A stretch of DNA of 64,000 nt from IMG/VR virus record IMGVR_UViG_3300017783_004014. One strand, given 5' to 3'. Every line of letters starts with the position of its first letter. The first letter of the stretch is position 1. Both the position numbers and the translations under genes were made by a program. Under the pieces are notes generated by a model. That model was not told the origin of the DNA. It did no database searches and saw only the letters and a program-made list of their open reading frames with translations. The DNA comes from a virus. Of the stretch, positions 1 through 64,000 are shown piece after piece.

Positions 1-2
1 GT

Positions 3-2255
3 GAATATAATGTGACTACAGTAAATTACGAAACTCCAGTGAAAACTATACATTATACTTTAACAAAAACTACAACCTATTGGAGTGATGGAACAAATAC
101 TTCGGCTACTAAAACTAGTTTAGACAGTAAAAATACTGTAAATGAAACTAACAGTGAAGTATTTCGAGAACTTATTCGCGAATATGCTATTGTAATTGAA
201 CAGAATGAAGTAGTTGAAGAAGAAAATACAACAACAGCTCAGACTAGTATTCTCACTGTAGAAGAATATCTTGCACGTGATGATGTAGATTACACAGAAG
301 GTAGTGTGTATTATGATGCAGTTAAAAATGTTAACAGCAACATTAATGATGATTACACAAATAATGTTCTAGGAAAATACTATGGTAACAATCTAAAAAC
401 TATTGGAGCACCCGATGCTTGGGCAAGAGGCTACACTGGTTTAGGTTCTAAGATTGCAATCTTTGATACTGGTATTGATGTTGATAATACTGAGTTCGAA
501 GGTCGTATCGATGCAACCAAATGTTTTACAGGAATGTGTGAACAAGGCTATGAAACTATAGACGATGGACACAAGTGGTCGCACGGAACGCATGTTGCAG
601 GTATTGCCGCAGCGGCATTAGACGGAAAAGGCACAACAGGTGTTGCACCTGATGCAAACTTGCTTATTGGTAAACTTGCATACAATGGTGGATTCTATGA
701 CTTTGAAAAAGTAGATGAAGCAATTGGTTGGGCTGTTAACAACGGTGCAGATGTTATTAACATGAGCGCAGGTTCAAGAACAAACAATAGTTATAGAAAT
801 AGTTTAACAAAAATTGACACAGGTGTTTATATTAGTGATCACGAACACTATGGCAAGTACGGTTATAATCAGCTGTTCAAAGATGGTAATTACGGCAATG
901 ATATTATTGAAGCAATGAAAGGTCACGAAACAGTATTTGTACTTTCAGCAGGCAATGATAGACAATCAGTTGTAACACCAGAAGCACATATTGCAGTGAA
1001 CAGCGAAGTAGGTGATCGTGTGTTGGTTGTAGGTATGTATGATGCACGTAAGCAGGACATTAACAAGTGGAGTAATGCCGCAGGTACAGTATGTTTTGAA
1101 ACTAAAGCAGACGGCACTTGTGTAAACGATAGACGCATCAGTGATCAATATATTGTTGCTCCGGGTACTTGGGTTGCTGGTCCAGCAGACAACAATGAAT
1201 ACAAAACACTAACAGGAACTTCACAAGCGGCTCCACATGTTGCAGGTGCAGTTGCAATTGTACATCAAATGTGGCCACACATGACTGGTGATAATCTTGC
1301 AAAGTTGTTGCTTGATACAGCTAGCACAGATGAGTTTAAAAACTACAGTGTAGAACGACATGGGCAAGGTATGCTTGATCTTGAAGAAGCTACAAGTCCA
1401 CAAGGCGCACTTGGTATTCCAACTACAGGTCGTGTTAATGGTGGAACTGTAACAGTTAATAGTGGAACACTAGCAATGAGTGCAGGTTCTCTTGCATCAC
1501 TTGAAGAGGTAATGGTAATTGATGATTATGATCGTGACTTTTACTTTAACGCAAACAACATGATGGTTGTTAATGATACAAGAACTACAAGCACAGTTAA
1601 AGCGGCACAAGTAGGTGTTCAGCCAGATAATTATATTGGTTACACAGGTGGACAAATTGTTCCTATGCAAAACGTTGCTCTTGCTATTAACGATGATACA
1701 GGTGAAAGCACAATTGCAGTTAACTATGATGGGTTTACTTTGGGCATGCAAAATGAACGAGGTAGCTTCCTTGGTAATGTTGCAGACAGTGATATTATGC
1801 GTATCGATGGCGCCCAAACAACATACATAGGTTATCAATTTGATAACGGTAATTTGTTTGGTAACATGCAATTGGGCGCAACATCATTGGACGTTGATAG
1901 TTCAACTCTACTTAAGAGTGCAGATACATTAATGAGTTACAGTGCTTCTATTGGTGCAAAACAAACTGTAGGCAACAGTACATTTGGTGCTACAGTAAGT
2001 GTGCCAGTTACTATTACAAGTGGACATGGACACTTTGAAGTTGCTAGCAGTGTATCGTCAATGGGTAGTATTGATTATGAAAATAGTTCAAGCTCGCTTG
2101 CAACACAAAAGCAAGAAATTGACTATGGATTGTTTATAAATACAACACTTAGTGATTATACTAGCCTTGAAACATTTGCAGAAGTTAGAACAAACTATGC
2201 AGGCACAGCAGATGATACTGTAGAGTTTGGTTTAAACTATAGGGTAAACTTTTAA
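3..2255 (+). CDS. Subtilisin-like S8 serine protease with C-terminal outer-membrane beta-barrel-like domain (5' end outside window)
   Basis: Catalytic triad motifs IAIFDTGID, HGTHVAGI, GTSQAAPHVAG; oxyanion SAGND; C-terminal amphipathic beta-strands ending in GLNYRVNF; frame is open from position 3. Confidence 0.9.
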   Translation, partial: EYNVTTVNYETPVKTIHYTLTKTTTYWSDGTNTSATKTSLDSKNTVNETNSEVFRELIREYAIVIEQNEVVEEENTTTAQTSILTVEEYLARDDVDYTEGSVYYDAVKNVNSNINDDYTNNVLGKYYGNNLKTIGAPDAWARGYTGLGSKIAIFDTGIDVDNTEFEGRIDATKCFTGMCEQGYETIDDGHKWSHGTHVAGIAAAALDGKGTTGVAPDANLLIGKLAYNGGFYDFEKVDEAIGWAVNNGADVINMSAGSRTNNSYRNSLTKIDTGVYISDHEHYGKYGYNQLFKDGNYGNDIIEAMKGHETVFVLSAGNDRQSVVTPEAHIAVNSEVGDRVLVVGMYDARKQDINKWSNAAGTVCFETKADGTCVNDRRISDQYIVAPGTWVAGPADNNEYKTLTGTSQAAPHVAGAVAIVHQMWPHMTGDNLAKLLLDTASTDEFKNYSVERHGQGMLDLEEATSPQGALGIPTTGRVNGGTVTVNSGTLAMSAGSLASLEEVMVIDDYDRDFYFNANNMMVVNDTRTTSTVKAAQVGVQPDNYIGYTGGQIVPMQNVALAINDDTGESTIAVNYDGFTLGMQNERGSFLGNVADSDIMRIDGAQTTYIGYQFDNGNLFGNMQLGATSLDVDSSTLLKSADTLMSYSASIGAKQTVGNSTFGATVSVPVTITSGHGHFEVASSVSSMGSIDYENSSSSLATQKQEIDYGLFINTTLSDYTSLETFAEVRTNYAGTADDTVEFGLNYRVNF

Positions 2256-2827
2256 TGAATACAACATATAGATATTCAAGGGGCCGGTTAGAAGTTATTG
2301 CCGGCCCTATGTTTGCAGGTAAAAGCAGTGAACTTCTTAAAAGAATGCTTTTCCTAGAATACAGTGGAAAAAAGATTCTTTGTCTAAAGCCTGTAATTGA
2401 TGATAGATATGCTACAGATCAAATTGTCACACACAATAAACTAACACATGATGCAGTAGCAGTAATTGACTTGGAATTAGTTAAAGATAATTATACAATT
2501 AAACCATATAACTTTCATACAATCTTTATAGATGAGGTGCAGTTTTTTGATAACAAAGAGACATTATGGTTTGTAGAAGAATCACTAAGGAATGGCGTAA
2601 ACGTAGTAGCCGCAGGCCTTGACCAAGATAGTAGAGGTGTGCCTTTTGAAACTACAGCCCGCTTATTAGCAGTTGCAGATGAAGTATTTAAAATTACAGC
2701 GTTCTGTAATGTATGTGGTCAAACAGCAAGTAAAACACAACGACTGAGACACACTGGTGGTCGTGTTAATGTAGGTGGAGCAGAAACATATGAACCAAGA
2801 TGTCATGAACATTGGGAGAGTAAATAA
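2255..2827 (+). CDS. tdk: Thymidine kinase
   Basis: GPMFAGKSSELL Walker A, FIDEVQF Walker B, AGLDQD, Zn ligands CNVC...RCHEH. Confidence 0.95.
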   Translation: MNTTYRYSRGRLEVIAGPMFAGKSSELLKRMLFLEYSGKKILCLKPVIDDRYATDQIVTHNKLTHDAVAVIDLELVKDNYTIKPYNFHTIFIDEVQFFDNKETLWFVEESLRNGVNVVAAGLDQDSRGVPFETTARLLAVADEVFKITAFCNVCGQTASKTQRLRHTGGRVNVGGAETYEPRCHEHWESK

Positions 2828-3288
2828 TGCGTGTAAATATCGGTAAGTATCCTCAACATAGATTTTATCATAATTATTTGTATGATAAATTTGGTTATTC
2901 ACCTACTCAAAAAATTGATGTAAAAATAGACGAGTGGGATACATGGAACATGGATGAAACATTAGCACATATTGTTTTTCCTATGTTAAAACAATTAAAG
3001 AAAAAGAAACATTCATACCCATCTGATCTACCAAATGAAGAAGCATGGAACGAAATATTAGATAAGATAATATTTTCTTTTGACAGTAAGTTGCATGATT
3101 GGGAAGATCAATTCCATAGCGGTGAACAAGACGTAGTGTGGGTTGACAATCAAGATGGAACATCAAGTATGAAAAAAGGACCAAATGACACTTATAAAAT
3201 TGATACTGACGGCATGTCTAAATACCAATCCCGTATCAACGAAGGGTTCATATTATTCGGTAAATATTATGAACACCTATGGGACTAA
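2827..3288 (+). CDS. Hypothetical phage protein
   Basis: 153-aa ORF coupled to tdk (TAATG overlap); no catalytic motif recognised. Confidence 0.7.
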   Translation: MRVNIGKYPQHRFYHNYLYDKFGYSPTQKIDVKIDEWDTWNMDETLAHIVFPMLKQLKKKKHSYPSDLPNEEAWNEILDKIIFSFDSKLHDWEDQFHSGEQDVVWVDNQDGTSSMKKGPNDTYKIDTDGMSKYQSRINEGFILFGKYYEHLWD

Positions 3289-3296
3289 AATAAAGT

Positions 3297-4379
3297 ATGA
3301 AATGCTATTGGGCAGAACATCATGTTAGTATAGATAGTGAAGGAAAGTTTAGACCTTGTTGCACGTGGCGCAATATGGGCGATGAACCAGAAGTTACTAC
3401 TGTAGAAAAATATTTTGAAAGTGATTTTTATAAGAAATTAAATAAAAATCTCAGTGACAATCTTTGGCCCGAAGGTTGTGAAGACTGTATGGAACAAGAG
3501 TCCATAAAAAAATACAGTATGCGAACTGAAAAAGATGATATTTACGAAGTTAATCCCTTATGGAAAGATGCAGAAATAAAATTTGGTAATTTATGTAATC
3601 TTGGTTGTGTAATGTGTAGTCCTTATAATAGTAGTCTTATACAAGATGAATATATAAAGATGAAAGGACAGCATAAATTGTTTAATAGAACTGTTGACAT
3701 TAAAAGTAATTGGTTTAAAGACGAAGAGAATTTAAGAAGTATTGCTAGATCGTTGAGTGATAGAAATGAACTTCATTTTTCAGGTGGAGAGCCTACTGTG
3801 AATAATTACTTGAGAATTTTTTTAGATGAATTGATCAAAAATAATTGTAATGCTACTCTGCTTATTAGAACTAATGCTAATAATTGGCCAAGCAAAATGC
3901 ACGAACTTATGAAGCAGTTCAAAACAAAAATAAGTATTAGCATAGATGCTCACGGTAATGAAAATGAATATATTAGATGGCCAAGTAAGTGGGATAAAAC
4001 TGAAAGAAATGTGTCTAAAATTCTTTCATTACCTAACACACAAGTTAAATTAAATCCAACAGTAGCCGCATACAATGTTCATTTATTACCTAAACTATAC
4101 GACTGGGCTGTAAATATTGGTATACAAAGATATAACTTTGATAGTGTATACCAGCCATATGTATTTGCAGCAAACCACAGTGAACAATGGCAAAAAGATA
4201 TTTACAAAGACTTTGCAAATAACTATAAACATCCTTTAGGAATTGATTATAACAACGAAGGCCCACACAAAGTTATTAATCATGTAATGAAAAAAGGAAA
4301 AGGTCTACAAGAAGCAATTGACTTTTTGAAAATATTAGACTATAATAGAAAGACAGACTATAAGGTGTTGGGCATATAA
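3297..4379 (+). CDS. Radical SAM protein with N-terminal twitch domain
   Basis: N-terminal C...GKFRPCC...CEDC..SMR; CNLGCVMC; FSGGEP. Confidence 0.9.
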   Translation: MKCYWAEHHVSIDSEGKFRPCCTWRNMGDEPEVTTVEKYFESDFYKKLNKNLSDNLWPEGCEDCMEQESIKKYSMRTEKDDIYEVNPLWKDAEIKFGNLCNLGCVMCSPYNSSLIQDEYIKMKGQHKLFNRTVDIKSNWFKDEENLRSIARSLSDRNELHFSGGEPTVNNYLRIFLDELIKNNCNATLLIRTNANNWPSKMHELMKQFKTKISISIDAHGNENEYIRWPSKWDKTERNVSKILSLPNTQVKLNPTVAAYNVHLLPKLYDWAVNIGIQRYNFDSVYQPYVFAANHSEQWQKDIYKDFANNYKHPLGIDYNNEGPHKVINHVMKKGKGLQEAIDFLKILDYNRKTDYKVLGI

Positions 4380-4397
4380 AAATTATGGAGTGCAAAA

Positions 4398-4679
4398 ATG
4401 AATTATAAAAAAACTGGAGAAAACAGTTGGCTTATTACAGTACAAGAAAACGGTACAACAAAGGAGTTATTTGTAGAATTTCCACCAGATGCACTTGACC
4501 AAGTTGGATGGGATGTTGGCGATACTCTTATATGGGAAGAATTAGATCACGGCGGTTGGAGTGTTAAAAAGAAAAATAAACCTACAAAAGAATATCCTGT
4601 AGATGATGAATTAACCAAAGGCACAAGGATGGATGATGCCTGGTATTACTTTAGGAAAGATGAAAACAATGACAAATAA
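4398..4679 (+). CDS. AbrB/MazE-like small protein
   Basis: LFVEFPPDALDQVGWDVGDTLIW resembles the swapped-hairpin pattern. Confidence 0.5.
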   Translation: MNYKKTGENSWLITVQENGTTKELFVEFPPDALDQVGWDVGDTLIWEELDHGGWSVKKKNKPTKEYPVDDELTKGTRMDDAWYYFRKDENNDK

Positions 4680-5058
4680 TGCTTGGCAACTAACACAAGG
4701 TACCACAATAGATAAACCAGACCCAGAACCAGAACGTTACTATGATTGGATGTTGTGGAAAACAAGACAAGAAAATAAAAAAGAACAAGTTGATGCAAAA
4801 GAAATTCTCAATCAAATGATGTATGTGACAGCAGAAGAATGTGGAGAGCTGGTGCAAGCATGTATGAAAATAGCAAGGTGGGGCATAGATAAAAAGAAAC
4901 ACACCAACTTGTTAGAAGAAGCAGGCGATGTTAAATGTATGCTAGACTTAATGATTGATAATGGTATTTTTACAAAAGAAGAATTAAAAGATGCGGCAAA
5001 ACATAAAAAGAATAAACTAAAACGTTATACGCCGATTATAGTAAAAGGAAATAAGTAA
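4669..5058 (+). CDS. MazG-like nucleotide pyrophosphohydrolase
   Basis: AEECGELVQA...LLEEAGDV acidic helical motif; start placed at ATG 4669 after AGGAAAG. Confidence 0.8.
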   Translation: MTNNAWQLTQGTTIDKPDPEPERYYDWMLWKTRQENKKEQVDAKEILNQMMYVTAEECGELVQACMKIARWGIDKKKHTNLLEEAGDVKCMLDLMIDNGIFTKEELKDAAKHKKNKLKRYTPIIVKGNK

Positions 5059-6443
5059 TGACAAAAGCATTAGTATTGCTTAAAAATGATAGTAAAAAAT
5101 TAAAAAAACGTTTAGGTGCTGAACTTGCAAAGCGTTTAGAATCTGCTACACCAAACAAAGGATTAATTAATCCTAATTATGCACACCCTGACTGGGATTA
5201 TATTACAGTTGCTGATCGTGAGATTACAGATGAGAAATCTGCACGTGAGTTTGGTGGCGATATGTATACAAGATTCAAAGACAAAGTTAAAGAACTTGAA
5301 ATTGATATTGATAGTAAGTTTGTCAATGATATTCAAGAAGGTGTAGCTATGGCTGGATATGTGTTTCAGCGTTATAAAACAGCACCAAATGATCCTAAAA
5401 TTTGGTTTGAAAAAGTAAATGTAGTCGGTGCAGATGATTATGGAATTTATGATGGTATTGAGCTTGCACGTGATTTAGTAAGCGAACCCGGTAACAAGTT
5501 GTTTCCTGCAGAATATGCACGTAGGGCAACAGTAGAACTAACTAATCTAGGAGTAACTGTAAAAGTATATCACGAAGCACAGTTACGAGATATGGGTTTT
5601 AACCTACTTTTAAGCGTTGGACAAGGCTCAACTAAAGATAGTTATGTAGTTGTAATGGAATATATGAATGGTAAGGACGAGCGTCCACTTGCACTAGTAG
5701 GCAAAGGTGTAACGTTTGACACCGGCGGTATTAGCCTAAAGCCAAGCAAAGGTATGGGCGATATGAAATACGACATGGGTGGTAGTGCCGCAGTTGTTGG
5801 TGCTATGCATGCAATTGCAAGCAACAATGTAAAAAGAAACGTAGTTGGTATTATTGGTCTTGTAGAAAACATGCCAGATGGTAATGCAATCAAGCCAGGA
5901 GATGTTGTAAAATCTCTGTCAGGTAAGACTGTAGAAAATCTAAATACAGATGCAGAAGGCAGATTAGTGCTTGCTGATATTTTACATTATGTGCAAGAAG
6001 AATATAATCCAGACACAGTAATTGATCTTGCTACACTCACAGGTGCTATTCTAGTATCGTTAGGTCACGAAATGGCAGGATTGTTTACTAACTCAACTGA
6101 GCTAGAAAAGATTATTGTTGATGCAGGTAAAAAAGCTGGAGAAGGTTTTTATCGTATGCCAATGGGTGAGAATTGGAACAAAATGATTAACAGTGATATT
6201 GCTGATATGCAAAACATTGGTGGTCCATATGGCGGCTCAACTACAGCCGCAGAATTCTTATACAGGTTTGTAGATAATGAACGTGCATTTGCACATTTAG
6301 ATATAGCAGGCATGGCATGGGCAGACACACCAAACTCGGTTACTCCAAAAGGTGCTATGGGATTTGGTGTTCGTACACTTTATAATATTGCTAAAACAAA
6401 AGGTGTACAAGGACTTGCCATTGATGAGGATATGAAATACTGA
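5058..6443 (+). CDS. pepA: Leucyl aminopeptidase (M17)
   Basis: GKGVTFDTGG, MKYDMGG, NTDAEGRL, DLATLTGA, AHLDIAG. Confidence 0.95.
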   Translation: MTKALVLLKNDSKKLKKRLGAELAKRLESATPNKGLINPNYAHPDWDYITVADREITDEKSAREFGGDMYTRFKDKVKELEIDIDSKFVNDIQEGVAMAGYVFQRYKTAPNDPKIWFEKVNVVGADDYGIYDGIELARDLVSEPGNKLFPAEYARRATVELTNLGVTVKVYHEAQLRDMGFNLLLSVGQGSTKDSYVVVMEYMNGKDERPLALVGKGVTFDTGGISLKPSKGMGDMKYDMGGSAAVVGAMHAIASNNVKRNVVGIIGLVENMPDGNAIKPGDVVKSLSGKTVENLNTDAEGRLVLADILHYVQEEYNPDTVIDLATLTGAILVSLGHEMAGLFTNSTELEKIIVDAGKKAGEGFYRMPMGENWNKMINSDIADMQNIGGPYGGSTTAAEFLYRFVDNERAFAHLDIAGMAWADTPNSVTPKGAMGFGVRTLYNIAKTKGVQGLAIDEDMKY

Positions 6444-7213
6444 TGGGAAAAACAATAGCAGTATTTGGATGTGGATTTGTAGGTGGGACAGTTGCTGACT
6501 TTCTTATGGCAAGTGGCATTAATGTAATAAAGATTGACCCTAAGTATTATCCTACAAATGATCCTATGGATGCAATATTTGACAGTGATGGTATTATAAT
6601 TTGTGTTCCAACACCTCCATATTCTGACGGTAGTTGTGACGATAGTATTGTAAAAGAAATATTATCTATGTGTGATTATAGAACTAAAATTTTAGTTAAG
6701 TCAACAGTCACACCTGATAATATTCAACACTACGATACAAATGTAATTTACAATCCAGAGTTTTTACGTGAAGAACATGCACGTGATGATTTTGCAAATC
6801 AAAATGTGCAAATATTTGGACATCATGATCATAATATAGAAGATGCACATTGGTGGGCAGATTTGTTTAGTGAGTGTCATAAACAAGATATAGAAACTAT
6901 TTTTACAAATAGACGAACAGCAAGTATGATCAAGTATACACATAATGCGTTCTTAGCCACAAAGGTAGCATGGTTTCATGAGTTGTATGCAAACTTACCA
7001 CCTGAGGTAGATTACAATACATTAATTAACAGTTTAGGTTGTTTTAAGCGTATAGGCAAAAGTCATATGCAAGCACCTAACAGTCAAGGCAAACTAGGAT
7101 ATGGTGGTGCATGTTTTCCTAAAGACGTAAAAGCCTTGACAAATATACTAGATCATAGTATATTAAAGTATGTTGATAAAGTAAATACTAATTTCGGAGA
7201 GAAAAATGATTAA
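6443..7213 (+). CDS. UDP-glucose/GDP-mannose dehydrogenase-like protein lacking the C-terminal domain
   Basis: GCGFVG Rossmann motif, ICVPTP, KSTV, YNPEFLRE, GYGGACFPKD. Confidence 0.85.
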   Translation: MGKTIAVFGCGFVGGTVADFLMASGINVIKIDPKYYPTNDPMDAIFDSDGIIICVPTPPYSDGSCDDSIVKEILSMCDYRTKILVKSTVTPDNIQHYDTNVIYNPEFLREEHARDDFANQNVQIFGHHDHNIEDAHWWADLFSECHKQDIETIFTNRRTASMIKYTHNAFLATKVAWFHELYANLPPEVDYNTLINSLGCFKRIGKSHMQAPNSQGKLGYGGACFPKDVKALTNILDHSILKYVDKVNTNFGEKND

Positions 7214-7691
7214 AGATATGAAGTATGGAATCGCATTATGTGTAGGAATTATATCCATTGTAGCTGCAAGTGGTGCATTTGCAGATCATGATAAAGTTCG
7301 TGTTATCAGTATGATTGATGAGTACAACAACAGAACAGTTTATACTGATAATCCTGTAAGATCTTGTAGAGATGTAGATGTTCCCATATACTCTCAAAAC
7401 AAAGGTGGTGACGACTTGGGTGCATTCCTAGGTGGTGCTATTATTGGTGGAGTAATTGGAAATCAAATTGGTGATAGTAAAGGCAACGGTGCATTAGGTG
7501 CATTACTAGGCGGTGCTATTGCTAATGAAAGCCAAAAGAAAAAAGGATCATCTAACATTGTAGGTTACAAACGTGAACGCATTTGTGAAACTACAGTAAC
7601 AAAAGAAAGACAGATTATTCGTGAATACATGTATTCTACAATGAAATTTGAATACGAAGGTCGTGTTTATTCTGTGAGATTCCAACGATGA
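7206..7691 (+). CDS. Glycine-zipper 2TM secreted/membrane protein
   Basis: Signal peptide; GAFLGGAIIGGVIGNQIG...GALGALLGGAIA. Confidence 0.8.
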   Translation: MIKDMKYGIALCVGIISIVAASGAFADHDKVRVISMIDEYNNRTVYTDNPVRSCRDVDVPIYSQNKGGDDLGAFLGGAIIGGVIGNQIGDSKGNGALGALLGGAIANESQKKKGSSNIVGYKRERICETTVTKERQIIREYMYSTMKFEYEGRVYSVRFQR

Positions 7692-8581
7692 AGCTTAGAT
7701 ACAGCGAAGCATTTTATAGCGTACAAGGTGAAGGTAGATTTGTAGGAGTGCCTAGTGTATTCCTACGTACCTTTGGTTGTAACTTTCGTTGTATGAATTT
7801 TGGTGTAGACACTGAAAAAGATCGTTGGCAACAGCATGCAGAAGGACAAAGGTATAATGCAGAGGTAAAAGGTTTAATAGATGCTGGTGTACACAAGCAA
7901 GATATTCCTTTTGAAGATCTTCCTATTGTTCATACAGGGTGCGATACTTATGCAAGTATCTATCCTGAGTTTAAACATTTTAACAGACAAGCAGGCGTAG
8001 AAGAAGTTGTTGATCATTTGTTAAGCCTAACACCGCAAGGTAGATGGACACAAACTGATGGACAAGATATACATTTGATTATAACAGGTGGCGAACCTTT
8101 ACTTGCTTGGCAAAAACTATATGTGGAGTTGTTTGAGCATCCACGTATGCAAGACTTAAAAAATATAACATTCGAAACAAATACCACACAGCTTCTCAAA
8201 GATGACTTTTTTAATTATTTAAATAATCAAGATAGATTTGAAGTAACATGGAGTTGTAGTCCTAAACTTAAAGTAAGTGGAGAGACATGGGAAAGTGCAG
8301 TCAAACCAGATGTTGCAGAACAATATAGTTTAGTAGATAATAGTTATCAATATTTTAAATTTGTTGTTCAATCACAAGAAGACTTTAATGAAGTAGAACG
8401 TGTTGTTGAAACATATAAACAAGCTGGTGTGTCGTGCCCAGTCTATTTAATGCCTTTAGGAGGCCGTAGTGAAGAATATAATCTTAATGTTAAAGAAGTT
8501 GCAGAAGCTTGTATGGAAAGAGGATGGAGATTCTCCCCAAGACTCCACATTAGCTTATTCGGAAATGCCTGGGGAACTTGA
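7688..8581 (+). CDS. queE: 7-carboxy-7-deazaguanine synthase (QueE-like radical SAM)
   Basis: EAFYSVQGEG, VFLRTFGCNFRC, GCDT, ITGGEP, FETN, SPKL, YLMP, RFSPRLH. Confidence 0.88.
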   Translation: MKLRYSEAFYSVQGEGRFVGVPSVFLRTFGCNFRCMNFGVDTEKDRWQQHAEGQRYNAEVKGLIDAGVHKQDIPFEDLPIVHTGCDTYASIYPEFKHFNRQAGVEEVVDHLLSLTPQGRWTQTDGQDIHLIITGGEPLLAWQKLYVELFEHPRMQDLKNITFETNTTQLLKDDFFNYLNNQDRFEVTWSCSPKLKVSGETWESAVKPDVAEQYSLVDNSYQYFKFVVQSQEDFNEVERVVETYKQAGVSCPVYLMPLGGRSEEYNLNVKEVAEACMERGWRFSPRLHISLFGNAWGT

Positions 8582-8684
8582 TAAGTTTAAAGAAATCAAA
8601 TACACACAGGAACAAAAAGAACGTTTAGAAAAGGCTATGAACGCTCCAATAGATCACGAAGCTCTTAGAAAAACGGGATTATGA
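8565..8684 (+). CDS. Small hypothetical protein (39 aa)
   Basis: Fills the gap between queE and the methyltransferase with overlapping start and stop codons. Confidence 0.35.
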   Translation: MPGELDKFKEIKYTQEQKERLEKAMNAPIDHEALRKTGL

Positions 8685-9793
8685 TTAATAAGATTTATGA
8701 CTTTTGGGGTATAAAACCCGAGCATGTATTTGGTGACGAGTTTACTGGATACGAAGATTTATATCCTGAATTTGATAAATTTACAAAAGAAGTATACAAT
8801 GAAGATCCCGAGAATACTATTGATTCTGTTTTTAACTTATATCGTCTTCGAAATCTGGTACCTATCATATATTACACAGAACAAGGAATCGACAAAGCAG
8901 TTAGGAACTTTAGAGCTGGAAATTATAACAGTGTGCAGGCTGGAAGACTTGGACTCGGAAACAATTCAGGACAAACAATTAACAGATTTGTCTTTACCAA
9001 TATGCAAACAGCAGAACCAAAAGGAAGAGGTTCAAACTCATTAAAGGATAGATTTTATAATGATGCAAAATTACGTAGAGCTATAAGAATATGTTTTGAG
9101 TTCCGTGATGGTAATCATTTAGTTTATCCTACAGCAATGCGTAGAGCGTTAGAACTAGTAACAGGAGAGAATGTTACTAATTTTAAAGCACAAAATGCAA
9201 GAGCTATAGCAGAACATCTATGCCCTGTACTATGGGGCAGAGTTTATGATTACAGTTGTGGATACGGAGGCAGACTTTTAGGCATAAGTAGTAGTAACAT
9301 GGGTTATACCTATATAGGAACAGATCCTAATACAGAAACACATGCATATCTAAAATATTTAAATACTTTTCTTAATAGTAATAGTGAAATTATATGTAAC
9401 ACCAGTGAAGAATACCAATGCGAAAATATTGACTTAGCATTTAGCTCTCCACCGTATTTCAATTTAGAAAAGTATTCAAATGAACCTACACAATGTATGG
9501 TTAAATTCACTACACTAGAAGATTGGTTTGAAGGTTATGCCTTACCAACAATTAAAAACATTCATAAAGGACTTAACGAAGATGGAATCTTTGCTACAAA
9601 CATCGCTGACTATAAAAGCTATGGTAGCAAGGAATACGCAGTAGTAGATGACTGGATTAAGTTGGCAGAAAAAGTTGGCTTCAAACATGTTGATACTATT
9701 AAAATGATATTGAATACTCGTCCTGGAGTTGGAAATGATAAATTAGCAGGACGAGAAAAATGGGAAGGTGTATATGTATTTAAAAAGGAGTAA
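8681..9793 (+). CDS. DNA amino-methyltransferase (N4-C/N6-A type)
   Basis: YDYSCGYGGRLLG SAM motif and FSSPPYF catalytic motif. Confidence 0.8.
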   Translation: MINKIYDFWGIKPEHVFGDEFTGYEDLYPEFDKFTKEVYNEDPENTIDSVFNLYRLRNLVPIIYYTEQGIDKAVRNFRAGNYNSVQAGRLGLGNNSGQTINRFVFTNMQTAEPKGRGSNSLKDRFYNDAKLRRAIRICFEFRDGNHLVYPTAMRRALELVTGENVTNFKAQNARAIAEHLCPVLWGRVYDYSCGYGGRLLGISSSNMGYTYIGTDPNTETHAYLKYLNTFLNSNSEIICNTSEEYQCENIDLAFSSPPYFNLEKYSNEPTQCMVKFTTLEDWFEGYALPTIKNIHKGLNEDGIFATNIADYKSYGSKEYAVVDDWIKLAEKVGFKHVDTIKMILNTRPGVGNDKLAGREKWEGVYVFKKE

Positions 9794-9796
9794 TCA

Positions 9797-10135
9797 ATGA
9801 AGTATGTTATAGATATAGACGGAACAATATGTAAAGAAGTTATTATTCCAGACAGTGGAGGTAAAAAAGATTATGCCAACCACATACCAATGCCAGAACG
9901 CATTGCAAAAATAAACGCATTGTACGATGCAGGACACACAATCAAATACATGACTGCAAGAGGTTGTGTTAGTGGTGTAGACTATTATAACTTAACAAAC
10001 AACCAACTAATCGAATGGGGTGCTAAGTTTCATGAACTAAGCGTAGGCAAAAAAGAAAACTACGATATTTGGATTGACGACAAAGCATTTTGGAGTGAAA
10101 ACTTTTTTAGAGAAACAGGAGAAAGTTATGAGTAA
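9797..10135 (+). CDS. Small HAD-family phosphatase (capsule-biosynthesis type)
   Basis: IDIDGTIC motif I, YMTARG motif II, IWIDDKA motif IV. Confidence 0.8.
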   Translation: MKYVIDIDGTICKEVIIPDSGGKKDYANHIPMPERIAKINALYDAGHTIKYMTARGCVSGVDYYNLTNNQLIEWGAKFHELSVGKKENYDIWIDDKAFWSENFFRETGESYE

Positions 10136-10283
10136 ATATTTTCCTTATATTTTTTGGAGTATGTTAGCAATTGCGCTGGTGCTATCGTTTAAAGCAGCAG
10201 ACGAAATAGAAAATAGACTAACTAGCATAGAAAAAAACTTAGATAAAATGCAATCTGCATTGGAAGAAATGCCAAAAAAATGA
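10128..10283 (+). CDS. Small membrane protein
   Basis: N-terminal hydrophobic segment then a coiled coil; ATG 10128 follows GGAG. Confidence 0.5.
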   Translation: MSKYFPYIFWSMLAIALVLSFKAADEIENRLTSIEKNLDKMQSALEEMPKK

Positions 10284-11245
10284 TAACAGTTGGCATAAAC
10301 GGCTTAGGTAGAATAGGACGATGTGTTACTCGTCATATTATGAACAAGCGAAAAGACATGCAGATTGTGCAAGTAAATGCAACAGGTGGCAGAGATACTA
10401 ACATGCACTTACTCAAATATGATAGTGTACATGGTAGGTACGAAGGCGCAATACATGAGCCCATACTATGGACTGAAGAACGTGATATCGAAAAGATAGA
10501 ATGGAAAAATGTAGATGTTGTATTAGAATGTACAGGTGCATATAACAATGGAATTAAATGTCTAAATCATACTTTTAATGGTGCTAAGAAAGTTGTTATA
10601 AGCGCACCTGCAAAGGAGTGTAAGCGAACGGTTGTATATGGTGTTAATCATCAAGACATAGATAAAAATGATAGAGTTGTAAGCAATGCTAGTTGCACAA
10701 CAAATTGCCTTGCTCCACTTGTTAAAGTAATTGATCAAAACTGTGGAATAGTTGCAGGACAAATGACAACAATACACAGTTACACAGGAGATCAAAGTAC
10801 AATAGATAAAAAGCACAAAGACCCTTACAGAGCAAGAGCAGGCGCAGTAAACATTATACCTACTACAACAGGCGCCGCAAAAGCATTAGATCTTGTGTAT
10901 CCAGAAGTCGCAGGAAAGATTAAAGGTGGAGCAATTAGAGTGCCTACACCTAATGTAAGTTGCATAGATTTAACTTTACAAGTTAGAGACGATGTAAATG
11001 AAGATACTATTAATAATTTTGTTTTAGAAAGCACCAAAAAAGAAATGCGAGGTGTTATAGGATATGAAGAACTGCCACTAGTAAGCAGTGATTTTAATAC
11101 AACTGAGGAAAGTTGTATATTTGCACCAGATCAAACTAGAGTAGTAGGAAACCGTTTAGTTAGGGTAATGGCCTGGTATGATAATGAATGGGCATTTAGT
11201 TGTAGAATGGCAGACATTGCATCAATTATGGGAAAAATGATATGA
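10280..11245 (+). CDS. gap: Glyceraldehyde-3-phosphate dehydrogenase, type I
   Basis: GINGLGRIGR, SNASCTTNCLAP, IIPTTTGAAKA, RVPTPNVS, WYDNEW. Confidence 0.97.
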   Translation: MITVGINGLGRIGRCVTRHIMNKRKDMQIVQVNATGGRDTNMHLLKYDSVHGRYEGAIHEPILWTEERDIEKIEWKNVDVVLECTGAYNNGIKCLNHTFNGAKKVVISAPAKECKRTVVYGVNHQDIDKNDRVVSNASCTTNCLAPLVKVIDQNCGIVAGQMTTIHSYTGDQSTIDKKHKDPYRARAGAVNIIPTTTGAAKALDLVYPEVAGKIKGGAIRVPTPNVSCIDLTLQVRDDVNEDTINNFVLESTKKEMRGVIGYEELPLVSSDFNTTEESCIFAPDQTRVVGNRLVRVMAWYDNEWAFSCRMADIASIMGKMI

Positions 11246-12039
11246 AGAGTTTTATTGCAGCGATGGATCATAGCGGAGGTAGCACAGGAGGTGTGTTAGA
11301 TCGTTATGGTGAAGAATATACAGAAGAAAATAAAATGGAAAAAGTACATGCTATGCGTTTACGTATGGTAAACAGTCCAGATTTTGTAAAAGAAAATATA
11401 TGGGCAGCTATACTGTATAAAGATACAGTTGAACGTGGAATGGTTCCAGTATTAAAGACAAAAGGCATCGAAGCATATTTAAAAATAGACGGTGGTTGTG
11501 AGGACAACGGTTATCTAAAATACTTTCGTTTAAATGAAATGACAGACTTTGCAAAAGAGCATGGCTGTACAGGAACAAAAATGCGTAGTATTGTAAAAGA
11601 TAACAAAGATTTGTCAATGATACTTGACCAACAGTTTGCACTCGCAGAAGGTATACACAGCGAAGGGCTGATGCCTATTGTTGAACCAGAAATACCTATT
11701 GAGCATCCAATGAAATCAAACTACGAATATGAACTTCGTGATCAACTTGCTGAAAGATTAGATGCATTTACAGGCAAGTGTATTTTAAAACTAACATTAC
11801 CCGATCAAGATAACTTTTATAGTAATATTATGAAGCATGATAATGTTTTTAAAGTTGTTGGACTTAGTGGAGGTTACACTACAGAACAGGCATGTAGACG
11901 TTTAGCATGTCAGCTAGGTATGACTGCAAGTTTTTCAAGAGGACTAAGTGAAGGATTGTTTGCTAATCAAACAGAAGATGAATTTAATCAAGCTATTTCA
12001 AAAAATATTACAATGATTAGAGATGCAGGTAATGTCTGA
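11242..12039 (+). CDS. fda: Fructose-bisphosphate aldolase, class I (bacterial Fda type)
   Basis: FIAAMDHSGGS, GTKMRS, MPIVEPEI, LKLTLP, VVGLSGGY, ASFSRGL. Confidence 0.9.
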   Translation: MKSFIAAMDHSGGSTGGVLDRYGEEYTEENKMEKVHAMRLRMVNSPDFVKENIWAAILYKDTVERGMVPVLKTKGIEAYLKIDGGCEDNGYLKYFRLNEMTDFAKEHGCTGTKMRSIVKDNKDLSMILDQQFALAEGIHSEGLMPIVEPEIPIEHPMKSNYEYELRDQLAERLDAFTGKCILKLTLPDQDNFYSNIMKHDNVFKVVGLSGGYTTEQACRRLACQLGMTASFSRGLSEGLFANQTEDEFNQAISKNITMIRDAGNV

Positions 12040-13024
12040 AAATAGAATAGCATGTTTTGGTAGTAGCCACACAGAAGGTGGCACTGGATGGGAGTCGGGT
12101 AAAGAGTTTATGAACAGTTGGCCCGGACAACTATACAGTAGGCTAGAGAATACTGATGTTCTTAATGTAGGACAAAGCAGTTTCAGTATTGACTTTTGGC
12201 CAACTAAGATTTATAATGTTATTAATTACTACAACCCAACACATATTATATGTGAGATCAATATTAAAGAAAAACTTGACTTTGAAGTAAGCCCAGACTT
12301 AACTGGACAAAGTTGTCTTGATAGTCCTCATGGATATCATCCACTGTTGACTAGACAAAATGTTCGCAGTCCTAAAACAGACTCTTCATATATCCCTACA
12401 GAAAATTGGCCAAATAGATCGAGTGTAAGTCCACAAGAAGCAATTGAATATTACAATGCATATCATCAAATCACTGAAAGCATGGATAAAGATCATTGGA
12501 AAGATAATTTGCCTATTATGATAAATGAAATGTATTTAGATGCAGCTCACAGTGGAATAATTACAGATTATGAAAGACATGTTGTAGCAGAAAAATTACA
12601 AGGCATAATAGATAGTATGGGTAACAAAGATGGAGACATTGAAATGTTTCTCAACTATCTTTATTTCCGTGCAGTATATGAAACAGACAGCGACACAAAC
12701 ATTGCTTATTACTTACAAAATATTAATGCTATGAGAATGATTTGTGCAGAAAATAATATTAAATTTAAAGCATACACAATGCATTGGCAACCAAATGTAT
12801 ATGAAAGTCTTATCTACAAAGAGAATTATGAAACACTCTTAAAAGATATATGGTTGTTTGACGATGTAAAATATAATGTAAAATGGTGGATCAAGGATAG
12901 ATTCGGTGTAGATAAATGGCGGGAACAATTATGTGATAGTATACATTTCAAAGCAGAAACATATGGTATATGGTGCGAAGAGATGTTGATCCCGTATTTA
13001 AAGAAAGAATGGAATATTTCGTAA
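12032..13024 (+). CDS. SGNH/GDSL-like protein
   Basis: IACFGSSHTEG block I, VLNVGQ block II, C-terminal DSIH. Confidence 0.55.
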   Translation: MSENRIACFGSSHTEGGTGWESGKEFMNSWPGQLYSRLENTDVLNVGQSSFSIDFWPTKIYNVINYYNPTHIICEINIKEKLDFEVSPDLTGQSCLDSPHGYHPLLTRQNVRSPKTDSSYIPTENWPNRSSVSPQEAIEYYNAYHQITESMDKDHWKDNLPIMINEMYLDAAHSGIITDYERHVVAEKLQGIIDSMGNKDGDIEMFLNYLYFRAVYETDSDTNIAYYLQNINAMRMICAENNIKFKAYTMHWQPNVYESLIYKENYETLLKDIWLFDDVKYNVKWWIKDRFGVDKWREQLCDSIHFKAETYGIWCEEMLIPYLKKEWNIS

Positions 13025-13419
13025 TGTCAAAACTTAAACATTGGGAAGAAGAGTTTAGTTTTCTAGATGATGATGATAGATTAATGCACTTGATCGATTT
13101 AGCAAAAAAAGAAACTAACTTACCTGAAACTTTACGTACCAAAGATAGATTAGTCAATGGATGTATGAGTCAAATATGGATAGATGTTGGCGTAAAAGAA
13201 GATATAGTAAAAGTATATTATGATAGCGATGCAATGATTACAAAAGGTATTACTATGGTAGTAGCAGATTGTTATAGTGATATAACAATAGATGAAGCAA
13301 AACAAATTACAAAAGCAGATTTTGAAAAGCTAGGCATTAAAGAATTACTTTCTGCACAACGTAGAAACGGATTAGGTAATCTTATAGATACCATAAGAAC
13401 AAAGGTCAATAGGCTATGA
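13024..13419 (+). CDS. sufE: Fe-S cluster assembly sulfur acceptor SufE
   Basis: LVNGCMSQIW, DSDAMITKG, LLSAQRRNGL. Confidence 0.9.
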   Translation: MSKLKHWEEEFSFLDDDDRLMHLIDLAKKETNLPETLRTKDRLVNGCMSQIWIDVGVKEDIVKVYYDSDAMITKGITMVVADCYSDITIDEAKQITKADFEKLGIKELLSAQRRNGLGNLIDTIRTKVNRL

Positions 13420-14609
13420 ATATAGAAATCACAACTAATCCCACAGGAAGAAGTCCTGAAAACAAATACTTCTTTGGGAGTAAAACATCTTTATTAGATT
13501 TAACTAGACCAAAATATAACAAAATAGGAAACGAGGAAGATTTTTGGGAACTACATGAAGACATGTATGAACTAGAATATAATCATAATCTTGTTTTTTA
13601 TACATGTGGCATATGTTTTAGAGTAGAAACAAATGATGATAGACATGCACAGTTTGTTCGCAATATGTTTACAGTAGAAGAAAACGGTTGGGACCATACA
13701 GCCGATTGGACAATATTTCATAATACAGAAATACAAGTAGATGGACCAAAAATACTTGTGCATTTAAATGAATGCCGTATGTTGATAGCAGGAACAACGT
13801 TCCTAGGAGAAATTAAAAAAGGCGTGTTTGGAATTGTAAGTTTTGAATTACCAGACAACAATGTGTTGCCTATGCATTGTAGTGCCTTTACGTACAACGA
13901 TACAACAAACTTGATGTTTGGATTAAGTGGAACAGGTAAAACTACATTAAGCAGTGACCCAGAATATCAGCTTATAAGTGACGATGAGGTTGCTTGGGGT
14001 GTTAATGGTATACAAATGATTGAAACTGGTTGCTATGCAAAAAGCGAAGGATTGACTATAGAGACACATCCTACTATCTTTAATGCAGTAGAAAAAGCAA
14101 GAAGTTTAGATACATTAGTAGTAGAAAATCCAGGTGTGTCAAATGCTAGACTAAGCTATCCACTTAATTGTGTAGAAAATGCATACTACGATCAAAAAGA
14201 ATTTGATCATCCACAGAACATATTTTTTCTAACAATGGATGTAACAGGAAGTTTTCCTCCGGTAGTTAAAATTAGTGGTAATACAGTGAGACGTTTTTTT
14301 GAAACAGGTTACACAAGTCAAATGCCTGGAACAGAAGCAGGTAGTAACGAGATTAAAAAAGTGTTTAGTCCTTGTTATGGATCACCGTTTATGCCACGCA
14401 ATGTGGATACATATGCAGATATGTTAATGGAAAAAATTAATACTAACCAATGTAATGTGTATCTAGTAAACACAGGTATGGGCAGGAATAGTATTAGACA
14501 TCCATTAAACTTTACTAGAAATTGTGTAAAACAAGCAATTGACCTCACAGTAGAAGACGACAGCGAACAAGTTTTACAAACACTAGAAAAGTTAATTAAC
14601 GAATATTAA
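13416..14609 (+). CDS. pckA: Phosphoenolpyruvate carboxykinase (ATP), shortened form
   Basis: TGRSP, GEIKKGVF, MHCSA, FGLSGTGKTTLS, LISDDE, GCYAK, FETGYTS, FSPCYGSPF, VYLVNTG. Confidence 0.9.
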   Translation: MNIEITTNPTGRSPENKYFFGSKTSLLDLTRPKYNKIGNEEDFWELHEDMYELEYNHNLVFYTCGICFRVETNDDRHAQFVRNMFTVEENGWDHTADWTIFHNTEIQVDGPKILVHLNECRMLIAGTTFLGEIKKGVFGIVSFELPDNNVLPMHCSAFTYNDTTNLMFGLSGTGKTTLSSDPEYQLISDDEVAWGVNGIQMIETGCYAKSEGLTIETHPTIFNAVEKARSLDTLVVENPGVSNARLSYPLNCVENAYYDQKEFDHPQNIFFLTMDVTGSFPPVVKISGNTVRRFFETGYTSQMPGTEAGSNEIKKVFSPCYGSPFMPRNVDTYADMLMEKINTNQCNVYLVNTGMGRNSIRHPLNFTRNCVKQAIDLTVEDDSEQVLQTLEKLINEY

Positions 14610-14623
14610 AGGAAAAGCAGATA

Positions 14624-15733
14624 ATGAATAATTATATTTTTACAAGTGAAAGTGTTAGTGCAGGGCATCCCGATAAGGTTGCAGACCAAATCAGTGATGC
14701 TCTAGTTGATGCTGGATTAAAAGCAGGAGACGAGACTACTCGTGTTGCTGTTGAAACTCTTGTAACTACTAACTATGTTACATTAGCAGGTGAGGTAAAA
14801 AACTTCAACGTTACTGACGAAGAAGTTGAACAAATTGTTAGAGATGTAGTGAAAAAAATTGGTTATGAACAGGAAGGATTCCATTGGGACAAACTTACTA
14901 TTGATAATAGAACAATTAATAATAAACTACATTCTCAAAGTGCTGATATTGGATTAGGCACAGATGACTTTGGTGCAGGTGACCAGGGTATTATGTTTGG
15001 TTATGCAACTAACGAAAACGATGCATATTTGCCAGCACCCATCTATTATGCACACGAAGTTCTAAAAAAATTAGATGAATATAGAAAAGATGGATTTGAG
15101 TATATGTTACCTGATGCAAAAAGTCAGGTAAGTGTACAATACGAAGGTGGCAAAGCAAAACGTGTAGATCAAGTTGTTGTAAGCCAACAGCATGTTGAAG
15201 GATATCATCATAGTATAAAAATACCTATGAAACAAGCAATAAATGAAATATTAGGAGATTTAGTTGACAAAGATACTGTATATCATCTTAACCCTACTGG
15301 TAACTTTGTTATTGGCGGTCCTGATGGTGATACCGGAGTTACCGGAAGAAAAATTATTGTTGATACCTATGGCGGTTATGCTCCTCATGGCGGTGGTGCT
15401 TTTAGTGGTAAAGATCCTACCAAGGTAGATAGAAGTGCGGCTTATATGGCACGTTGGTTAGCTAAGAATGTAGTAGCAGACGATATGGCAGATTGGTGTC
15501 AGATACAATTATCATATGCCATCGGTGTAAAAGAACCTACTAGTATCTATATTGATAGTAATGGATACAATAAATCAATAGAAAAGTTTATCAGAAATAA
15601 TATTGATTTAACACCCTATGGAATAATAAAAAGGTTTGACATGTACAACTTTTTCAAGTATAGTAGTAGTTGTGTATATGGTCACTTTGGAAATAAAGAT
15701 GTTCCTTGGGAACAAATTGGATGGAATATATGA
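14624..15733 (+). CDS. metK: S-adenosylmethionine synthetase
   Basis: FTSESVSAGHPDK, GAGDQGIMFGYA, GRKIIVDTYGG, GGGAFSGKDPTKVDRS. Confidence 0.97.
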   Translation: MNNYIFTSESVSAGHPDKVADQISDALVDAGLKAGDETTRVAVETLVTTNYVTLAGEVKNFNVTDEEVEQIVRDVVKKIGYEQEGFHWDKLTIDNRTINNKLHSQSADIGLGTDDFGAGDQGIMFGYATNENDAYLPAPIYYAHEVLKKLDEYRKDGFEYMLPDAKSQVSVQYEGGKAKRVDQVVVSQQHVEGYHHSIKIPMKQAINEILGDLVDKDTVYHLNPTGNFVIGGPDGDTGVTGRKIIVDTYGGYAPHGGGAFSGKDPTKVDRSAAYMARWLAKNVVADDMADWCQIQLSYAIGVKEPTSIYIDSNGYNKSIEKFIRNNIDLTPYGIIKRFDMYNFFKYSSSCVYGHFGNKDVPWEQIGWNI

Positions 15734-16002
15734 TAAAAAAGCTAAAAGACCTTTTTGCGAAAAAAGAAAAGCTCAGTAATAAAGACAAGGCTACAGCACG
15801 TGGTGAACCCTACGTAAAAGTCTTAAATGTAAATATTGACAAAAATAATCCAGGTGATGGTTACTTTGAACTTGAATGGAATCAACTATTTGTTAAACAA
15901 TTATTAGAAGCAGGATACAGTGGAATGAATGAAGAAGAAATTGTAGATGCTTGGTTTACAACCTTATGTCGAACTATTGCTGAGGATATGGAAAATGGCT
16001 AA
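15730..16002 (+). CDS. Hypothetical phage protein
   Basis: ORF coupled between metK and rnh (GYFELEWN...VDAWF). Confidence 0.6.
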   Translation: MIKKLKDLFAKKEKLSNKDKATARGEPYVKVLNVNIDKNNPGDGYFELEWNQLFVKQLLEAGYSGMNEEEIVDAWFTTLCRTIAEDMENG

Positions 16003-16987
16003 TACATATATTCTTGTTGATGCTGCTAACATGTATTTTCGTGCTAGACACGTAGTACGTGGTAGTGATATTGAAACTAAAATTAGTATGAGTTATCATA
16101 TTATGTTTAATAGTATTAACAAGGTGTGGCGAGAGCAAAATGGTACACATGTTGTGCTTTGTTTAGAGGGTCGTAGTTGGCGTAAAGACTATTACGAACC
16201 ATACAAGCGTAACCGTTCTGCAGCACGTGCGGCACTAAGTGAACGTGACCAACAAGAAGATCAAGCATTTTGGGATGCTTTTGATGAACTTAAAGTATTC
16301 TTTGAGAAACGTACAAATTGTACAGTGCTACAAGATGGACAGTGCGAAGCAGATGACTTTATTGCACGTTGGATACAGAATCATCCTGATGACAAGCATT
16401 GTATTGTAAGCAGTGATAGTGACTTTTATCAATTGCTTGCACCCAATGTACAACAATACAATGGCATTATGGGACAGTTGATTACACTTGAAGGTGTGTT
16501 TGATGACAAAGGCAAGCCTGTGCTAGACAAGAAAACTAAAGAGCATAAAGTTCCTGGTGATCCACAATACTTACTATTTGAGAAATGTATACGTGGTGAC
16601 ACTAGTGACAATATCTTTAGTGCTTTTCCTGGTGCTCGTAAAAAAGGTACTAAGAATAAAATTGGTATGTTGGAAGCGTTTGCTGATAAAGAAAAGCAAG
16701 GCTTTAATTGGAATAACTTTATGCTACAACGTTGGGTTGACCATGACAATGTGGAACATAGAGTGCTTGAAGACTACAATCGCAATAAGATGCTAATCGA
16801 TCTCACAGAACAACCAGAAGAGATTAAGCAAGTTCTTGATACAAAAATTGTAGAACAAGTACAAAAAGAACGTAAAGGACAAGTTGGTGTGCAGTTTATG
16901 AAGTTTTGTGGTAAATGGGATTTACAACGAACAAGTGAAAGGGCACAAGATCATGCAGTATATTTAAATTCTGCATATGGAGATTGA
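15995..16987 (+). CDS. rnh: T4-like RNase H / 5'-3' flap exonuclease
   Basis: ILVDAANMYFR, SWRKDYY..YK.NR, EADDFIA, SSDSDF, RGDTSDNI. Confidence 0.88.
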   Translation: MANTYILVDAANMYFRARHVVRGSDIETKISMSYHIMFNSINKVWREQNGTHVVLCLEGRSWRKDYYEPYKRNRSAARAALSERDQQEDQAFWDAFDELKVFFEKRTNCTVLQDGQCEADDFIARWIQNHPDDKHCIVSSDSDFYQLLAPNVQQYNGIMGQLITLEGVFDDKGKPVLDKKTKEHKVPGDPQYLLFEKCIRGDTSDNIFSAFPGARKKGTKNKIGMLEAFADKEKQGFNWNNFMLQRWVDHDNVEHRVLEDYNRNKMLIDLTEQPEEIKQVLDTKIVEQVQKERKGQVGVQFMKFCGKWDLQRTSERAQDHAVYLNSAYGD

Positions 16988-16988
16988 A

Positions 16989-17714
16989 ATGAAAATAGCA
17001 GTTATTGGATGTAGTCACAGCGATCCAAGATGCATAGACTATCAAATGATAGAAAAAGGTCCTCAAAGAAAAACTTGGGTGTGTCATGTTGCTGAAAATA
17101 GATCAGATATAATAATTGATAATTATAGTTTTGGTGGTCATGGACTCCAATATGTAGATTTTATACTGAAGAAAATTGTAGCAGGAAGCATAAAATATTC
17201 TGCCGTAATACTTCAACTAACTGATACACATAGAACTCTTGTTCCACTAACAGATTATAATGATAAAATGCAATGGGCGTCATACTATATTAGAGAAAAC
17301 TATCGTAGTATTATAAAAATGTCACCTACAGCAAGTGTTCTTGCAAATAGTGTATATGCACAAGAGCAAACTGAAAAAGTAATAAGCAAATCTTGGTTGA
17401 AAGAAAACGTAACAGGTAATTGTTTTATTGATGAATTTGTAGATTATTTTAAAAAGAGTTTATTTTTATATAATAATGTATTTGATAAGTTTTATTATTT
17501 TTCAATGACAGGTGACGGAGAAGGACCTAATTTTAATAATCTTGGAATTGACGATAAACCTAATGCGTATAGATATCTTAATGAAAAATATGGTGATTCA
17601 ATATTAACAGATGATTTACATTTAAAAGATGAACATTCGCATTTAGTAGTAACTGATTACTTACAGAACACAGAACTAGGAGACTTGTTAAAATATGATA
17701 GCATACATATTTGA
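16989..17714 (+). CDS. SGNH/GDSL-like protein
   Basis: IAVIGCSHS, DNYSFGGHG, C-terminal DDLH. Confidence 0.5.
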   Translation: MKIAVIGCSHSDPRCIDYQMIEKGPQRKTWVCHVAENRSDIIIDNYSFGGHGLQYVDFILKKIVAGSIKYSAVILQLTDTHRTLVPLTDYNDKMQWASYYIRENYRSIIKMSPTASVLANSVYAQEQTEKVISKSWLKENVTGNCFIDEFVDYFKKSLFLYNNVFDKFYYFSMTGDGEGPNFNNLGIDDKPNAYRYLNEKYGDSILTDDLHLKDEHSHLVVTDYLQNTELGDLLKYDSIHI

Positions 17715-18408
17715 TGTAGATGGAACACTGACGCCAAGTAGAAAACTTATTGATCCTGAATTTGGTGCATGGCTTGTAGATTTTGCAAGACAAAATGCAG
17801 TGTTTCTTGTAACTGGTAGTGACAGAGATAAAACAATGGAACAAGTTGGAGAGCTTGTTTATAATACATGTTATACAGTTTATCAGTGCAGTGGTAATGA
17901 TATATGGATAGGTGATATGAATGTTCATAGCAATAAATGGCGTTTGCCTGATGAGATGCAGCATTGGTTGGAAAAACAATTGCATGACAGTGATTGGAAA
18001 GTATTAACTGGTAATCATTTTGATGAACGTCCTGGCTTACTTAATTTTAGTATAATTGGTCGTAACTGTATGGACCATCAACGCAAGTCGTATGTAGAAC
18101 ATGATAACAAAACTAATGAACGAGTTAATATTGCAACCAAATTCAATGAGCTTTATTTAGAACATGGTGTACAAGCGCAGGTTGCAGGCGAAACTGGTTT
18201 AGATATAATGCCTGTTGGTGCAACAAAAGCACAAATACTTAATGACTTTTTGCCACACACAGTTATTAAATTCTTTGGTGATAAAACAATGCCTGGTGGA
18301 AATGATTATGAAATAGCACAGGCAGTAATCAATTGGAACAAAGATAGTAATGCATTACAAGTCAACGACTGGCAACAAACATGGAGTTTTTTACGTGCGA
18401 TGGTTTGA
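17695..18408 (+). CDS. HAD-IIB phosphomannomutase-like enzyme
   Basis: IFDVDGTLT, LVTGSD, ERPGLLNFSIIGR, GLDIMP, FFGDKTMPGGNDY. Confidence 0.85.
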   Translation: MIAYIFDVDGTLTPSRKLIDPEFGAWLVDFARQNAVFLVTGSDRDKTMEQVGELVYNTCYTVYQCSGNDIWIGDMNVHSNKWRLPDEMQHWLEKQLHDSDWKVLTGNHFDERPGLLNFSIIGRNCMDHQRKSYVEHDNKTNERVNIATKFNELYLEHGVQAQVAGETGLDIMPVGATKAQILNDFLPHTVIKFFGDKTMPGGNDYEIAQAVINWNKDSNALQVNDWQQTWSFLRAMV

Positions 18409-18574
18409 TTATATATCAATTTATTTACATGCCAATGTAATCTATACAGGTGTAATGGGTATATTAACAATGAATATACTGGCTATATTTTTAGGATACT
18501 TTGGCTGGACAACTTGGAAATGGTATGAACAATGGAGAAAAGATAACGATGACTTATCAGGATTATTTGGATAA
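18395..18574 (+). CDS. Small membrane protein
   Basis: Two hydrophobic stretches; GTG start is tentative. Confidence 0.4.
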   Translation: MRWFDYISIYLHANVIYTGVMGILTMNILAIFLGYFGWTTWKWYEQWRKDNDDLSGLFG

Positions 18575-18809
18575 ACTAAAACAAAATGTATGTGAAATTA
18601 CTTTTAACAAAGTAAATGGAGAGCAACGTGTTATGACATGTACACTCAAAGAAGATACATTACCACCTGCTAAAAAAGATGATCCTCTTACACTTAAAAA
18701 AGTTAGAGAGATTAACGAAAATGTTGTTAGTGTATGGGATGTAAATGCAAAAGGTTGGAGAAGTTTTAGAGTAGCAAACGTTACCAACTTTGAAGTTAAA
18801 CATGTCTGA
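18549..18809 (+). CDS. WYL_2/DUF2693-like SH3-fold phage protein
   Basis: ITFNKVNGEQRVMTCTL...VWDVNAKGWRSFR. Confidence 0.75.
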   Translation: MTYQDYLDKLKQNVCEITFNKVNGEQRVMTCTLKEDTLPPAKKDDPLTLKKVREINENVVSVWDVNAKGWRSFRVANVTNFEVKHV

Positions 18810-19257
18810 CAAAATAAAAGAAGTTATAAAGGATAAATTTTGGATAGTAGAAAACACATATGGAAAAGTAGGAACCATACGTACAATTGATTCTGGATAT
18901 GAGTTTTATAATCAAATTGATGATACTACAAATGTTTTAGATAGCATAGATAAATTTAAAAGCTCTGGAGGCAGTGCAGTAGAAGCTGATACAGAAAGTC
19001 AAATGTATAAAGGATTACCTACTAACAGTCCAGAAATACATCCTGTAGAGCACGATAGTCTGCCTTTATTTAAAAAGAAATTAAACAGCAACACAATTTA
19101 TGTTGCTGGGTATTATTTGCTTAAATATCACGGTATGGGATGGCAACATGCATTCTGTCCTAAAGCAGATACATACGAAAAGTATGAGACTCAAGGACCA
19201 TTTCTTAGTGAATGGGATATGAATTTGAGTCTCAAAAAAGCAAGGAAAGAAAAATGA
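18802..19257 (+). CDS. Hypothetical phage protein
   Basis: Coupled ORF; YVAGYY...FCPK...GPF. Confidence 0.65.
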   Translation: MSDKIKEVIKDKFWIVENTYGKVGTIRTIDSGYEFYNQIDDTTNVLDSIDKFKSSGGSAVEADTESQMYKGLPTNSPEIHPVEHDSLPLFKKKLNSNTIYVAGYYLLKYHGMGWQHAFCPKADTYEKYETQGPFLSEWDMNLSLKKARKEK

Positions 19258-19685
19258 AATATTTTTATATTCTTCTATTAGGTACTATAATTTCTATAGG
19301 TAGTGTTAATGCACAAACCATAGATCCAAATAGTATGCTAGGAAATGAATTGCCCAGTGAACCAGATGTACAAGAAGTACCTGAACAAAATATACCAGAT
19401 TCGGGACAAGGATTACAATTTATACCATTACCGCTGACATCAAAGTGTTTATCAATGAGTGATATGAAAGGCTTAGTAGAATACGTTATGGGACAAGAAA
19501 CATTTGTCTTAGGATATAATGGATTAGCTTTTAGACAAATGAGTCCATTTGATGGACTAATTATTGCTCGTAACGAAACTACACTAGAATACACAGTATT
19601 ATTAATTAGTTCTAATACAGATCTTGCTTGTATTGTTGCAATAGGAACTAAGATGCAACTCAAAAGCGAACAAAATAATGAATAA
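19254..19685 (+). CDS. Hypothetical secreted protein
   Basis: Signal-peptide-like N terminus ending VNA; two cysteines. Confidence 0.6.
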   Translation: MKYFYILLLGTIISIGSVNAQTIDPNSMLGNELPSEPDVQEVPEQNIPDSGQGLQFIPLPLTSKCLSMSDMKGLVEYVMGQETFVLGYNGLAFRQMSPFDGLIIARNETTLEYTVLLISSNTDLACIVAIGTKMQLKSEQNNE

Positions 19686-19709
19686 AAACATGTTTTAATT
19701 GTCTTTTTT

Positions 19710-19740
19710 TATAAATACGTATGTAGGAGAACATACGTAT
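19710..19740 (+). promoter_or_regulatory. T4-type late promoter TATAAATA overlapping a 10-bp hairpin that holds the RBS and start codon
   Basis: TATAAATA 19710-19717; ATACGTATGT (19715-19724), loop AGGAGA, ACATACGTAT (19731-19740, includes the AT of ATG 19739). Confidence 0.8.
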
Positions 19741-20041
19741 GGCAAGACCTAAACCAAATATTATTTTAGATTCAGTTGATAAAAATTATAATAGTGAACA
19801 GATTCTAGAAGCTGGAGCAATTTTTGCAGTTTATTATGAAAATAGACCAATTAACCTGAGGACACTTAATACACTTGTAAACTACCCAGGACCAAAGTAT
19901 AAAAAAGTGAGCTTTAGTAACAGTGGGCATGCGTTTAATCTCGCTGATCGACTTAACAAAAAGTTTAATACTGATCAGTTTACGGTAATAAAGTTATTAG
20001 ATGGTGAAACAATCACAAGAGATTACAAAGATTCAGAATAA
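19739..20041 (+). CDS. Hypothetical phage protein (likely late)
   Basis: MARPKP...YPGPKYKKVSFSNSGHAFNLA; strong SD. Confidence 0.75.
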   Translation: MARPKPNIILDSVDKNYNSEQILEAGAIFAVYYENRPINLRTLNTLVNYPGPKYKKVSFSNSGHAFNLADRLNKKFNTDQFTVIKLLDGETITRDYKDSE

Positions 20042-20318
20042 TGTAGTTCATTTGATTAATGCAGATGTGAAGGCTACTGATATTTTTAAAAACATTAAAA
20101 CCCTTCGCCTTAATAAGCGAGGGGTTTCTTTAATGAAGCGGCAATTTGATAATTGGACTGTGGACAGTATGGAAATAAATGGAAAAAATCTAATAAGTCT
20201 AATGCGTAAAATGACTTATCCCTATTATATAGATAAAAAAATTTTAATACTTTTTACAGAAAGAGATGCATTTATGGCAAAGTTAGCTGGTGCTCAAGGA
20301 TGGATAGATGGCAAATAA
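20001..20318 (+). CDS. Hypothetical protein
   Basis: Coupled ORF; start uncertain. Confidence 0.55.
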   Translation: MVKQSQEITKIQNNVVHLINADVKATDIFKNIKTLRLNKRGVSLMKRQFDNWTVDSMEINGKNLISLMRKMTYPYYIDKKILILFTERDAFMAKLAGAQGWIDGK

Positions 20319-21084
20319 AATAGTTATATTCGGTGATAGTTACGCTAACAGTGAACCTGTAGACTGGAGTTGGAGTAATGCATTAAAAGAACATTACACA
20401 GTTAATAATTATGCATATGCCGGAAGTAGTGATGTATACAGTAGAATACAATTGTTTGATTATTTACAAAGTAACGAATATAATAAAGATGATGTTATAT
20501 TATTTTTTGCTACATCTTTATGGAGAATGAATCTTTTAAATGTATTTGAAAAAATTACTACACAATCAACATACATGTCACATGCATACATAGAGCTAGG
20601 AAAATTTACAAAAAATGCTGAAAACACCATTGAAGGAAATGATATAAATTTAATAAAATCTGATCCAGAATTTTTTGACAAGTATCATGAATACCTACGA
20701 GGTGATACAGATAATTTATATAAACAAAGATTGCTAAATGCAAAACTATTAAAAGGTCTTCCTAATTTTACAGTGTATTATGATACATTTTATAAAACAC
20801 ATGAAGAAGTTTACAAAGACCAAATCTCATCTGATGGTTCTTTAATTAGGCAAACAGAAATATTTGAAAGAACCATGCTACAAGATGATCAATTATTTCT
20901 ATATGTAAAAGGAGAGCTTGCATATGAATGTGGAAAACATCCAAAACATAGAATGAGTGTTGAAAACAAAATACATAATCATTTAAATAGAAAACAAAAT
21001 GAATTGTTTTTAGAACAAGTTTTGAAAACAATAGAAAGCAAAAGAAATAAATTTAACGAACAAGAAATATTTAAATTATTTTAA
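20308..21084 (+). CDS. SGNH/GDSL-like protein
   Basis: IVIFGDSYA, VNNYAYAGSS, C-terminal HNHL. Confidence 0.6.
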   Translation: MANKIVIFGDSYANSEPVDWSWSNALKEHYTVNNYAYAGSSDVYSRIQLFDYLQSNEYNKDDVILFFATSLWRMNLLNVFEKITTQSTYMSHAYIELGKFTKNAENTIEGNDINLIKSDPEFFDKYHEYLRGDTDNLYKQRLLNAKLLKGLPNFTVYYDTFYKTHEEVYKDQISSDGSLIRQTEIFERTMLQDDQLFLYVKGELAYECGKHPKHRMSVENKIHNHLNRKQNELFLEQVLKTIESKRNKFNEQEIFKLF

Positions 21085-21099
21085 TTAGGAAAACATATT

Positions 21100-21312
21100 A
21101 TGGCAAATAGAAATAATAAAGATTGGGATATTCCAGAAAAAATTAAAGTTTGGTGTACCGACAGAGACGAAGAAGTTGAAGTTGACTTTATTGAAAGAAG
21201 AGGCGACATGATACGAGTTAGTTTGCAAACAATTCCACTTAATTTTAAACGTATAAAACCTGGAGTATTTGTTGCAAATTTTAGTGGCATGGAATTTGTA
21301 ATGAAGCTATGA
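21100..21312 (+). CDS. Hypothetical protein
   Basis: 70-aa ORF with SD AGGA. Confidence 0.6.
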   Translation: MANRNNKDWDIPEKIKVWCTDRDEEVEVDFIERRGDMIRVSLQTIPLNFKRIKPGVFVANFSGMEFVMKL

Positions 21313-21605
21313 GTTTAGATTTACACGGATATACTATTCATAATGCATGGAAAATATTCAACGAACATGTTGAACAATGCTACTATAAAGAACAAAAGAA
21401 AACCGTAGTAATTACAGGACACGGACAAATTGGAGACGAACTTATTGCATGGGTTCATAATAATCAATTTACAGAACATTGCGAACGTTTAGATCCTAAT
21501 AAAGGTGCATATACTGTAAAGATAAAGAAGAAAAAATCTACACAAGAAGTAGATAAACAAGCTGTAGACCTGACTGCTCTTTATAAAAAATTCAATAAAA
21601 AATAA
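21309..21605 (+). CDS. Stand-alone Smr-domain protein
   Basis: LDLHGYTIHNA, VVITGHG, NKGAYTV. Confidence 0.85.
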   Translation: MSLDLHGYTIHNAWKIFNEHVEQCYYKEQKKTVVITGHGQIGDELIAWVHNNQFTEHCERLDPNKGAYTVKIKKKKSTQEVDKQAVDLTALYKKFNKK

Positions 21606-21624
21606 AAAAAGTAAGAAATATCGG

Positions 21625-21653
21625 TTGACACTACTTAAAAACTCGTGTAATGT
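21625..21653 (+). promoter_or_regulatory. Sigma70-type promoter for the MoxR gene
   Basis: (GG)TTGACA-N17-TAATGT in the intergenic gap; SD AAGGAG before ATG 21685. Confidence 0.65.
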
Positions 21654-21684
21654 ATAAGAGTAAGTTAAAACAAAGGAGACACAG

Positions 21685-22818
21685 ATGTCAACATTAGCAG
21701 TAAGCGAAGGTCGCACAGTAAAGATTTCAGAAGCACAAAAACTTATAGTTAGAGCTTTTAAAAAGAAACGTCCTGTATTTCTTTGGGGTCCTCCAGGCAT
21801 CGGTAAAAGTGAGCTTGTAGAAGGTATCGGAAACTCGGGTGCATTAGGTAAAACTCATGTGATTGATATGCGTCTTGCACTATTTGAACCAACTGACTTA
21901 CGAGGCTATCCTGTTCCTGATGTAAAGTCAGGTGTAATGAAGTGGCTCCCACCTGCAGACTTACCTACTGCTGAAATGGCAGCTATGTATGATACAATTA
22001 TTATGTTCTTAGATGAACTTAATAGTGCCGCACCAAGTGTTCAAGCAGCGGCATATCAGCTTACTCTTAATCGTCGAATTGGTCAGTATGTATTACCTGA
22101 CAATGTTGTTATTATCGCTGCTGGTAACAGAGAAACAGACAAAGGTGTTACTTATAGAATGCCTAAGCCACTTGAGAATCGTTTTGTACATTTTGAATTG
22201 CGTGTTGATTTCCAAGATTGGTTAAATTGGGCTGTTCAGCCTGCTAACAATATAGATGCTGATATTGTTGGTTACTTGTCTTTTGCTAAAGGTGATCTTT
22301 ATAACTTTGATCCACAGTCTAGCTCACGTGGATTTGCTACTCCTAGAGCTTGGACATTTACAAGTGAATTACTTGAAGATGATGAAGAACTCTCAGACAG
22401 CATGATGACTGATCTTGTTGCTGGTTGTGTTGGAGAAGGTATTGCTGTAAAGTTTATGGCACATAAGAAGATTGCAGGTGACCTTCCTATTCCTGAAGAT
22501 GTACTTGACGCTAAGGTAAAGCGTGTAGAGAACACTGAAGTATCTGCTTGTTATGCTCTTGCTACTAGCCTTTGTTACGAACTACGTGATAGGCATATTG
22601 TTGGTGAGAAAGCTGGTGCAGATTCTAAAGAAATGGCAAAGTATTACAAGAGCTATTCAAATATGATCAGCTTTATGATGGACAACTTTGAAACTGAAAT
22701 GGTTATTATGGCTAGTAGGGTTGCAATGCAACAATACAAGTTGATGCCTAAGCAAGATAAAGTTGAACGATTTGAGGAGTATTTCCAACGTTATGGTAAG
22801 CTCGTACTTGACTCCTAA
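21685..22818 (+). CDS. MoxR-like AAA+ ATPase
   Basis: GPPGIGKS, FLDELN, AAGNR, NRFVH, TPRAW. Confidence 0.9.
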   Translation: MSTLAVSEGRTVKISEAQKLIVRAFKKKRPVFLWGPPGIGKSELVEGIGNSGALGKTHVIDMRLALFEPTDLRGYPVPDVKSGVMKWLPPADLPTAEMAAMYDTIIMFLDELNSAAPSVQAAAYQLTLNRRIGQYVLPDNVVIIAAGNRETDKGVTYRMPKPLENRFVHFELRVDFQDWLNWAVQPANNIDADIVGYLSFAKGDLYNFDPQSSSRGFATPRAWTFTSELLEDDEELSDSMMTDLVAGCVGEGIAVKFMAHKKIAGDLPIPEDVLDAKVKRVENTEVSACYALATSLCYELRDRHIVGEKAGADSKEMAKYYKSYSNMISFMMDNFETEMVIMASRVAMQQYKLMPKQDKVERFEEYFQRYGKLVLDS

Positions 22819-23131
22819 ACTAAAAGATGGGGAGAGTGTAGACGACCTCTCCCTTTATTCACCTAGAGAAAGAACTAATATTAGACTTTACGGGTTAGCA
22901 TACAAAGATTATACTCCACAAATGATATCTGAATATAGAAAAAAATGGGCTAAAAATTGTGAAACTGTTACTATTAGATCTAAATTAGACGAAGCAACTC
23001 GATGGTGTAAAACAAATTTATATCATCATGATTTTACAGTTCTTAGATTTGCTAATCCAGATGATAGTCATAGCATACATTTCAAAAACCCAGAAGATGC
23101 AATGATTTTTAAACTTTCATTTTCCGGTTGA
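22763..23131 (+). CDS. Hypothetical protein (true start probably downstream, e.g. ATG 22922)
   Basis: ORF 5' part overlaps the MoxR end and terminator; C-terminal WC...F...DA..FKL pattern. Confidence 0.45.
   Translation: MNDLRSISNVMVSSYLTPKLKDGESVDDLSLYSPRERTNIRLYGLAYKDYTPQMISEYRKKWAKNCETVTIRSKLDEATRWCKTNLYHHDFTVLRFANPDDSHSIHFKNPEDAMIFKLSFSG
22830..22859 (+). terminator. Putative intrinsic terminator
   Basis: GGGAGAG-N10-CTCTCCC followed by TTTATT, 11 nt after the MoxR stop. Confidence 0.55.
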
Positions 23132-23155
23132 CATTAAATACATGTGTGTTATTAT
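23128..23155 (+). promoter_or_regulatory. Sigma70-type promoter for the VWA gene
   Basis: (GG)TTGACA-N16-TATTAT with extended TGn; SD AGGAG before ATG 23185. Confidence 0.7.
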
Positions 23156-23184
23156 ATAATATAATGAGAAGTTAGGAGACTTTC

Positions 23185-24375
23185 ATGTTAGACTTAAAAA
23201 CTGCAGAACAACGTATTACACAAAGTCGTGTAAGATTGCTTTTAAATAAACCTTTTTTTGGACAATTAGCAACACGTTTACGTTTAGAAGATGCAAGTAA
23301 CAATATCCCTACAGCCGCAACAGATGGTCGTAGGTTTCTCTTTAATAGAGAATTCGTTGATAGTCTCACAGACAACGAACTTGATTTTTTAGTAGGACAT
23401 GAAGTAATGCATTGTGTGTACGATCACATGGAAGCACGTGGTGATAGAGAGCCTCGCTTATACAATGCGGCAGCAGACTATAATATTAACATGACATTAG
23501 TAGAACAAAGTGTAGGCGATCCTATTGGTGAAGATAAATTAGGTGGCGGCAAGATTTGTTTAGATTGGAAATATCAAGGCTGGAATAGCTATGAGATTTA
23601 TGACGACTTATTTGAGAAGAAATCACAAGCTAAAAGCATGGATGTTCACCTTGATCCAAACGGTAGTGGCAACGAAGATGGCGAAGGCCAAGGTGTTGAA
23701 ATCCCAATGACTAGTGAAGAGCGTAAAGCTCTTGCTGATGAGATTAAGCAAGCTACAATACAAGCGGCACAGTCTGCAGGCGAAGGTGTTCCTGAAGCTG
23801 TAAAAAGAATGATAAATGAATTAATTGCGCCTAAAATGGATTGGCGTGATATTCTTAGAACACAATTAGAAAGTTCAATTAAAAATGACTTTACTTTTAT
23901 GCGTCCTAGTAAACGTAGCGGTGAAGTTATTTTTCCTGGTATGAACAAAGATGAAGAACTTAATTTGTTTATTGCACTTGACACTAGTGGTAGTATTACA
24001 AAAGAAATACTACGTGATTTCTTAAGCGAAGTGCAAGGTATTATGGATCAATACAACAGCTATAAAATTACTGTCGTACAGTTTGATACCAACGTATATG
24101 GTGTAGATACTTTTACAAGCGATGATGGACGTACAATGGCTGAATACGAGCTTGTAGGCGGCGGCGGTACTGACTTTGAAATAGTATTTAAATATATGGA
24201 ACAAGAAGACATCTTTCCAGATCAGCTGGTGATGTTTACAGACGGATATCCATGGGGCTCATGGGGTAATCCAGATTACTGCGATACATGTTTTGTAGTT
24301 CATAGTAATCACGATAAAAATTTACAGGCACCATTTGGTGTAACTGTTCATTATGAGAAAGCGATAGCGGCATGA
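23185..24375 (+). CDS. DUF2201-type metallopeptidase-like plus VWA-domain protein (MoxR partner)
   Basis: TAATDG, GHEVMH (HExxH), ALDTSGS MIDAS, GGGGTDF, FTDGY. Confidence 0.88.
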   Translation: MLDLKTAEQRITQSRVRLLLNKPFFGQLATRLRLEDASNNIPTAATDGRRFLFNREFVDSLTDNELDFLVGHEVMHCVYDHMEARGDREPRLYNAAADYNINMTLVEQSVGDPIGEDKLGGGKICLDWKYQGWNSYEIYDDLFEKKSQAKSMDVHLDPNGSGNEDGEGQGVEIPMTSEERKALADEIKQATIQAAQSAGEGVPEAVKRMINELIAPKMDWRDILRTQLESSIKNDFTFMRPSKRSGEVIFPGMNKDEELNLFIALDTSGSITKEILRDFLSEVQGIMDQYNSYKITVVQFDTNVYGVDTFTSDDGRTMAEYELVGGGGTDFEIVFKYMEQEDIFPDQLVMFTDGYPWGSWGNPDYCDTCFVVHSNHDKNLQAPFGVTVHYEKAIAA

Positions 24376-24734
24376 TAGAAATAATTGTTGGAACTGTCAT
24401 TTATACTGCAACCCTTTTGGGTTGCTATGATGGCGATACATGTAAAATTAAATTTGATAATGCTCCCGAAATACTTGCGGAGCAATCATTGAGATTTCAA
24501 GGATTTGATACACCTGAATTAAAAGGTAAATGTGAATCAGAAAAATCTAAGGCTAGAATAGCAAAAGAGATTACTACCGAATATATGAAAATAGTAGGTA
24601 AGATTTATGCAACAGGCGATCGAGGTAAGTATGGTAGATTACTTGTTACAGCGCCTATATTGCAAGAGCAGCTAATTACAGATGGTTTTGCTAGACCCTA
24701 CGACGGCGGCACACGACAGGGATGGTGTCCGTGA
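24372..24734 (+). CDS. Thermonuclease (SNase-like)
   Basis: YDGDT, RFQGFDTPE, GKYGRLL, QLITDGFARPYDGG. Confidence 0.85.
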   Translation: MIEIIVGTVIYTATLLGCYDGDTCKIKFDNAPEILAEQSLRFQGFDTPELKGKCESEKSKARIAKEITTEYMKIVGKIYATGDRGKYGRLLVTAPILQEQLITDGFARPYDGGTRQGWCP

Positions 24735-25030
24735 ATCACATCAAGTTGGTAGAGAATGGTGGAAGCCTAAGCGAATCTGACTTGCAACTTATTGCAGGCA
24801 GTGAACTTGTTTTTCAAATGATGAGAAACAGGTTAGTTGTTGTAACAGACAACAGTGATATAGATTGGAGTGGACTAACAGATGACTTGTTAGGACTTTA
24901 TCATATCCGAACACTTGATAGATCTAAACAGGTATATCAAGTGTGGTTTGAAATTGAAGCTGATATTCAACGATTCAAACAAAACCTTATGGTAGGTAAA
25001 TTGAGCAATACCGCACATGCCGAATCATAA
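24722..25030 (+). CDS. Hypothetical protein
   Basis: Coupled ORF, 102 aa. Confidence 0.6.
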   Translation: MVSVNHIKLVENGGSLSESDLQLIAGSELVFQMMRNRLVVVTDNSDIDWSGLTDDLLGLYHIRTLDRSKQVYQVWFEIEADIQRFKQNLMVGKLSNTAHAES

Positions 25031-25076
25031 ATAAACATAGTATTTAATGAGCTTACTAATTTTAGGAGAAAAGTAA

Positions 25077-25355
25077 ATGAGTGAAGAAAATGAAAATCAA
25101 GTAGATGATGGCACAGAAGAGATTGTTACTAAACAACCTGAAACTGTCAATCTAGCACTTAATGATATTGTTCTTGCGGCTAATATCATTGATCTTGCAA
25201 CACAACGTGGTGCATTTAAAGCCGCAGAAGCAGGCCAAGTTGGCGCATGCTTTAACAAACTAGTTGCTTTTGTAAAAGCAACACAAGATGCAAAAGCTGA
25301 ATCAGAAGGAGCACCAGATGCTACTACAGAAGAGGCAGCTTCAGAGGAGGCATAA
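25077..25355 (+). CDS. Acidic hypothetical phage protein
   Basis: SD AGGAG; CATAAATA upstream at 25026-25033; IIDLATQRGAFKA core. Confidence 0.7.
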   Translation: MSEENENQVDDGTEEIVTKQPETVNLALNDIVLAANIIDLATQRGAFKAAEAGQVGACFNKLVAFVKATQDAKAESEGAPDATTEEAASEEA

Positions 25356-25360
25356 AAACA

Positions 25361-25981
25361 ATGAGTAGAAATATAAAACATGTTGGACAGATAGTTAACA
25401 CACAAAAACGTTGCGTTGTTGTGTTTCGTGAACTTCCAGATGATCCAAATCAATGCTTAGTGGTAGACACTGATGCACTTCCTGATTGGATGCATGATAA
25501 TGTAATCAATGCTAGTGAGTCACCAGGCGCCCAAGCAAGTGCAAACTTTTACGAGTATGCAGAAAGATCAGTAATGTCTGATGGAACTAATATGCTACAG
25601 ACATTGCACAAAACAGGTCGTCTAATGAAGACACCTACTGATAATGTTAAGATGACACCTAACAATGCGGTAAGCATTGGTCTTACAGAACTAAACAATA
25701 TTATTCGTGAACAGTCAAGTGGAGAACCTGTTGTTAAGCCAGATGATACACAGAGTAATATGGTTGGCAAAGATGTATTAGCAGATACAACATCAGAAAC
25801 AATTACTGAAAGTTCTGTTCCTCAAACATCAGATGCTATGGATCCACAAGACCTAGCAAAGAATCTTCTTGCACAAGCAAAAACGTTTGAACAAGAAGCA
25901 AAGTCTCTTAAAAAACAAGCGTATGACCTAGCACCTAATTTAAAGCCGGGTCCAAAAAAGACAACCGCTACGGTTGAATAA
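25361..25981 (+). CDS. Hypothetical phage protein
   Basis: 206-aa ORF with SD. Confidence 0.7.
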   Translation: MSRNIKHVGQIVNTQKRCVVVFRELPDDPNQCLVVDTDALPDWMHDNVINASESPGAQASANFYEYAERSVMSDGTNMLQTLHKTGRLMKTPTDNVKMTPNNAVSIGLTELNNIIREQSSGEPVVKPDDTQSNMVGKDVLADTTSETITESSVPQTSDAMDPQDLAKNLLAQAKTFEQEAKSLKKQAYDLAPNLKPGPKKTTATVE

Positions 25982-26001
25982 TCATAAAAAGGTTTGTAAG
26001 A

Positions 26002-26304
26002 TTGCCGATAGAACGCAAAGATAGATCATTTGATTTGATTTTTGATCAAGTTACAATGGATCATGTTCCGGCTGACTACATAGACGAAGTTCATATTCAT
26101 ATGTTAAGTGGCGACACAGTTGTCCTTTCTAAAGAAGATTTACTTTTGCTACGTAATAGTCCGGATACAAAAGAAGATATCATTAGTACATTAATACGTG
26201 ATGATATGAGTGAGATTAGTCTTAAATTAGATTATGATGCAATTAAGAGCGATGTGTTAAGCGGTGTAACAAATTTTTTAGGCAAATACTTTGACGACAA
26301 GTAA
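26002..26304 (+). CDS. Hypothetical protein
   Basis: 100-aa ORF, TTG start. Confidence 0.55.
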   Translation: MPIERKDRSFDLIFDQVTMDHVPADYIDEVHIHMLSGDTVVLSKEDLLLLRNSPDTKEDIISTLIRDDMSEISLKLDYDAIKSDVLSGVTNFLGKYFDDK

Positions 26305-26953
26305 CATATGGTTTTGCGGTATACCAGGTAGTAGATGGAGTGGCATTGATATACAGATGCGCTCTATCTTAACCTGTGACAGATCAGACGAAACTCCAGA
26401 CAGAACACAATATCATAGACCAGTAACACCCGGCGATCCTGATAACGGACATCGAGGAAGTTATTGGGGACCAGGAATGGGATGCGGAGAAGATTGGATA
26501 GACTTTAATTTTCTTACACCTAATAAACTACAGGATGATATAAACAACGTGTTCTCTGGTAGCGGTTATCGCATCATCAAAGGACATGTATTTGCAAGAC
26601 ATTTCAATTTAGATTATATTTGGAATCACTTCAAAGGTGATAAAATAGTTTTGATTTATCGAGAACCACAAAAAAGTTTTGCTTGGTGGAGCGAAGTCAT
26701 GTGTTTTGATGAAGACCATTATCCAGACTACAGACCTGGTTACAAAGACTATAATAGAATGTGGGAATTACTTTGGCAGGAAAGTAGTAATATTACAGAC
26801 TTTGCCTTTCGTAAAGGCATGAACTTTTCTCAGTATAATGTAAAACTATTTGAACAATGGAATGGCTATAAACAAAGTGTTGCACAACCTTTTTTAGATA
26901 TTAATAAAAACAAACACAGTGACGTCTACATTGCTACAGCTACAATTGACTAG
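26291..26953 (+). CDS. Sulfotransferase-like P-loop protein
   Basis: WFCGIPGSRWSG resembles the 5'-PSB loop; IIKGH; KIVLIYREP resembles the 3'-PB motif. Confidence 0.5.
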   Translation: MTTSNIWFCGIPGSRWSGIDIQMRSILTCDRSDETPDRTQYHRPVTPGDPDNGHRGSYWGPGMGCGEDWIDFNFLTPNKLQDDINNVFSGSGYRIIKGHVFARHFNLDYIWNHFKGDKIVLIYREPQKSFAWWSEVMCFDEDHYPDYRPGYKDYNRMWELLWQESSNITDFAFRKGMNFSQYNVKLFEQWNGYKQSVAQPFLDINKNKHSDVYIATATID

Positions 26954-26961
26954 CATAAATA
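26954..26961 (+). promoter_or_regulatory. Late-promoter-like CATAAATA before the first cluster radical SAM gene
   Basis: Intergenic, 47 nt upstream of ATG 27009; short AT-rich word. Confidence 0.45.
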
Positions 26962-27008
26962 ACGTAGTAGAAGGTGCAGACGAACTTGCACAAAAAAAAG
27001 AGTAATTA

Positions 27009-28430
27009 ATGTCAGAACAAGATCATCCGCTTCCATCGGATACCTTCTGTATACTTCCATGGATTCATTTATCAACAAGACCAGACGGTAGTATGCGAGT
27101 ATGTTGTACAGCAAATGCAAGTGCCGTAGGCGCTACAAATGATAAAGAACACGGAGGCCGTGTTGGAATTGTTAAAACAGAAGATGGAAAACCTGCAAAC
27201 CTAAACAACAGCGATCTCGATAGTGCATGGAATAACACCTACATGCGTAGTGTTAGACAAATGATGATTGCAGGTGAAAAGCCAGCTAGTTGTTTAAAAT
27301 GCTACAAAGAAGAAGCTGCAGGACACAGATCAAAACGCCAATGGGAAACACAATATTGGATTAATAATGGTATTGATCCAAATCAATTAATAGAAGAAAC
27401 ATTTGAAGATGGTTCAACCAACGCTAATCTAGTTTATATAGATATTCGTATGGGAACAAAATGCCAACTAGGTTGTGTAATGTGTAGCCCACATGACTCA
27501 AGTGGTTGGGTTAAAGATTTCCAAAAAATTTATCCTAAAATTGAAAACCCTGTTCTAAAAGAAACTATGGTATGGGAGAACAAAGGTAGAGAATTTGGTG
27601 CAAGTTACAATTGGCACAAAGATAATCCTACGTTCTGGAATCAATTTTATGCTCAAGTTCCCAATATGAGACAATTGTATTTTGCAGGTGGCGAATCAAC
27701 TGTTATTAACGAACATTATGAAATACTAGACAAAGTAATTGAGATGGGCTATGCTAGCGGCATGGAAGTTAGATACAATTCAAATGGTATTGAAATTCCT
27801 GACAGACTACTAGAACAATGGAAACACTTTAAGAAAGTAAGATTTCATTATTCAGTTGATAGTATAGGTGTAATGAATGACTATATTAGATATCCAAGCA
27901 AATGGGAACATAATCTAAAACAATTTGAATTACTTGATACTAAAACATCAAACAATGTAGAAATTACTATTGCTTGTGCAGTAAATGCTCTTAACATTTA
28001 TTATATTCCAGACTTCCTTAAATGGAAACTTCAGGATAGCGGACTACATAAAACAAACATGTGGCCATTTGGTGCAGGTGGTATTAACTATCACTTTGTA
28101 TACTGGCCAGGACACTTAAATGTTAAAGTGCTTCCACGAGAATTCATAGATAAATGCGAAGCTAAGTATGAAGAATTTATTGAATGGTGGAAAGAAAATT
28201 GGGAACTAGGTGTTCCTAGTTGGCACAAAGGAAAAGTTACATACGAACAATGGGAAAATGCAAACTACGGTATTAAAAGACTTCGTGGTATGATCAATTT
28301 TGCACGTAGTGAAGATTGGACACGTAGACTTCCAGAGTTCAGAGAATATTTAACAAAGCTAGATGAACAACGTGGCACAGATTTTCGTGCTACATTTCCA
28401 GAAATGGCTTATTTATTAGACGAGGAATAA
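27009..28430 (+). CDS. N-terminal-twitch radical SAM protein (cluster RS1)
   Basis: FCILPW..GSMRVCC..SCLKC..SKR; CQLGCVMC; FAGGE. Confidence 0.92.
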   Translation: MSEQDHPLPSDTFCILPWIHLSTRPDGSMRVCCTANASAVGATNDKEHGGRVGIVKTEDGKPANLNNSDLDSAWNNTYMRSVRQMMIAGEKPASCLKCYKEEAAGHRSKRQWETQYWINNGIDPNQLIEETFEDGSTNANLVYIDIRMGTKCQLGCVMCSPHDSSGWVKDFQKIYPKIENPVLKETMVWENKGREFGASYNWHKDNPTFWNQFYAQVPNMRQLYFAGGESTVINEHYEILDKVIEMGYASGMEVRYNSNGIEIPDRLLEQWKHFKKVRFHYSVDSIGVMNDYIRYPSKWEHNLKQFELLDTKTSNNVEITIACAVNALNIYYIPDFLKWKLQDSGLHKTNMWPFGAGGINYHFVYWPGHLNVKVLPREFIDKCEAKYEEFIEWWKENWELGVPSWHKGKVTYEQWENANYGIKRLRGMINFARSEDWTRRLPEFREYLTKLDEQRGTDFRATFPEMAYLLDEE

Positions 28431-28431
28431 C

Positions 28432-29010
28432 ATGAAATATTTATTAGTTGCACTTGAAACAGAAGTGCCAGACATTCAATTACCTGATGATTACACACTA
28501 ATGATTACAGGTGTTGGTAAAGTAAACGCTACCATTATGGCTACTATTGCAGCTCTTAGCAAAGACTGTGAATGTATTATTAATTATGGAACAGCAGGAA
28601 CTTTCAATTCTAAGCTAATTAACAAACTACATAGAATTGGAATAGTAAAACAGCGAGATATGGATGCTCGCCCACAAGCAAAGTTAGGCATTACACCCTT
28701 TGAAGAAACAGATTTCAAAGGAGACTTAGCAATTTATCCAGGTAGTAACTATACGTTAAGCACAGGTGATAACTTTGTTAAAACCAAACAAAAAGTAAAA
28801 TCAGATCTTGTTGACATGGAAGGTTATGCTATTGCTAAAGTAGCTGGTATGTTTAACAAGCCATGTATACTACTTAAATATGCAAGCGACTTAGCTGATG
28901 ACAAGGCACCAGAAGATTGGCTTGCTAATCAAGCAAATGGTAAAAATATGTTTTTAGCTTGGTTAGATGACATGGAAAAGAATATTCAAGAATTAAAAAA
29001 TGAGCAATAA
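28432..29010 (+). CDS. mtnN: 5'-methylthioadenosine/S-adenosylhomocysteine nucleosidase
   Basis: GVGKVNA, INYGTAG, STGDNFV, VDMEGYAIA, KYASDLAD. Confidence 0.85.
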   Translation: MKYLLVALETEVPDIQLPDDYTLMITGVGKVNATIMATIAALSKDCECIINYGTAGTFNSKLINKLHRIGIVKQRDMDARPQAKLGITPFEETDFKGDLAIYPGSNYTLSTGDNFVKTKQKVKSDLVDMEGYAIAKVAGMFNKPCILLKYASDLADDKAPEDWLANQANGKNMFLAWLDDMEKNIQELKNEQ

Positions 29011-30271
29011 TGATTCAGGCTTTTGTGCATTACCTTTTGTTCAATATAGTACGTACAACGGCGGTCGCTATAGACTTTGCTGTATGGCTAAAGAACCAGA
29101 GACACTAGTTGACCAAGAAATACTAGGTATTGCAGGAACATGGAATCATAATTATATCCGTGATGTGCGAAGAAGGATGACATCTGGCGAGTGGATGCCA
29201 GAATGTGTGGAATGTGATCATCTGGAGCGCAATGGTATTGTAAGTTCACGACAATGGGAAAATAAACAGTGGGCAGATGTGATAGACGGAGTAGTGGCTG
29301 AAGCCTCCGTCGACGAATGGAAGGTTCCACAACCTTTACAATTCGATTTTAGGTTGGGCAATTTATGTAATCTACAATGTCAAATGTGTAATAAGGAGGC
29401 ATCTCACTTAGTTAGTGTGGAGAGGGCTCATATGAATCAAAACGGACTGGGGTTAGATCACCCCGATTGGCAAGGCATGATTGCTACAAAGAAAGAGGCA
29501 CTTCTACAACCTGGAATAGACTGGACTAGCTTCGAGGAAATGTTGAGTGGGGCTAGAAAAATTAAAATAATAGGCGGTGAGCCAACAGTATCACCTGATA
29601 TGTTTAAACTGTTGGACAAGGCTGTAGAATCCGGAGACGCTGGTCATATAGAACTAAGTTTTTATACAAATATAACAAACATGCAAGACAGGTGGCTTGA
29701 ACAACTTGCACAGTTTGAAAAAGTGATCGTCAACTGCTCCTTGGAAGGCATGGGCCAAATGAATGACTATTTGCGTCCACCTTCCAAGTGGGATTCTGTA
29801 TGGAAACATTTTGATAAACTTGTTAAATTCAGTAACACAAAAAGAGGTAAAACTATCAAAGTTAGAGTCACTACAGTGAATCAAATGACCAATGCTTTAC
29901 ACATTGCAGACTTTTGGAGATACATGCATGACTACCAAATGACAAGCGATAGGGGTATAGGCATGAGCACCAATCAACTAATTGAACCACATTACTACAG
30001 TATGTCGCACAGTCCTTTATGGCTACGTGAAAAACAAGAAGAACAAATACTTAGATTTTTAGACAGCATAGGTAACAGTCCTCATTTAGAAGATTATGAA
30101 GAACCTCTTATGGAAGTAATTCAGTTTGGTAAAGACCCACAACACGAATATAATCCTTCTATCATGCGCCAGTATGTTCAAGTTACAGAAAACTATGATA
30201 GGTTTAGGAAACACAACATAATGGATGTTGCTCCTGAATTTGCTAGAATAAAAAGTGAATTAAATATCTAA
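29000..30271 (+). CDS. N-terminal-twitch radical SAM protein (RS2)
   Basis: FCALPF..GRYRLCC..ECVEC..SSR; CNLQCQMC; IIGGEP. Confidence 0.92.
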   Translation: MSNNDSGFCALPFVQYSTYNGGRYRLCCMAKEPETLVDQEILGIAGTWNHNYIRDVRRRMTSGEWMPECVECDHLERNGIVSSRQWENKQWADVIDGVVAEASVDEWKVPQPLQFDFRLGNLCNLQCQMCNKEASHLVSVERAHMNQNGLGLDHPDWQGMIATKKEALLQPGIDWTSFEEMLSGARKIKIIGGEPTVSPDMFKLLDKAVESGDAGHIELSFYTNITNMQDRWLEQLAQFEKVIVNCSLEGMGQMNDYLRPPSKWDSVWKHFDKLVKFSNTKRGKTIKVRVTTVNQMTNALHIADFWRYMHDYQMTSDRGIGMSTNQLIEPHYYSMSHSPLWLREKQEEQILRFLDSIGNSPHLEDYEEPLMEVIQFGKDPQHEYNPSIMRQYVQVTENYDRFRKHNIMDVAPEFARIKSELNI

Positions 30272-31168
30272 GTAATTCATATGACAGTCATTGTCATAAT
30301 AATTTTTCATTACTTTTTCTAAGTTTGTCCATGTAGTATCATAACTTTCAAAATTAAATATTTGCTCTGCATAATCATTTATATTATCATCAGTTAAAGT
30401 AATAGTTTCACTGTTTATAAATTCACCACTATTAATTACATTTACAACTTTGTGTTTATGTTCTGCTTTGTTTATTATACGAGTAGGATCTTCTCTCCAA
30501 TTGGAATGATAAATGTTAAAACACTCGTTATGATGTAACCATGCTTCTGTTAAGTTACCCATACGCAATCCTAGTTTTGCATAGTGAGCATCACAATGAT
30601 TATCATTTACAATTACCCATGCAGGTTTAGTTGGGTGTGGGTTTGCAATAGTATTACAATTTTTCTTACCCACTCTAAATAGTATACTGTTTTTTTGTTC
30701 CTTTACTTCTGGAACATAATGCCAACTGAACGGACTTGCTTTGATTGCATAAAAATAATTAGGCTTACAAGGTATAGTTCTTTCGCCGTCTTTTTCAATT
30801 ACAATTACACCTTGATTATCATTTAGGTAAATTTGACTTGTGATTAACCAACGAAACTTTTTTAAATCATTATGATGTTCTAGCCAACTATTTTTTTCGT
30901 CCATATGATAACTTACGTAGTGGTGATCGTGATTATAAACTTTACCAAGCATTTGTGTTTTCAAAACAGGTAATACTGAATACTCTATCCAGTCACACAA
31001 TTCCGTATCATATAGTTCTGCAGGACCGCTATAGTTGCCATATAAACTACTATCGTGTTCATCTACTTCTGGATTACTACAGTAGTCTCTTATCCATTGT
31101 TCTGGGTAGTTATTAATATATTTGTCTGCAAATTGTTTAGGCAGCCAATCTGCTTTTTCATAAACCAC
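30260..31168 (-). CDS. 2OG-Fe(II) oxygenase with C-terminal extension
   Basis: WLEHHND (HxD), SQIYLN, distal SWHYV. Confidence 0.65.
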   Translation of the reverse strand: MVYEKADWLPKQFADKYINNYPEQWIRDYCSNPEVDEHDSSLYGNYSGPAELYDTELCDWIEYSVLPVLKTQMLGKVYNHDHHYVSYHMDEKNSWLEHHNDLKKFRWLITSQIYLNDNQGVIVIEKDGERTIPCKPNYFYAIKASPFSWHYVPEVKEQKNSILFRVGKKNCNTIANPHPTKPAWVIVNDNHCDAHYAKLGLRMGNLTEAWLHHNECFNIYHSNWREDPTRIINKAEHKHKVVNVINSGEFINSETITLTDDNINDYAEQIFNFESYDTTWTNLEKVMKNYYDNDCHMNYLDI

Positions 31169-31988
31169 GTATTCTCTCCGCCATACATAGCTCTGGATCT
31201 ATTAAACTTTTATTGAGAATATCTGCTTCAAAGCATTGTAATTTGGTGCCAAATACTATTTGATGTGTAATCCATTGAGCATTAAAAAACCATATATCAC
31301 CTGGATTAAATGTTATATAGTGCAATGGATGATGAAATTGATCCCACATTTCATCATTCCATACGCAACGATTACGCATTTCTGTTATAAATTTGTGTAC
31401 ATCATCTTTATCTATATTCTGTAAATCAAAATCCCTATAATATTTGTGATACATTTGTTCTAAGTCTGGACCAAATGTTAATACTCTGGGTCGTTTTTTA
31501 TCGAGCTGAACAAACATTCTTATTTGTTGTTCATGTCCTGTATGTTGTTCGTCTAATTCATCTAAGTGTAATTTATTTTCTACTAGTGTATTATACCTAT
31601 GTGATAACATTCTTTCAGTGGTTTCATACCTTGGAAACAGCTCGTCAAATATCTGATTCCATCCCTCGTTTGCCTTCTTATGTTTCTTATGAAAAATATC
31701 AATCTCATCCTCAGTCCAACCGCGTTCTGTCCTTAAACGTTCTCTTTTTTTAATATGGCTGTTATACCAAGGCATGATCCACTTATTGTCTTTGATTGTC
31801 CAGTCTGGCAAGCTATCATAGTATTCATAGTCTACACCAGGAATATTCATATTCTTTATAACTACAGGCCATCCACTTTCAAATGCTCTATATAGTTTGT
31901 CATTGTCTGATATGTTGTCTGTTTGATAATCAAAAACAAAAACTTTAAATTCTTCTTTCGCAATACTGTCATACGCAATACGTGTCAT
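31158..31988 (-). CDS. Kdo hydroxylase (KdoO)-like oxygenase
   Basis: KLHLD, IRMFVQLD..PRV..FGPDLE, FNPGDIWFFNAQWITHQIVFG recall the Kdo_hydroxy family layout. Confidence 0.6.
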   Translation of the reverse strand: MTRIAYDSIAKEEFKVFVFDYQTDNISDNDKLYRAFESGWPVVIKNMNIPGVDYEYYDSLPDWTIKDNKWIMPWYNSHIKKRERLRTERGWTEDEIDIFHKKHKKANEGWNQIFDELFPRYETTERMLSHRYNTLVENKLHLDELDEQHTGHEQQIRMFVQLDKKRPRVLTFGPDLEQMYHKYYRDFDLQNIDKDDVHKFITEMRNRCVWNDEMWDQFHHPLHYITFNPGDIWFFNAQWITHQIVFGTKLQCFEADILNKSLIDPELCMAERIRGL

Positions 31989-32034
31989 TGTTCACCTTTT
32001 CGATTGATTTTTACTTAGTCCTATTATATACTAA

Positions 32035-32060
32035 GATAAATATTAACACAAGTATTTATA
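32035..32060. promoter_or_regulatory. Face-to-face late-promoter-like motifs serving divergent genes
   Basis: GATAAATA on + (32035-32042) and TATAAATA on - (32053-32060); direct repeat TATACTAAGA at 32027 and 32057. Confidence 0.5.
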
Positions 32061-32074
32061 CTAAGAGGATATCT

Positions 32075-33139
32075 ATGACAAAATCTGTAAATGTATGGAG
32101 CGAGTTTCAGCCCCTTAAGAAGGTTGTGCTCGGTGCTCCGTTTCCCCCAGACACATTTAAGTGGCACAAAGACGAAGAAACTCGTAATGTAATGAAACAA
32201 ATTTTTGAAGAGACAGCAGAAGATATTGCTGAGCTAGAAAAAGTTTTAGTTAACTTGGGCGTAGAAGTATTACGACCTAAAAACATTTTTACTATCACAG
32301 GCGAAGAACAAATAAGATTACCTTGGATGAGCTGTGGCTTTCCCAACCATCCATTAATGCCACGTGATACATTAATGCCATATGGTAACACAATTTTTGA
32401 ATGTTTTACTGGAGGCGATAACAGATACTTTGAAAATCTTGCCTATTATGATCACTGTGTAGAATGGTTTAAAGATGGTGCTGAATGGGTCAGTATGCCA
32501 GGTGCAATGGTAGATAATAGAACTTATGAAGAGTATTCAGATAATACTATTTTATACCATGCTGCTAATATGATAAAATGTGGAAACACTATTTTGTTTT
32601 CAGCATCGTGGGAACAAGATAACAAAAAAGGCAAAGGAACATTGTTAGGCAAAGAATGGATAAAACGTGAAATAAGTTTACGTTATCCTGGAACACGTTT
32701 TTTGGATGTTCCAGTTGGTGGACACATTGATGGTAAGATTGCTCTACTGAAGCCGGGTGTGCTTATGACATGGAATGCAAAATGGGTTCCAGAAGAAATG
32801 CAAGACTGGAATATAATTGAAGTAGAAGATGATGACTTTATGCCTGAAGATTTTTTACAAACAAGAAAACGTAGGTTTCATAAAGAATATGTAAGTAAAT
32901 GGTTGGGCCATTGGGTAGGTTATCCAGACGAAAGTGTATTCGATGTTAATGTATTAAGTGTAAACGAAAGCACAGTAATATGCACAGGTAAAAACGAAGC
33001 TGCATTTGCACAAATGGAAGCAAATGGTATCACTCCTATCTACTGGAATTTTCGTCATCAGTATTTCTGGGATGGAGGTATTCATTGTTTAACAAGTGAT
33101 ATTGTTAGAGAAGGCGATTGCGAGGATTACATTAACTAA
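32075..33139 (+). CDS. Amidinotransferase (glycine/inosamine-phosphate type, pentein fold)
   Basis: VWSEFQPLKKVVLG, MPRD, GHIDG, GGIHCLTSDIVR (Asp-His-Cys triad); start moved to ATG 32075 after AGAGG. Confidence 0.9.
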   Translation: MTKSVNVWSEFQPLKKVVLGAPFPPDTFKWHKDEETRNVMKQIFEETAEDIAELEKVLVNLGVEVLRPKNIFTITGEEQIRLPWMSCGFPNHPLMPRDTLMPYGNTIFECFTGGDNRYFENLAYYDHCVEWFKDGAEWVSMPGAMVDNRTYEEYSDNTILYHAANMIKCGNTILFSASWEQDNKKGKGTLLGKEWIKREISLRYPGTRFLDVPVGGHIDGKIALLKPGVLMTWNAKWVPEEMQDWNIIEVEDDDFMPEDFLQTRKRRFHKEYVSKWLGHWVGYPDESVFDVNVLSVNESTVICTGKNEAAFAQMEANGITPIYWNFRHQYFWDGGIHCLTSDIVREGDCEDYIN

Positions 33140-34383
33140 TGAGTATAAAACAATTTGTAAATGATGATGCATATCCAACCTGTTTGGCTCCATGGCATGC
33201 TATTACAATAAAATGGGGAGGTAATGTAATCCCTGATATCATATACAAAGGAAGTCTGGGGAACATTAATAGACAAACACTAAAAGAAATATTAGAAGGT
33301 GAGAAGGCAACTGCACTAAGAACTGCACACCGAAGTAGAGCATTACCAGAAACTTGTATAGGTTGTCAAAAGAAAGAAAAAAGTGGAAAAAGTAGACGTC
33401 TTTATTTTTGGGATAGACTTGATTGGGATGTAAAAAGAGAAAGTAAAAATTTACTTGTAGACACTCCACATGATATTAGATATCTTGACTTTACATTAAG
33501 TAACAAATGTAACCTTGCATGTATCCATTGTAGTCCTTTTGTTAGCACAGGTTGGACCAAAGACGGAAAAAAACTAAACAAAGAAGCTCCTGTGTATTGG
33601 GGAGAACAGCCTATTGGTTATCATGGTGCAGATGTAAACTTTATGGATAATTTATTTGCTAACCCAGAGTATTTTAAAAATCTACAGTGGGTAGCACTTA
33701 GAGGTGGCGAACCCCTTTATGATGAAAAGTGTAAAGAACTATTACAGTGGTTTATTGACAATGGTAAAGCACAAGAACTAATGCTTGATATAAGCACCAA
33801 TGCTACAGTATTTGATGAAGACTTTAGACAGATGTTTAAGTATTTTAAACACATTGAACTTAATATTAGTATAGAAGCTACAGATCAACTTTACAGTATT
33901 ATTAGGGGTGGCAAATACGAGTGGACTGAATTACAAGAAAACATAGAAAAATTTTACGAGTATGATAACATTGAAGTTGTATTTGCGGTTACAGTAATGA
34001 ATACAAATATTATGCAACTAGATAAAATCTGGGACTGGTTTGATATGTATCATAAGAACAAAGCCAGTATTAGTATGAGTAATGTTGTAGTAAATCCTAG
34101 TTATTTAAATATTGCATATTTGCCTCAAGAATTAAAACATATAGCACTAGATAAAATTGCTAGAATACCAAACCAGGCAATATGGCCTGCAGGTAGCTAC
34201 CATGAAAAAGAACACGAATACGGAACAGGTATTGAGAGTATCAAAAACGGATTATTAAATGTTCCTGATTTTGACGAACAACAAAAGTATTGGAAATACT
34301 TTTTACAATACACAAAGGACTTGGATAGATTACGAAAAACAAATACTTTTGCAGAAGTGAAAGAATTCAAATATTATGAATAG
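33139..34383 (+). CDS. N-terminal-twitch radical SAM protein (RS3, degenerate twitch)
   Basis: TCLAPW..GNVIPD (no CC)..TCIGC..SRR; CNLACIHC; LRGGEP. Confidence 0.9.
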   Translation: MSIKQFVNDDAYPTCLAPWHAITIKWGGNVIPDIIYKGSLGNINRQTLKEILEGEKATALRTAHRSRALPETCIGCQKKEKSGKSRRLYFWDRLDWDVKRESKNLLVDTPHDIRYLDFTLSNKCNLACIHCSPFVSTGWTKDGKKLNKEAPVYWGEQPIGYHGADVNFMDNLFANPEYFKNLQWVALRGGEPLYDEKCKELLQWFIDNGKAQELMLDISTNATVFDEDFRQMFKYFKHIELNISIEATDQLYSIIRGGKYEWTELQENIEKFYEYDNIEVVFAVTVMNTNIMQLDKIWDWFDMYHKNKASISMSNVVVNPSYLNIAYLPQELKHIALDKIARIPNQAIWPAGSYHEKEHEYGTGIESIKNGLLNVPDFDEQQKYWKYFLQYTKDLDRLRKTNTFAEVKEFKYYE

Positions 34384-35617
34384 TCTGCCTAAAAATGCTT
34401 GCGCCTATCCTTTCAAAGGCGCTATGCTAATGCACGGAGTGCCTGCTACTCCGTGTTGTAGGTTTCATGATAGATTTTTATCTAGTGCTGATAAAGAAAG
34501 TATTAACACGTTTGGTGCAACTTTTGCAGATATACGTGATACAATGATGCGTAACGAATGGCATTCTGGTTGTTACAAGTGTAAAGCAGATGAGGAATCA
34601 AAAGGCTCAAGTATGAGAACAGAAGCAGATGAATTTTTTGACAGTTTTACTGATGAAATAAAAATTGAATACTTGGAAATTACTGTAGGCAGATTGTGTA
34701 ATCTTGCTTGTCATACTTGCGGCCCAGAGTTTAGTCATACTTGGGACAAAGATGCATTAGAAATGGGTTACATTGATCATTCAAAACTAGAAAAACTCAA
34801 AAAAGATAAACAAGAATATGATTTAGATAATTTAGATCTCAATAATTTAAAAAATTTAAAACATATTAAAGTAACAGGAGGAGAGCCTTTTCTGCATAGA
34901 CAGTTTTTACGTTTTATTGTTAGACTTGCAGACGAAGGATTAGCACCTCAAATAAAATTAGAAATCTTTAGTAACTGTACATGGTATCCTGAAAAAGCCA
35001 ACATGGATGCAATCAAACAATTTAAACAAATAACTATTATGTTAAGCATGGACGGTTATAATAAAATCAATACACTACTAAGATATCCTAGTAAGTGGGA
35101 TAAGATAGAAAGTACACTAGACAAGTGGATACAAACAAGAAACGAAATTACAGGTGGTGGTACATCGTTGGCATTCATGATGAGAGAGAACCCAAAGAAT
35201 ACAGAAGATATTCCAGATGAAGAAGCATTTATTGTTGGTGCCGCATGCACAGTGAATGTAATCAATGCTCCTCATATATATGAGTTTATGCATTGGGCTC
35301 GGATCAACAAGCAAATAGAAGTTGTGTTACAAAGTGTATATGAACCTAATCATCTAAGTATTTTACATTGGCCAGATTGGTATAAGAGAACACTTGCATT
35401 TACTATTGAACAACAATTTATGAGCTTTAACAATAGAGCTAAAAAAATGATGCCAGCATATAGATTATTAAAAAGTCTTTGTGAGCTAGGTAACAACGAA
35501 GATAAAAGCGAAGAGTATATTTCTAAAATTAAAAAACAATTCAAATTACGTGAACAGAAGATCAAAGATGCAAATCTATTTGTAGAAATGTTAAGATTTA
35601 ATGATAGACAAATATAA
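34376..35617 (+). CDS. N-terminal-twitch radical SAM protein (RS4)
   Basis: ACAYPF..TPCC..GCYKC..SMR; CNLACHTC; VTGGEP. Confidence 0.9.
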   Translation: MNSLPKNACAYPFKGAMLMHGVPATPCCRFHDRFLSSADKESINTFGATFADIRDTMMRNEWHSGCYKCKADEESKGSSMRTEADEFFDSFTDEIKIEYLEITVGRLCNLACHTCGPEFSHTWDKDALEMGYIDHSKLEKLKKDKQEYDLDNLDLNNLKNLKHIKVTGGEPFLHRQFLRFIVRLADEGLAPQIKLEIFSNCTWYPEKANMDAIKQFKQITIMLSMDGYNKINTLLRYPSKWDKIESTLDKWIQTRNEITGGGTSLAFMMRENPKNTEDIPDEEAFIVGAACTVNVINAPHIYEFMHWARINKQIEVVLQSVYEPNHLSILHWPDWYKRTLAFTIEQQFMSFNNRAKKMMPAYRLLKSLCELGNNEDKSEEYISKIKKQFKLREQKIKDANLFVEMLRFNDRQI

Positions 35618-36842
35618 ATTAAAAGAGAGCAACACATTCTGTATGCTACCGTTTATGCACATTTATGGAAGTGCAGGAGGAGATATGGTTCCTTGTTGCG
35701 AAGCACAAGAAGAGCCGCTCAACAATCCTGGCGAAACTGCAATAGAAAGCTGGAACAATAACAACTATAGAGAACTTAGACAATCACTAGCAGAAGGCCA
35801 AAGACATCCAAGATGTGGAGTTTGCTGGCACAACGAAGATGCTGGAATTGTTAGCAACAGGCAACAATGGGATTACGATAACTGGAAAGACTTTGCTGAT
35901 AAAATAGCTGTAAACAGCGATTACAGCGTCAACAACCCGCCTTACTGGGTAGAGCTTAAAGTGAGTAACTTTTGCAATTTAAAGTGCATTATGTGTAGCA
36001 CACACAGCTCTTACAAGCGTGTAAAGGACTTGGATATTATTACTAAGTATACCACTGATGGATACGAAACCCGCTTGCTGCGCCCTACAACGCTGTTTGA
36101 GAGCCTAAATACATGGCCTGATCTATGGGATACAGTTCATACACTACAGTTTACAGGTGGCGAACCTATTATCAATCAAGAACACTATGATTTGTTAGCA
36201 GGTATTCCAGATAGCGTAAAAGCAAATATTAAATTACGTTATGCAAGTAATCTAAGTTATATAAAATTTAAGAAATACGACCTTGTTGATATATGGAGCA
36301 AATTTAAACATGTAAATATAAAAGTAAGCATGGACGGTATAAATGATGTATACAATTATATTAGACAAGATGGCAATTGGGATACAGTATATGAAAACAT
36401 GTGTATACTAAACGATATACCAACAATTGATGTTGCAGCAGGAATAACAGTACAAGCACACAACATATTTCAAATGCCAGAGTTTTATGACTTCTGGAAA
36501 CAAAGTAATGTAAATCTTTCTTTTATTACTGCAAATATATTACAAACGCCACGTTATCTAAGTCCTGCATTATGGCATGGAAAATACAGAGATGCAATTA
36601 TTGAAAAGTTACGTGCTGCAGAACATATACATCCTGAAATGAATAGATTTGCAACATATATGGAAAACACAGAACGCAACATGCGTGACTATGCAAAAAT
36701 GAGAAAATATACAAGAGATATTGAGCAACGCTATAATCCACAAATAAAATTAAAAGAGATGGTAAAGCGTTATTTAAAAATAGATTTAGAAAATATGACA
36801 GAGGTCAATAGGCTTCTAGAAGAGAAAGGGCCAGTAGATTGA
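35601..36842 (+). CDS. N-terminal-twitch radical SAM protein (RS5)
   Basis: FCMLPF..VPCC..RCGVC..SNR; CNLKCIMC; FTGGEP. Confidence 0.92.
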   Translation: MIDKYKLKESNTFCMLPFMHIYGSAGGDMVPCCEAQEEPLNNPGETAIESWNNNNYRELRQSLAEGQRHPRCGVCWHNEDAGIVSNRQQWDYDNWKDFADKIAVNSDYSVNNPPYWVELKVSNFCNLKCIMCSTHSSYKRVKDLDIITKYTTDGYETRLLRPTTLFESLNTWPDLWDTVHTLQFTGGEPIINQEHYDLLAGIPDSVKANIKLRYASNLSYIKFKKYDLVDIWSKFKHVNIKVSMDGINDVYNYIRQDGNWDTVYENMCILNDIPTIDVAAGITVQAHNIFQMPEFYDFWKQSNVNLSFITANILQTPRYLSPALWHGKYRDAIIEKLRAAEHIHPEMNRFATYMENTERNMRDYAKMRKYTRDIEQRYNPQIKLKEMVKRYLKIDLENMTEVNRLLEEKGPVD

Positions 36843-38314
36843 ATCAAGGACAAAAAAGTTGGGAGTATTCTCACAAATCATCAACAAACAAAATTGTGCA
36901 TGTATTTTCACCAAAGAGTAAATGTTTGCTTGACAAACCAAGGCTGAAACAAAAACTGCAACAAATTCAACAAGTAGAATCCAATAATCATTTACAAGGT
37001 AGTGTAATCAATACATTCAACGAAGGTGATATGAGTTGGCTAGAAAATGCTATTTCGATGCATTATGAATATGCAGTATTTTGGTTTGATGGATGCTGGG
37101 CAATTACAGAAGATTTTGAAGAAATACTAGAAAGAGAAATAAAAGAATGGAACGAAATAGATAGTAACTGGACTGTTGCAGGAGAGCTTAGACAAGAAGA
37201 AGGAGCATATCCAACTCTTAATCATAACTTTATAATTATTAATTTAAGAAAGTGGGCTTTGAATGAAAAAATACATCCAGTAAATGAAATCACTGAATTA
37301 CGTGATTTTGAAGCAATAGATTTAGGATGGGACACAGGCAACCTATTACAACTTAACCCAGTAGAAGGTCATGTAAGTCATTTTGAAAGAAATCAAGAAC
37401 GTGAAATTAGACGTTACGAAAGAGAAATAGGTAAGTTTCCTTTTGTAAGTTGGTTAGCATGGTGTATTGATAATCATATTGTTGTATATGGTATAAGCGA
37501 TGAATTGTTTGATGCAACGGTTTATGTTAATCCTTTTATGAATACTGAACAGTTTGAACTAGGAATAATGGGCGAGTCTTATGACAGAGATCAAGTAAGT
37601 AGAAAAGGCAAATATGTTATTGATAAACTAATGAAACCAAGTAGTCCTGTGTATTTTGTAAACACAGAAGAGTCTAGTCCTACAGTTATAGATAAACTAT
37701 TAGAAACCGAGTTTGAACAATACATAGGCGCTACAGCGGGTTTTAAGCTACTGTACTACGCACACAAGTACGGTATTAATCCTGGCTTTACAGACTTCAT
37801 ATGGTTTGACTTTGACCCCGATAGCTGTAATTTTAAGCGTGAGACATTAAAGCAATGGGATGGACAAAATTATCCAGCATGGGTAGATGATTGGTGCCAA
37901 AGAAATCCGCAGGCCAATTTAGATTTGCAACCTTTAGTTAAACAAAAATGGTGGGGTGTTCTTCATCAATTTGGTGGAAAAAATAAATTCCAAGATTTTT
38001 GGACACAAGTAAGTTTTAGCGACCATACTGTAATAGAATGTGATATAATTAGTAACAATAAATTGTTATTTGACAAAGTGCAAAACAAACGTAGTTTTAT
38101 GTGGACAAGTAATATTTACAGCTATATATTACCTAATTTAAAAGAAAGCGTAGAAGATATAAATTCTAGTTTTATGGATATGGTTTCACAACTAAAATCA
38201 ACTCACCAAGATACATGGTTCTGTGGAACTGATACGCAAGACAATGATATTATGTGTCCTGTAAAGGATATTACCAGTGCTACTGATAATAGTAGTTTAG
38301 GTCAAGAACAATGA
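36839..38314 (+). CDS. Unknown family paralog 1 (possible SAM-binding fold at C terminus)
   Basis: Shares FW(F/Y)xG, YxxNT, ATAG/PASG, WxDF, WxG, (S/T)NIY motifs with the next two ORFs. Confidence 0.6.
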   Translation: MNQGQKSWEYSHKSSTNKIVHVFSPKSKCLLDKPRLKQKLQQIQQVESNNHLQGSVINTFNEGDMSWLENAISMHYEYAVFWFDGCWAITEDFEEILEREIKEWNEIDSNWTVAGELRQEEGAYPTLNHNFIIINLRKWALNEKIHPVNEITELRDFEAIDLGWDTGNLLQLNPVEGHVSHFERNQEREIRRYEREIGKFPFVSWLAWCIDNHIVVYGISDELFDATVYVNPFMNTEQFELGIMGESYDRDQVSRKGKYVIDKLMKPSSPVYFVNTEESSPTVIDKLLETEFEQYIGATAGFKLLYYAHKYGINPGFTDFIWFDFDPDSCNFKRETLKQWDGQNYPAWVDDWCQRNPQANLDLQPLVKQKWWGVLHQFGGKNKFQDFWTQVSFSDHTVIECDIISNNKLLFDKVQNKRSFMWTSNIYSYILPNLKESVEDINSSFMDMVSQLKSTHQDTWFCGTDTQDNDIMCPVKDITSATDNSSLGQEQ

Positions 38315-39750
38315 TACATGCAGACTTAAGACTAAGTTCTCAAGAAGAAAATCCTTTTGTTCATGTTGTAACAGATCAGCAGATGCATCCTAACATTGAA
38401 AATAATGAGTATGTTAGAATATTAAAAAAAGTTTTAAACATCAGTCTGACAAATCATGTTCATGGTTCTATTTGCACAATGTATGGTGCAATCAATAGTA
38501 GAGACTTTGAAGAACTTACTAAAAGGTTTAAAAAAGATGGATACAAATATGTTTGTTTTTGGTTTGAGGGAAGTCAGCCAATGGAAGGATTTGAAGAAGC
38601 CTTTTTAGAGTTTTGCGAGGAATGTGACGACTGGCAAGTTATGGGACATATTTTAAATAGAAGACTTCCTGTGTTTCACGAACAGGTTGTTGTATTGAAT
38701 TTACAAAATATAGATCATATTAATTTTGATTTAGTTGATGGAGAAGATTATCCAAGATATTTTCAAAGCGATGAACACATACACGATGACTATACACCAA
38801 TGTGGATTAAAGGAAATCATGCTGATGGCTGGTTTAATTATGAACAGGAAGTTTCTGATGAGTTTAATAACTTTTTTGATCATTTTTTATATAATTGTTT
38901 ACAATTTGGATATGAGATTCTAAATTTTCCTGAAGAAATTAGAAGTGTTAAATTTTGTGTGTATCCAGAAGATGATGTTGAACACACACTAGACTGGTTA
39001 ATTAATCCAGACTTTCATGCAAAAAGCTATGAAGAAAAATCACAATATAAATTTGATGAAGTTCCACATGATAAGTGGATGCTTTATGAATTTTTAAATA
39101 TGAGTAATGAGATCCTTTACGTAACCAATACAGAAGATTATCCTGATGAAAAAGCTGTTGCTACAGCAAAAGATACAAATATAATTATTTGTCCTGCAAG
39201 TGGATTAAATCAATTTTTGTTTGCAATGCCTCACATAGAAACACTTGAAAAAATTATTTGGGCAGATTTTAATCCACTGAGTATACGTTGGTTAAAGTAT
39301 ATAATAGACGAATGGGATGGGAAAAACTTTAGAGATTTTTTTGAAAATAGTAAACCTCTTTTACTCACATGGGGATTAAAAGATTTAGAATTTTTAAACT
39401 ATAGAGAGAAACAAGTAGATGAACTTACAGAAATGTTTAACAGTAGTAGAATTAATAAAATGTATAATCGTCTTAGACAAATAGAACATGTGTTTTTAAA
39501 CATAGATATTGTTAATCAATACGATCAAATATTACCACATGCTGTTAACGGTAATGTCATTTTGCAAGTAAGTAATATTTACAGTTATGAAATAAATTAT
39601 ATCACTAACAAATATTATAAAGCACAACAAGAGTTTTATGGCTTAGTAAATGGATTACTTGAAAATAATTTTAATGTTTACTTTAGAGGAGATACACCTC
39701 AAGGAACATATTATGAAATGACAAACATAGGAAAGATAGGTAGCTTATGA
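38311..39750 (+). CDS. Unknown family paralog 2
   Basis: GHIL..PVFHEQ, HDDYTPMWI, YVTNTE, PASGLNQF, WADFNP, SNIYSYE, YFRGDTP. Confidence 0.65.
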   Translation: MIHADLRLSSQEENPFVHVVTDQQMHPNIENNEYVRILKKVLNISLTNHVHGSICTMYGAINSRDFEELTKRFKKDGYKYVCFWFEGSQPMEGFEEAFLEFCEECDDWQVMGHILNRRLPVFHEQVVVLNLQNIDHINFDLVDGEDYPRYFQSDEHIHDDYTPMWIKGNHADGWFNYEQEVSDEFNNFFDHFLYNCLQFGYEILNFPEEIRSVKFCVYPEDDVEHTLDWLINPDFHAKSYEEKSQYKFDEVPHDKWMLYEFLNMSNEILYVTNTEDYPDEKAVATAKDTNIIICPASGLNQFLFAMPHIETLEKIIWADFNPLSIRWLKYIIDEWDGKNFRDFFENSKPLLLTWGLKDLEFLNYREKQVDELTEMFNSSRINKMYNRLRQIEHVFLNIDIVNQYDQILPHAVNGNVILQVSNIYSYEINYITNKYYKAQQEFYGLVNGLLENNFNVYFRGDTPQGTYYEMTNIGKIGSL

Positions 39751-41162
39751 GATTTAATTTAGAACTTTCAACATCGCCAGAATACGGTCGTATAGTTCAT
39801 GTACTAACTAAAGATGATCTTTTACAGGGTATAGAAAATAACGAATACATGAGAATACTTAAAACAGTAACACACAATTCACTTGTAAACACTGCTGATG
39901 GATCATTGTTAGAATGGCATGCTGGAATGCACGAACCTAATCATTTTAATTATCTAGTTAGATATATGAAACAATTAAATTTTGAATATATGTTTCTCTG
40001 GTATGAAGGTAATAAAGTCGAACATGGAATAGAAGATGCATTTTTAGAATGGACAAAATATAGATCAGCAGACTGGACTATGATGGGACATATACTTTAT
40101 AGAAAAGGAAGATGTCCTGTATTTCACGAACAATGTGTTGTTATCAATCTTAAAAATATCAATGAGGATACTAACTTAATATACTTTGATGAAGAAAATG
40201 CAGACTTCGTTGCTAGTAAAGAAAATGTACATGATGACTATACACCTTTGTGGATAAAGTCTGCTCCTGGTAGTCATAACAGAGAAAAAAGATCTAAGAG
40301 TATTTTAGATACTATCATGTGGAATTTACTTAGTCAAGGTCATACAGTGGTTAACGTGCCACACAGTATGCGTGACTTAAAATTTTGTCCATATGCTGAT
40401 GAGGATCAGGAAGAAACAGTAGCATGGTTGCTAGACGACAATCTAAGCAAAATGACATTAGAAGAAGGTTTTGAACTCTGGGACAAAATTGGCGAAGATA
40501 AAGAGATACTTGCTGAGTGTATATTACAAAAAGATGTAGTCTATGTTACAAACACAGATGATACTGAGGTAATGTTTCAACCAGATGTAGATACACTTAT
40601 TGGACCAGCTAGTGGACTTAATCAATTTATGTATGCTGTATTGAATATTAAAACTATTAAAAGAATGGTATGGACTGATTTTAGTCCACTTGCTATATGG
40701 TGGACAAAATATATTTTAGAAAATTGGAATGGTAGAGACTTTAGAGACTTTTGGTTTGCCCATAAACATAAACTGGAACAACGAGCAAACGATCCAAAAC
40801 TAATAGAAGTAAATTTTGACAAATTAGATACGCTGAATGATTATTTTAATGAACTAGATGATTCTATGTGGACAACAATACAAAGTTTAGATCATGTATT
40901 TTTAGAAATAGACTTGATCAAAGATTATCATAAGGTATTAGACGTAGTAAAAGACTCTAATGTTTTCATGCAAATGACAAATATCTACATGTATGAAGCT
41001 AATTTTATTTTTAATAAATACCATAAAGTATTTGAATCTTTTTATAGTTTCTTAAACAAAATGGTAAGTGCTAATAAGAATGTATATTTTATTGGCGACA
41101 CACCGCATGGTAGGAAATACAGATATGAGCCTATTAATTTAAATAGAGTAGATAAAATTTAG
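39747..41162 (+). CDS. Unknown family paralog 3
   Basis: GHIL..PVFHEQ, HDDYTPLWI, YVTNTD, PASGLNQF, WTDFSP, TNIYMYE, YFIGDTP. Confidence 0.65.
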   Translation: MRFNLELSTSPEYGRIVHVLTKDDLLQGIENNEYMRILKTVTHNSLVNTADGSLLEWHAGMHEPNHFNYLVRYMKQLNFEYMFLWYEGNKVEHGIEDAFLEWTKYRSADWTMMGHILYRKGRCPVFHEQCVVINLKNINEDTNLIYFDEENADFVASKENVHDDYTPLWIKSAPGSHNREKRSKSILDTIMWNLLSQGHTVVNVPHSMRDLKFCPYADEDQEETVAWLLDDNLSKMTLEEGFELWDKIGEDKEILAECILQKDVVYVTNTDDTEVMFQPDVDTLIGPASGLNQFMYAVLNIKTIKRMVWTDFSPLAIWWTKYILENWNGRDFRDFWFAHKHKLEQRANDPKLIEVNFDKLDTLNDYFNELDDSMWTTIQSLDHVFLEIDLIKDYHKVLDVVKDSNVFMQMTNIYMYEANFIFNKYHKVFESFYSFLNKMVSANKNVYFIGDTPHGRKYRYEPINLNRVDKI

Positions 41163-41172
41163 GAGAAAATAA

Positions 41173-41916
41173 ATGTGGGTAGACCAAGGACCAGTACATT
41201 ATCCAATAGAGGTAAATGAAAGAACTAGAAAATTCTTTGAAGAAAATGAATTCAAAGAACAAAAGTTATCTGGATTAGACAAAGGCTTGTTATATGATGA
41301 GCATGACCCTAACAAAGTTATTGACAATACATTATTACCGTGGATACCTGTGCCCATTGAAGTGCCGCACAAGGAAATACTAGAAGAATCTATGCATTTA
41401 CTTGATACAGGATGTTTTACAGCTCACAGACCTGATAGTAGTGGTTGGTTGAGTATATGTATACATGGTATGAGTAGTGTACATACAAACTGTCCTGAGG
41501 ACTATAACATGCCAGACGAAATGGAAGATGAACTTAGCACATGGACTGATATTGCACGTTACTGTCCACGTACAGTTGAGTGGATGAAAGATACAGTATG
41601 CTATGAAAAATATACTAGAGTTAGATATATGGCAGTATTGCCAGATGGTTGGCTAATGCCACATGTAGATAGACAACGTTTTACTGGTGTAGGTGCAACT
41701 AATGTTGCAATTAATAATCCCGAAGGCTGTAAGTTGGTAATGAAAGACTGGGGAGAAATGCCTTTTGATCCTGGCAAGATGTTTAAGATTAATACTGGAT
41801 ACGAACATGCGGTATGGAACAGATCAGATGAGCCTCGCATTCATATGATTTTTGATGGTGACATGGGCGACTACTTTAAAAGCAAAGTATTGGAAGGTTA
41901 CAAACCTTATGCCTAA
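41173..41916 (+). CDS. Aspartyl/asparaginyl beta-hydroxylase-like 2OG-Fe(II) oxygenase
   Basis: RVRYM..LMPHVD, INTGYEHAVWN.SDEPRIHMIFD. Confidence 0.85.
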   Translation: MWVDQGPVHYPIEVNERTRKFFEENEFKEQKLSGLDKGLLYDEHDPNKVIDNTLLPWIPVPIEVPHKEILEESMHLLDTGCFTAHRPDSSGWLSICIHGMSSVHTNCPEDYNMPDEMEDELSTWTDIARYCPRTVEWMKDTVCYEKYTRVRYMAVLPDGWLMPHVDRQRFTGVGATNVAINNPEGCKLVMKDWGEMPFDPGKMFKINTGYEHAVWNRSDEPRIHMIFDGDMGDYFKSKVLEGYKPYA

Positions 41917-42973
41917 GTGTCTAATGTTTGATCATGGATTAACAATTAATCCTAGAGGAAAAGTTAGACCTTGTTGTGTATACGACAATGCTGACATCAA
42001 TTTCAAAATTGATGAAGAAGAAAAGTGGAGACCGTATTTTAAACAACAAGGCAAAGAAATGGAATCCGGAGATTGGATTGCTGAATGCGAAGAATGTAAA
42101 CTAGAAGAACACACTCTGGGCAGAAGTTTGAGAACAAGATCTCTTGACCTTTATGACAACAGAGATGATTTGACAGGAATAGGCTATTGGGATTTAAAAA
42201 TTAGTAATACATGTAATTTATGGTGTAGAATGTGTAGCGGTGGAGATAGTAGCACATGGGTTAAAAACATCAAACAAAATCCCAATCATAAGTGGGCAAA
42301 GCATTTACTAGGACATGACGAGCATAGAAATACATGGCATGATACTTATCTACCTTCTGTTAAAGAAAAAATTATACATGCTGAGACAGTAAAATTTACA
42401 GGTGGAGAACCTATGCTTGTGAAACATGTAAAACAAGTTATACAACATTTAATTGATACTGAATTTAGTTATAACATTGAATTATTAATAACAACAAACG
42501 GAACTGTTCCATTTACAGGTTGGTGGCAAGATATTATTCCAAAATTTAAATTTGTAAACATTACATTAAGCATAGATGGAATTGGTGACAGATTTGAATA
42601 TCAGAGAGCAAATGCAAGTTGGAAAGAAGTTGCATACAATTCACGAGTATTAGCAAAAAAAGTGAACATATATGATAATTTATTTGTTGGTATTAATTAT
42701 ACAAATACTGCTATCAATGCCGCATGTAAAAAAGATACAGAAAAATGGGCAAAGGAACAAGGAATATATTTTAACCAAGGTGGAGTAGAAGTATTACAAC
42801 CTGGATATATGAGTTATAAAAGTTTACCAAATCATTTGAGAGAAAGATTTGGTGTTAAAGGATATCATGATTTTGATCCTAAAATGTTAGAAATGTTAAA
42901 AAAACAAATGTCAATTATGGACAAAATACAGGGCACAAGTTTTGAAAATACTTGCCCAGAATTTTTTGAATAG
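41909..42973 (+). CDS. N-terminal-twitch radical SAM protein (RS6)
   Basis: KC..GKVRPCC..ECEEC..SLR; CNLWCRMC; FTGGEP. Confidence 0.9.
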   Translation: MPKCLMFDHGLTINPRGKVRPCCVYDNADINFKIDEEEKWRPYFKQQGKEMESGDWIAECEECKLEEHTLGRSLRTRSLDLYDNRDDLTGIGYWDLKISNTCNLWCRMCSGGDSSTWVKNIKQNPNHKWAKHLLGHDEHRNTWHDTYLPSVKEKIIHAETVKFTGGEPMLVKHVKQVIQHLIDTEFSYNIELLITTNGTVPFTGWWQDIIPKFKFVNITLSIDGIGDRFEYQRANASWKEVAYNSRVLAKKVNIYDNLFVGINYTNTAINAACKKDTEKWAKEQGIYFNQGGVEVLQPGYMSYKSLPNHLRERFGVKGYHDFDPKMLEMLKKQMSIMDKIQGTSFENTCPEFFE

Positions 42974-42982
42974 GAAATTAAA

Positions 42983-43888
42983 ATGAATTACGGAGAATTT
43001 GAAACTAGTGGGAACAGCATATGGAATCAACCTTTCTTTGATCACTTGGAAGAAAACTATTTTTCCAACGTTCCACTTGATGGAATGCAACAAGAAGCAG
43101 ATGAGTTTCTCAACATATATCCAGAATGGATATTATCAAGTAAAATGAATAAATTTACAGGCTTTGATAAATTACCATATCGATTTGTAAGTCTAGGAAC
43201 TACACAAGCAATGGACTGGTGGCACTATTGGACTATGTCAGAAGGTAGACGTCTGAGAATGTACAAGGGAGAATATCCTTACAACAGAGATGTGCTATTA
43301 GAAGAAGAGTGGATGAACATACGTTATATTGACGAAACACCACTTGCTCCTGGTGACAGTGTAATTATAAGTTTTCCATTCAGTGGCACAGGTGGTAAAC
43401 ATTCAGAAATGGAAAAAATGTTTGATTTATGCGACGAAATGGATATTCCTGTGTTTGTTGATTGTGCATGGTTCGGAACGTGTTATGACTTAGAAGGAGA
43501 TCTTAACAGAGATTGTATCAAAATGATTGCATTTAGCACAACAAAAGGTTTAAGCTGTGGCAATTGGCGTAGCGGAATTGTGTTTAGTAGACTTGATGTA
43601 GGATCTTTGAGTGTGCAAACAGAATGGCATCATGGTATACATTTAAATGTATCATTGGCAAATTGTTTATTCAAAGAATTTTCTCCAGATACAGTTCCAA
43701 AAAAGTTTAAAGTTTCACAACATGCGGTATGTGAACATTATGGGCTGGAACCTACTAGCACTATTCATATTGCACAAGCACCTAAAACAGATGAATGGAA
43801 TCACTTTGCTAGAGATGGTGCATATAATAGAGTAAATATAAGGAAGGCCGTAAAAAGATATAAATCAACTGGGGAATTTAGCCACTAA
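42983..43888 (+). CDS. Fold-type I PLP-dependent enzyme (aminotransferase or decarboxylase)
   Basis: LGTTQA, GEYPY, IISFPFSGTG, VFVDCAW (PLP Asp), FSTTKG (Schiff-base Lys). Confidence 0.7.
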   Translation: MNYGEFETSGNSIWNQPFFDHLEENYFSNVPLDGMQQEADEFLNIYPEWILSSKMNKFTGFDKLPYRFVSLGTTQAMDWWHYWTMSEGRRLRMYKGEYPYNRDVLLEEEWMNIRYIDETPLAPGDSVIISFPFSGTGGKHSEMEKMFDLCDEMDIPVFVDCAWFGTCYDLEGDLNRDCIKMIAFSTTKGLSCGNWRSGIVFSRLDVGSLSVQTEWHHGIHLNVSLANCLFKEFSPDTVPKKFKVSQHAVCEHYGLEPTSTIHIAQAPKTDEWNHFARDGAYNRVNIRKAVKRYKSTGEFSH

Positions 43889-45105
43889 TGAAAACAACTA
43901 AACCATTACCAAGTAAAACATTTTGCGTTTTACCTTTTATGCATATTGCTACAAATCCTGGCGGTAGTTATAGATTATGTTGTAATAGCAATCCAAATAA
44001 CAATCAGATCAAAGATGAAAACGGAAAACCATTTAAAATTTTTAAACATGATGTAGAAGAAGTCTGGAATAGCGAACATTATAAAAAAATTCGCAAGCAA
44101 TTTATTGATGGCGAAATGCCTAGCACATGTGAAAGATGTTACAGAGAAGAAGATTCGGGAATTCGTAGTCCACGTGCAGGTTTTAATGAAAAATGGTGGA
44201 CAGATGATGTTATTGTTGCAGAAGATATTCCAGTTGATATTCGCTACATTGATTTGCGTTTAGGTAACTTATGTAATTTAAAATGCCGTATGTGTAATCC
44301 TTGGGCTAGCAGTATGTGGGTAAAAGATTGGAATGAAGTAGTTCCTACAGCAAAACTTGCTCCATCTGATCCTATAAATGATGACACACTTGCGTACATG
44401 AAAGTTATGACTGAATGGCCAGACTATAAAAAAACAGAACTAAACTTTCAAGATATTTCACATACTGTTGAAGAAATATATCTTACAGGTGGTGAGCCAA
44501 CACTAGCAGTATCTCAATATAAATTACTAGACTATTGCATTGAAAATAATTTAGCAAAAAATATTAGATTGAAGTATAACACTAATTTGACAAATATTCC
44601 TCCTAAAATGATAGAATACTGGGCAGACTTTAAACGTGTTCAATTAAACTGTTCTATTGATGCAGTAGGCGAACGTGATAGATATATTAGATATCCAAGC
44701 AATTGGAAAAAAGTAGAACAAAATTTTGATGCTCTAAGTAAATTACCAAACGTTAATATTCAAATACACTGTACAGTTCAAGCTCTAAATATTTGTGTAT
44801 TACATGAATTATTAGATTTTGCTGGTAGTAGAGGCTTAGAAGGAGATCAAGTATATCTTAATATTCTTAATCATCCTAGTTGTTTAAACATTAGAGTGCT
44901 TCCTATGGAACTAAAAAATATGGCTGCAAACAGTCTTGCTGAATATTTTCATTGGCCAAAAGTTGAAGATACAATCAAATATATGTTTGCAGAAGATTGG
45001 CATGAAAAACATTGGGAAGAATTTAAAGCATACAATCTTAAAACTGATACACTTCAAAAAATGAATTTGTTAGAAACTTGTAAGGAATTTAATAGTTTTG
45101 TCTAG
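43888..45105 (+). CDS. N-terminal-twitch radical SAM protein (RS7)
   Basis: FCVLPF..GSYRLCC..TCERC..SPR; CNLKCRMC; LTGGEP. Confidence 0.92.
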   Translation: MKTTKPLPSKTFCVLPFMHIATNPGGSYRLCCNSNPNNNQIKDENGKPFKIFKHDVEEVWNSEHYKKIRKQFIDGEMPSTCERCYREEDSGIRSPRAGFNEKWWTDDVIVAEDIPVDIRYIDLRLGNLCNLKCRMCNPWASSMWVKDWNEVVPTAKLAPSDPINDDTLAYMKVMTEWPDYKKTELNFQDISHTVEEIYLTGGEPTLAVSQYKLLDYCIENNLAKNIRLKYNTNLTNIPPKMIEYWADFKRVQLNCSIDAVGERDRYIRYPSNWKKVEQNFDALSKLPNVNIQIHCTVQALNICVLHELLDFAGSRGLEGDQVYLNILNHPSCLNIRVLPMELKNMAANSLAEYFHWPKVEDTIKYMFAEDWHEKHWEEFKAYNLKTDTLQKMNLLETCKEFNSFV

Positions 45106-46231
45106 ATGTACTAGTATAAAAAATCAGTTCTTTTTTGATCCTGATGGACTTAACACATACTGTTGTGAAAGTGTTCCACCTGGTACGCCAGAACGAAAAC
45201 AATTTAAACTTCAAGATTGGGATGCAAAACGTACATACGAACTAGACTTATATGAAAAAAGTAAACAAGGATGGCTAGAAGAATGTTTGCTTTGTAAACG
45301 CAATGAAGACAGAGATGGCGAAAGTATGAGAACTAGGATTAACGCAGACCACGATGAACAAGATAATGATTATATACAAAGTGCTATCATAAAAACAAGT
45401 AATCATTGTAATATGGGATGCAGAATGTGTGAGCCAAGTTTAAGCACGTTTTGGCAAAGAGTTGTTAAGAAAAATCCTAGTAAAGAATTCAATGCGGGCA
45501 AATATCAATTAGATGAACCTACAGATAATGATATGGAAATACTCAAAGATAAAGTTTTTACAGAACATCTACATAACATTGTTTTCAGTGGCGGTGAAAG
45601 TTTACTCAGTAAAAAGAATTATCAAATTATTGAACACTTGTTAGAGACAGGACATTGCAAAAACATTGCATTACACATCACTACAAACGGTAGTGTTAAA
45701 ATAAAAGACGCATGGCTTGATGCAAGTAAACACTTTAAACAGTTTACAATGGAGTTTAGTATCGATGGTGGTGGACATGTGTATGAATATATTAGACCAG
45801 GATCCAGTTGGGACACTCTAGTAGATGTAATCAATTATACAAAGAATGTAGCACCAGATACAGAATGGTTGTTTAACTATGTTGCTCAAGCGTTAAATGC
45901 ACATCACATGGATGAAGATGAGCGTATGGTAATGGGATTATTTGATGGGGTTAAACTTATTGATCCAGAATGGGCAGATCATCTAAGTATATGTTATCAA
46001 ATGCCAGAGGATAGTTATGTTGTAGTGCATCCCAAACTAAGAGAAAAATATGGTATTGGTTATTGGACAGAAGATTTTGATTTTTGCGAAGAGACTTTTG
46101 CAAAATTTATGCGTAAAATGGCATGGCTAGATAAAGCACATGGAACCAGTTTAGAAAAACTTAATCCGGACTTTTTTGATACAAACATTTATTCAAAGGA
46201 AAAAATTAATGAATATTATCGCAACAGGTAA
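45098..46231 (+). CDS. N-terminal-twitch radical SAM protein (RS8)
   Basis: RC..TYCC..ECLLC..SMR; CNMGCRMC; FSGGE. Confidence 0.88.
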   Translation: MSRCTSIKNQFFFDPDGLNTYCCESVPPGTPERKQFKLQDWDAKRTYELDLYEKSKQGWLEECLLCKRNEDRDGESMRTRINADHDEQDNDYIQSAIIKTSNHCNMGCRMCEPSLSTFWQRVVKKNPSKEFNAGKYQLDEPTDNDMEILKDKVFTEHLHNIVFSGGESLLSKKNYQIIEHLLETGHCKNIALHITTNGSVKIKDAWLDASKHFKQFTMEFSIDGGGHVYEYIRPGSSWDTLVDVINYTKNVAPDTEWLFNYVAQALNAHHMDEDERMVMGLFDGVKLIDPEWADHLSICYQMPEDSYVVVHPKLREKYGIGYWTEDFDFCEETFAKFMRKMAWLDKAHGTSLEKLNPDFFDTNIYSKEKINEYYRNR

Positions 46232-46772
46232 TCCAGAATTTGGTGTAGCAAATGCAATTGCAGAGCGTTGGCCAGATACTGAATTTGTAGGTAGAACAAC
46301 ATGGGGTTACGATTTAACAGAAAACGGTTATAAAGCAAAGCTAGCAGAAAAGGCTCTTAAATATGATGTTTTTATTAATTGCAGCGCACTATGGCAGTAC
46401 CATCAAACTTTACTACTAGATGTTGTCTACAAACATGCCTTAACCAACCTAAAACGGCTACATATTGTGTCTTTAGGCAGTACAACTGACAGAGCCACCA
46501 AAGGCTCAGACTGGCATTATCAACAAGAAAAAAAAGCATTGCGCTCAACTAGCAATGCATTAGGACTTAAAAGTATATGGGCAGGTGGTCCTAAAGTAAC
46601 ATATGTAACATTTGGAACATTAGAGAATAATGCACATAAACATCCTGGTCGTAAAGTAATGACTTTAAATGAGGCTGTAGATTTGATTGACTTTTCTATC
46701 AATATGCCGTATCATTTAAACGTAAACGAATTAAGTGTTGATCCTATACAAACAGATTGGCCAGAGGAATAA
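46209..46772 (+). CDS. Short-chain dehydrogenase/reductase
   Basis: IIATGNPEFGVA, DVFINCSA, VSLGS, YQQEK (YxxxK). Confidence 0.75.
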   Translation: MNIIATGNPEFGVANAIAERWPDTEFVGRTTWGYDLTENGYKAKLAEKALKYDVFINCSALWQYHQTLLLDVVYKHALTNLKRLHIVSLGSTTDRATKGSDWHYQQEKKALRSTSNALGLKSIWAGGPKVTYVTFGTLENNAHKHPGRKVMTLNEAVDLIDFSINMPYHLNVNELSVDPIQTDWPEE

Positions 46773-46774
46773 TA

Positions 46775-47941
46775 ATGAGTGACGATCTAAAATGGAGTGA
46801 ATACGACTTTACTAAAACACCATACGATGATTTAGTTAGAGTGGGTCAACGAACTATGCTGTATCGTGATATGTTTACAGTAAGTTGGCTACTTGGACGC
46901 TTCTGCAACTATCGTTGTAGTTACTGTTGGCCCTATGCTAGAAGTGATAGGAAAGACCATCGTCCTACAGAACTTTGTTTAAAGACAGTTGATGAAATTA
47001 AAAGACAGGCTAGAGAGCGTGGATTTAACAGTTACCACTTTTCGTTAAGTGGAGGAGAGCCAACATTTCATCCTGGATATCTTGATATCATGAAACACTT
47101 ATCAGATGATGCACCAAACACAAATTATACAAGTGTACACATGACAAGTAATTGTAGTAGACCTATGAAGTGGTTTGAAACTTATGTGGACCATGCAAGT
47201 AAATTTCATAGAGCTAGTATTACAGCAAGTCTACACACAGAGCATGTAAATTCTCCTGAAAAGATGCAGCAGTTTGCAGACAAATTAATATTCTGTCAAG
47301 AGCATGATGTGCAGGTTACAATTAATCAAGTTATGGTTCCTGAGTGGTTTGAACGTGATTGGGAAAATGCGTTATTTTTTCATAATCAAGGTATTAATGT
47401 AACACTAAAACCTCAAAGTGATCCAACAGCAAGTAAAATTGTAGGTGGTTATACAGATGAAATGAAGCAAAGGTTATGGAATGGTATGCCACAACGTGCA
47501 TACACAGAAGCAAAAGCAAAACAAACACAATATGTTGAAAGACCAATACCAACATTTATGATTGATAAAGATGATGATTATAGAAAACAAAGTGCTGGTG
47601 TTCCGTGGCACATGCAAATAGAATTTAGAGATAGTAAGGGAGACCCTTACTACATGGATCAAGCGGAGAGATTTAATGCATTTAACTTCAACAACTTTAA
47701 TGGATGGGAATGTAGTTCAGGTTACCGTTCAATTATTATTCGAGAGCCTGACGGAAGTATCAAACGTAGTTACTCTTGTCACGATCAGCCTTTAGGTAAC
47801 ATCGAGACAGGCTTTAAATTGTTTGATGGTCCTACTAAATGTACAACAGGTGCTTGTGTAAGTAGTGCTGATAGTAAAATACCCAAACGCAAGCCAGGTG
47901 TTAAAATGCCTTTGTTTCCAGGCGATACAACATTTAAATGA
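46775..47941 (+). CDS. Radical SAM protein with C-terminal Cys-rich SPASM/twitch-like region (RS9)
   Basis: CNYRCSYC, LSGGEP, C-terminal ECSSG..DGSIKRSYSC..KCTTGAC. Confidence 0.9.
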   Translation: MSDDLKWSEYDFTKTPYDDLVRVGQRTMLYRDMFTVSWLLGRFCNYRCSYCWPYARSDRKDHRPTELCLKTVDEIKRQARERGFNSYHFSLSGGEPTFHPGYLDIMKHLSDDAPNTNYTSVHMTSNCSRPMKWFETYVDHASKFHRASITASLHTEHVNSPEKMQQFADKLIFCQEHDVQVTINQVMVPEWFERDWENALFFHNQGINVTLKPQSDPTASKIVGGYTDEMKQRLWNGMPQRAYTEAKAKQTQYVERPIPTFMIDKDDDYRKQSAGVPWHMQIEFRDSKGDPYYMDQAERFNAFNFNNFNGWECSSGYRSIIIREPDGSIKRSYSCHDQPLGNIETGFKLFDGPTKCTTGACVSSADSKIPKRKPGVKMPLFPGDTTFK

Positions 47942-48159
47942 ATCGAAATTGGGGACTGAAAAGCATGCGTCACAGCGAACAACCAGACGCAAAAGAAATA
48001 TTTGCCTGGATACCTACACGTGTTACAAGCGGTAAAATAGTTTGGTTAAAACATTATTGGCATGTAAGATTATTTACTAATGTGGAACCCAAGCACAAGT
48101 GGGTTATGGATCATTACTATACAGAATATGAATATTTTCTTAAAAAATTAAGTAGTTAA
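47938..48159 (+). CDS. Small hypothetical protein
   Basis: FAWIPTRVTSGKIVWL..Y; last + strand gene before the strand switch. Confidence 0.55.
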   Translation: MNRNWGLKSMRHSEQPDAKEIFAWIPTRVTSGKIVWLKHYWHVRLFTNVEPKHKWVMDHYYTEYEYFLKKLSS

Positions 48160-48593
48160 TCCTGTGTCCACTGTTTATCAGCATGTCCATTTTCTTGTGC
48201 CCAACGGACAAACAATCCAACTTCTCTACCATGTGCTTCAATTTCCCAAGGAAGATCCCAATAACTTACTTTTTTAGGATTATAAGTTTTACCCATCCAT
48301 GCATCAGTGCTAGGATGCAGTTCACGTCTTGCATATTGTTTTACATGCACCATTTCGTGAGCAAGAGTTTCTAACAATTTACGCTGTGATAACGATCGAT
48401 TTATTTCAATCTCAAACTGACGATTATTGTCTAGTTCTAAGCAATAGCCCATAGCACCCTTAGGTGTTGTAAGTTTTATTGTTATTTCTAATGTTTTCAT
48501 GCGAGGCATAAGCATAGAAATACAATAGTGAACCATACTTGTGACAAGGTCTTTTTGTCTTTTTGTTCCACCAGTTACTATAATATCAGACAC
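48156..48593 (-). CDS. SprT-like zinc metalloprotease
   Basis: TLAHEMVHVKQY (HExxH), PWEIEA; GTG start at 48593 is tentative. Confidence 0.75.
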   Translation of the reverse strand: MSDIIVTGGTKRQKDLVTSMVHYCISMLMPRMKTLEITIKLTTPKGAMGYCLELDNNRQFEIEINRSLSQRKLLETLAHEMVHVKQYARRELHPSTDAWMGKTYNPKKVSYWDLPWEIEAHGREVGLFVRWAQENGHADKQWTQD

Positions 48594-48900
48594 TGTCTTC
48601 CTCATATATAACTTGTTCATATTTAAAGTTAAGATCATCTTTTAAAGATATTGTCATTGTATTTTTTTGATCAATAACAAGTGTTTCAGGACCGCCCCTA
48701 AGAGCTGATTCTAGAAAACATCTATGTAGTATCAAAGATGGAATATCTTCAATGATTGTAACTTCGTTTATTTGCCAATACTCACCTAAACTAGAAATAA
48801 TTCTATTTCCATAAGTTGTTTTGCCTGTGAGCATTAAATAATCACCAGATTTTGATTTTGATGATCTCCAAGCAGGCTTATTAGAAGTTTCTAAAGTCAT
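48586..48900 (-). CDS. Hypothetical protein
   Basis: 104 aa, SD AGGAGG. Confidence 0.6.
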   Translation of the reverse strand: MTLETSNKPAWRSSKSKSGDYLMLTGKTTYGNRIISSLGEYWQINEVTIIEDIPSLILHRCFLESALRGGPETLVIDQKNTMTISLKDDLNFKYEQVIYEEDSV

Positions 48901-48921
48901 TATTTAATTTCCTCCTGACTG

Positions 48922-48953
48922 TATTTATATCATAAGATATCTTGGTTAGTCTA
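48922..48953 (-). promoter_or_regulatory. Hybrid promoter with a palindrome in the spacer
   Basis: TAGACT-N18-TATAAA(TA); TAAGA-TA-TCTTG at 48933-48944. Confidence 0.5.
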
Positions 48954-49146
48954 TTAACCAATTTTCTTCTATAGACTTAATGTGTTTACATTTACGATAA
49001 GCAGGACAGTCACATTCAAATCCCTTGTCTGTCATTTCAACAGTGTATCTGTCGCCCTTGCTTCCTATTACAGGCCATTGGATACCTACTGCCCAATGAC
49101 CTTCTGTATTAATTTTATCACTAGGATGCGACATTATTAATTCCAA
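48946..49146 (-). CDS. SWIM zinc-finger protein
   Basis: GSKGDRYTV..FECDCP..RKCKHI. Confidence 0.8.
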   Translation of the reverse strand: MELIMSHPSDKINTEGHWAVGIQWPVIGSKGDRYTVEMTDKGFECDCPAYRKCKHIKSIEENWLID

Positions 49147-49408
49147 GATAATCTTTTTTCAATATTTCTAAGCGAGGTAATGCTTGCTCAAGTTCTTTTG
49201 ATTCCCACTCATCAGCAAGTCTATCAAAACATTCCATAATGTAGTCACTTGGATAAAAAATACTCAGTTCCATGTACATATCGGATTCTACAAAGTTCCA
49301 AAAGTTAGTGGTGTTTAAGCCTTGTGCAATGTTATCTTTTGCTTCTACAGCTCTATTAAAAGATTTAATTACGTCTGCTTTGATCATTGCACCATTTTCT
49401 AACAACAT
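49121..49408 (-). CDS. Hypothetical protein
   Basis: 95 aa, SD AAGGA, directly after a promoter. Confidence 0.65.
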   Translation of the reverse strand: MLLENGAMIKADVIKSFNRAVEAKDNIAQGLNTTNFWNFVESDMYMELSIFYPSDYIMECFDRLADEWESKELEQALPRLEILKKDYLGINNVAS

Positions 49409-49439
49409 ATTTTGTTCCTTTTTGTTAACTTATATATAC

Positions 49440-49468
49440 AGTATATAGTAAGATATCTTACTTGTCAA
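49440..49468 (-). promoter_or_regulatory. Strong sigma70-type early promoter with a perfect 16-bp palindrome in the spacer
   Basis: A-tract-GG-TTGACA-N17-TATACT; spacer holds AGTAAGATATCTTACT (49447-49462). Confidence 0.85.
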
Positions 49469-49476
49469 CCTTTTTT

Positions 49477-49638
49477 TTAATTAATTCTCACCGCACGTAT
49501 ATTGTCTATACCTATGCCAGTAAATCTACTGGCACTGCCGTGTATATTAAAGGCTTTTTCACGAGCTGAGTATTCACTCATTGCATATTCATAGCCAAGA
49601 AATTTATCATTGAAAAAAATTTTATATGTAAATATCAT
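49477..49638 (-). CDS. Small hypothetical protein (53 aa, below ORF-track cutoff)
   Basis: Hand-translated MIFTYKIFFNDKFLGYEYAMSEYSAREKAFNIHGSASRFTGIGIDNIRAVRIN; start overlaps the upstream stop. Confidence 0.55.
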   Translation of the reverse strand: MIFTYKIFFNDKFLGYEYAMSEYSAREKAFNIHGSASRFTGIGIDNIRAVRIN

Positions 49639-49883
49639 TAACAATCACCTTGAAATTCTTCTAGTTCACTTACTTCACGTGATTCTGCAAACAACATTAA
49701 TTCAACAGCCAATGCTTTAGCTTGCTCTCTATTAAGTTGTAAGCAATCAAACCATTTATCAACTTCAGTTTTAGTTCTATTAGTACGCTGAGTAACTTGA
49801 ACACAAACTCCACGGTTTTGTCCACCAAAAAATCTAGTTTGTGTTAAATTTGTTCCTGGAACATTTCTAAGTTGTGTTGACAT
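49638..49883 (-). CDS. Hypothetical protein
   Basis: 81 aa, SD AGAGG. Confidence 0.65.
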   Translation of the reverse strand: MSTQLRNVPGTNLTQTRFFGGQNRGVCVQVTQRTNRTKTEVDKWFDCLQLNREQAKALAVELMLFAESREVSELEEFQGDC

Positions 49884-49898
49884 TTGTAAAACCTCTTT

Positions 49899-50048
49899 TT
49901 AAAGTAATTCTGCTTGAACGTGACCTTCTGACAGGTCAATTACAACAACGTTTTGTTGCACAGGATAAGCGGCAATAGCATCGGATGCGGCTTGAAAACT
50001 GTTAAAAAACTTTGTTGTTTTACGGTTAAAATCTACGATAGCAAACAT
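49899..50048 (-). CDS. Small hypothetical protein (49 aa)
   Basis: ATG 50048 after AAGGAG, directly downstream of a promoter. Confidence 0.6.
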   Translation of the reverse strand: MFAIVDFNRKTTKFFNSFQAASDAIAAYPVQQNVVVIDLSEGHVQAELL

Positions 50049-50078
50049 AAGTAACTCCTTTTTAATGTTTATACATAT

Positions 50079-50107
50079 AATATAACACCAAGAAGTCTTG
50101 TTGTCAA
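50079..50107 (-). promoter_or_regulatory. Sigma70-type early promoter with a palindrome in the spacer
   Basis: A-tract-GG-TTGACA-N17-TATATT with TGn; CAAGA-AG-TCTTG at 50089-50100. Confidence 0.8.
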
Positions 50108-50115
50108 CCTTTTTT

Positions 50116-50319
50116 TTATATTTTTTTGTCTGCTTCAAAACAATCAAATTGTATACTATAGTATTCGTTTTCGATATGTTTGGTCCATTGATCGTCTACT
50201 ATTAATGCTTCACACTGTGATTTAGACATAGGATTATTATTTACAAATTGATTTCCCATGTATACCCATTCACTTCCATTAAACCCCCACATGCTTATTA
50301 CTAATACAAAGGTTTTCAT
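50116..50319 (-). CDS. Small hypothetical protein
   Basis: 67 aa, hydrophobic N terminus, two cysteines. Confidence 0.5.
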   Translation of the reverse strand: MKTFVLVISMWGFNGSEWVYMGNQFVNNNPMSKSQCEALIVDDQWTKHIENEYYSIQFDCFEADKKI

Positions 50320-51548
50320 CTTCCACCCCTATTAGTAACACTACCTAGTAGTTTATTTCTATTCATTTCACGTAAAGCAATCTTTTTAATAATTATTTCA
50401 TCGCCTCTACGTATTTTGACTTTCCATTCATCTCCTGGAAATGCATATACTACTTTTTTAATAACTGCAAAACTACTACGAACTTCATCACCATTTATTT
50501 CTAATATTATATCATCTTGTAGAAAGCCTTCTACTTCGCCTATAGTTTTTTCTCTATCTTCTGGTTGATCTTTGTAACTAATTTTTGTATGAAATCTATC
50601 GTCTTTGTCAATATCTATTACTTCTGCTAATTCTACAGTATTCATACTAAATGGAAGCTCTGCATATGGAACATATCCTTTTGCTTTGTATTGTGGACTT
50701 AAAATATAATCAATACTACGTTTTGCATTTTGACTTCCTACACCAAGTCCTATACCATCCCAACCAGGAATCTGTCTTGCTGGACTAATAATACTCTGTG
50801 CAACTGCTACAACTCTGCCTTCCATATTCATAATAGGACCGCCACTGTTGCCTTGATTGATTATAGCATCTACTTGTACCATTAAGTTATATGGTCTAGA
50901 ACCGTATCTATCTTTGTAAGTAATAGTCCCTTGTGTTGCTGTAAAACTCATTCCCATGCCATGTCCTACAATAGCAACAGAATCTCCTACACCGATTTCA
51001 TTATACTCTTCAAATTCAAGTGTTTCCCATTCTTCATTGTCTTTTTTAGTGATTTTTATTACAGCAATATCTGCAATTTCATCAACACCGATAACTTCTG
51101 CATCATACTCCCACATGTCCATACCTGTGGCTACTTTTAATTCTACTGAGGTAGCATCTATGGCAGTGTCTATTACGTGATGATTAGTAACAATGTATGC
51201 ATCATCGCCATCTATTTTGTAGAACCAACCTGTACCTCTACCTGACATGCCACGTGCTTGTGCATTATTAATGTCTTTTGGAATAACATTGACCATTACA
51301 ACTTGAGAATATGAAGTATAAATTACTTTTTTACCACTGCGCTCTCTATCAAAGTCTTTGCCATTTAAAAGGATACCATTTGCATCATATACAATGTCAC
51401 CTAATGTATCATTTTTGCTGTATACCCAGCCTATTCCTTTGTGTATAAATTCTTGTATTGGTCTGTAATATGCGCTAATCGCTACACTTAAATATACAGT
51501 AAGAGCTATAAGTCCTATAGTCTTTAATGGTTTTACTATTTTTTTCAC
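50316..51548 (-). CDS. HtrA/DegP-like serine protease with PDZ domain
   Basis: N-terminal TM; GTGW, VTNHHV, DIAVIK, INQGNSGGP, GDIILEING-like PDZ segment. Confidence 0.92.
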   Translation of the reverse strand: MKKIVKPLKTIGLIALTVYLSVAISAYYRPIQEFIHKGIGWVYSKNDTLGDIVYDANGILLNGKDFDRERSGKKVIYTSYSQVVMVNVIPKDINNAQARGMSGRGTGWFYKIDGDDAYIVTNHHVIDTAIDATSVELKVATGMDMWEYDAEVIGVDEIADIAVIKITKKDNEEWETLEFEEYNEIGVGDSVAIVGHGMGMSFTATQGTITYKDRYGSRPYNLMVQVDAIINQGNSGGPIMNMEGRVVAVAQSIISPARQIPGWDGIGLGVGSQNAKRSIDYILSPQYKAKGYVPYAELPFSMNTVELAEVIDIDKDDRFHTKISYKDQPEDREKTIGEVEGFLQDDIILEINGDEVRSSFAVIKKVVYAFPGDEWKVKIRRGDEIIIKKIALREMNRNKLLGSVTNRGGR

Positions 51549-51679
51549 ACTTGTGACCTCTTTTTGGGTTTTACAACATTCGTTTCCCCATACTTTATGT
51601 ATTTATTTAAAATAAGTTTACATAAAATATTATTAAAACTATATTGATGTGTAAAATTGTAGCACTTGTCGACCTTTAG

Positions 51680-52378
51680 TCATAGCTTAGTCCATTCGCT
51701 ATATAGTCTATTTCCCCATCTTACTACTTTACCTTCGGGTTGATCCCAAGATATTTCATTTATTTTACATGCAAACTCTGTTGCAAATTCTTCTAGTTTC
51801 TCTTTGCTCCAAGGATAAAAATCAATCCATTTTGCATGTTTATTATCGTGTGTTATACCTGGATTACATCTAAGATATATTTTTCCTCCAGGTTTACAGA
51901 GATGTATAGCACGTTCTAATTGTGCTTTTATTATTTCTTCATCGCCAAAGTTGATACTTCCAAGGCACATTACAATATCCCATGTATTGTATCCTTGATC
52001 AAATTCTAATATACCTATATGGAGATCAGCATTGACATTAAAAGGATCAATTCCTAATAATTTATCTCCAAAATACTTTTTCCATTCGTTGTCACCGCAA
52101 CCAACATCTAGTATTTTTTCTGGATTCAATGCTTGCATTTTTTCTAGCATTTGTTGTCCGGTTTTGCGTATATTCCATGCTAGTTGGTTTTTCCAATAAG
52201 TGCCTTTTTCTTCTGCTTCATTGTCAGCTTGAAAGTATCTATTTAATAGTGAAGTATCTATACAATCTTGTAATTGCATAAACAAATCATTCGTATTAGC
52301 ATCTTTTTTAACATCAATATGATATGTTTTTAGTATGTACTCGTATAGATCTTTTGAGATCTTATTATTAATTTTCAT
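51680..52378 (-). CDS. Class I SAM-dependent methyltransferase
   Basis: ILDVGCG, LGIDP, DIVMCLGSINF, KPGGKI. Confidence 0.85.
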   Translation of the reverse strand: MKINNKISKDLYEYILKTYHIDVKKDANTNDLFMQLQDCIDTSLLNRYFQADNEAEEKGTYWKNQLAWNIRKTGQQMLEKMQALNPEKILDVGCGDNEWKKYFGDKLLGIDPFNVNADLHIGILEFDQGYNTWDIVMCLGSINFGDEEIIKAQLERAIHLCKPGGKIYLRCNPGITHDNKHAKWIDFYPWSKEKLEEFATEFACKINEISWDQPEGKVVRWGNRLYSEWTKL

Positions 52379-53047
52379 TTATTTGCCAATGTATGTATTA
52401 GCAAGAGGAAATATTTTTACTATCGCTTTTGCGACTTCTCGAGCAATTTCCATGTGTTCCTTTTGTGTTCCATTAGCACTACGTAATTCAATATAGTGTA
52501 TCCAACTTCTCAAAGTTCCATTCATATAAATTTTACTTTTTGTATTACCTTCAGGCAAAACTGCACGAGCTTGTTCTTTTGCTATACCGCTATTTATAGC
52601 CCACTCGTATACCTCTTTTGCTTTATCAATAACTTGTTGCTGTTTCATATGCCATTCATAATGAATATCTTCATCACTATCAATTTCAACACTATTTTGC
52701 CTATTTGTTTTATCTTGTAAACGTGCTTCTCTTAAAACAAATTGATCGCCAAATTCTGCTGGGTCAGCATAACGTTGACTAAATTCCTGAAATGCAAAAC
52801 TTCTATGTCTTATAATTTGTCGTGCAATATCTCTTGTTGTTTCAATTTCTAAACAAGCACTTGCCATTTCAAACGGACTCCAATGAGCATGCTTTGCTAG
52901 ATAATTTAGTAACCTTTCACTTGTTTCATTGTTTGATTGATTGCTAGGGTTACTTACTCTTGCTGCATGAGCCACAAGGTCTTGAACTGTGTCTAACCCT
53001 TCAATTTCTCCAGCTGGCTGGCTATAACTATGTAATGTAACTTTCAT
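52379..53047 (-). CDS. thyX: Flavin-dependent thymidylate synthase
   Basis: HWSPFE, RQIIRHRSF..QEFSQRY, ARAVLP, GTLRSWIHYIELR; start moved to ATG 53047. Confidence 0.95.
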   Translation of the reverse strand: MKVTLHSYSQPAGEIEGLDTVQDLVAHAARVSNPSNQSNNETSERLLNYLAKHAHWSPFEMASACLEIETTRDIARQIIRHRSFAFQEFSQRYADPAEFGDQFVLREARLQDKTNRQNSVEIDSDEDIHYEWHMKQQQVIDKAKEVYEWAINSGIAKEQARAVLPEGNTKSKIYMNGTLRSWIHYIELRSANGTQKEHMEIAREVAKAIVKIFPLANTYIGK

Positions 53048-53481
53048 TTTTGTTTGTATCTCTCTTGTACTGGTGACGGCATAGTAAATAATGCTTTTAC
53101 ATGATGGGGATATTCCGAGCAAGGTTGCCTCGCAAAAACTACCCAACGATATCCTTGATTCATTGTCCAGTCAGGATAGTTTTCTTTGATAAACTCTTGC
53201 ATACTGGTTCCTGTTGTAAAAACGTCATCACATATCATTATCTGATCTTGTGGGTTGCCGCTAGCATACTCATTCATTGCTATTGCAAAAGGCATGCCTC
53301 CTCTTGGTATTCCTACTGCTTTATAAAAAGGACGAGTTTGATAATCCATAACCATTTTTGCTATTGCTTTCCATTCGTCTGGATGAATAGCATCACATTC
53401 AAGTTTCCATTTTAAAGGTAACCCAGCATGTGATGTAAAGTCTCCTGATTCAAATAATCTAGCGTTTGTTCTATGTGGCAT
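53044..53481 (-). CDS. Type I phosphoribosyltransferase (orotate PRT-like)
   Basis: GDFTSHAG, GIPRGG, ICDDVFTTGTS PRPP loop. Confidence 0.8.
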   Translation of the reverse strand: MPHRTNARLFESGDFTSHAGLPLKWKLECDAIHPDEWKAIAKMVMDYQTRPFYKAVGIPRGGMPFAIAMNEYASGNPQDQIMICDDVFTTGTSMQEFIKENYPDWTMNQGYRWVVFARQPCSEYPHHVKALFTMPSPVQERYKQK

Positions 53482-53485
53482 TATA

Positions 53486-53770
53486 CTATCCCGAAAAGTA
53501 GTTTATTAATAGTGTTGCTAATGCAATACTGTTCATTACTGTAAACCAACAACATAATACAAAGGCTGTGCTTTTTCTTCGCCATGTTGAGAACATAGCA
53601 CACAAACTTCCTATTAAGTAAAGTGGTATAAAAATATGTGTTGCAGGATCTAAAACTGTGAATGTTAGAGTAGCACTTGCACTTATTAATAGAACTGTTT
53701 CTACTGATTCTACATATGTAGCAAGTGGATCGTTTTTATAACTTTGTTTAAAAAATTCAATTAGTTTCAT
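53486..53770 (-). CDS. Small multi-pass membrane protein
   Basis: Three hydrophobic segments. Confidence 0.6.
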   Translation of the reverse strand: MKLIEFFKQSYKNDPLATYVESVETVLLISASATLTFTVLDPATHIFIPLYLIGSLCAMFSTWRRKSTAFVLCCWFTVMNSIALATLLINYFSG

Positions 53771-54787
53771 TTATAGATCCGGTGTGTCATGTCTAGTAGG
53801 TTTAATAATTTGTGTTTGACTTGTTAAGTCATTACAATTATAACCAAGACGTTCTAGTTTTAATTTTTTACATGTCTTTGATTTATTTATTTCATCAAAG
53901 TAAGCACTGTGAAATGCATTATCTTTTTTAGTTCCATATATACCAAAGTGAAATGTAATTCTGTTTTCTCTATCTTTAATACCGGGCATTGTGTCCCACC
54001 ACAGTGTTTTGCCCTGTCCTTGGTTGTTAACAACAAGTTCGCCATTTAACCAAAGTTTGATAAACTCTTTATCATGATTACGTTTGTCAAAATTTACATG
54101 ATATACAAAGTCATACCACACATCTTTTTCAAACTTATGTGCAGGCAGAACTTGATAGATATCTTTCAATTTAGGACAGTACATTTTATCTTCAGTGAGA
54201 ACATCTGCGGCACCGCCTGCACATTCTTCACTTCCACCTTCTACGAATTGAAAGCCATTTGCGCTTTGGTGTTCTAAAAATAGTCCTTCTTCTCTATCAA
54301 TTCTTAACGATAACATGTTTGAGTAATGTGAAATATCACTGTGAAACTGTGTAACAATCATTTCGTGTCTATTTAAAGCCCAGTCGTCAAACTTTATACT
54401 TACAGTGAACCAATGTTCACCACCATTAAACGAACTGTAATGAGCCTCTACACGTTTTTGTTGTTCGCCCATTTTTCTTTGGCAGTCTTTTTCATATCGA
54501 TTGAAACAGCCTTCGCTTGGTGCTTGTACAAAGAAAGCAGTCTTTCCATATCTTGTTTCATTATCAACTACACTAAACAGTTTAATGTCATGTTCTTTTT
54601 CATAGACCGACATTTGTTTCTTGTTGTGATTTCTAAACTTTTCTTCATCTCTGTTACTAAATCCTTTGAGTGTTGTATCTCCACCCCAACCAGAAATGCC
54701 TAAATTTGCTTTGTTAAGATCAGCATATGCTAAACTTGAAAAACATCCAATAACCAATGATAAAATAATAATATTAAAATGACGCAT
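53771..54787 (-). CDS. Secreted polysaccharide-lyase-like (jelly-roll) protein
   Basis: Signal peptide ..SLAYA; IVTQFH, WYDFVYHV, LWLNGELV, FHFGIYG recall the Polysacc_lyase (PF14099) pattern. Confidence 0.65.
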   Translation of the reverse strand: MRHFNIIILSLVIGCFSSLAYADLNKANLGISGWGGDTTLKGFSNRDEEKFRNHNKKQMSVYEKEHDIKLFSVVDNETRYGKTAFFVQAPSEGCFNRYEKDCQRKMGEQQKRVEAHYSSFNGGEHWFTVSIKFDDWALNRHEMIVTQFHSDISHYSNMLSLRIDREEGLFLEHQSANGFQFVEGGSEECAGGAADVLTEDKMYCPKLKDIYQVLPAHKFEKDVWYDFVYHVNFDKRNHDKEFIKLWLNGELVVNNQGQGKTLWWDTMPGIKDRENRITFHFGIYGTKKDNAFHSAYFDEINKSKTCKKLKLERLGYNCNDLTSQTQIIKPTRHDTPDL

Positions 54788-54799
54788 TTTTAACTCCTG

Positions 54800-55228
54800 T
54801 TAACTTTCTTCGTCTGTTGTTACAATTAATTTTATAGTTGTGCCGTTGTCTTCAATACATGTTTGACACTTGCTTACATGCATTGTAATATGTGCTTTGC
54901 CTGCTTCGTCGATAATTTCTAAACGTTGGACATGTTTTGTATTTTCTTTATTTTGCCAACTATCAAATAGTTCCATAAACCCAGAATTAATACTCATTGC
55001 ATGCATACTTGGATTAAATCCAAACTCGTTATACAATGTATCTCTAAAGCTGAGTTTATTATTTCTTGCTTGATTTAATTTGTTGATAACATAATTGAAT
55101 GATTTTTCACGTTCTTTTTCGGTTAGATCATTCCAATAACTGTCTATATCATTTTTTGAAAATTTAAGTTCTGTATTTTCTTGACTCATGAGATTTAAGT
55201 TACTGACAAGCTCGGTAAAATCGCTCAC
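54800..55228 (-). CDS. Hypothetical protein
   Basis: 142 aa; SFRDTLYNEFGF..GFMEL. Confidence 0.6.
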   Translation of the reverse strand: MSDFTELVSNLNLMSQENTELKFSKNDIDSYWNDLTEKEREKSFNYVINKLNQARNNKLSFRDTLYNEFGFNPSMHAMSINSGFMELFDSWQNKENTKHVQRLEIIDEAGKAHITMHVSKCQTCIEDNGTTIKLIVTTDEES

Positions 55229-55449
55229 TAGAACCTCCCTGAATTAACTTCAGCTCGCTCCATCATTGCAAACCTCATAGTAAGTTCGTCATCTACTACA
55301 TCACGATCCTGTAACTCAATTTCTGCATCTCTCAATACATCAACTATATCTAAAAGCTCATCACGTGAAAGGTTTGTTAATTTATTACGACCCTCTTGTT
55401 TATTTTTAACAAGGGAATCTACAACATCAATTACTGCTTGTGTGGTCAT
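55228..55449 (-). CDS. Small hypothetical protein
   Basis: 73 aa, first gene after a consensus promoter. Confidence 0.6.
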   Translation of the reverse strand: MTTQAVIDVVDSLVKNKQEGRNKLTNLSRDELLDIVDVLRDAEIELQDRDVVDDELTMRFAMMERAEVNSGRF

Positions 55450-55483
55450 AAGACATCCTCTTATTTAAGTTTGTTTATACTTA

Positions 55484-55512
55484 ATTATAAGACATTTTGG
55501 TTTGATTGTCAA
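55484..55512 (-). promoter_or_regulatory. Perfect-consensus sigma70 promoter
   Basis: TTGACA-N17-TATAAT; degenerate palindrome TAAGA-CA-TTTTG at 55488-55499. Confidence 0.85.
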
Positions 55513-55514
55513 GA

Positions 55515-56195
55515 TTAAAATTCGGGAAAATCTTCCCAACTAGGATAATAATGGTCAGGATTATGACTAGGTGATAATGGTGGATGAACACCTGTATCTT
55601 GATTAGGATTATCTGCTCTTGGATTGGCTAACGGTGTGTTATCATTTCTCAATAGTCTGTTTGAAATGCCAGATTCAACATTAGGATCAATTCCAATTAT
55701 AAGATCTTCTTCAGGCATATATTGTTTAGGACCTAAGTTTTGACGTCTTATATTATCAAATGTGTATTCACCTTGCGGAGGTTCAATGCCCCCAACTACT
55801 GTTTTTGCTTTGAATTTGCCTTCTACTTTTTGCCCCATTTCCATTTGCCTAATAATTTTATTCATTGTTTTTTTGTTTTCTTCATTATAAACAATTCTAA
55901 AATATTTTGGAATAGGATCAGCTTTATCTTCTTCACCTTCTTCTGGGTTTTCTCTCGCAAGAAAAATTATCCAAGGTTTTTGCATTTCTACAAATACAAG
56001 TTCTACATCTCCGTCAGGGATACCAACTCTTGGGGTTCCTTGTAAAACATATATTGCATATCCTGCATAAAGTGTTCCTATGAGAATGATAGGAATTAAT
56101 ATAGCTTGTAGAGCATAATTTTTACCTGTTTGTATAAGGGCATATATTGCTACTACGCCAATTAAAAAGAATAATACTACTGCTGTAATTATCAT
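55515..56195 (-). CDS. Membrane protein (2 TM plus soluble domain), third gene of the MotA-like operon
   Basis: Two N-terminal TM helices; Pro/acidic tail; translationally coupled to the upstream gene. Confidence 0.65.
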   Translation of the reverse strand: MIITAVVLFFLIGVVAIYALIQTGKNYALQAILIPIILIGTLYAGYAIYVLQGTPRVGIPDGDVELVFVEMQKPWIIFLARENPEEGEEDKADPIPKYFRIVYNEENKKTMNKIIRQMEMGQKVEGKFKAKTVVGGIEPPQGEYTFDNIRRQNLGPKQYMPEEDLIIGIDPNVESGISNRLLRNDNTPLANPRADNPNQDTGVHPPLSPSHNPDHYYPSWEDFPEF

Positions 56196-56806
56196 TATCC
56201 ACCTCCTCGAAAAACTACACTTTTAGCATGATTAAAAACATCTACAACATTATTATCTTTATCTATTGTAAAAGCAGGTAGTCTCTGTTCTTCTCTTCTT
56301 GTAGTTAGTACACCTGTAATGCTATACACTTGTTTAAAGGGATTTACTTTTATTACTGTTACTTTATAATTGATTTGTGGATTGACTTTATTATAATAAT
56401 GAACTGAAACATAATAATTACCTGGAGCATTACCACGTAGTGTCATTGTTTCTATATTGGTTCTAATTATTTGTATTCTACCGTCTATAATAACCTTATC
56501 ATTGCTCCAACCTAAGTCATCTCTATCTAAGTGCAAAGGTGCAACGACTTTATTACTAAATCCAACAGGTCTATCGTTTTCACGCTGAACCCATAAATCA
56601 ACATCGTCGGCTGCTTCATCGTCCCATTCTAAAATAATTAATACTTCTGCCTTACTAGGAACATCTTCTTTTTTAGTAATAGGATTAATTAATAGGAATG
56701 CAATGATAAACAACATTACAAAACCTACAAGGACATTAAATAATAAATCATTAAAAGCCAAGTTACCGTTGTTACGGCGCTTTCCTAATCTAGTATTTTT
56801 AGTCAT
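56195..56806 (-). CDS. MotB/ExbD-like single-TM partner with a YfaP-like soluble domain
   Basis: AFNDLLFN TM carrying an Asp; DVDLWV, LDRDD, GNYYVSVHYY. Confidence 0.65.
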   Translation of the reverse strand: MTKNTRLGKRRNNGNLAFNDLLFNVLVGFVMLFIIAFLLINPITKKEDVPSKAEVLIILEWDDEAADDVDLWVQRENDRPVGFSNKVVAPLHLDRDDLGWSNDKVIIDGRIQIIRTNIETMTLRGNAPGNYYVSVHYYNKVNPQINYKVTVIKVNPFKQVYSITGVLTTRREEQRLPAFTIDKDNNVVDVFNHAKSVVFRGGG

Positions 56807-57239
56807 CGTTATACTCTTGAACTACAATTTGTATTTTTATAAACAGACTTGCTATTAGGCCTGTAAGTGTAGTTAAGAGTGCTGTGCTCATACCGGCCGC
56901 CATATCTGCTATGACCTTTCTCATACTTTCAACATTACTTGGATCGATGTCGCTAAAACTGCCAGTTAACATAAGCATGAATCCAATAACTGTTCCTATC
57001 ATGCCTATTGTCATACATGACTCTGCTATAAACCAAGGTGTATCGTAATTTATTTTTTTTCTATAACTACTATAACCTATGAATATTGATGTAGCAAACC
57101 ATAGCGAAGTTGTTAGAAAACTTAGTTTAGTAATATCAGTATTCCATAAGAAATCAACGGCGCCGTAGTACACTGTGATTCCAACAATAATAGCTTGAAT
57201 TACTGTAACAAGCCACCAATACATAAAGAGTTTAGTCAT
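56799..57239 (-). CDS. MotA/TolQ/ExbB proton-channel family protein
   Basis: IGMIGTVIGF and GMSTALLTTLTGL signature helices; about 4 TM. Confidence 0.85.
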   Translation of the reverse strand: MTKLFMYWWLVTVIQAIIVGITVYYGAVDFLWNTDITKLSFLTTSLWFATSIFIGYSSYRKKINYDTPWFIAESCMTIGMIGTVIGFMLMLTGSFSDIDPSNVESMRKVIADMAAGMSTALLTTLTGLIASLFIKIQIVVQEYNDD

Positions 57240-57435
57240 TTAATCCCTCCAACACTGGAGGTCCTGAACGAACAATTGGACTACCCCAACTACTCCCAGA
57301 GACCCAATCAGACTGCGGATTACCGAGCCTTTCTCGATTTTTAAATATAGCGATTATACGGCTACTAGATTGTGATAAGTACCTAAAAGTATAGGCGGAT
57401 GACCAAAAGACGAGCCTTACGTAATTGTGTTTCAT
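57232..57435 (-). CDS. Small hypothetical protein coupled to the motA-like gene
   Basis: 67 aa; its stop overlaps the motA-like start. Confidence 0.45.
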   Translation of the reverse strand: MKHNYVRLVFWSSAYTFRYLSQSSSRIIAIFKNRERLGNPQSDWVSGSSWGSPIVRSGPPVLEGLND

Positions 57436-57453
57436 TTGTTTTTTCCTTACTTG

Positions 57454-57705
57454 TTATTTATCGTTCAAGTATGCCAGCTTAAAAAGCATACTATTTTTCG
57501 AATCTAATATTAAATAAAAGTCAAACTCAGCCATTGGCGCAAGTGCTCTAGCTTGTGGAAAATTTACTTTACTGTTATTAACAGACCAGGCATCCAATAC
57601 TTTAAATTGATTTCCTAATTTTCCAAAGTCTTCTATTGTTGCTTGGGTAATTTTAAAACATTCGTTATCTTGACTAACGTAATCATTAACATGTTCTATG
57701 TTCAT
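57454..57705 (-). CDS. Hypothetical protein
   Basis: 83 aa, ends in FKLAY. Confidence 0.55.
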   Translation of the reverse strand: MNIEHVNDYVSQDNECFKITQATIEDFGKLGNQFKVLDAWSVNNSKVNFPQARALAPMAEFDFYLILDSKNSMLFKLAYLNDK

Positions 57706-58366
57706 AACAAAGTTTCAATATTTCTTGTACTTCTGTAGATTCATATTTTAGAAGTTCTTGTATTTTACATGTATTCATATACACATATAAGTCGATGTAG
57801 TAAGGTATATCTACATCGACCTTTAATTCATCACATATTTCTTTATAATATTTTAATCCAAATTCCAACTCAACTGTAAATAACCAGCTAAAATCTATAC
57901 TAAATTTATCTGATACTATTTTACCATATGATATTACTTCTTTTTTCATTAATCTTTGATATGTATTAACTACTCTATCAATTGAATATCTTTCAAGTAA
58001 TAACAAACAAGCAAGTGGTTTGTTGTAGAAAAAATTATAATAATAGTTAGGCAAACGTTTGCATTTTTGTTGTTTACCTAAATAATGATTAATTAATTCC
58101 TCATAATAGTAATTGCTTTTTAATACAATTTTATCTTCTATTTCTGAATTAATATAATCGTCTATATCATTTTCAGTTAGTTGTTTGTCTAACAATATTG
58201 TCAAATCTTGTCTTTTGTATTTAATATTATAATAGGTACTAACTAAACCTTTTATAGTATAAACTGTAATAAATTTTTTATCACACTCATTCAAAATATC
58301 TTCAAAGTCAGGCTTTAAAGTAAAAAGATTATTTACAATCTCATTGTTGTAGAATGGATTATCCAT
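57686..58366 (-). CDS. Hypothetical protein
   Basis: 226 aa, very AT-rich, Tyr/Lys-rich. Confidence 0.55.
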   Translation of the reverse strand: MDNPFYNNEIVNNLFTLKPDFEDILNECDKKFITVYTIKGLVSTYYNIKYKRQDLTILLDKQLTENDIDDYINSEIEDKIVLKSNYYYEELINHYLGKQQKCKRLPNYYYNFFYNKPLACLLLLERYSIDRVVNTYQRLMKKEVISYGKIVSDKFSIDFSWLFTVELEFGLKYYKEICDELKVDVDIPYYIDLYVYMNTCKIQELLKYESTEVQEILKLCYEHRTC

Positions 58367-59285
58367 TCAATGTCCGTGCTATTTCTATCATTGTAGCACT
58401 TAAATTTATTTCAGGGTCTGCTACCTGTGTATGTTTAATCATACCTTCTCTGATTGCAAGAACACAACTATCATATGTAAAATCATCTTTTGTATACAAA
58501 TCAATATTCTTATACAACCATGTGTAAATTTCATTGTATTCATCTGCACGTGCGCTCTTGATAATTAACTTACGTGCATCTTGTATCTTGCCTTCTTTGA
58601 ACATCTCAACCATTGCAAGACGCCACTCTGCTGTACTAGTTCCATCTTCTGGCATTGCTAGTACATTGTCTACAATAGTCATCTGTACTGTATTAATAGT
58701 TTTACGTAAGTCAGGATAGTTTGCACGTACCATTGCATCTAGTGTTTCAATATCAAATTCTACTCCGTTGTCTGCAAGAATCTCGCCAACACGAACTGTA
58801 AAGTCTGTTTGATCTAATTGTGTAATATGAAATCCTTGACACCTACTATGTAGTGCAGGAATAATCATATTAGGATAGTTACAAGTAAGAATAAATCTCA
58901 CACTAGCATGATACTGTTCCATTACACCACGCAGAGCCGCTTGACCTTCTGGCGAAATATGATCAGCCTCATCGAGTAGAATAACTTTAAACTCACCCCA
59001 AGGCATAGTTTCACTAAACGCACTAATACGTTTACGAATCATTTCAACGCCATTATCTCTACTAGCATTAATATAAAGAACATCTGCGTGTTCAACTTTT
59101 AGTTCTGCAATAAGAACTCTTGCTAGTGTAGTTTTACCTGTGCCAGGGCTACCGCTAAACAATAGATGTGGAATACCTCCATCATCTATCCAGTTTTGTA
59201 CCTGCTTACGCTGTGCATTGTCTTTGAATACATATGTATCAACACTACTAGGTCGATACTTTTCTACCCATAAATCTTTGGCCAT
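58359..59285 (-). CDS. Sliding-clamp loader ATPase subunit (T4 gp44/RFC small subunit-like)
   Basis: LWVEKYRP, GSPGTGKTT, INASRD, ILLDEADH, RFILTCNY, SRC, DLRKTIN. Confidence 0.95.
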   Translation of the reverse strand: MAKDLWVEKYRPSSVDTYVFKDNAQRKQVQNWIDDGGIPHLLFSGSPGTGKTTLARVLIAELKVEHADVLYINASRDNGVEMIRKRISAFSETMPWGEFKVILLDEADHISPEGQAALRGVMEQYHASVRFILTCNYPNMIIPALHSRCQGFHITQLDQTDFTVRVGEILADNGVEFDIETLDAMVRANYPDLRKTINTVQMTIVDNVLAMPEDGTSTAEWRLAMVEMFKEGKIQDARKLIIKSARADEYNEIYTWLYKNIDLYTKDDFTYDSCVLAIREGMIKHTQVADPEINLSATMIEIARTLNG

Positions 59286-59311
59286 AATTATACCTCTGTT
59301 AAGTTGTTGTT

Positions 59312-59340
59312 ATTGTATAATTTTTTTAGCAAATTGTCAA
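59312..59340 (-). promoter_or_regulatory. Sigma70-type promoter for the clamp loader
   Basis: TTGACA-N17-TACAAT. Confidence 0.8.
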
Positions 59341-59522
59341 ACATTTCTTTTTCTTTTGAACATTTTTTTGACTTTTTTAAACATGATACGTTTTTTCCTT
59401 ACACATAACATAAAGGGAGCACCTTTAGGCCAGCCATCTCGCTCCCAATCTATTCCTTTGGCTTCATCTTCACGACGTTTTTCTTCCGCCATGGCAACTA
59501 CCCATCCTAGCCATGCACTCAT
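59337..59522 (-). CDS. Small basic hypothetical protein
   Basis: 61 aa, Lys/Arg-rich tail, SD AGGAG. Confidence 0.5.
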   Translation of the reverse strand: MSAWLGWVVAMAEEKRREDEAKGIDWERDGWPKGAPFMLCVRKKRIMFKKVKKMFKRKRNV

Positions 59523-59534
59523 AAAGTTCTCCTA

Positions 59535-60371
59535 TTAAGTGTTGTGTAGGTAACCAGTAAGGCTGAGTGATACTTTAACACTCATACCAGCATTTGTACT
59601 ACAATGGTATACATGCTCTGGTAACTCATAAACATCACCACTTTTCCACCTAGGATAAAATGTGTTTGCCATTTGTAACATATGTCCCCAATGCCAATCT
59701 GTGATAAACACCAAGTATCTAACAATCCTGCCGCCATCACATCTACGTGTTTCTGCACTTGGATTTAAATGTTCATTTAGTCTATACCAGTTTCCCATAA
59801 AATCAAAGTGGAAAGGCAATGTTTGTCCAGGTAAGTATGCTAATAAACGTGGTAAACATGTTTCCATATCCATACCCAATTCGTCAAACATTTCTTGACC
59901 AATCATTTGCTTAATTTGGTTACTTGTGTCTCCATATAGACCCCAATTATATTCGCAATTGTTAGCCCAATTGTATCCGCATTTCATTGGCAAGTTTAAT
60001 GTAAGCTCGTTAACACCTGCATGATATGGTCGTTTCTCAGTAAATTTTTTCTGACATGTTGCTTCATTGTCCAACATATACTGGATCCATTTATCTTTAT
60101 TGTCTGATACTTGGCGGAAGTTTCCGATATAATCTTGTGCAGGGTCACGTTCTGTAGTTAGGTCTGCGCCAGTCTCTTCACAAAATTTAATCCATTCCTT
60201 GTCGGGTCTATCACGAAGAAAGTCAAACAGCGTTACTTCTGGATATCTCGCCATCTCACTATTCTTCATGTAATAGTTAATGTCTTCTGGAACGGTTCCG
60301 TAATCACCTAATACTACTTTAAATTCTGTGTTATCATCTGACCACAGTTCATCTTTTTCATCTTCTGACAT
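59535..60371 (-). CDS. 2OG-Fe(II)-type oxygenase
   Basis: YLPGQTLPFHFD, RYLVFITDW..G, VYHCSTNAG..KVSL. Confidence 0.75.
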   Translation of the reverse strand: MSEDEKDELWSDDNTEFKVVLGDYGTVPEDINYYMKNSEMARYPEVTLFDFLRDRPDKEWIKFCEETGADLTTERDPAQDYIGNFRQVSDNKDKWIQYMLDNEATCQKKFTEKRPYHAGVNELTLNLPMKCGYNWANNCEYNWGLYGDTSNQIKQMIGQEMFDELGMDMETCLPRLLAYLPGQTLPFHFDFMGNWYRLNEHLNPSAETRRCDGGRIVRYLVFITDWHWGHMLQMANTFYPRWKSGDVYELPEHVYHCSTNAGMSVKVSLSLTGYLHNT

Positions 60372-60424
60372 TATTGTCTCCTTAAAAATATATACCGATG
60401 CATATATTTATTTAATTATTTCCA

Positions 60425-60532
60425 TCAGTCTTGCTGAACGTTTTTTGTATATCTGCCAGTGTAATATCCTAACGCAAATGCAGATGCTAAACTCGCTAAA
60501 ATAATCACGGCGTGCCAAATTAAAAATGACAT
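60425..60532 (-). CDS. Small membrane peptide (35 aa)
   Basis: Hand-translated MSFLIWHAVIILASLASAFALGYYTGRYTKNVQQD; SD GAGGAG. Confidence 0.5.
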   Translation of the reverse strand: MSFLIWHAVIILASLASAFALGYYTGRYTKNVQQD

Positions 60533-60536
60533 ATTT

Positions 60537-60680
60537 TTACTCCTCTATATAATGATGTGGGAAAGCCTTAGGACGATTGTCCTTTATATATTCCATGTGA
60601 GCTTCGGCTTCTTGTCTTGTCTCAAAACTTGCTACACATACAGGATCGTCCATGCGTGGTTGATACATAACTTTAGTCAT
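60537..60680 (-). CDS. Small hypothetical protein (47 aa)
   Basis: Hand-translated MTKVMYQPRMDDPVCVASFETRQEAEAHMEYIKDNRPKAFPHHYIEE; SD AGGAG. Confidence 0.55.
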   Translation of the reverse strand: MTKVMYQPRMDDPVCVASFETRQEAEAHMEYIKDNRPKAFPHHYIEE

Positions 60681-60864
60681 TTTTTTCTCCTAATTTAATG
60701 ATTCCGTTTTCCCAATTGGCAACAACATCTTCTGCATAATATATACTTTTGCCTTTCAGAGGCCTAACCTCTTTTAAAACATCATTTTCATACAAATATA
60801 CACAAAACATATCCTCTTCATTTGCTCGCAAAAAACTTACATTAGCAATTTCAGCTCTACGCAT
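60673..60864 (-). CDS. Small hypothetical protein
   Basis: MRRAEI..KSIYYAEDVVANWENG; start moved to ATG 60864. Confidence 0.55.
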   Translation of the reverse strand: MRRAEIANVSFLRANEEDMFCVYLYENDVLKEVRPLKGKSIYYAEDVVANWENGIIKLGEKND

Positions 60865-61630
60865 TTTGTTCACCTTCAACTTCTCTGTAGAATTGTATAT
60901 TAATACCACTTTTTAAAAAGTCAATATCTTTTTCTTCTTTCCACGATTCTACTACACTCATATGAATTTGGCAAGCATCAAATAGCATAATGTCACCAAC
61001 TTCAAACTTAAAAATATTTTCGTAATCTAAATCTTCTACTGTATCTTTTGGCAACAATGGATTTCTAAAATCGCTTTCTAACTTGGGTCCATATTCATAA
61101 AATTCTGGATACTCTCTAGCAATTTCATACAAACTATTTTCTTGTTCACTTCTGCCACCCTTATCTAGGGTTATACTATGACCAATATGTCGTTGTCTAA
61201 AAAATGCAGTATATGCTTCAGCATCTTCATTTATAACAAGAGGAATAATAGCACTTTTGTATGGTATCATTCTTTTAGTCCATTCAAACATACTCATTTC
61301 ACATTCTGATTGTGTAAGTAAATCACAATGTGCATCATGTAACATAGATGTTATGTAAAAATTTCCTGTATGATGTTCACTAAATTCTCCTATTAGATTT
61401 TTAAAAATATCTTGCATTACTGGAATTTTAGTAAATATTTCATCAATGTCGCATATTGCTTGTAGGTTGCGAGAAGTATCTTGCCACTTGATATTGTATG
61501 CTTCAGTAAACTGATACATTAATAGTTCTTTAATCAAGTCTTTGTCTAAGCAATCTTTTACAAGTTTTGCTTCTTCAAAGTTTTTAATGATAGTATTACG
61601 ATGCGTATTACAATTTTCAATATAACTCAT
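60857..61630 (-). CDS. Putative 2OG-Fe(II)-type oxygenase
   Basis: HDAHCD (HxD), IIPL, GDIMLFDACQIHMS. Confidence 0.55.
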   Translation of the reverse strand: MSYIENCNTHRNTIIKNFEEAKLVKDCLDKDLIKELLMYQFTEAYNIKWQDTSRNLQAICDIDEIFTKIPVMQDIFKNLIGEFSEHHTGNFYITSMLHDAHCDLLTQSECEMSMFEWTKRMIPYKSAIIPLVINEDAEAYTAFFRQRHIGHSITLDKGGRSEQENSLYEIAREYPEFYEYGPKLESDFRNPLLPKDTVEDLDYENIFKFEVGDIMLFDACQIHMSVVESWKEEKDIDFLKSGINIQFYREVEGEQNA

Positions 61631-61803
61631 TTATCTTTTAGCTTTTTTTCCAACTCACCTATTCTTCTAGACATCCATGTATCTACAATTATCATATCTT
61701 CATTAGACATATTCCATTCTGTCTGTGGGCATTTTGCAGTAATTTCGTTCTTCTCAGCTCTGAGTGTAGACAATACTGACCATTCGATGCTATTAAGAGT
61801 CAT
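61627..61803 (-). CDS. Small hypothetical protein (58 aa)
   Basis: Hand-translated MTLNSIEWSVLSTLRAEKNEITAKCPQTEWNMSNEDMIIVDTWMSRRIGELEKKLKDK; stop overlaps the next ATG. Confidence 0.55.
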   Translation of the reverse strand: MTLNSIEWSVLSTLRAEKNEITAKCPQTEWNMSNEDMIIVDTWMSRRIGELEKKLKDK

Positions 61804-61834
61804 TAATTTTCCCAGTTTTTAATTCTAATACTAT

Positions 61835-61866
61835 ATTTATTATAGCATATATTATAATCAATGCAA
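61835..61866 (-). promoter_or_regulatory. Sigma70-type promoter overlapping a late-like AATAAATA
   Basis: TTGCAT-N16-TATAAT with TGn; AATAAATA at 61835-61842. Confidence 0.6.
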
Positions 61867-62442
61867 GTATTTTTTTATTTTTTCTGCTATCCAATTATGA
61901 CTTTTTTGTGTAGGATGTCCATGTTCGCATAGCTCATTATCTTTTGTTTCTTCTTTGTATTGCTGTCTCCAGCCTTGTTGAAATAACATAGGAACATTTA
62001 CTTGCTGAAAATCTAAACTTTGAAAAAATATAGGAGTAATATTATTTGCAATTAACCAATGATAAGTTGATTCAATTTGCATTTTGTATTTTAATTTAAG
62101 CATATGTTCGTTTAAAAAATACTTTGTGTATACTGCATCTTTTTCTTTGCTAGCACCTACTTTAATACACCATTGTCCTAGTCTATCTAATCTATGTTGT
62201 CCATCTTCAAATGCATTTATACGTTCCCAATGAGTCCAGCCAATTATTGCAACACTAATTTTATTGTTGCACACATAGTCATACAAGCGATTAATAATAC
62301 ATCCATTACTACTACCGCTCCATGCATCATTGTATGCATCTATTATTGTAGGAAATGCTGTTGTTTTGTTTTCCATATTTAATGGATCGTTGTCAACAAG
62401 TTCCTGACCCATAACCATACTACAACCGCCTGCATATATCAC
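61858..62442 (-). CDS. SGNH/GDSL-like protein
   Basis: YAGGCS, YNDAWSGSSN, IIGWTHWER, C-terminal HGHPT. Confidence 0.6.
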   Translation of the reverse strand: MIYAGGCSMVMGQELVDNDPLNMENKTTAFPTIIDAYNDAWSGSSNGCIINRLYDYVCNNKISVAIIGWTHWERINAFEDGQHRLDRLGQWCIKVGASKEKDAVYTKYFLNEHMLKLKYKMQIESTYHWLIANNITPIFFQSLDFQQVNVPMLFQQGWRQQYKEETKDNELCEHGHPTQKSHNWIAEKIKKYLH

Positions 62443-63017
62443 TTTCTAACACCAAACTTCATTAGTATACTTGTCCTATATGCACTAATAGGTTCTACTT
62501 TGTGAAAAGTATTTTCACCGCATGCAAATACCCATGCTCTGTTAGGAATGTATCCTATTACTTCGTTTTGTTCACCTATAAGTGTTGTACCTTCTGTAGA
62601 CATGCTTGTATCTCTAGCACAATAAATTTGTAGGCTAGCCATTTCAGACAGCCAGCCTTTAACATCATTATGTTGGTTAAGTTTAAATCCTGCTTTGCAT
62701 CTGTGTATGTCGTATCTTAGTTCTGTGAACTTGCCACGTATTTTGCACACATCTGCAATTGCTTGTAAACATTCTTTGGTAGAAAACATAGCAACAAACT
62801 CTTGCCAAAAAAGTTTATCTTCACCATCTATTTTTGTTATGTCTATTATTGTTTGTTGATTGACTGCATGTCCACTACCTTGTTTAATACCAGTAGTGAC
62901 ACTATCTATTTTGGTGCATAAATCTTTGTAGTATTTTTCTTCAAGAAAGTTGTCAATGAATCCATGATACCACGGATCATCAAAAGTTTGAATATTTTTG
63001 ATTTTATTTTCAATCAT
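62439..63017 (-). CDS. 2OG-Fe(II) oxygenase (prolyl-hydroxylase-like)
   Basis: DPWYHGFIDNFL, LNQHND, QIY, TFHKV, RTSI. Confidence 0.8.
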   Translation of the reverse strand: MIENKIKNIQTFDDPWYHGFIDNFLEEKYYKDLCTKIDSVTTGIKQGSGHAVNQQTIIDITKIDGEDKLFWQEFVAMFSTKECLQAIADVCKIRGKFTELRYDIHRCKAGFKLNQHNDVKGWLSEMASLQIYCARDTSMSTEGTTLIGEQNEVIGYIPNRAWVFACGENTFHKVEPISAYRTSILMKFGVRK

Positions 63018-63234
63018 GACAACTTGGATTATCTTTCATAACTTGGTGATTATGTATTATAGCAAAAATAGTTTTTTTATACCTATCACCATATTCTAAC
63101 AAATCATCTATTTGTCTTTGTATATAGATTGGCATATCAATATAATTGTCTATGATATATTCGTCTACAATTTCGTTTGCTTTGGCGACATTTGCGAACA
63201 ATACCATGGCTACAACTATACTTATTTTTTTCAT
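63010..63234 (-). CDS. Small secreted hypothetical protein
   Basis: Signal peptide MKKISIVVAMVLFANVAKA. Confidence 0.55.
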   Translation of the reverse strand: MKKISIVVAMVLFANVAKANEIVDEYIIDNYIDMPIYIQRQIDDLLEYGDRYKKTIFAIIHNHQVMKDNPSCHD

Positions 63235-63638
63235 TACATTTTACTCATCATTTCTTTCATTAATTCCATTACATCTAGCACCTGACATGGCTGTGCAAAA
63301 TACTCTTGTTCTATCCACTCTTGTTTTTTAGTAATCCAAGGCGTGGTAAAACTATGATCACCATTACCATTATCAAATGTACAATAGTTCCATACTCTAC
63401 ATGTGCAGGGTAAATGTGTTATACCTAACCTAGGGGCTAAGTAAATCCTATGGTTTCCTGTGTTTAATCTTACTTTCCTACTAAAAACTCCTACTCCAAT
63501 TTCTATAGGTTCTGTAATACCATTTGCAATAATATCTTCCATAAGTTCGAGATCATTGTTAGGACTTGGAGTAGGATTGCGCCACTTTTCAATCATTAAG
63601 ACTGGAAGATCTTGGATTGCAGCGGCAGGATATGTCAT
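63234..63638 (-). CDS. ParB/Srx-like N-terminal domain protein
   Basis: EDIIANGITEPI, TGNHR, LGITHLPC. Confidence 0.6.
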   Translation of the reverse strand: MTYPAAAIQDLPVLMIEKWRNPTPSPNNDLELMEDIIANGITEPIEIGVGVFSRKVRLNTGNHRIYLAPRLGITHLPCTCRVWNYCTFDNGNGDHSFTTPWITKKQEWIEQEYFAQPCQVLDVMELMKEMMSKM

Positions 63639-63641
63639 TGT

Positions 63642-64000
63642 TTAGTAAGTTTCAACAATCTTATCTGCAATTTTATATTTAACTGCTTCATCTGCACTTA
63701 GCCATACATCTTCTGCTGGTAATAATACTTCTCTAATTACCTTTTCACTTAACCCAGTGCATTTTTTATAATGCTGTAACATACGTTCTGTACTAAGTTC
63801 AAACTCTTTTACACGTGCAAATAATTCATGTTCTTTACCGCCTGAACCCCAACTGTATTGATGTGACAAAATACTTGTATTAGGTGTAATAGCCCTATGA
63901 CCTTTTGTTCCAGCCATAAATGTTAAAACACCACAGCTTGCTATTAGTCCTAGCCCCACTGTATGAACTGGAATTGCACTACCCTTCATTGTATCAATAA
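63642..64000 (-). CDS. clpP: ClpP-family protease (5' end outside window)
   Basis: DTMK..PVHTVGLGLIASCG (Ser), SHQYSWG (His), EDVWLSADEA..KIAD. Confidence 0.88.
   Translation of the reverse strand, partial: IDTMKGSAIPVHTVGLGLIASCGVLTFMAGTKGHRAITPNTSILSHQYSWGSGGKEHELFARVKEFELSTERMLQHYKKCTGLSEKVIREVLLPAEDVWLSADEAVKYKIADKIVETY

Follow-up and report, generated by a model that had tools for sequence, protein, structure and literature searches.

The window, by which we mean the whole 64,000-nt stretch of one strand analyzed here from the uncultured marine jumbo phage contig IMGVR_UViG_3300017783_004014, encodes nine radical SAM proteins with an N-terminal cysteine motif, all on the plus strand and all with reading frames open from the starts given in the original prediction. 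They were scored against the NCBIfam model NF033640 (N_Twi_rSAM, twitch domain-containing radical SAM protein), which has a curated cutoff of 170 bits. The copies lie at 3297..4379 (360 aa, 234.8 bits), 27009..28430 (473 aa, 407.6 bits; the most conserved subfamily), 29000..30271 (423 aa, 293.0 bits), 33139..34383 (414 aa, 245.1 bits; a three-Cys variant), 34376..35617 (413 aa, 217.5 bits), 35601..36842 (413 aa, 311.7 bits), 41909..42973 (354 aa, 214.7 bits), 43888..45105 (405 aa, 381.6 bits; the copy used for the structure model) and 45098..46231 (377 aa, 173.7 bits; the most divergent), and each is named below by its first position. The 41909 copy begins with ATG and has alternative starts at 41852/41855, as in the JGI gene call, and the 45098 copy begins with TTG. 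The 3297 copy is an outlier, lying 22.6 kb from the next copy downstream, close to the 23 kb originally estimated, and its neighbors are thymidine kinase and MazG-like genes.

All nine copies matched NF033640 over their full length and above its cutoff (173.7-407.6 bits), the 45098 copy barely so, and chance matches are ruled out by the E-values of 6.5e-51 to 5.8e-122. The originally suggested assignment to N_Twi_rSAM is thus established by the HMM search against NCBIfam; the copies share with the family the same N-terminal Cys pattern and radical SAM core, and no family-level difference was seen. In the literature searched we found neither a characterized member nor a study of N_Twi_rSAM, in agreement with its description as a family of unknown function, and a match to a characterized enzyme family, which would have overturned the original reading, was sought and did not appear. 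Judged by these profile matches, the phage adds nine divergent members to a known, catalogued family. When a profile built from the nine copies was searched against all six-frame ORFs of the window, no tenth N_Twi_rSAM copy was found, intact or degenerate; the profile also matched, weakly (26.7 bits), the gene at 46757-47941, which encodes another kind of radical SAM protein.

Motifs, domain order and structure

In eight of the nine copies, an N-terminal Cys is followed 17-18 residues on by a CC pair, then by CxxC and SxR, all ahead of the CxxxCxxC motif; in the 3297 copy, for instance, these cysteines are C3, CC21-22, C61xxC64 and C100xxxC104xxC107. As had been noticed from the sequence, the 33139 copy is the only one missing the CC pair: it has C...CxxC only, and SRR, offset by one residue, in place of SxR. 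Among the 46 members of the clade to which it belongs, 15 carry Asp instead of the first Cys of the pair. Columns invariant in all nine copies are C13, C81, C84, C129, C133, C136, S141 and G201-G202-E203 (43888 numbering), so that CxxxCxxC and the GGE SAM-binding motif are present throughout, and the auxiliary cysteines are kept in 276-308 of 316 homologs.

Pfam Radical_SAM (PF04055) scored above its gathering score in eight copies, with the 27009 copy at 26.6 against 29.5. Pfam SPASM (PF13186) matched five copies within residues 3-99, three of them above the gathering score and one being the 33139 copy (40.1 bits, residues 15-77), and in these same five the Radical_SAM match begins afterwards, at residue 94-148. 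Only four N-terminal Cys positions are present, with no Cys beyond CxxC and no seven-Cys CX2CX5CX3C arrangement, which is a twitch rather than a SPASM pattern. SPASM/twitch enzymes as usually defined carry the auxiliary domain as an extension at the C-terminal end of the barrel (PMC9012708), a placement that the order of Pfam matches does not give for these copies. Since the SPASM match precedes the Radical_SAM match, the domain order is opposite to the usual one, as was originally proposed, and N_Twi_rSAM is, on this profile evidence, a twitch-type radical SAM enzyme with reversed domain order.

Foldseek matched the structure model to radical SAM enzymes only at low TM scores (0.30-0.40), which a permuted domain order would lead one to expect. 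For the 43888 core, the best structural match was BlsE, which decarboxylates a sugar nucleoside, and SkfB and anSME matched equally well; the N-terminal domain lay outside the match, and all three enzymes carry their auxiliary domains after the barrel, whereas the N_Twi copies carry theirs before it. Because matches to enzymes of decarboxylation, thioether formation and formylglycine formation were tied, no function can be transferred from them. MoaA has a three-Cys auxiliary twitch cluster (PMC9012708), and in this respect resembles the 33139 copy and 15 of the 46 members of its clade; unlike in MoaA, Asp replaces Cys in that clade and is a possible ligand, there is no molybdenum-cofactor context, and the MoaA model, whose cutoff is 284, scored about 30 bits. 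The iron site left open in MoaA binds its substrate.

Gene neighborhood and supply genes

The genes of the main cluster overlap or abut in an operon-like manner, and every partner that can be named is a small-molecule or sugar enzyme. All are on the plus strand except two unnamed genes (302 and 276 aa; 30260..31988, minus strand), which break up the block and gave no Pfam, NCBIfam or PHROG match; the one at 31158 also gave no PDB sequence match and has homologs in two Bdellovibrionota cassettes (L091, L133). Following the 27009 copy is an MtnN-like nucleosidase (PNP_UDP_1; 28432..29010; Pfam PF01048, 50.5 bits), which could clear 5'-deoxyadenosine or MTA. Directly before the 33139 copy lies an amidinotransferase homolog (32075..33139), with PDB sequence matches to HsvA (4.9e-22), the inosamine-phosphate amidinotransferase StrB1 (2.5e-20) and SxtG (2.6e-15), and with orthologs 46% identical inside Bdellovibrionota cassettes. 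Three tandem paralogs of about 480 aa (36839..41162) combine a GT-A glycosyltransferase-like N-terminal domain with a class I SAM methyltransferase-like C-terminal domain. They are followed by an Asp/Arg-hydroxylase-type, 2OG oxygenase-like protein (41173..41916; Pfam PF05118, 43.5 bits), homologs of which occur at 30 viral loci and at 8 loci of the genome collection.

The product of 42983..43888 is probably PLP aminotransferase-like, as suggested by its Atlas feature neighbors, in which PF00155 occurs in 17-27% of members, by D160 and S185-x-x-K188, invariant in 24 homologs, and by a weak profile match to the aminotransferase 3if2 (E 0.0046). A short-chain dehydrogenase/reductase (SDR; 46209..46772) was recognized by a 20-homolog profile, which matches PDB SDRs at 8.4e-11, and by the invariant residues S91, Y104 and K108. 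The gene at 46757..47941, the one weakly matched by the nine-copy profile, encodes a tenth radical SAM enzyme (PF04055, 51.1 bits) of conventional domain order with a C-terminal four-Cys tail (Cys 50/54/57 and 319/341/362/367); it reaches only 45.7 bits with NF033640, and its orthologs, 57-63% identical, adjoin 27009-type genes in Bdellovibrionota. As single-sequence queries against PDB sequences, 42983, 38311 and 46757 gave no useful match.

At chromosomal loci of Bdellovibrionota the same partner genes adjoin N_Twi genes, together with a carbamoyltransferase and asparagine synthase. The cassette is conserved and occurs in many ocean phages as well as in Bdellovibrionota, which would imply that its product is important for both lifestyles.

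Elsewhere, the window encodes genes that could serve such enzymes: SufE for Fe-S supply (12970..13419, plus strand; Pfam PF02657, 102 bits), the S-adenosylmethionine synthetase MetK (14624..15733, plus strand; all three Pfam S-AdoMet_synt domains), and a phosphomannomutase-like protein for sugar-phosphate supply (17695..18408, plus strand; Pfam PF03332, 78.1 bits), in addition to GAPDH, PEPCK and a UDP-glucose/GDP-mannose dehydrogenase-like gene.

Divergence and distribution of the copies

Pairwise identity among the nine copies is 20-34%. Because they are too divergent to serve together as a seed, related loci were gathered with an alignment of the 43888-copy orthologs. In trees including IMG/VR contigs, seven copies each fall in a clade of their own with orthologs from other phage loci (7-66 per clade), and Bdellovibrionota sequences are also present in five or six of the seven. 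The largest span is that of the 27009 clade (78 members in 66 viral loci), whose window copy is 55-65% identical to orthologs in Bdellovibrionota and other genome-collection contigs. The 35601 copy has viral orthologs up to 78% identical, and the clade of the 3297 copy holds 7 viral orthologs. For the 45098 copy no ortholog clade of its own was present among the fetched loci, and its closest window copy by identity is 41909 (31%). The low identity and the separate ortholog clades together support the view that the nine copies are old paralogs, as the original prediction had it from their divergence, and exclude the near-identical, recent duplicates that would have spoken against it. That each subfamily is conserved on its own points to a number of different chemistries, and the copies may also differ in substrate, as originally suggested.

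The idea of a special expansion in this phage did not hold: related phage contigs carry 2-14 copies, and nine is ordinary in the lineage. The family was also present in 45 of 201 sampled Bdellovibrionota genomes, with 7-20 copies in each of five genomes examined in full, and it occurs in cultured phages: Ralstonia phage RsoM2USA carries 2 copies, and Vibrio phage K566 has 2 above the cutoff and 3 below it. A megablast of the gene cluster against cultured phages gave no match. A mainly uncultured marine distribution, as first described, thus covers the marine phage contigs and leaves out the expansion in Bdellovibrionota chromosomes and the cultured phages. Clustered at 50% identity, this very large family comprises about 7,700 clusters; we found no characterized member in it, and its auxiliary domain is encoded before the barrel, where all the SPASM/twitch enzymes studied so far have theirs after it. 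Ocean jumbo phages and Bdellovibrionota, both of which kill bacteria, carry it at 2-20 copies per genome.

Candidate substrates and alternative readings

We tentatively favor, at a little under even confidence, the reading that the nine enzymes, within the conserved cassette, modify a sugar-type substrate in a series of radical reactions. Each copy would most likely perform one distinct radical step, in which the CxxxCxxC cluster cleaves SAM to give a 5'-deoxyadenosyl radical that abstracts hydrogen from the substrate, and the N-terminal auxiliary [4Fe-4S] cluster would take an electron from the substrate radical, the role of electron acceptor described for the twitch cluster in BtrN and SuiB (PMC9012708). 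The auxiliary cluster is predicted to have four Cys ligands in eight copies and three in the 33139 copy, where the remaining iron may be open or bound by Asp. Since the nameable partners are all small-molecule or sugar enzymes, and the same partners recur in Bdellovibrionota loci, gene context makes a carbohydrate-type substrate the most likely, for example a cyclitol, a nucleotide sugar or a glycan under assembly, and the tied best match of the core to BlsE fits this. The cassette partners would contribute redox chemistry (SDR, 2OG-oxygenase-like protein), transamination, amidination, glycosylation and methylation, and the phage itself would supply SAM (MetK), Fe-S clusters (SufE), by-product clearance (MtnN-like nucleosidase) and hexose phosphate (phosphomannomutase, gluconeogenic enzymes).

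Some of the same partners suit a free soluble metabolite directed against host, prey or competitors, such as an aminoglycoside-like compound or a cyclitol with guanidino or amino groups. The N_Twi copies would then be BtrN-like radical dehydrogenases whose products pass to the aminotransferase and amidinotransferase. By PDB sequence search the latter came nearest to HsvA, StrB1 (of the streptomycin pathway) and SxtG, the aminotransferase-like gene and the SDR are adjacent, and one Bdellovibrionota cassette has a carbamoyltransferase. BtrN, with one auxiliary [4Fe-4S] cluster held by four Cys ligands, oxidizes an aminocyclitol before its transamination (PMC9012708), and here too a four-Cys auxiliary motif stands beside the radical SAM motif with an aminotransferase-like gene next to it. 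However, the twitch domain of BtrN is C-terminal, no specific sequence relationship to it is detectable, and it was absent among the structural matches listed by Foldseek and VIA-align; no cyclitol synthase, export or resistance gene was recognized, and the three glycosyltransferase-like proteins and the phosphomannomutase suit the assembly of a polymer or glycoconjugate equally well or better. We consider a soluble product unlikely.

Maturation of a peptide or protein, whether RiPP-like or part of the virion, would follow the precedent of most SPASM/twitch enzymes and is in keeping with the core fold and with weak HMM likeness to SkfB, SuiB, anSME, CteB, PapB and HxsB/C. We regard it as quite improbable: the cluster contains no RiPP precursor ORFs and no intergenic gaps or room for small ORFs, at one Bdellovibrionota locus (L110) with six copies in tandem the small ORFs that precede them are not precursor-like, neither an adjacent precursor nor a tagged substrate protein, as expected of a RiPP maturase, was found within the window, and the nameable partners are all small-molecule enzymes. 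HxS repeats, CHxS repeats, RGRR tails and poly-Ser tails were absent from every frame of the 64-kb window. The maturases of the HXS system, HxsB and HxsC, which mature an HxS-repeat protein (PMC13128918), were rejected as candidates on this absence of repeats and on their model scores of 15-23 bits (TIGR03978 and TIGR03977; cutoffs 370 and 268). Finally, action on nucleotides or nucleic acids (DNA hypermodification, or viperin-, MoaA- or QueE-like synthesis of modified nucleotides) is very improbable, for although there is weak likeness to the prokaryotic viperin, MoaA and QueE models, the 3297 copy adjoins its thymidine kinase and MazG-like genes, and sub-threshold relatives in KVP40 adjoin a QueC-like gene, the likeness is confined to the generic radical SAM core and far under every curated cutoff, and the main cluster is without nucleotide-metabolism genes.

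A broader form of the sugar-tailoring reading, which we offer as possible though doubtful, is that an ancient "radical glycan-editing" pathway independent of oxygen is common to marine jumbo phages and the predatory Bdellovibrionota. Each subfamily would then perform a different, undescribed sugar radical chemistry, a methylated glycan with amino or guanidino substituents would be displayed on the virion or predator surface, and the N-terminal twitch would define a new architectural class. The glycan machinery of chloroviruses is comparable at the level of fold only, through the PBCV-1 capsid glycosyltransferase (PDB 2p6w), and we know of no radical SAM enzymes in that system. With members in the cultured phages RsoM2USA and K566, the question is open to bench testing.

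Family membership and domain order of the nine proteins

All nine ORFs of the original prediction are open on the plus strand, with starts at 3297, 27009, 29000, 33139, 34376, 35601, 41909, 43888 and 45098, and each shows an N-terminal Cys, a CxxC and an SxR ahead of the radical SAM CxxxCxxC and a conserved Ser. A CC pair lies 17-18 residues after the first Cys and before the CxxC in every copy but 33139, whose lack of the pair, already described, was borne out by motif inspection and alignment of the nine. Identical in all nine are the opening Cys of the N-terminal motif and both Cys of its CxxC, all three Cys of the radical SAM motif, S141 and the SAM-binding G-G-E. Scanning every frame of the window with a profile of the nine yielded no additional copy and, beyond them, just a weak match to a different radical SAM gene at 46757-47941.

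The suggested link to N_Twi_rSAM (NF033640, radical SAM proteins with an N-terminal twitch Fe-S domain) was supported by the proposed NCBIfam HMM search: all nine proteins scored 173.7-407.6 bits, above the curated cutoff of 170 bits, with matches covering them end to end. All other NCBIfam radical SAM models reached 15-47 bits, where their cutoffs are 130-850. The nine genes thus match no characterised family and are new members of a catalogued, uncharacterised family, on which our literature searches found no papers. The interest lies in this family itself, which is huge, uncharacterised and permuted in architecture, and is divided into individually conserved subfamilies common to jumbo phages and predatory bacteria.

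The Pfam Radical_SAM match is mid-protein in each copy and, in agreement with the predicted twitch-first order, the Pfam SPASM match falls within residues 3-99, before the barrel, in five of them. Whereas SPASM and twitch domains are C-terminal extensions by review definition (PMC9012708), the order is reversed here. With just four Cys positions in the N-terminal part and the seven-Cys motif missing, the domain is predicted to be a one-cluster twitch rather than a full SPASM; the twitch cluster of BtrN has four Cys ligands (PMC9012708).

Paralogue age and spread among phages

Pairwise identity among the nine copies is 20-34%, so they are not the near-identical duplicates that would have spoken against old duplication. 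With orthologues of the 43888 copy as anchors, we collected 80 IMG/VR loci, and a tree of their N_Twi proteins and those of the window (316 in total) placed seven window copies each at the head of a clade without a second window copy, with orthologues in 7-66 other loci. These include the clades of 27009 (78 members, 66 loci), 33139 (46 members, 35 loci), 35601 (41 members, 36 loci) and 43888 (39 members, 39 loci), and the smaller clade of 41909 (9 members, 8 loci); 45098, the most divergent copy, has no clade of its own among the 80 loci. Auxiliary and radical SAM Cys are kept in nearly all 316 sequences. The separate orthologue clades uphold the proposed old duplications, and the nine copies are ancient paralogues that selection has maintained.

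Absence of the CC pair is itself conserved in the 33139 clade: 15 of its 46 members carry Asp where the first Cys of the pair would be. The auxiliary cluster may therefore be a variant with three Cys or an Asp ligand, comparable to the cluster of MoaA, which has three Cys and an open iron that binds substrate (PMC9012708).

Expansion of the family is usual, and nine copies are normal for this phage lineage. Searched over their whole records, the two nearest phage contigs gave 9-10 copies over the cutoff, and 50 further IMG/VR contigs carry 2-14 each; a 328-kb contig with terminal repeats holds 14 and a 457-kb contig 10. When run against 1.84 billion representative proteins, the nine-copy profile matched, at E ≤ 1e-30, 7,745 clusters defined at 50% identity. 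Among the matches, some proteins, including ones of about 800 aa, hold two full N_Twi units in tandem; these database entries (P0121-P0143, some 770-1,400 aa long) represent either genuine fusions or the reading through of adjacent, overlapping genes. Nishimura et al. mention, in passing, a marine viral genome of T4-like type that holds 12 radical SAM genes (PMC5332604).

Two copies over the NF033640 cutoff occur in each of two cultured phages, Ralstonia phage RsoM2USA and Vibrio phage K566, the latter with three more below it; Vibrio phage KVP40 has sub-threshold relatives only. Two of the KVP40 genes (record 134159-137161) adjoin a QueC-like gene and a PF04095 (phosphoribosyltransferase-type) gene, a context unlike that in the window, and a third lies elsewhere in the genome.

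Cellular carriers

In a prokaryote scan with one genome per species, Bdellovibrionota MAGs supplied most of the 80 best matches, many of these on contigs of megabase size. Of 201 sampled Bdellovibrionota genomes, 45 have one or more copies over the cutoff; five genomes of the phylum hold 7-20 copies apiece, frequently as tandem arrays, and none of 14 model organisms has a copy. One Bdellovibrionota cassette (L087) has rpoD and a Ser/Thr kinase gene as its neighbours on a 916-kb contig and is therefore chromosomal. In a combined tree, the 27009, 43888, 34376, 35601 and 33139 subfamilies each mix viral and Bdellovibrionota sequences (support 0.80-0.99), the mixing being less clear for 29000; paralogue divergence therefore predates the sharing of the gene set between phages and predators.

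The family extends beyond phages and Bdellovibrionota, since a 1.27-Mb contig labelled Candidatus Parcubacteria (CAWFCE010000002.1), and thus assigned to the CPR, carries six copies within 17 kb. Four contigs of 13-108 kb (L084, L085, L104 and L107), binned as Crocinitomicaceae, Gammaproteobacteria, Rickettsiales and Neisseriaceae MAGs, may be mis-binned phage sequence; they include the closest "bacterial" homologues of 43888 (L084 and L085, 49-52% identical) and 27009 (L084 and L107, 65% identical).

Partner genes and candidate substrates

The cluster at 27009-48159 is packed, with neighbouring genes overlapping or abutting. Its partners include an amidinotransferase homologue (32075-33139; HsvA 4.9e-22, StrB1 2.5e-20), an SDR with the invariant Ser-Tyr-Lys (46209-46772; profile match 8.4e-11), a probable PLP aminotransferase-like enzyme (42983-43888; Atlas neighbours, invariant Asp and S-x-x-K, weak profile match at E 0.005) and, by Pfam, an Asp/Arg-hydroxylase type protein (41173-41916) and a PNP_UDP_1 nucleosidase of the MtnN kind (28432-29010). 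Three tandem paralogues of ~480 aa (36839-41162) have an N-terminal domain with a GT-A glycosyltransferase-like fold and a C-terminal half with a SAM methyltransferase-like one; in the Bdellovibrionota locus L091 (14993-17161), a 722-aa ORF fuses a homologue of these to a 41173-like segment. The gene at 46757-47941 encodes a tenth radical SAM enzyme, of conventional domain order with a C-terminal four-Cys tail. Its Bdellovibrionota orthologues (57-63% identical) adjoin 27009-type genes (55-60% identical), which suggests a conserved core pair. The window's partner families recur in the Bdellovibrionota cassettes L087, L091, L133 and L094, and a carbamoyltransferase and an asparagine synthase occur in the loci L094 and L110 of the same phylum.

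The amidinotransferase, the MetK/SufE/MtnN-like support genes and gluconeogenic genes were confirmed in the window, SufE and MetK lying upstream. Also upstream, genes for GAPDH, an aldolase-like protein, PEPCK, phosphomannomutase and a short (256 aa) UDP-glucose/GDP-mannose dehydrogenase-like protein (10280-14609, 17695-18408, 6443-7213) form a phage-borne sugar-phosphate supply set.

From this gene context we tentatively favour multi-step radical tailoring of a carbohydrate-type substrate, because all nameable partners handle small molecules or sugars and because SAM, Fe-S clusters and hexose phosphate are likewise provided for within the window. The N-terminal auxiliary cluster would act as an electron acceptor, by analogy with BtrN, for which this role was proposed, and SuiB, for which it was shown (PMC9012708). 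A close variant, in which the product is a soluble guanidino-cyclitol or aminoglycoside-like compound, is rather unlikely. Structural comparison of the predicted 43888 core places it in the SPASM/twitch branch of the superfamily and does not tell sugar from peptide substrates. Maturation of a protein or peptide is improbable: HxS, CHxS, RGRR and poly-Ser motifs are absent in every frame of the 64-kb window, ORFs resembling precursors are missing both within the arrays and next to them, and the HxsB and HxsC models score far under their cutoffs on the nine copies. The same motif search of all frames found no tailed virion-type proteins within the window as candidate substrates. A nucleotide substrate is very doubtful; all that points to it are similarities in the generic core and the place where the outlying 3297 copy lies.

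Near that copy, the phage also encodes two peptidases, a subtilase of 747 aa (Peptidase_S8; 12-2255) and a leucyl aminopeptidase of the M17 type (5058-6443). Thymidine kinase and a MazG-like protein are encoded in the window too, along with numerous ORFs without a family match. JGI marine metagenome contigs carry genes identical to window genes, and the nearest IMG/VR contigs (109-127 kb) have a CheckV completeness estimate of 30-35%, implying a genome of ~350 kb. A strand switch lies at ~48100, where genes and GC skew change sign; downstream of it are minus-strand replication genes such as the T4-type clamp loader (58359-59285), which shares 52% identity with its counterpart in Pseudomonas jumbo phage PA5oct.

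Follow-up and report, generated by a model that had tools for sequence, protein, structure and literature searches.

A syntenic gene cluster with nine radical SAM enzymes in a marine T4-like phage that may tailor and transfer a sugar-type unit

What could a marine T4-like phage make with nine radical SAM enzymes, an amidinotransferase and a row of further enzyme genes? The question is raised by IMG/VR record IMGVR_UViG_3300017783_004014, of which one stretch of 64,000 nucleotides (the window) was analysed. Positions 26291–47941 (21.6 kb) hold 20 enzyme ORFs whose ends abut or overlap, with gene overlaps of 1–17 nt across the cluster (Table 1). This layout confirmed a preliminary description of a tightly coupled 20-gene cluster. 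None of the 20 ORFs is a structural or replication gene. No precursor peptide, transporter or DNA-acting enzyme was found among them, and no membrane protein in the whole cluster, all 20 enzymes being soluble. Sugar-nucleotide synthase, nucleotidyltransferase, flippase and polymerase genes are also missing from the cluster.

Table 1. Features of the cluster and of the surrounding window.
Feature	Position	Strand	Evidence or remark
Truncated UDP-Glc/GDP-Man-dehydrogenase-like gene	6443-7213		Outside cluster
QueE-like radical SAM gene	7688-8581		Outside cluster
MetK	14624-15733		Outside cluster
Sulfotransferase-like protein, 220 aa, accessory	26291..26953	+	Atlas only
Late-promoter-like motif CATAAATA	26955..26961	+	47 nt upstream of first radical SAM gene
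N_Twi radical SAM, accessory copy	27009..28430	+	NF033640 407.6 bits; CxxxCxxC at residue 152
MTA/SAH/5'-deoxyadenosine nucleosidase, MtnN-like	28432..29010	+	Pfam PNP_UDP_1
N_Twi radical SAM, accessory copy	29000..30271	+	NF033640 293 bits
Distant Asp/Asn-hydroxylase-like cupin, 302 aa, accessory	30260..31168	-	BLASTP to 41173-41916
Fe(II)/2OG oxygenase, distantly KdoO-like, 276 aa	31158..31988	-	Highly conserved
Divergent promoter region	32036..32060	both	Late-type motifs
Pentein-type amidinotransferase	32075..33139	+	PDB matches
N_Twi radical SAM, core	33139..34383	+	NF033640 245 bits; orthologues 62-76% identity
N_Twi radical SAM, core	34376..35617	+	NF033640 217.5 bits; orthologues 53-71% identity
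N_Twi radical SAM, core	35601..36842	+	NF033640 311.7 bits; orthologues 72-88% identity
GT-A-like + SAM-methyltransferase-like (GT-MT), copy 1	36839..38314	+	Paralogue of copies 2 and 3; in alignment A1
GT-MT, copy 2	38311..39750	+	Modelled copy
GT-MT, copy 3	39747..41162	+	37% identity to copy 2
Asp/Asn beta-hydroxylase-family Fe(II)/2OG oxygenase, core	41173..41916	+	PF05118 43.5 bits, above cut-off
N_Twi radical SAM, core	41852..42973	+	NF033640 214.4 bits
Fold-type-I PLP aminotransferase-like, short, 301 aa, core	42983..43888	+	
N_Twi radical SAM, core, most family-typical copy	43888..45105	+	NF033640 381.6 bits
N_Twi radical SAM	45098..46231	+	NF033640 173.7 bits; otherwise only in L001
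Short SDR-like oxidoreductase, about 188-198 aa	46206..46772	+	
Radical SAM of second type	46757..47941	+	Without N-terminal twitch; Cys-rich C-terminus; Pfam Radical_SAM 51.1 bits

The nine radical SAM proteins were confirmed, with CxxxCxxC kept in 9/9, and the window has 11 radical SAM genes in total. Eight of the nine (173.7–407.6 bits) exceed the curated cut-off of 170 bits of NCBIfam NF033640, N_Twi_rSAM, a twitch domain-containing radical SAM protein whose twitch Fe-S domain is N-terminal. In these eight, an N-terminal Cys-rich auxiliary domain precedes the CxxxCxxC core. The family is a sequence model only, and a literature search found no substrate, product or functional description for it. 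The ninth gene falls outside NF033640 and gave weak viperin/MoaA-like matches; its family is the second commonest N_Twi companion in Bdellovibrionota, where 41 members are spread over 34 loci. Orthologues across loci are 50–90% identical, whereas paralogues inside the window share 20–31%. Therefore, the role of each copy is old and separate. The most family-typical copy has 3784 homologues at E<=1e-10. The solved folds nearest to its structure model (pLDDT 83) are the peptide-modifying maturases SkfB, anSME, CteB and SuiB, and also the nucleoside or sugar enzymes BlsE, viperin and MoaA. Most SPASM/twitch radical SAM enzymes mature peptides or proteins, and BtrN and similar twitch enzymes act in aminoglycoside pathways.

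Directly downstream of the N_Twi gene at 35601–36842 are, in every case, the genes that the preliminary description had listed as three unknown paralogues. They are real paralogues, copy 1 sharing about 20% identity with the other copies. In the AlphaFold model of copy 2 (pLDDT 90.4), residues 11–260 form a GT-A fold (Z 10.3 with 2nxv, 10.1 with Mimivirus R699 and 9.0 with PBCV-1 A64R), and residues 265–479 form a class I methyltransferase fold (Z 11.9 with 6ulo and 9.5 with CheR). The paralogues are two-domain proteins joining a GT-A glycosyltransferase-like fold to a class I SAM-methyltransferase-like fold. A GT2-like match in AFDB reached E 5.6e-19, and the closest AlphaFold DB neighbours carry GT2-like, LPS-biosynthesis or FkbM-methyltransferase annotations. 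Pfam glycosyltransferase models gave no match for the GT-A domain. The canonical DxD motif was not confirmed in the family, whose conserved motifs are limited to W-F-[D/E]-G and H-D-D-Y-T-P. A glycan had been one branch of the preliminary interpretation, and it gains support because the paralogues have the GT-A and methyltransferase architecture and because related genes occur in glycosyltransferase-rich contexts (S-SCSM2R, CP220 and Bdellovibrionota). On balance, we favour a cytoplasmic pathway of several steps in which a sugar-type unit, derived from a carbohydrate or a sugar nucleotide, is tailored and transferred to an acceptor.

The enzymes proposed to act on the acceptor include an oxygenase. 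In phage loci, the hydroxylase gene of the 41173–41916 family invariably adjoins the GT-MT genes downstream, and in one Bdellovibrionota locus (L018, 16993–19419) hydroxylase and GT-MT are fused in an 808-aa protein (36% identity in the hydroxylase part; hhalign probability 99.8% for the GT-MT part). PF05118 enzymes hydroxylate Asp/Asn residues of proteins. Alternatively, the cluster could modify proteins or peptides, with the twitch enzymes acting on them directly (cross-links, epimerisation, oxidation) and the hydroxylase and GT-MT proteins hydroxylating and glycosylating side chains of the same protein. A virion protein, for example, might be treated as collagen is by lysyl hydroxylase and glycosyltransferases. 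Such a role agrees with the maturase folds and habits of twitch enzymes, with the protein substrates of PF05118 enzymes, with the late-type motifs described below and with the GT-A matches of copy 2, among which are collagen glycosyltransferases (Mimivirus R699, LH3/ColGalT1) and the PBCV-1 capsid glycosyltransferase. It also agrees with the detection of a related amidinotransferase and 2OG oxygenase in the virion proteome of cyanophage S-SCSM2R (PMC12801897). However, a conserved small ORF or precursor-like gene is absent, the small ORFs of other loci being missing here, and searches of the 20 ORFs revealed neither an RRE nor a leader-peptidase domain. The trio of amidinotransferase, aminotransferase-like and SDR-like enzymes also suits small-molecule or sugar chemistry better. 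Protein modification is considered rather unlikely.

Three Fe(II)/2OG oxygenases had been proposed earlier; the PF05118 type is solid, and the other two are held less firmly. In the KdoO-like protein (Atlas score 0.97; 115 homologues at 58–96% identity), H141, D143 and H242 (HxD...H) are invariant in 22 homologues, Bdellovibrionota included. Its match to PF11004 has E 0.03, and that of a Bdellovibrionota homologue E 0.0011. The 302-aa cupin aligned its HxD with the 41173–41916 protein (BLASTP E 3e-5), and its orthologues are in L001 and L106 only.

Among the remaining enzymes, the amidinotransferase call is solid, with PDB matches to HsvA (E 4.9e-22), StrB1 (2.5e-20) and SxtG (2.6e-15) and with His and C-terminal Cys motifs aligned with these relatives. 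Its orthologues are 77–85% identical in phage loci and mostly 44–47% in those Bdellovibrionota loci that carry one (39% in L026). The nucleosidase call is also solid, since PNP_UDP_1 (50.5 bits, E 2.4e-13) is above its cut-off; matches to NCBIfam nucleosidase models reach E 2e-27, yet stay below those cut-offs. The PLP, SDR and sulfotransferase-like calls of the preliminary description are consistent with Atlas, motifs and weak matches, but lie below family thresholds. For the PLP-like protein, these are Aminotran_1_2 (E 0.026), DegT (E 0.13), an Atlas score of 0.99 to viral aminotransferase clusters and Lys188, invariant in alignment A2 (n=4 sequences); its orthologues are 49–67% identical. 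In the SDR-like protein, Ser92, Tyr105 and Lys109 (Ser-Tyr-x3-Lys) are invariant in five orthologues, and PDB SDR matches are weak (E 1e-3). The sulfotransferase-like protein has Atlas features at 0.97 to viral 'sulfotransferase family' clusters, no Pfam match and no orthologue in L001–L006.

The SDR-like, PLP-like and amidinotransferase genes recall the streptidine branch of streptomycin biosynthesis (StsC, StrB1), in which a dehydrogenase step is followed by an aminotransferase and an amidinotransferase step; StrB1, an inosamine-phosphate enzyme, is the second-best PDB match after HsvA. A soluble guanidino-aminocyclitol or aminoglycoside-like metabolite, made in infection and unattached to macromolecules, would arise by the same oxidise-transaminate-amidinate steps. 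BtrN-type enzymes of aminoglycoside pathways and the solubility of every cluster enzyme fit that product as well. Unlike in the streptidine branch, however, the cyclitol synthase, kinase and exporter are missing: the 20 ORFs include no inositol-phosphate or 2-deoxy-scyllo-inosose synthase, and no kinase, phosphatase, exporter or self-resistance gene. The twitch domain is N-terminal here, whereas it is C-terminal in BtrN. In addition, an abundant variant (L008) retains the core without the amidinotransferase in the 21 kb examined, and three transferase-type GT-MT proteins point to attachment to an acceptor. A free metabolite is quite improbable.

Does the cluster act as one pathway at all? The 27 phage or metagenome loci encoding the GT-MT family were compared. 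The homologues are not shuffled, a possibility raised with the preliminary description, because 17 of the 27 loci keep gene set and order. Each of these 17 has the hydroxylase, the PLP-like gene, 5–13 N_Twi matches in the same order and two GT-MT copies or, only in L001, three; the third copy was otherwise seen only in the present cluster. In the ranges retrieved, the amidinotransferase is present in 15 of them and the KdoO-like gene in 11. A hot spot gathering unrelated auxiliary enzyme genes would explain why loci differ in the left end (26291–31168) and in the radical SAM gene at 45098, and why the PLP-like gene is shifted here relative to other loci. In contrast, many phage contigs retain the core order at 30–90% protein identity, the order can still be recognised in Bdellovibrionota, neighbouring genes overlap, and the L018 fusion ties two families. 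Synteny largely refutes a hot spot, and we give it hardly any credence.

The cluster is not phage-specific, since homologous clusters lie in chromosomes of Bdellovibrionota (predatory, Bdellovibrio-like bacteria), one of them adjoining rpoD and dnaG. In Bdellovibrionota loci, the companions of N_Twi genes include GT2 glycosyltransferases in 23 loci (assuming no overlap between the two GT2 groups), carbamoyltransferases in 8 and PfkB sugar kinases in 7. A lone GT-MT gene elsewhere stands beside a carbamoyltransferase, a methyltransferase and a UDP-glucose-dehydrogenase-like gene. The chromosomal setting bears on another idea, hypermodification of phage DNA or nucleotides as a protection against host restriction. 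T4-like phages often hypermodify and glycosylate their DNA, and thymidine hypermodification pathways include PLP and radical SAM enzymes; the window also has the QueE-like gene and a thymidine kinase gene. However, the cluster lacks a transglycosylase, hydroxymethylase, thymidylate-synthase homologue and DNA kinase, and homologous clusters are chromosomal in Bdellovibrionota, with rpoD and dnaG as neighbours in one case. The promoter-like motifs are of late type, whereas DNA modification is needed at replication. The late-like motifs noticed earlier were found as ATAAATA at 26955 (+), 32036 (+) and 32053 (-), and their placement is non-random: GATAAATA at 32036 lies 32 nt upstream of the amidinotransferase ATG and TATAAATA at 32053 lies 64 nt upstream of the KdoO-like ATG. 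Judged from these motifs, the cluster would be expressed late. DNA hypermodification is highly improbable.

Comparison with known systems limits the novelty first suggested, as radical-SAM-rich T4-like genomes and radical SAM/amidinotransferase modules are on record, although uncharacterised (PMC5332604, PMC2853527). In Campylobacter phages CP220/CPt10, such a module was described as interchangeable (Timms et al. 2010, PMC2853527). CP220 is likewise a T4-like phage with a radical SAM block and a pentein amidinotransferase; its five radical SAM genes and amidinotransferase adjoin two glycosyltransferase-like genes and a PAP2 phosphatase. However, its radical SAM proteins stay below the NF033640 cut-off, its amidinotransferase is only 24% identical, and the GT-MT family was found in no record of the phage collection searched, CP220 included. 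A marine T4-like environmental viral genome has 12 radical SAM genes, noted as exceptionally many, and Fe-S support genes, counted in the context of Fe-S metabolism with no cluster, synteny or function described (Nishimura et al. 2017, PMC5332604). The window is similar, with 11 radical SAM genes alongside MetK and SufE-type support genes. The cultured marine T4-like phage S-SCSM2R shares the mix of enzyme classes, with aminotransferase-like, radical SAM and amidinotransferase genes among five glycosyltransferases and 2OG oxygenases and a second amidinotransferase adjoining KdsA and KdsB; its authors interpret them as 'antibiotic synthesis genes' (PMC12801897). Its block has one radical SAM gene against nine here, its glycosyltransferases are of the conventional GT2/GT25 types rather than of the GT-MT fusion family, and the amidinotransferases show 26% similarity. 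The modelled GT-A fold resembles those of chlorovirus PBCV-1 A64R and Mimivirus R699 (Z 9–10), and LH3 and Mimivirus L230 couple hydroxylase and glycosyltransferase in one unit, as the L018 fusion does. Unlike these viral and collagen machineries, with which sequence similarity is undetectable, the cluster has radical SAM enzymes, and a protein acceptor is hypothetical here. Radical SAM genes of this sort have been counted in phage papers, and their function is never explained there.

The tailoring and transfer of a sugar-type unit are favoured by the GT-MT folds, the L018 fusion, synteny, the ortholog/paralog divergence, the glycan contexts and the HsvA/StrB1-like amidinotransferase, together with the support genes MtnN (in the cluster), MetK and the truncated dehydrogenase-like gene. 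Counted against it are the Pfam and DxD results, the missing sugar-nucleotide synthase, flippase, polymerase and membrane protein, the peptide maturases among the N_Twi fold matches, the sub-threshold PLP, SDR, sulfotransferase and KdoO-like calls, and the finding of no characterised close relative for any cluster enzyme. In the scheme that we infer, including substrate class, step order and acceptor, oxidation of a sugar position would fall to the SDR-like enzyme, to radical SAM enzymes or to both, its amination to the PLP enzyme, and conversion of the amine to a guanidino group, with arginine as donor, to the amidinotransferase. Hydroxylation would be the task of the 2OG oxygenases, with possible sulfation by the sulfotransferase-like protein. 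Each of the eight deeply diverged N_Twi enzymes would perform one oxygen-independent C-H functionalisation, for instance oxidation, epimerisation, dehydration or C-C/C-X bond formation. On the acceptor, the three GT-MT proteins and the adjacent Asp/Asn-hydroxylase-type oxygenase would together carry out hydroxylation, glycosylation and methylation. MtnN would clear 5'-deoxyadenosine, SAH and MTA, and phage MetK would resupply SAM. The early interpretation is partly supported, although the cluster is neither phage-specific nor previously unnoticed. What stands is a conserved multi-enzyme tailoring cluster, syntenic as one unit in many marine phages, that may well serve a glycan.

The cluster at 26291-47941 consists of 20 ORFs whose ends abut or overlap. 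The GC content of the window is low (about 0.34), and its genes are carried on the plus strand as far as a strand switch at about 48.1 kb. In the cluster, only the two ORFs 30260-31168 and 31158-31988 lie on the minus strand. Nine radical SAM genes had been claimed for it. This count holds, since the CxxxCxxC motif was found in nine ORFs and all nine match Pfam Radical_SAM; eight reach the gathering score, and the 27009-28430 protein gives 26.6 bits against a cut-off of 29.5. Eight proteins are members of the N_Twi family (NCBIfam NF033640), with 173.7-407.6 bits at a curated cut-off of 170. The 46757-47941 protein, at only 45.7 bits, is a non-member, and a phmmer search with it gave nothing useful. 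In the eight members, a Cys-rich SPASM/twitch-like domain precedes the catalytic core. A Pfam SPASM match covers residues 13-99 of five members, and in four it exceeds the Pfam cut-off. Among the N-terminal cysteines, C13, C81 and C84 are conserved, and CC31-32 is present in eight of nine N_Twi paralogs. The mutual identity of the N_Twi paralogs inside the window is just 20-31%, and each copy has orthologs in related contigs that are 50-90% identical. Therefore, they are old, individually conserved enzymes and not recent duplicates. The 43888-45105 enzyme alone has 3784 homologs, and 72.6 kb is the length of the longest recorded contig with the window's own copy of it. No paper on the function of NF033640 was found in the literature searched.

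Three of the other enzymes are firmly assigned: the amidinotransferase, the MTA/SAH nucleosidase and a 2OG oxygenase of the Asp/Asn hydroxylase family (41173-41916). The amidinotransferase was placed in the pentein type because of its PDB matches; PF02274 gave no match to it even at E<=5. Its catalytic His and C-terminal Cys are aligned with those of HsvA (G-H-I-D-G against M-H-I-D-T, and I-H-C-L-T against F-H-C-A-T). A free metabolite resembling a guanidino-cyclitol would be an improbable product, as neither a scaffold synthase nor an exporter accompanies the enzyme. Cyclitol synthase, kinase/phosphatase and export/resistance families found no match in the 20 ORFs, which sets the cluster apart from aminocyclitol/aminoglycoside clusters.

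Five further assignments are weaker. The 302-aa protein is a remote relative of the 41173-41916 hydroxylase. The 301-aa protein resembles a short fold-type-I aminotransferase (PLP-like), and a PDB profile search with its alignment gave no significant match. The Ser-Tyr-x3-Lys triad of SDR enzymes is kept in the 198-aa protein. The 220-aa protein is like viral sulfotransferase-like families by features of Atlas, a language-model comparison, only. In the 276-aa protein, HxD...H is invariant across 22 homologs, the Bdellovibrionota ones included. Against PF11004 (Kdo 3-hydroxylase KdoO, cut-off 25 bits), this protein scored 14.0 bits (E 0.03) and a Bdellovibrionota homolog 18.7 bits (E 0.0011), both below the cut-off. 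Its Atlas score to KdoO-like proteins was 0.97, and a PDB profile search with the KdoO-like alignment gave no significant match. Judged by sequence, it is probably a distant KdoO-like oxygenase and not a KdoO. Membrane LPS remodelling, by analogy with KdoO and LpxO, was considered as the main reading and set aside, because the KdoO match is sub-threshold and no transmembrane segment is predicted in any cluster protein.

Coordinates of features in the cluster and elsewhere in the window
Feature	Coordinates	Strand	Remarks
Subtilase	12-2255		
Further N_Twi-like radical SAM gene	3297-4379		upstream, outside the cluster
M17 leucyl aminopeptidase	5058-6443		
Truncated UDP-glucose/GDP-mannose-dehydrogenase-like gene	6443-7213		256 aa, N-terminal and central domains only
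QueE-like radical SAM gene (phrog_2076)	7688-8581		upstream
PEP carboxykinase	13416-14609		
SAM synthetase (MetK)	14624-15733		full-length
ATAAATA sites of the cluster	26955; 32036		
Perfect TATAAATA	32053-32060	-	cluster site
MTA/SAH nucleosidase	28432-29010		firm assignment
Amidinotransferase, pentein type	32075-33139		PDB: HsvA 4.9e-22, StrB1 2.5e-20, SxtG 2.6e-15
HtrA-like trypsin/PDZ protease	50316-51548	-	
Polysaccharide-lyase-family protein	53771-54787	-	PF14099, E 1e-17

Three paralogs, here named GT-MT (36839-38314, 38311-39750 and 39747-41162), precede the hydroxylase. The family has 46 homologs, all metagenomic and none with a Pfam domain. Glycosyltransferase HMMs of Pfam and NCBIfam did not match the GT-MT proteins, and a profile search of PDB sequences with their alignment gave no significant match. 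The second copy was modelled by AlphaFold from a 42-sequence alignment (mean pLDDT 90.4). Residues 11-260 of the model form a GT-A Rossmann-like fold. The closest fold is 2nxv (majastridin, Z 10.3), followed by the Mimivirus collagen glucosyltransferase R699 (9dyt, Z 10.1), and by SpsA and the PBCV-1 capsid glycosyltransferase A64R (Z about 9, 9.0). A GT2-like AlphaFold DB entry matched the model with an E value of 5.6e-19, and its neighbours there carry GT2-like, LPS-biosynthesis or FkbM-methyltransferase annotations. The family keeps two acidic motifs, W-F-[D/E]-G and H-D-D-Y-T-P. A DxD motif of the canonical kind could not be pinned down in the GT-A-like domain. The model thus adds a predicted N-terminal glycosyltransferase-like domain to the earlier picture of these paralogs, in which the C-terminal half had been described as a SAM Rossmann-like fold. 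The latter is borne out by residues 265-479, whose model has the fold of class I methyltransferases (6ulo, Z 11.9; CheR, 9.5; INMT, 9.4) and may bind SAM. G298 and D319, at the expected glycine-rich loop and acidic end of strand 2, are invariant in the alignment. Aminocarboxypropyl transfer of the BtaA/DUF3419 kind may be another reading of this domain. At rank 8 of the AlphaFold DB search, a 412-aa protein annotated 'Asp/Asn/Pro hydroxylase domain' matched the methyltransferase-like domain with its N-terminal part.

The 41173-41916 hydroxylase matches PF05118, the Asp/Asn beta-hydroxylase family that includes AspH and LpxO, at 43.5 bits against a cut-off of 22.6, and its HxD motif was seen in the alignment. 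A phmmer search with it gave nothing useful. In Pseudobdellovibrionaceae (Bdellovibrionota), hydroxylase and GT-MT are fused in a single 808-aa protein (locus L018, 16993-19419). The hydroxylase part of this fusion shows 36% identity (E 1e-34), and the GT-MT part was matched with an hhalign probability of 99.8% (E 9e-29). The fusion agrees with the invariable adjacency of the two genes in phages. The fusion argues for a single substrate on which the hydroxylation, the glycosyl transfer and the methylation all take place. Complex prediction for the second GT-MT copy and the hydroxylase gave no answer (score 0.00) and is evidence neither way.

On balance, we favour a sugar-type substrate that is tailored in many steps and then transferred by the three GT-MT enzymes and the hydroxylase. 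The substrate would be oxidised, aminated, amidinated, hydroxylated and possibly sulfated, with several radical steps, and the tailored unit would then be handed on by the GT-MT enzymes with the hydroxylase. The main rival is direct modification of a protein or peptide. The radical SAM folds are peptide-maturase-like and the hydroxylase belongs to a protein-hydroxylase family; on the other hand, any conserved precursor gene is missing, and we consider this rival unlikely. By a fold search with an N_Twi model, relatives that act on peptides could not be told apart from those that act on sugars or nucleotides. As for a RiPP precursor, the cluster contains no small ORF, and the ones at related loci are without a conserved counterpart here. 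Neither an RRE nor a peptidase domain was found in the 20 ORFs, which distinguishes them from a RiPP cluster.

A megablast of the whole cluster and a tblastn with a GT-MT paralog found no match in 50,697 phage records, nor did a single-protein scan of IMG/VR; GT-MT loci were then recovered from IMG/VR by an alignment scan. The 27 loci encoding GT-MT fall into two classes. In 17 of them, the hydroxylase comes directly after the GT-MT genes, which number two or, in L001 alone, three; the flanks carry the PLP-like gene and 5-13 radical SAM hits of the N_Twi family, and the order is that of the window. The preliminary description had asked whether the homologs co-occur, and these 17 loci share both gene set and order. 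Within the ranges fetched, the amidinotransferase is present in 15 of the 17, the SDR-like gene in 12 and the KdoO-like gene in 11. The last radical SAM type was matched in 13 GT-MT loci, 12 of them among the 17, and three of the 13 matches are just 27-32% identical (ranges fetched). The cluster varies at its left end (26291-31168), in the third copy of GT-MT and in the 45098 radical SAM gene, and its PLP-like gene is relocated relative to other loci. The remaining 10 loci (L005 and nine from IMG/VR, such as L098, L099 and L110) have a single GT-MT gene in other contexts, without radical SAM neighbours. Therefore, the GT-MT protein can work outside the radical SAM pathway. In L005, a 145-kb NCBI assembly contig, it is found with a carbamoyltransferase, a methyltransferase, a TctA transporter and a UDP-glucose-dehydrogenase-like gene. 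At another compared locus, L008, a SufE gene lies directly upstream of the cluster. In the DNA runs X2 and X6, searched with positions 26200-46199 of the window, single virome contigs join about 28240 or 29045 straight to 44272. These junctions skip 15-16 kb and have short flanks of 25-33 nt; they may come from relatives of this phage whose cluster is much shorter, or be artefacts of assembly in which paralogous radical SAM genes were joined.

For cellular genomes, one genome per prokaryotic species was scanned with the 43888-45105 enzyme, using an ortholog alignment because that of the nine paralogs was too diverged as a seed. The best 80 of 139 relatives were kept, and these are overwhelmingly from Bdellovibrionota. 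A 917-kb Bdellovibrionia contig has a stretch of about 30 kb with 15 radical SAM genes, a KdoO-like gene, two Asp/Asn hydroxylases, GT-MT-like genes, and an amidinotransferase and a PLP-like gene with 46% and 42% identity to those of the window. This stretch adjoins a Ser/Thr kinase gene, rpoD and dnaG. With such chromosomal counterparts, the pathway is also cellular, besides its occurrence in phages. They are hard to square with hypermodification of phage DNA, a reading which also lacks a DNA-acting enzyme: no transglycosylase, hydroxymethylase, DNA kinase or other DNA- or nucleotide-acting enzyme was found in 26291-47941. We regard it as very improbable. The companions of N_Twi genes in Bdellovibrionota were led by a second radical SAM type related to 46757-47941 (34 loci), with another radical SAM type (21), a PLP-like protein (15), two groups of GT2 glycosyltransferases (13 and 10), carbamoyltransferases (8) and PfkB sugar kinases (7). 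Complete Bdellovibrionota chromosomes carry several separate loci, for example three in OZ241848.1. A few of the best 80 of 139 relatives are in other MAGs (Crocinitomicaceae and Gammaproteobacteria MED685) and may come from mis-binned phage contigs.

That the contig might prove to be cellular DNA with a known pathway had been raised as an objection to a new phage system. It also encodes a gp44-like clamp loader, thymidine kinase, an exonuclease, a MoxR-type ATPase with its VWA partner, and MetK, and viral-fraction metagenomes hold the stretch nearly letter for letter; therefore, the objection does not apply to this contig. The whole stretch or part of it was present in 20 runs from 14 studies, 11 of which hold at least half of its sampled words. 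The QueE-like and thymidine kinase genes lie about 18-24 kb upstream of the cluster. Four genes 11-23 kb upstream, namely the further N_Twi-like, QueE-like, dehydrogenase-like and MetK genes, may serve the cluster. From the polysaccharide-lyase-family protein comes a hint that the phage copes with a polysaccharide layer of its host.

Late-like motifs had been reported at 26954, 32035 and 32053 as a hint of late expression. The ATAAATA sites stand, at 26955, 32036 and 32053, and they match the T4-type late-promoter consensus, so that late expression of the cluster is plausible. ATAAATA is rarer than expected in the window (16 sites against about 40; 2.5-fold depleted against shuffles); 19711, 25027, 26955, 32036, 32053, 48922, 51600 and 60405 are among the sites. 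Eight of the 16 lie at most 65 nt upstream of a same-strand start codon after correction of gene starts, in a window with about 4% non-coding sequence; three of the eight are those of the cluster. By position, ATAAATA thus appears to behave like a T4-type late promoter in this phage. In a metatranscriptome library, seemingly filed twice, assembled contigs match parts of the cluster exactly. Its depth over the cluster is very uneven (1 to about 89), and that of DNA libraries is flat (5-10). These matches are compatible with transcription in the sea, DNA carry-over being the alternative.

Related genes lie near glycosyltransferase genes in other phages. In the cultured cyanophage S-SCSM2R, aminotransferase-like, radical SAM and amidinotransferase genes lie amid five glycosyltransferases and two 2OG oxygenases, and a second amidinotransferase adjoins KdsA and KdsB. 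Campylobacter phage CP220 has five radical SAM genes with an amidinotransferase, and beside them are a PAP2 phosphatase and two glycosyltransferase-like genes. The S-SCSM2R genes were termed 'antibiotic synthesis genes' (PMC12801897), the CP220/CPt10 module is on record without explanation (PMC2853527), and the 12 radical SAM genes of a marine T4-like genome were counted only (PMC5332604). In the literature searched, therefore, the phenomenon is on record in no other form than counts of genes or a module left without explanation. We class the cluster as putative glycan tailoring, encoded by a virus or bacterium and dominated by radical SAM enzymes of an uncharacterised family.

The N_Twi family is very large and no function assigned to it was found; the cluster offers a defined syntenic context for assigning one. 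In this context, eight diverged copies in one genome come with recognisable partner enzyme classes and the hydroxylase-GT-MT unit; Bdellovibrio-like bacteria that can be cultured have counterparts, and a cultured cyanophage has a smaller analog. As a speculation to which we give a low probability, marine T4-like phages and predatory Bdellovibrionota, both attackers of Gram-negative cells, might share a hitherto undescribed and largely oxygen-independent radical-SAM pathway of glycan editing. The hydroxylase-GT-MT unit would put on the surface of the invader, virion or predator envelope, a sugar decorated with guanidino, hydroxy, methyl and possibly sulfo groups. If glycan editing is true, the radical SAM enzymes with an N-terminal twitch domain would form a new class of radical enzymes that act on sugars. 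Should the product be a glycan of the virion or cell surface, radical-SAM chemistry would join the known routes of viral self-decoration. It would explain the Fe-S, SAM-supply and 5'-deoxyadenosine-salvage genes in abundant ocean phages, and would link phage biology to the biology of bacterial predators.
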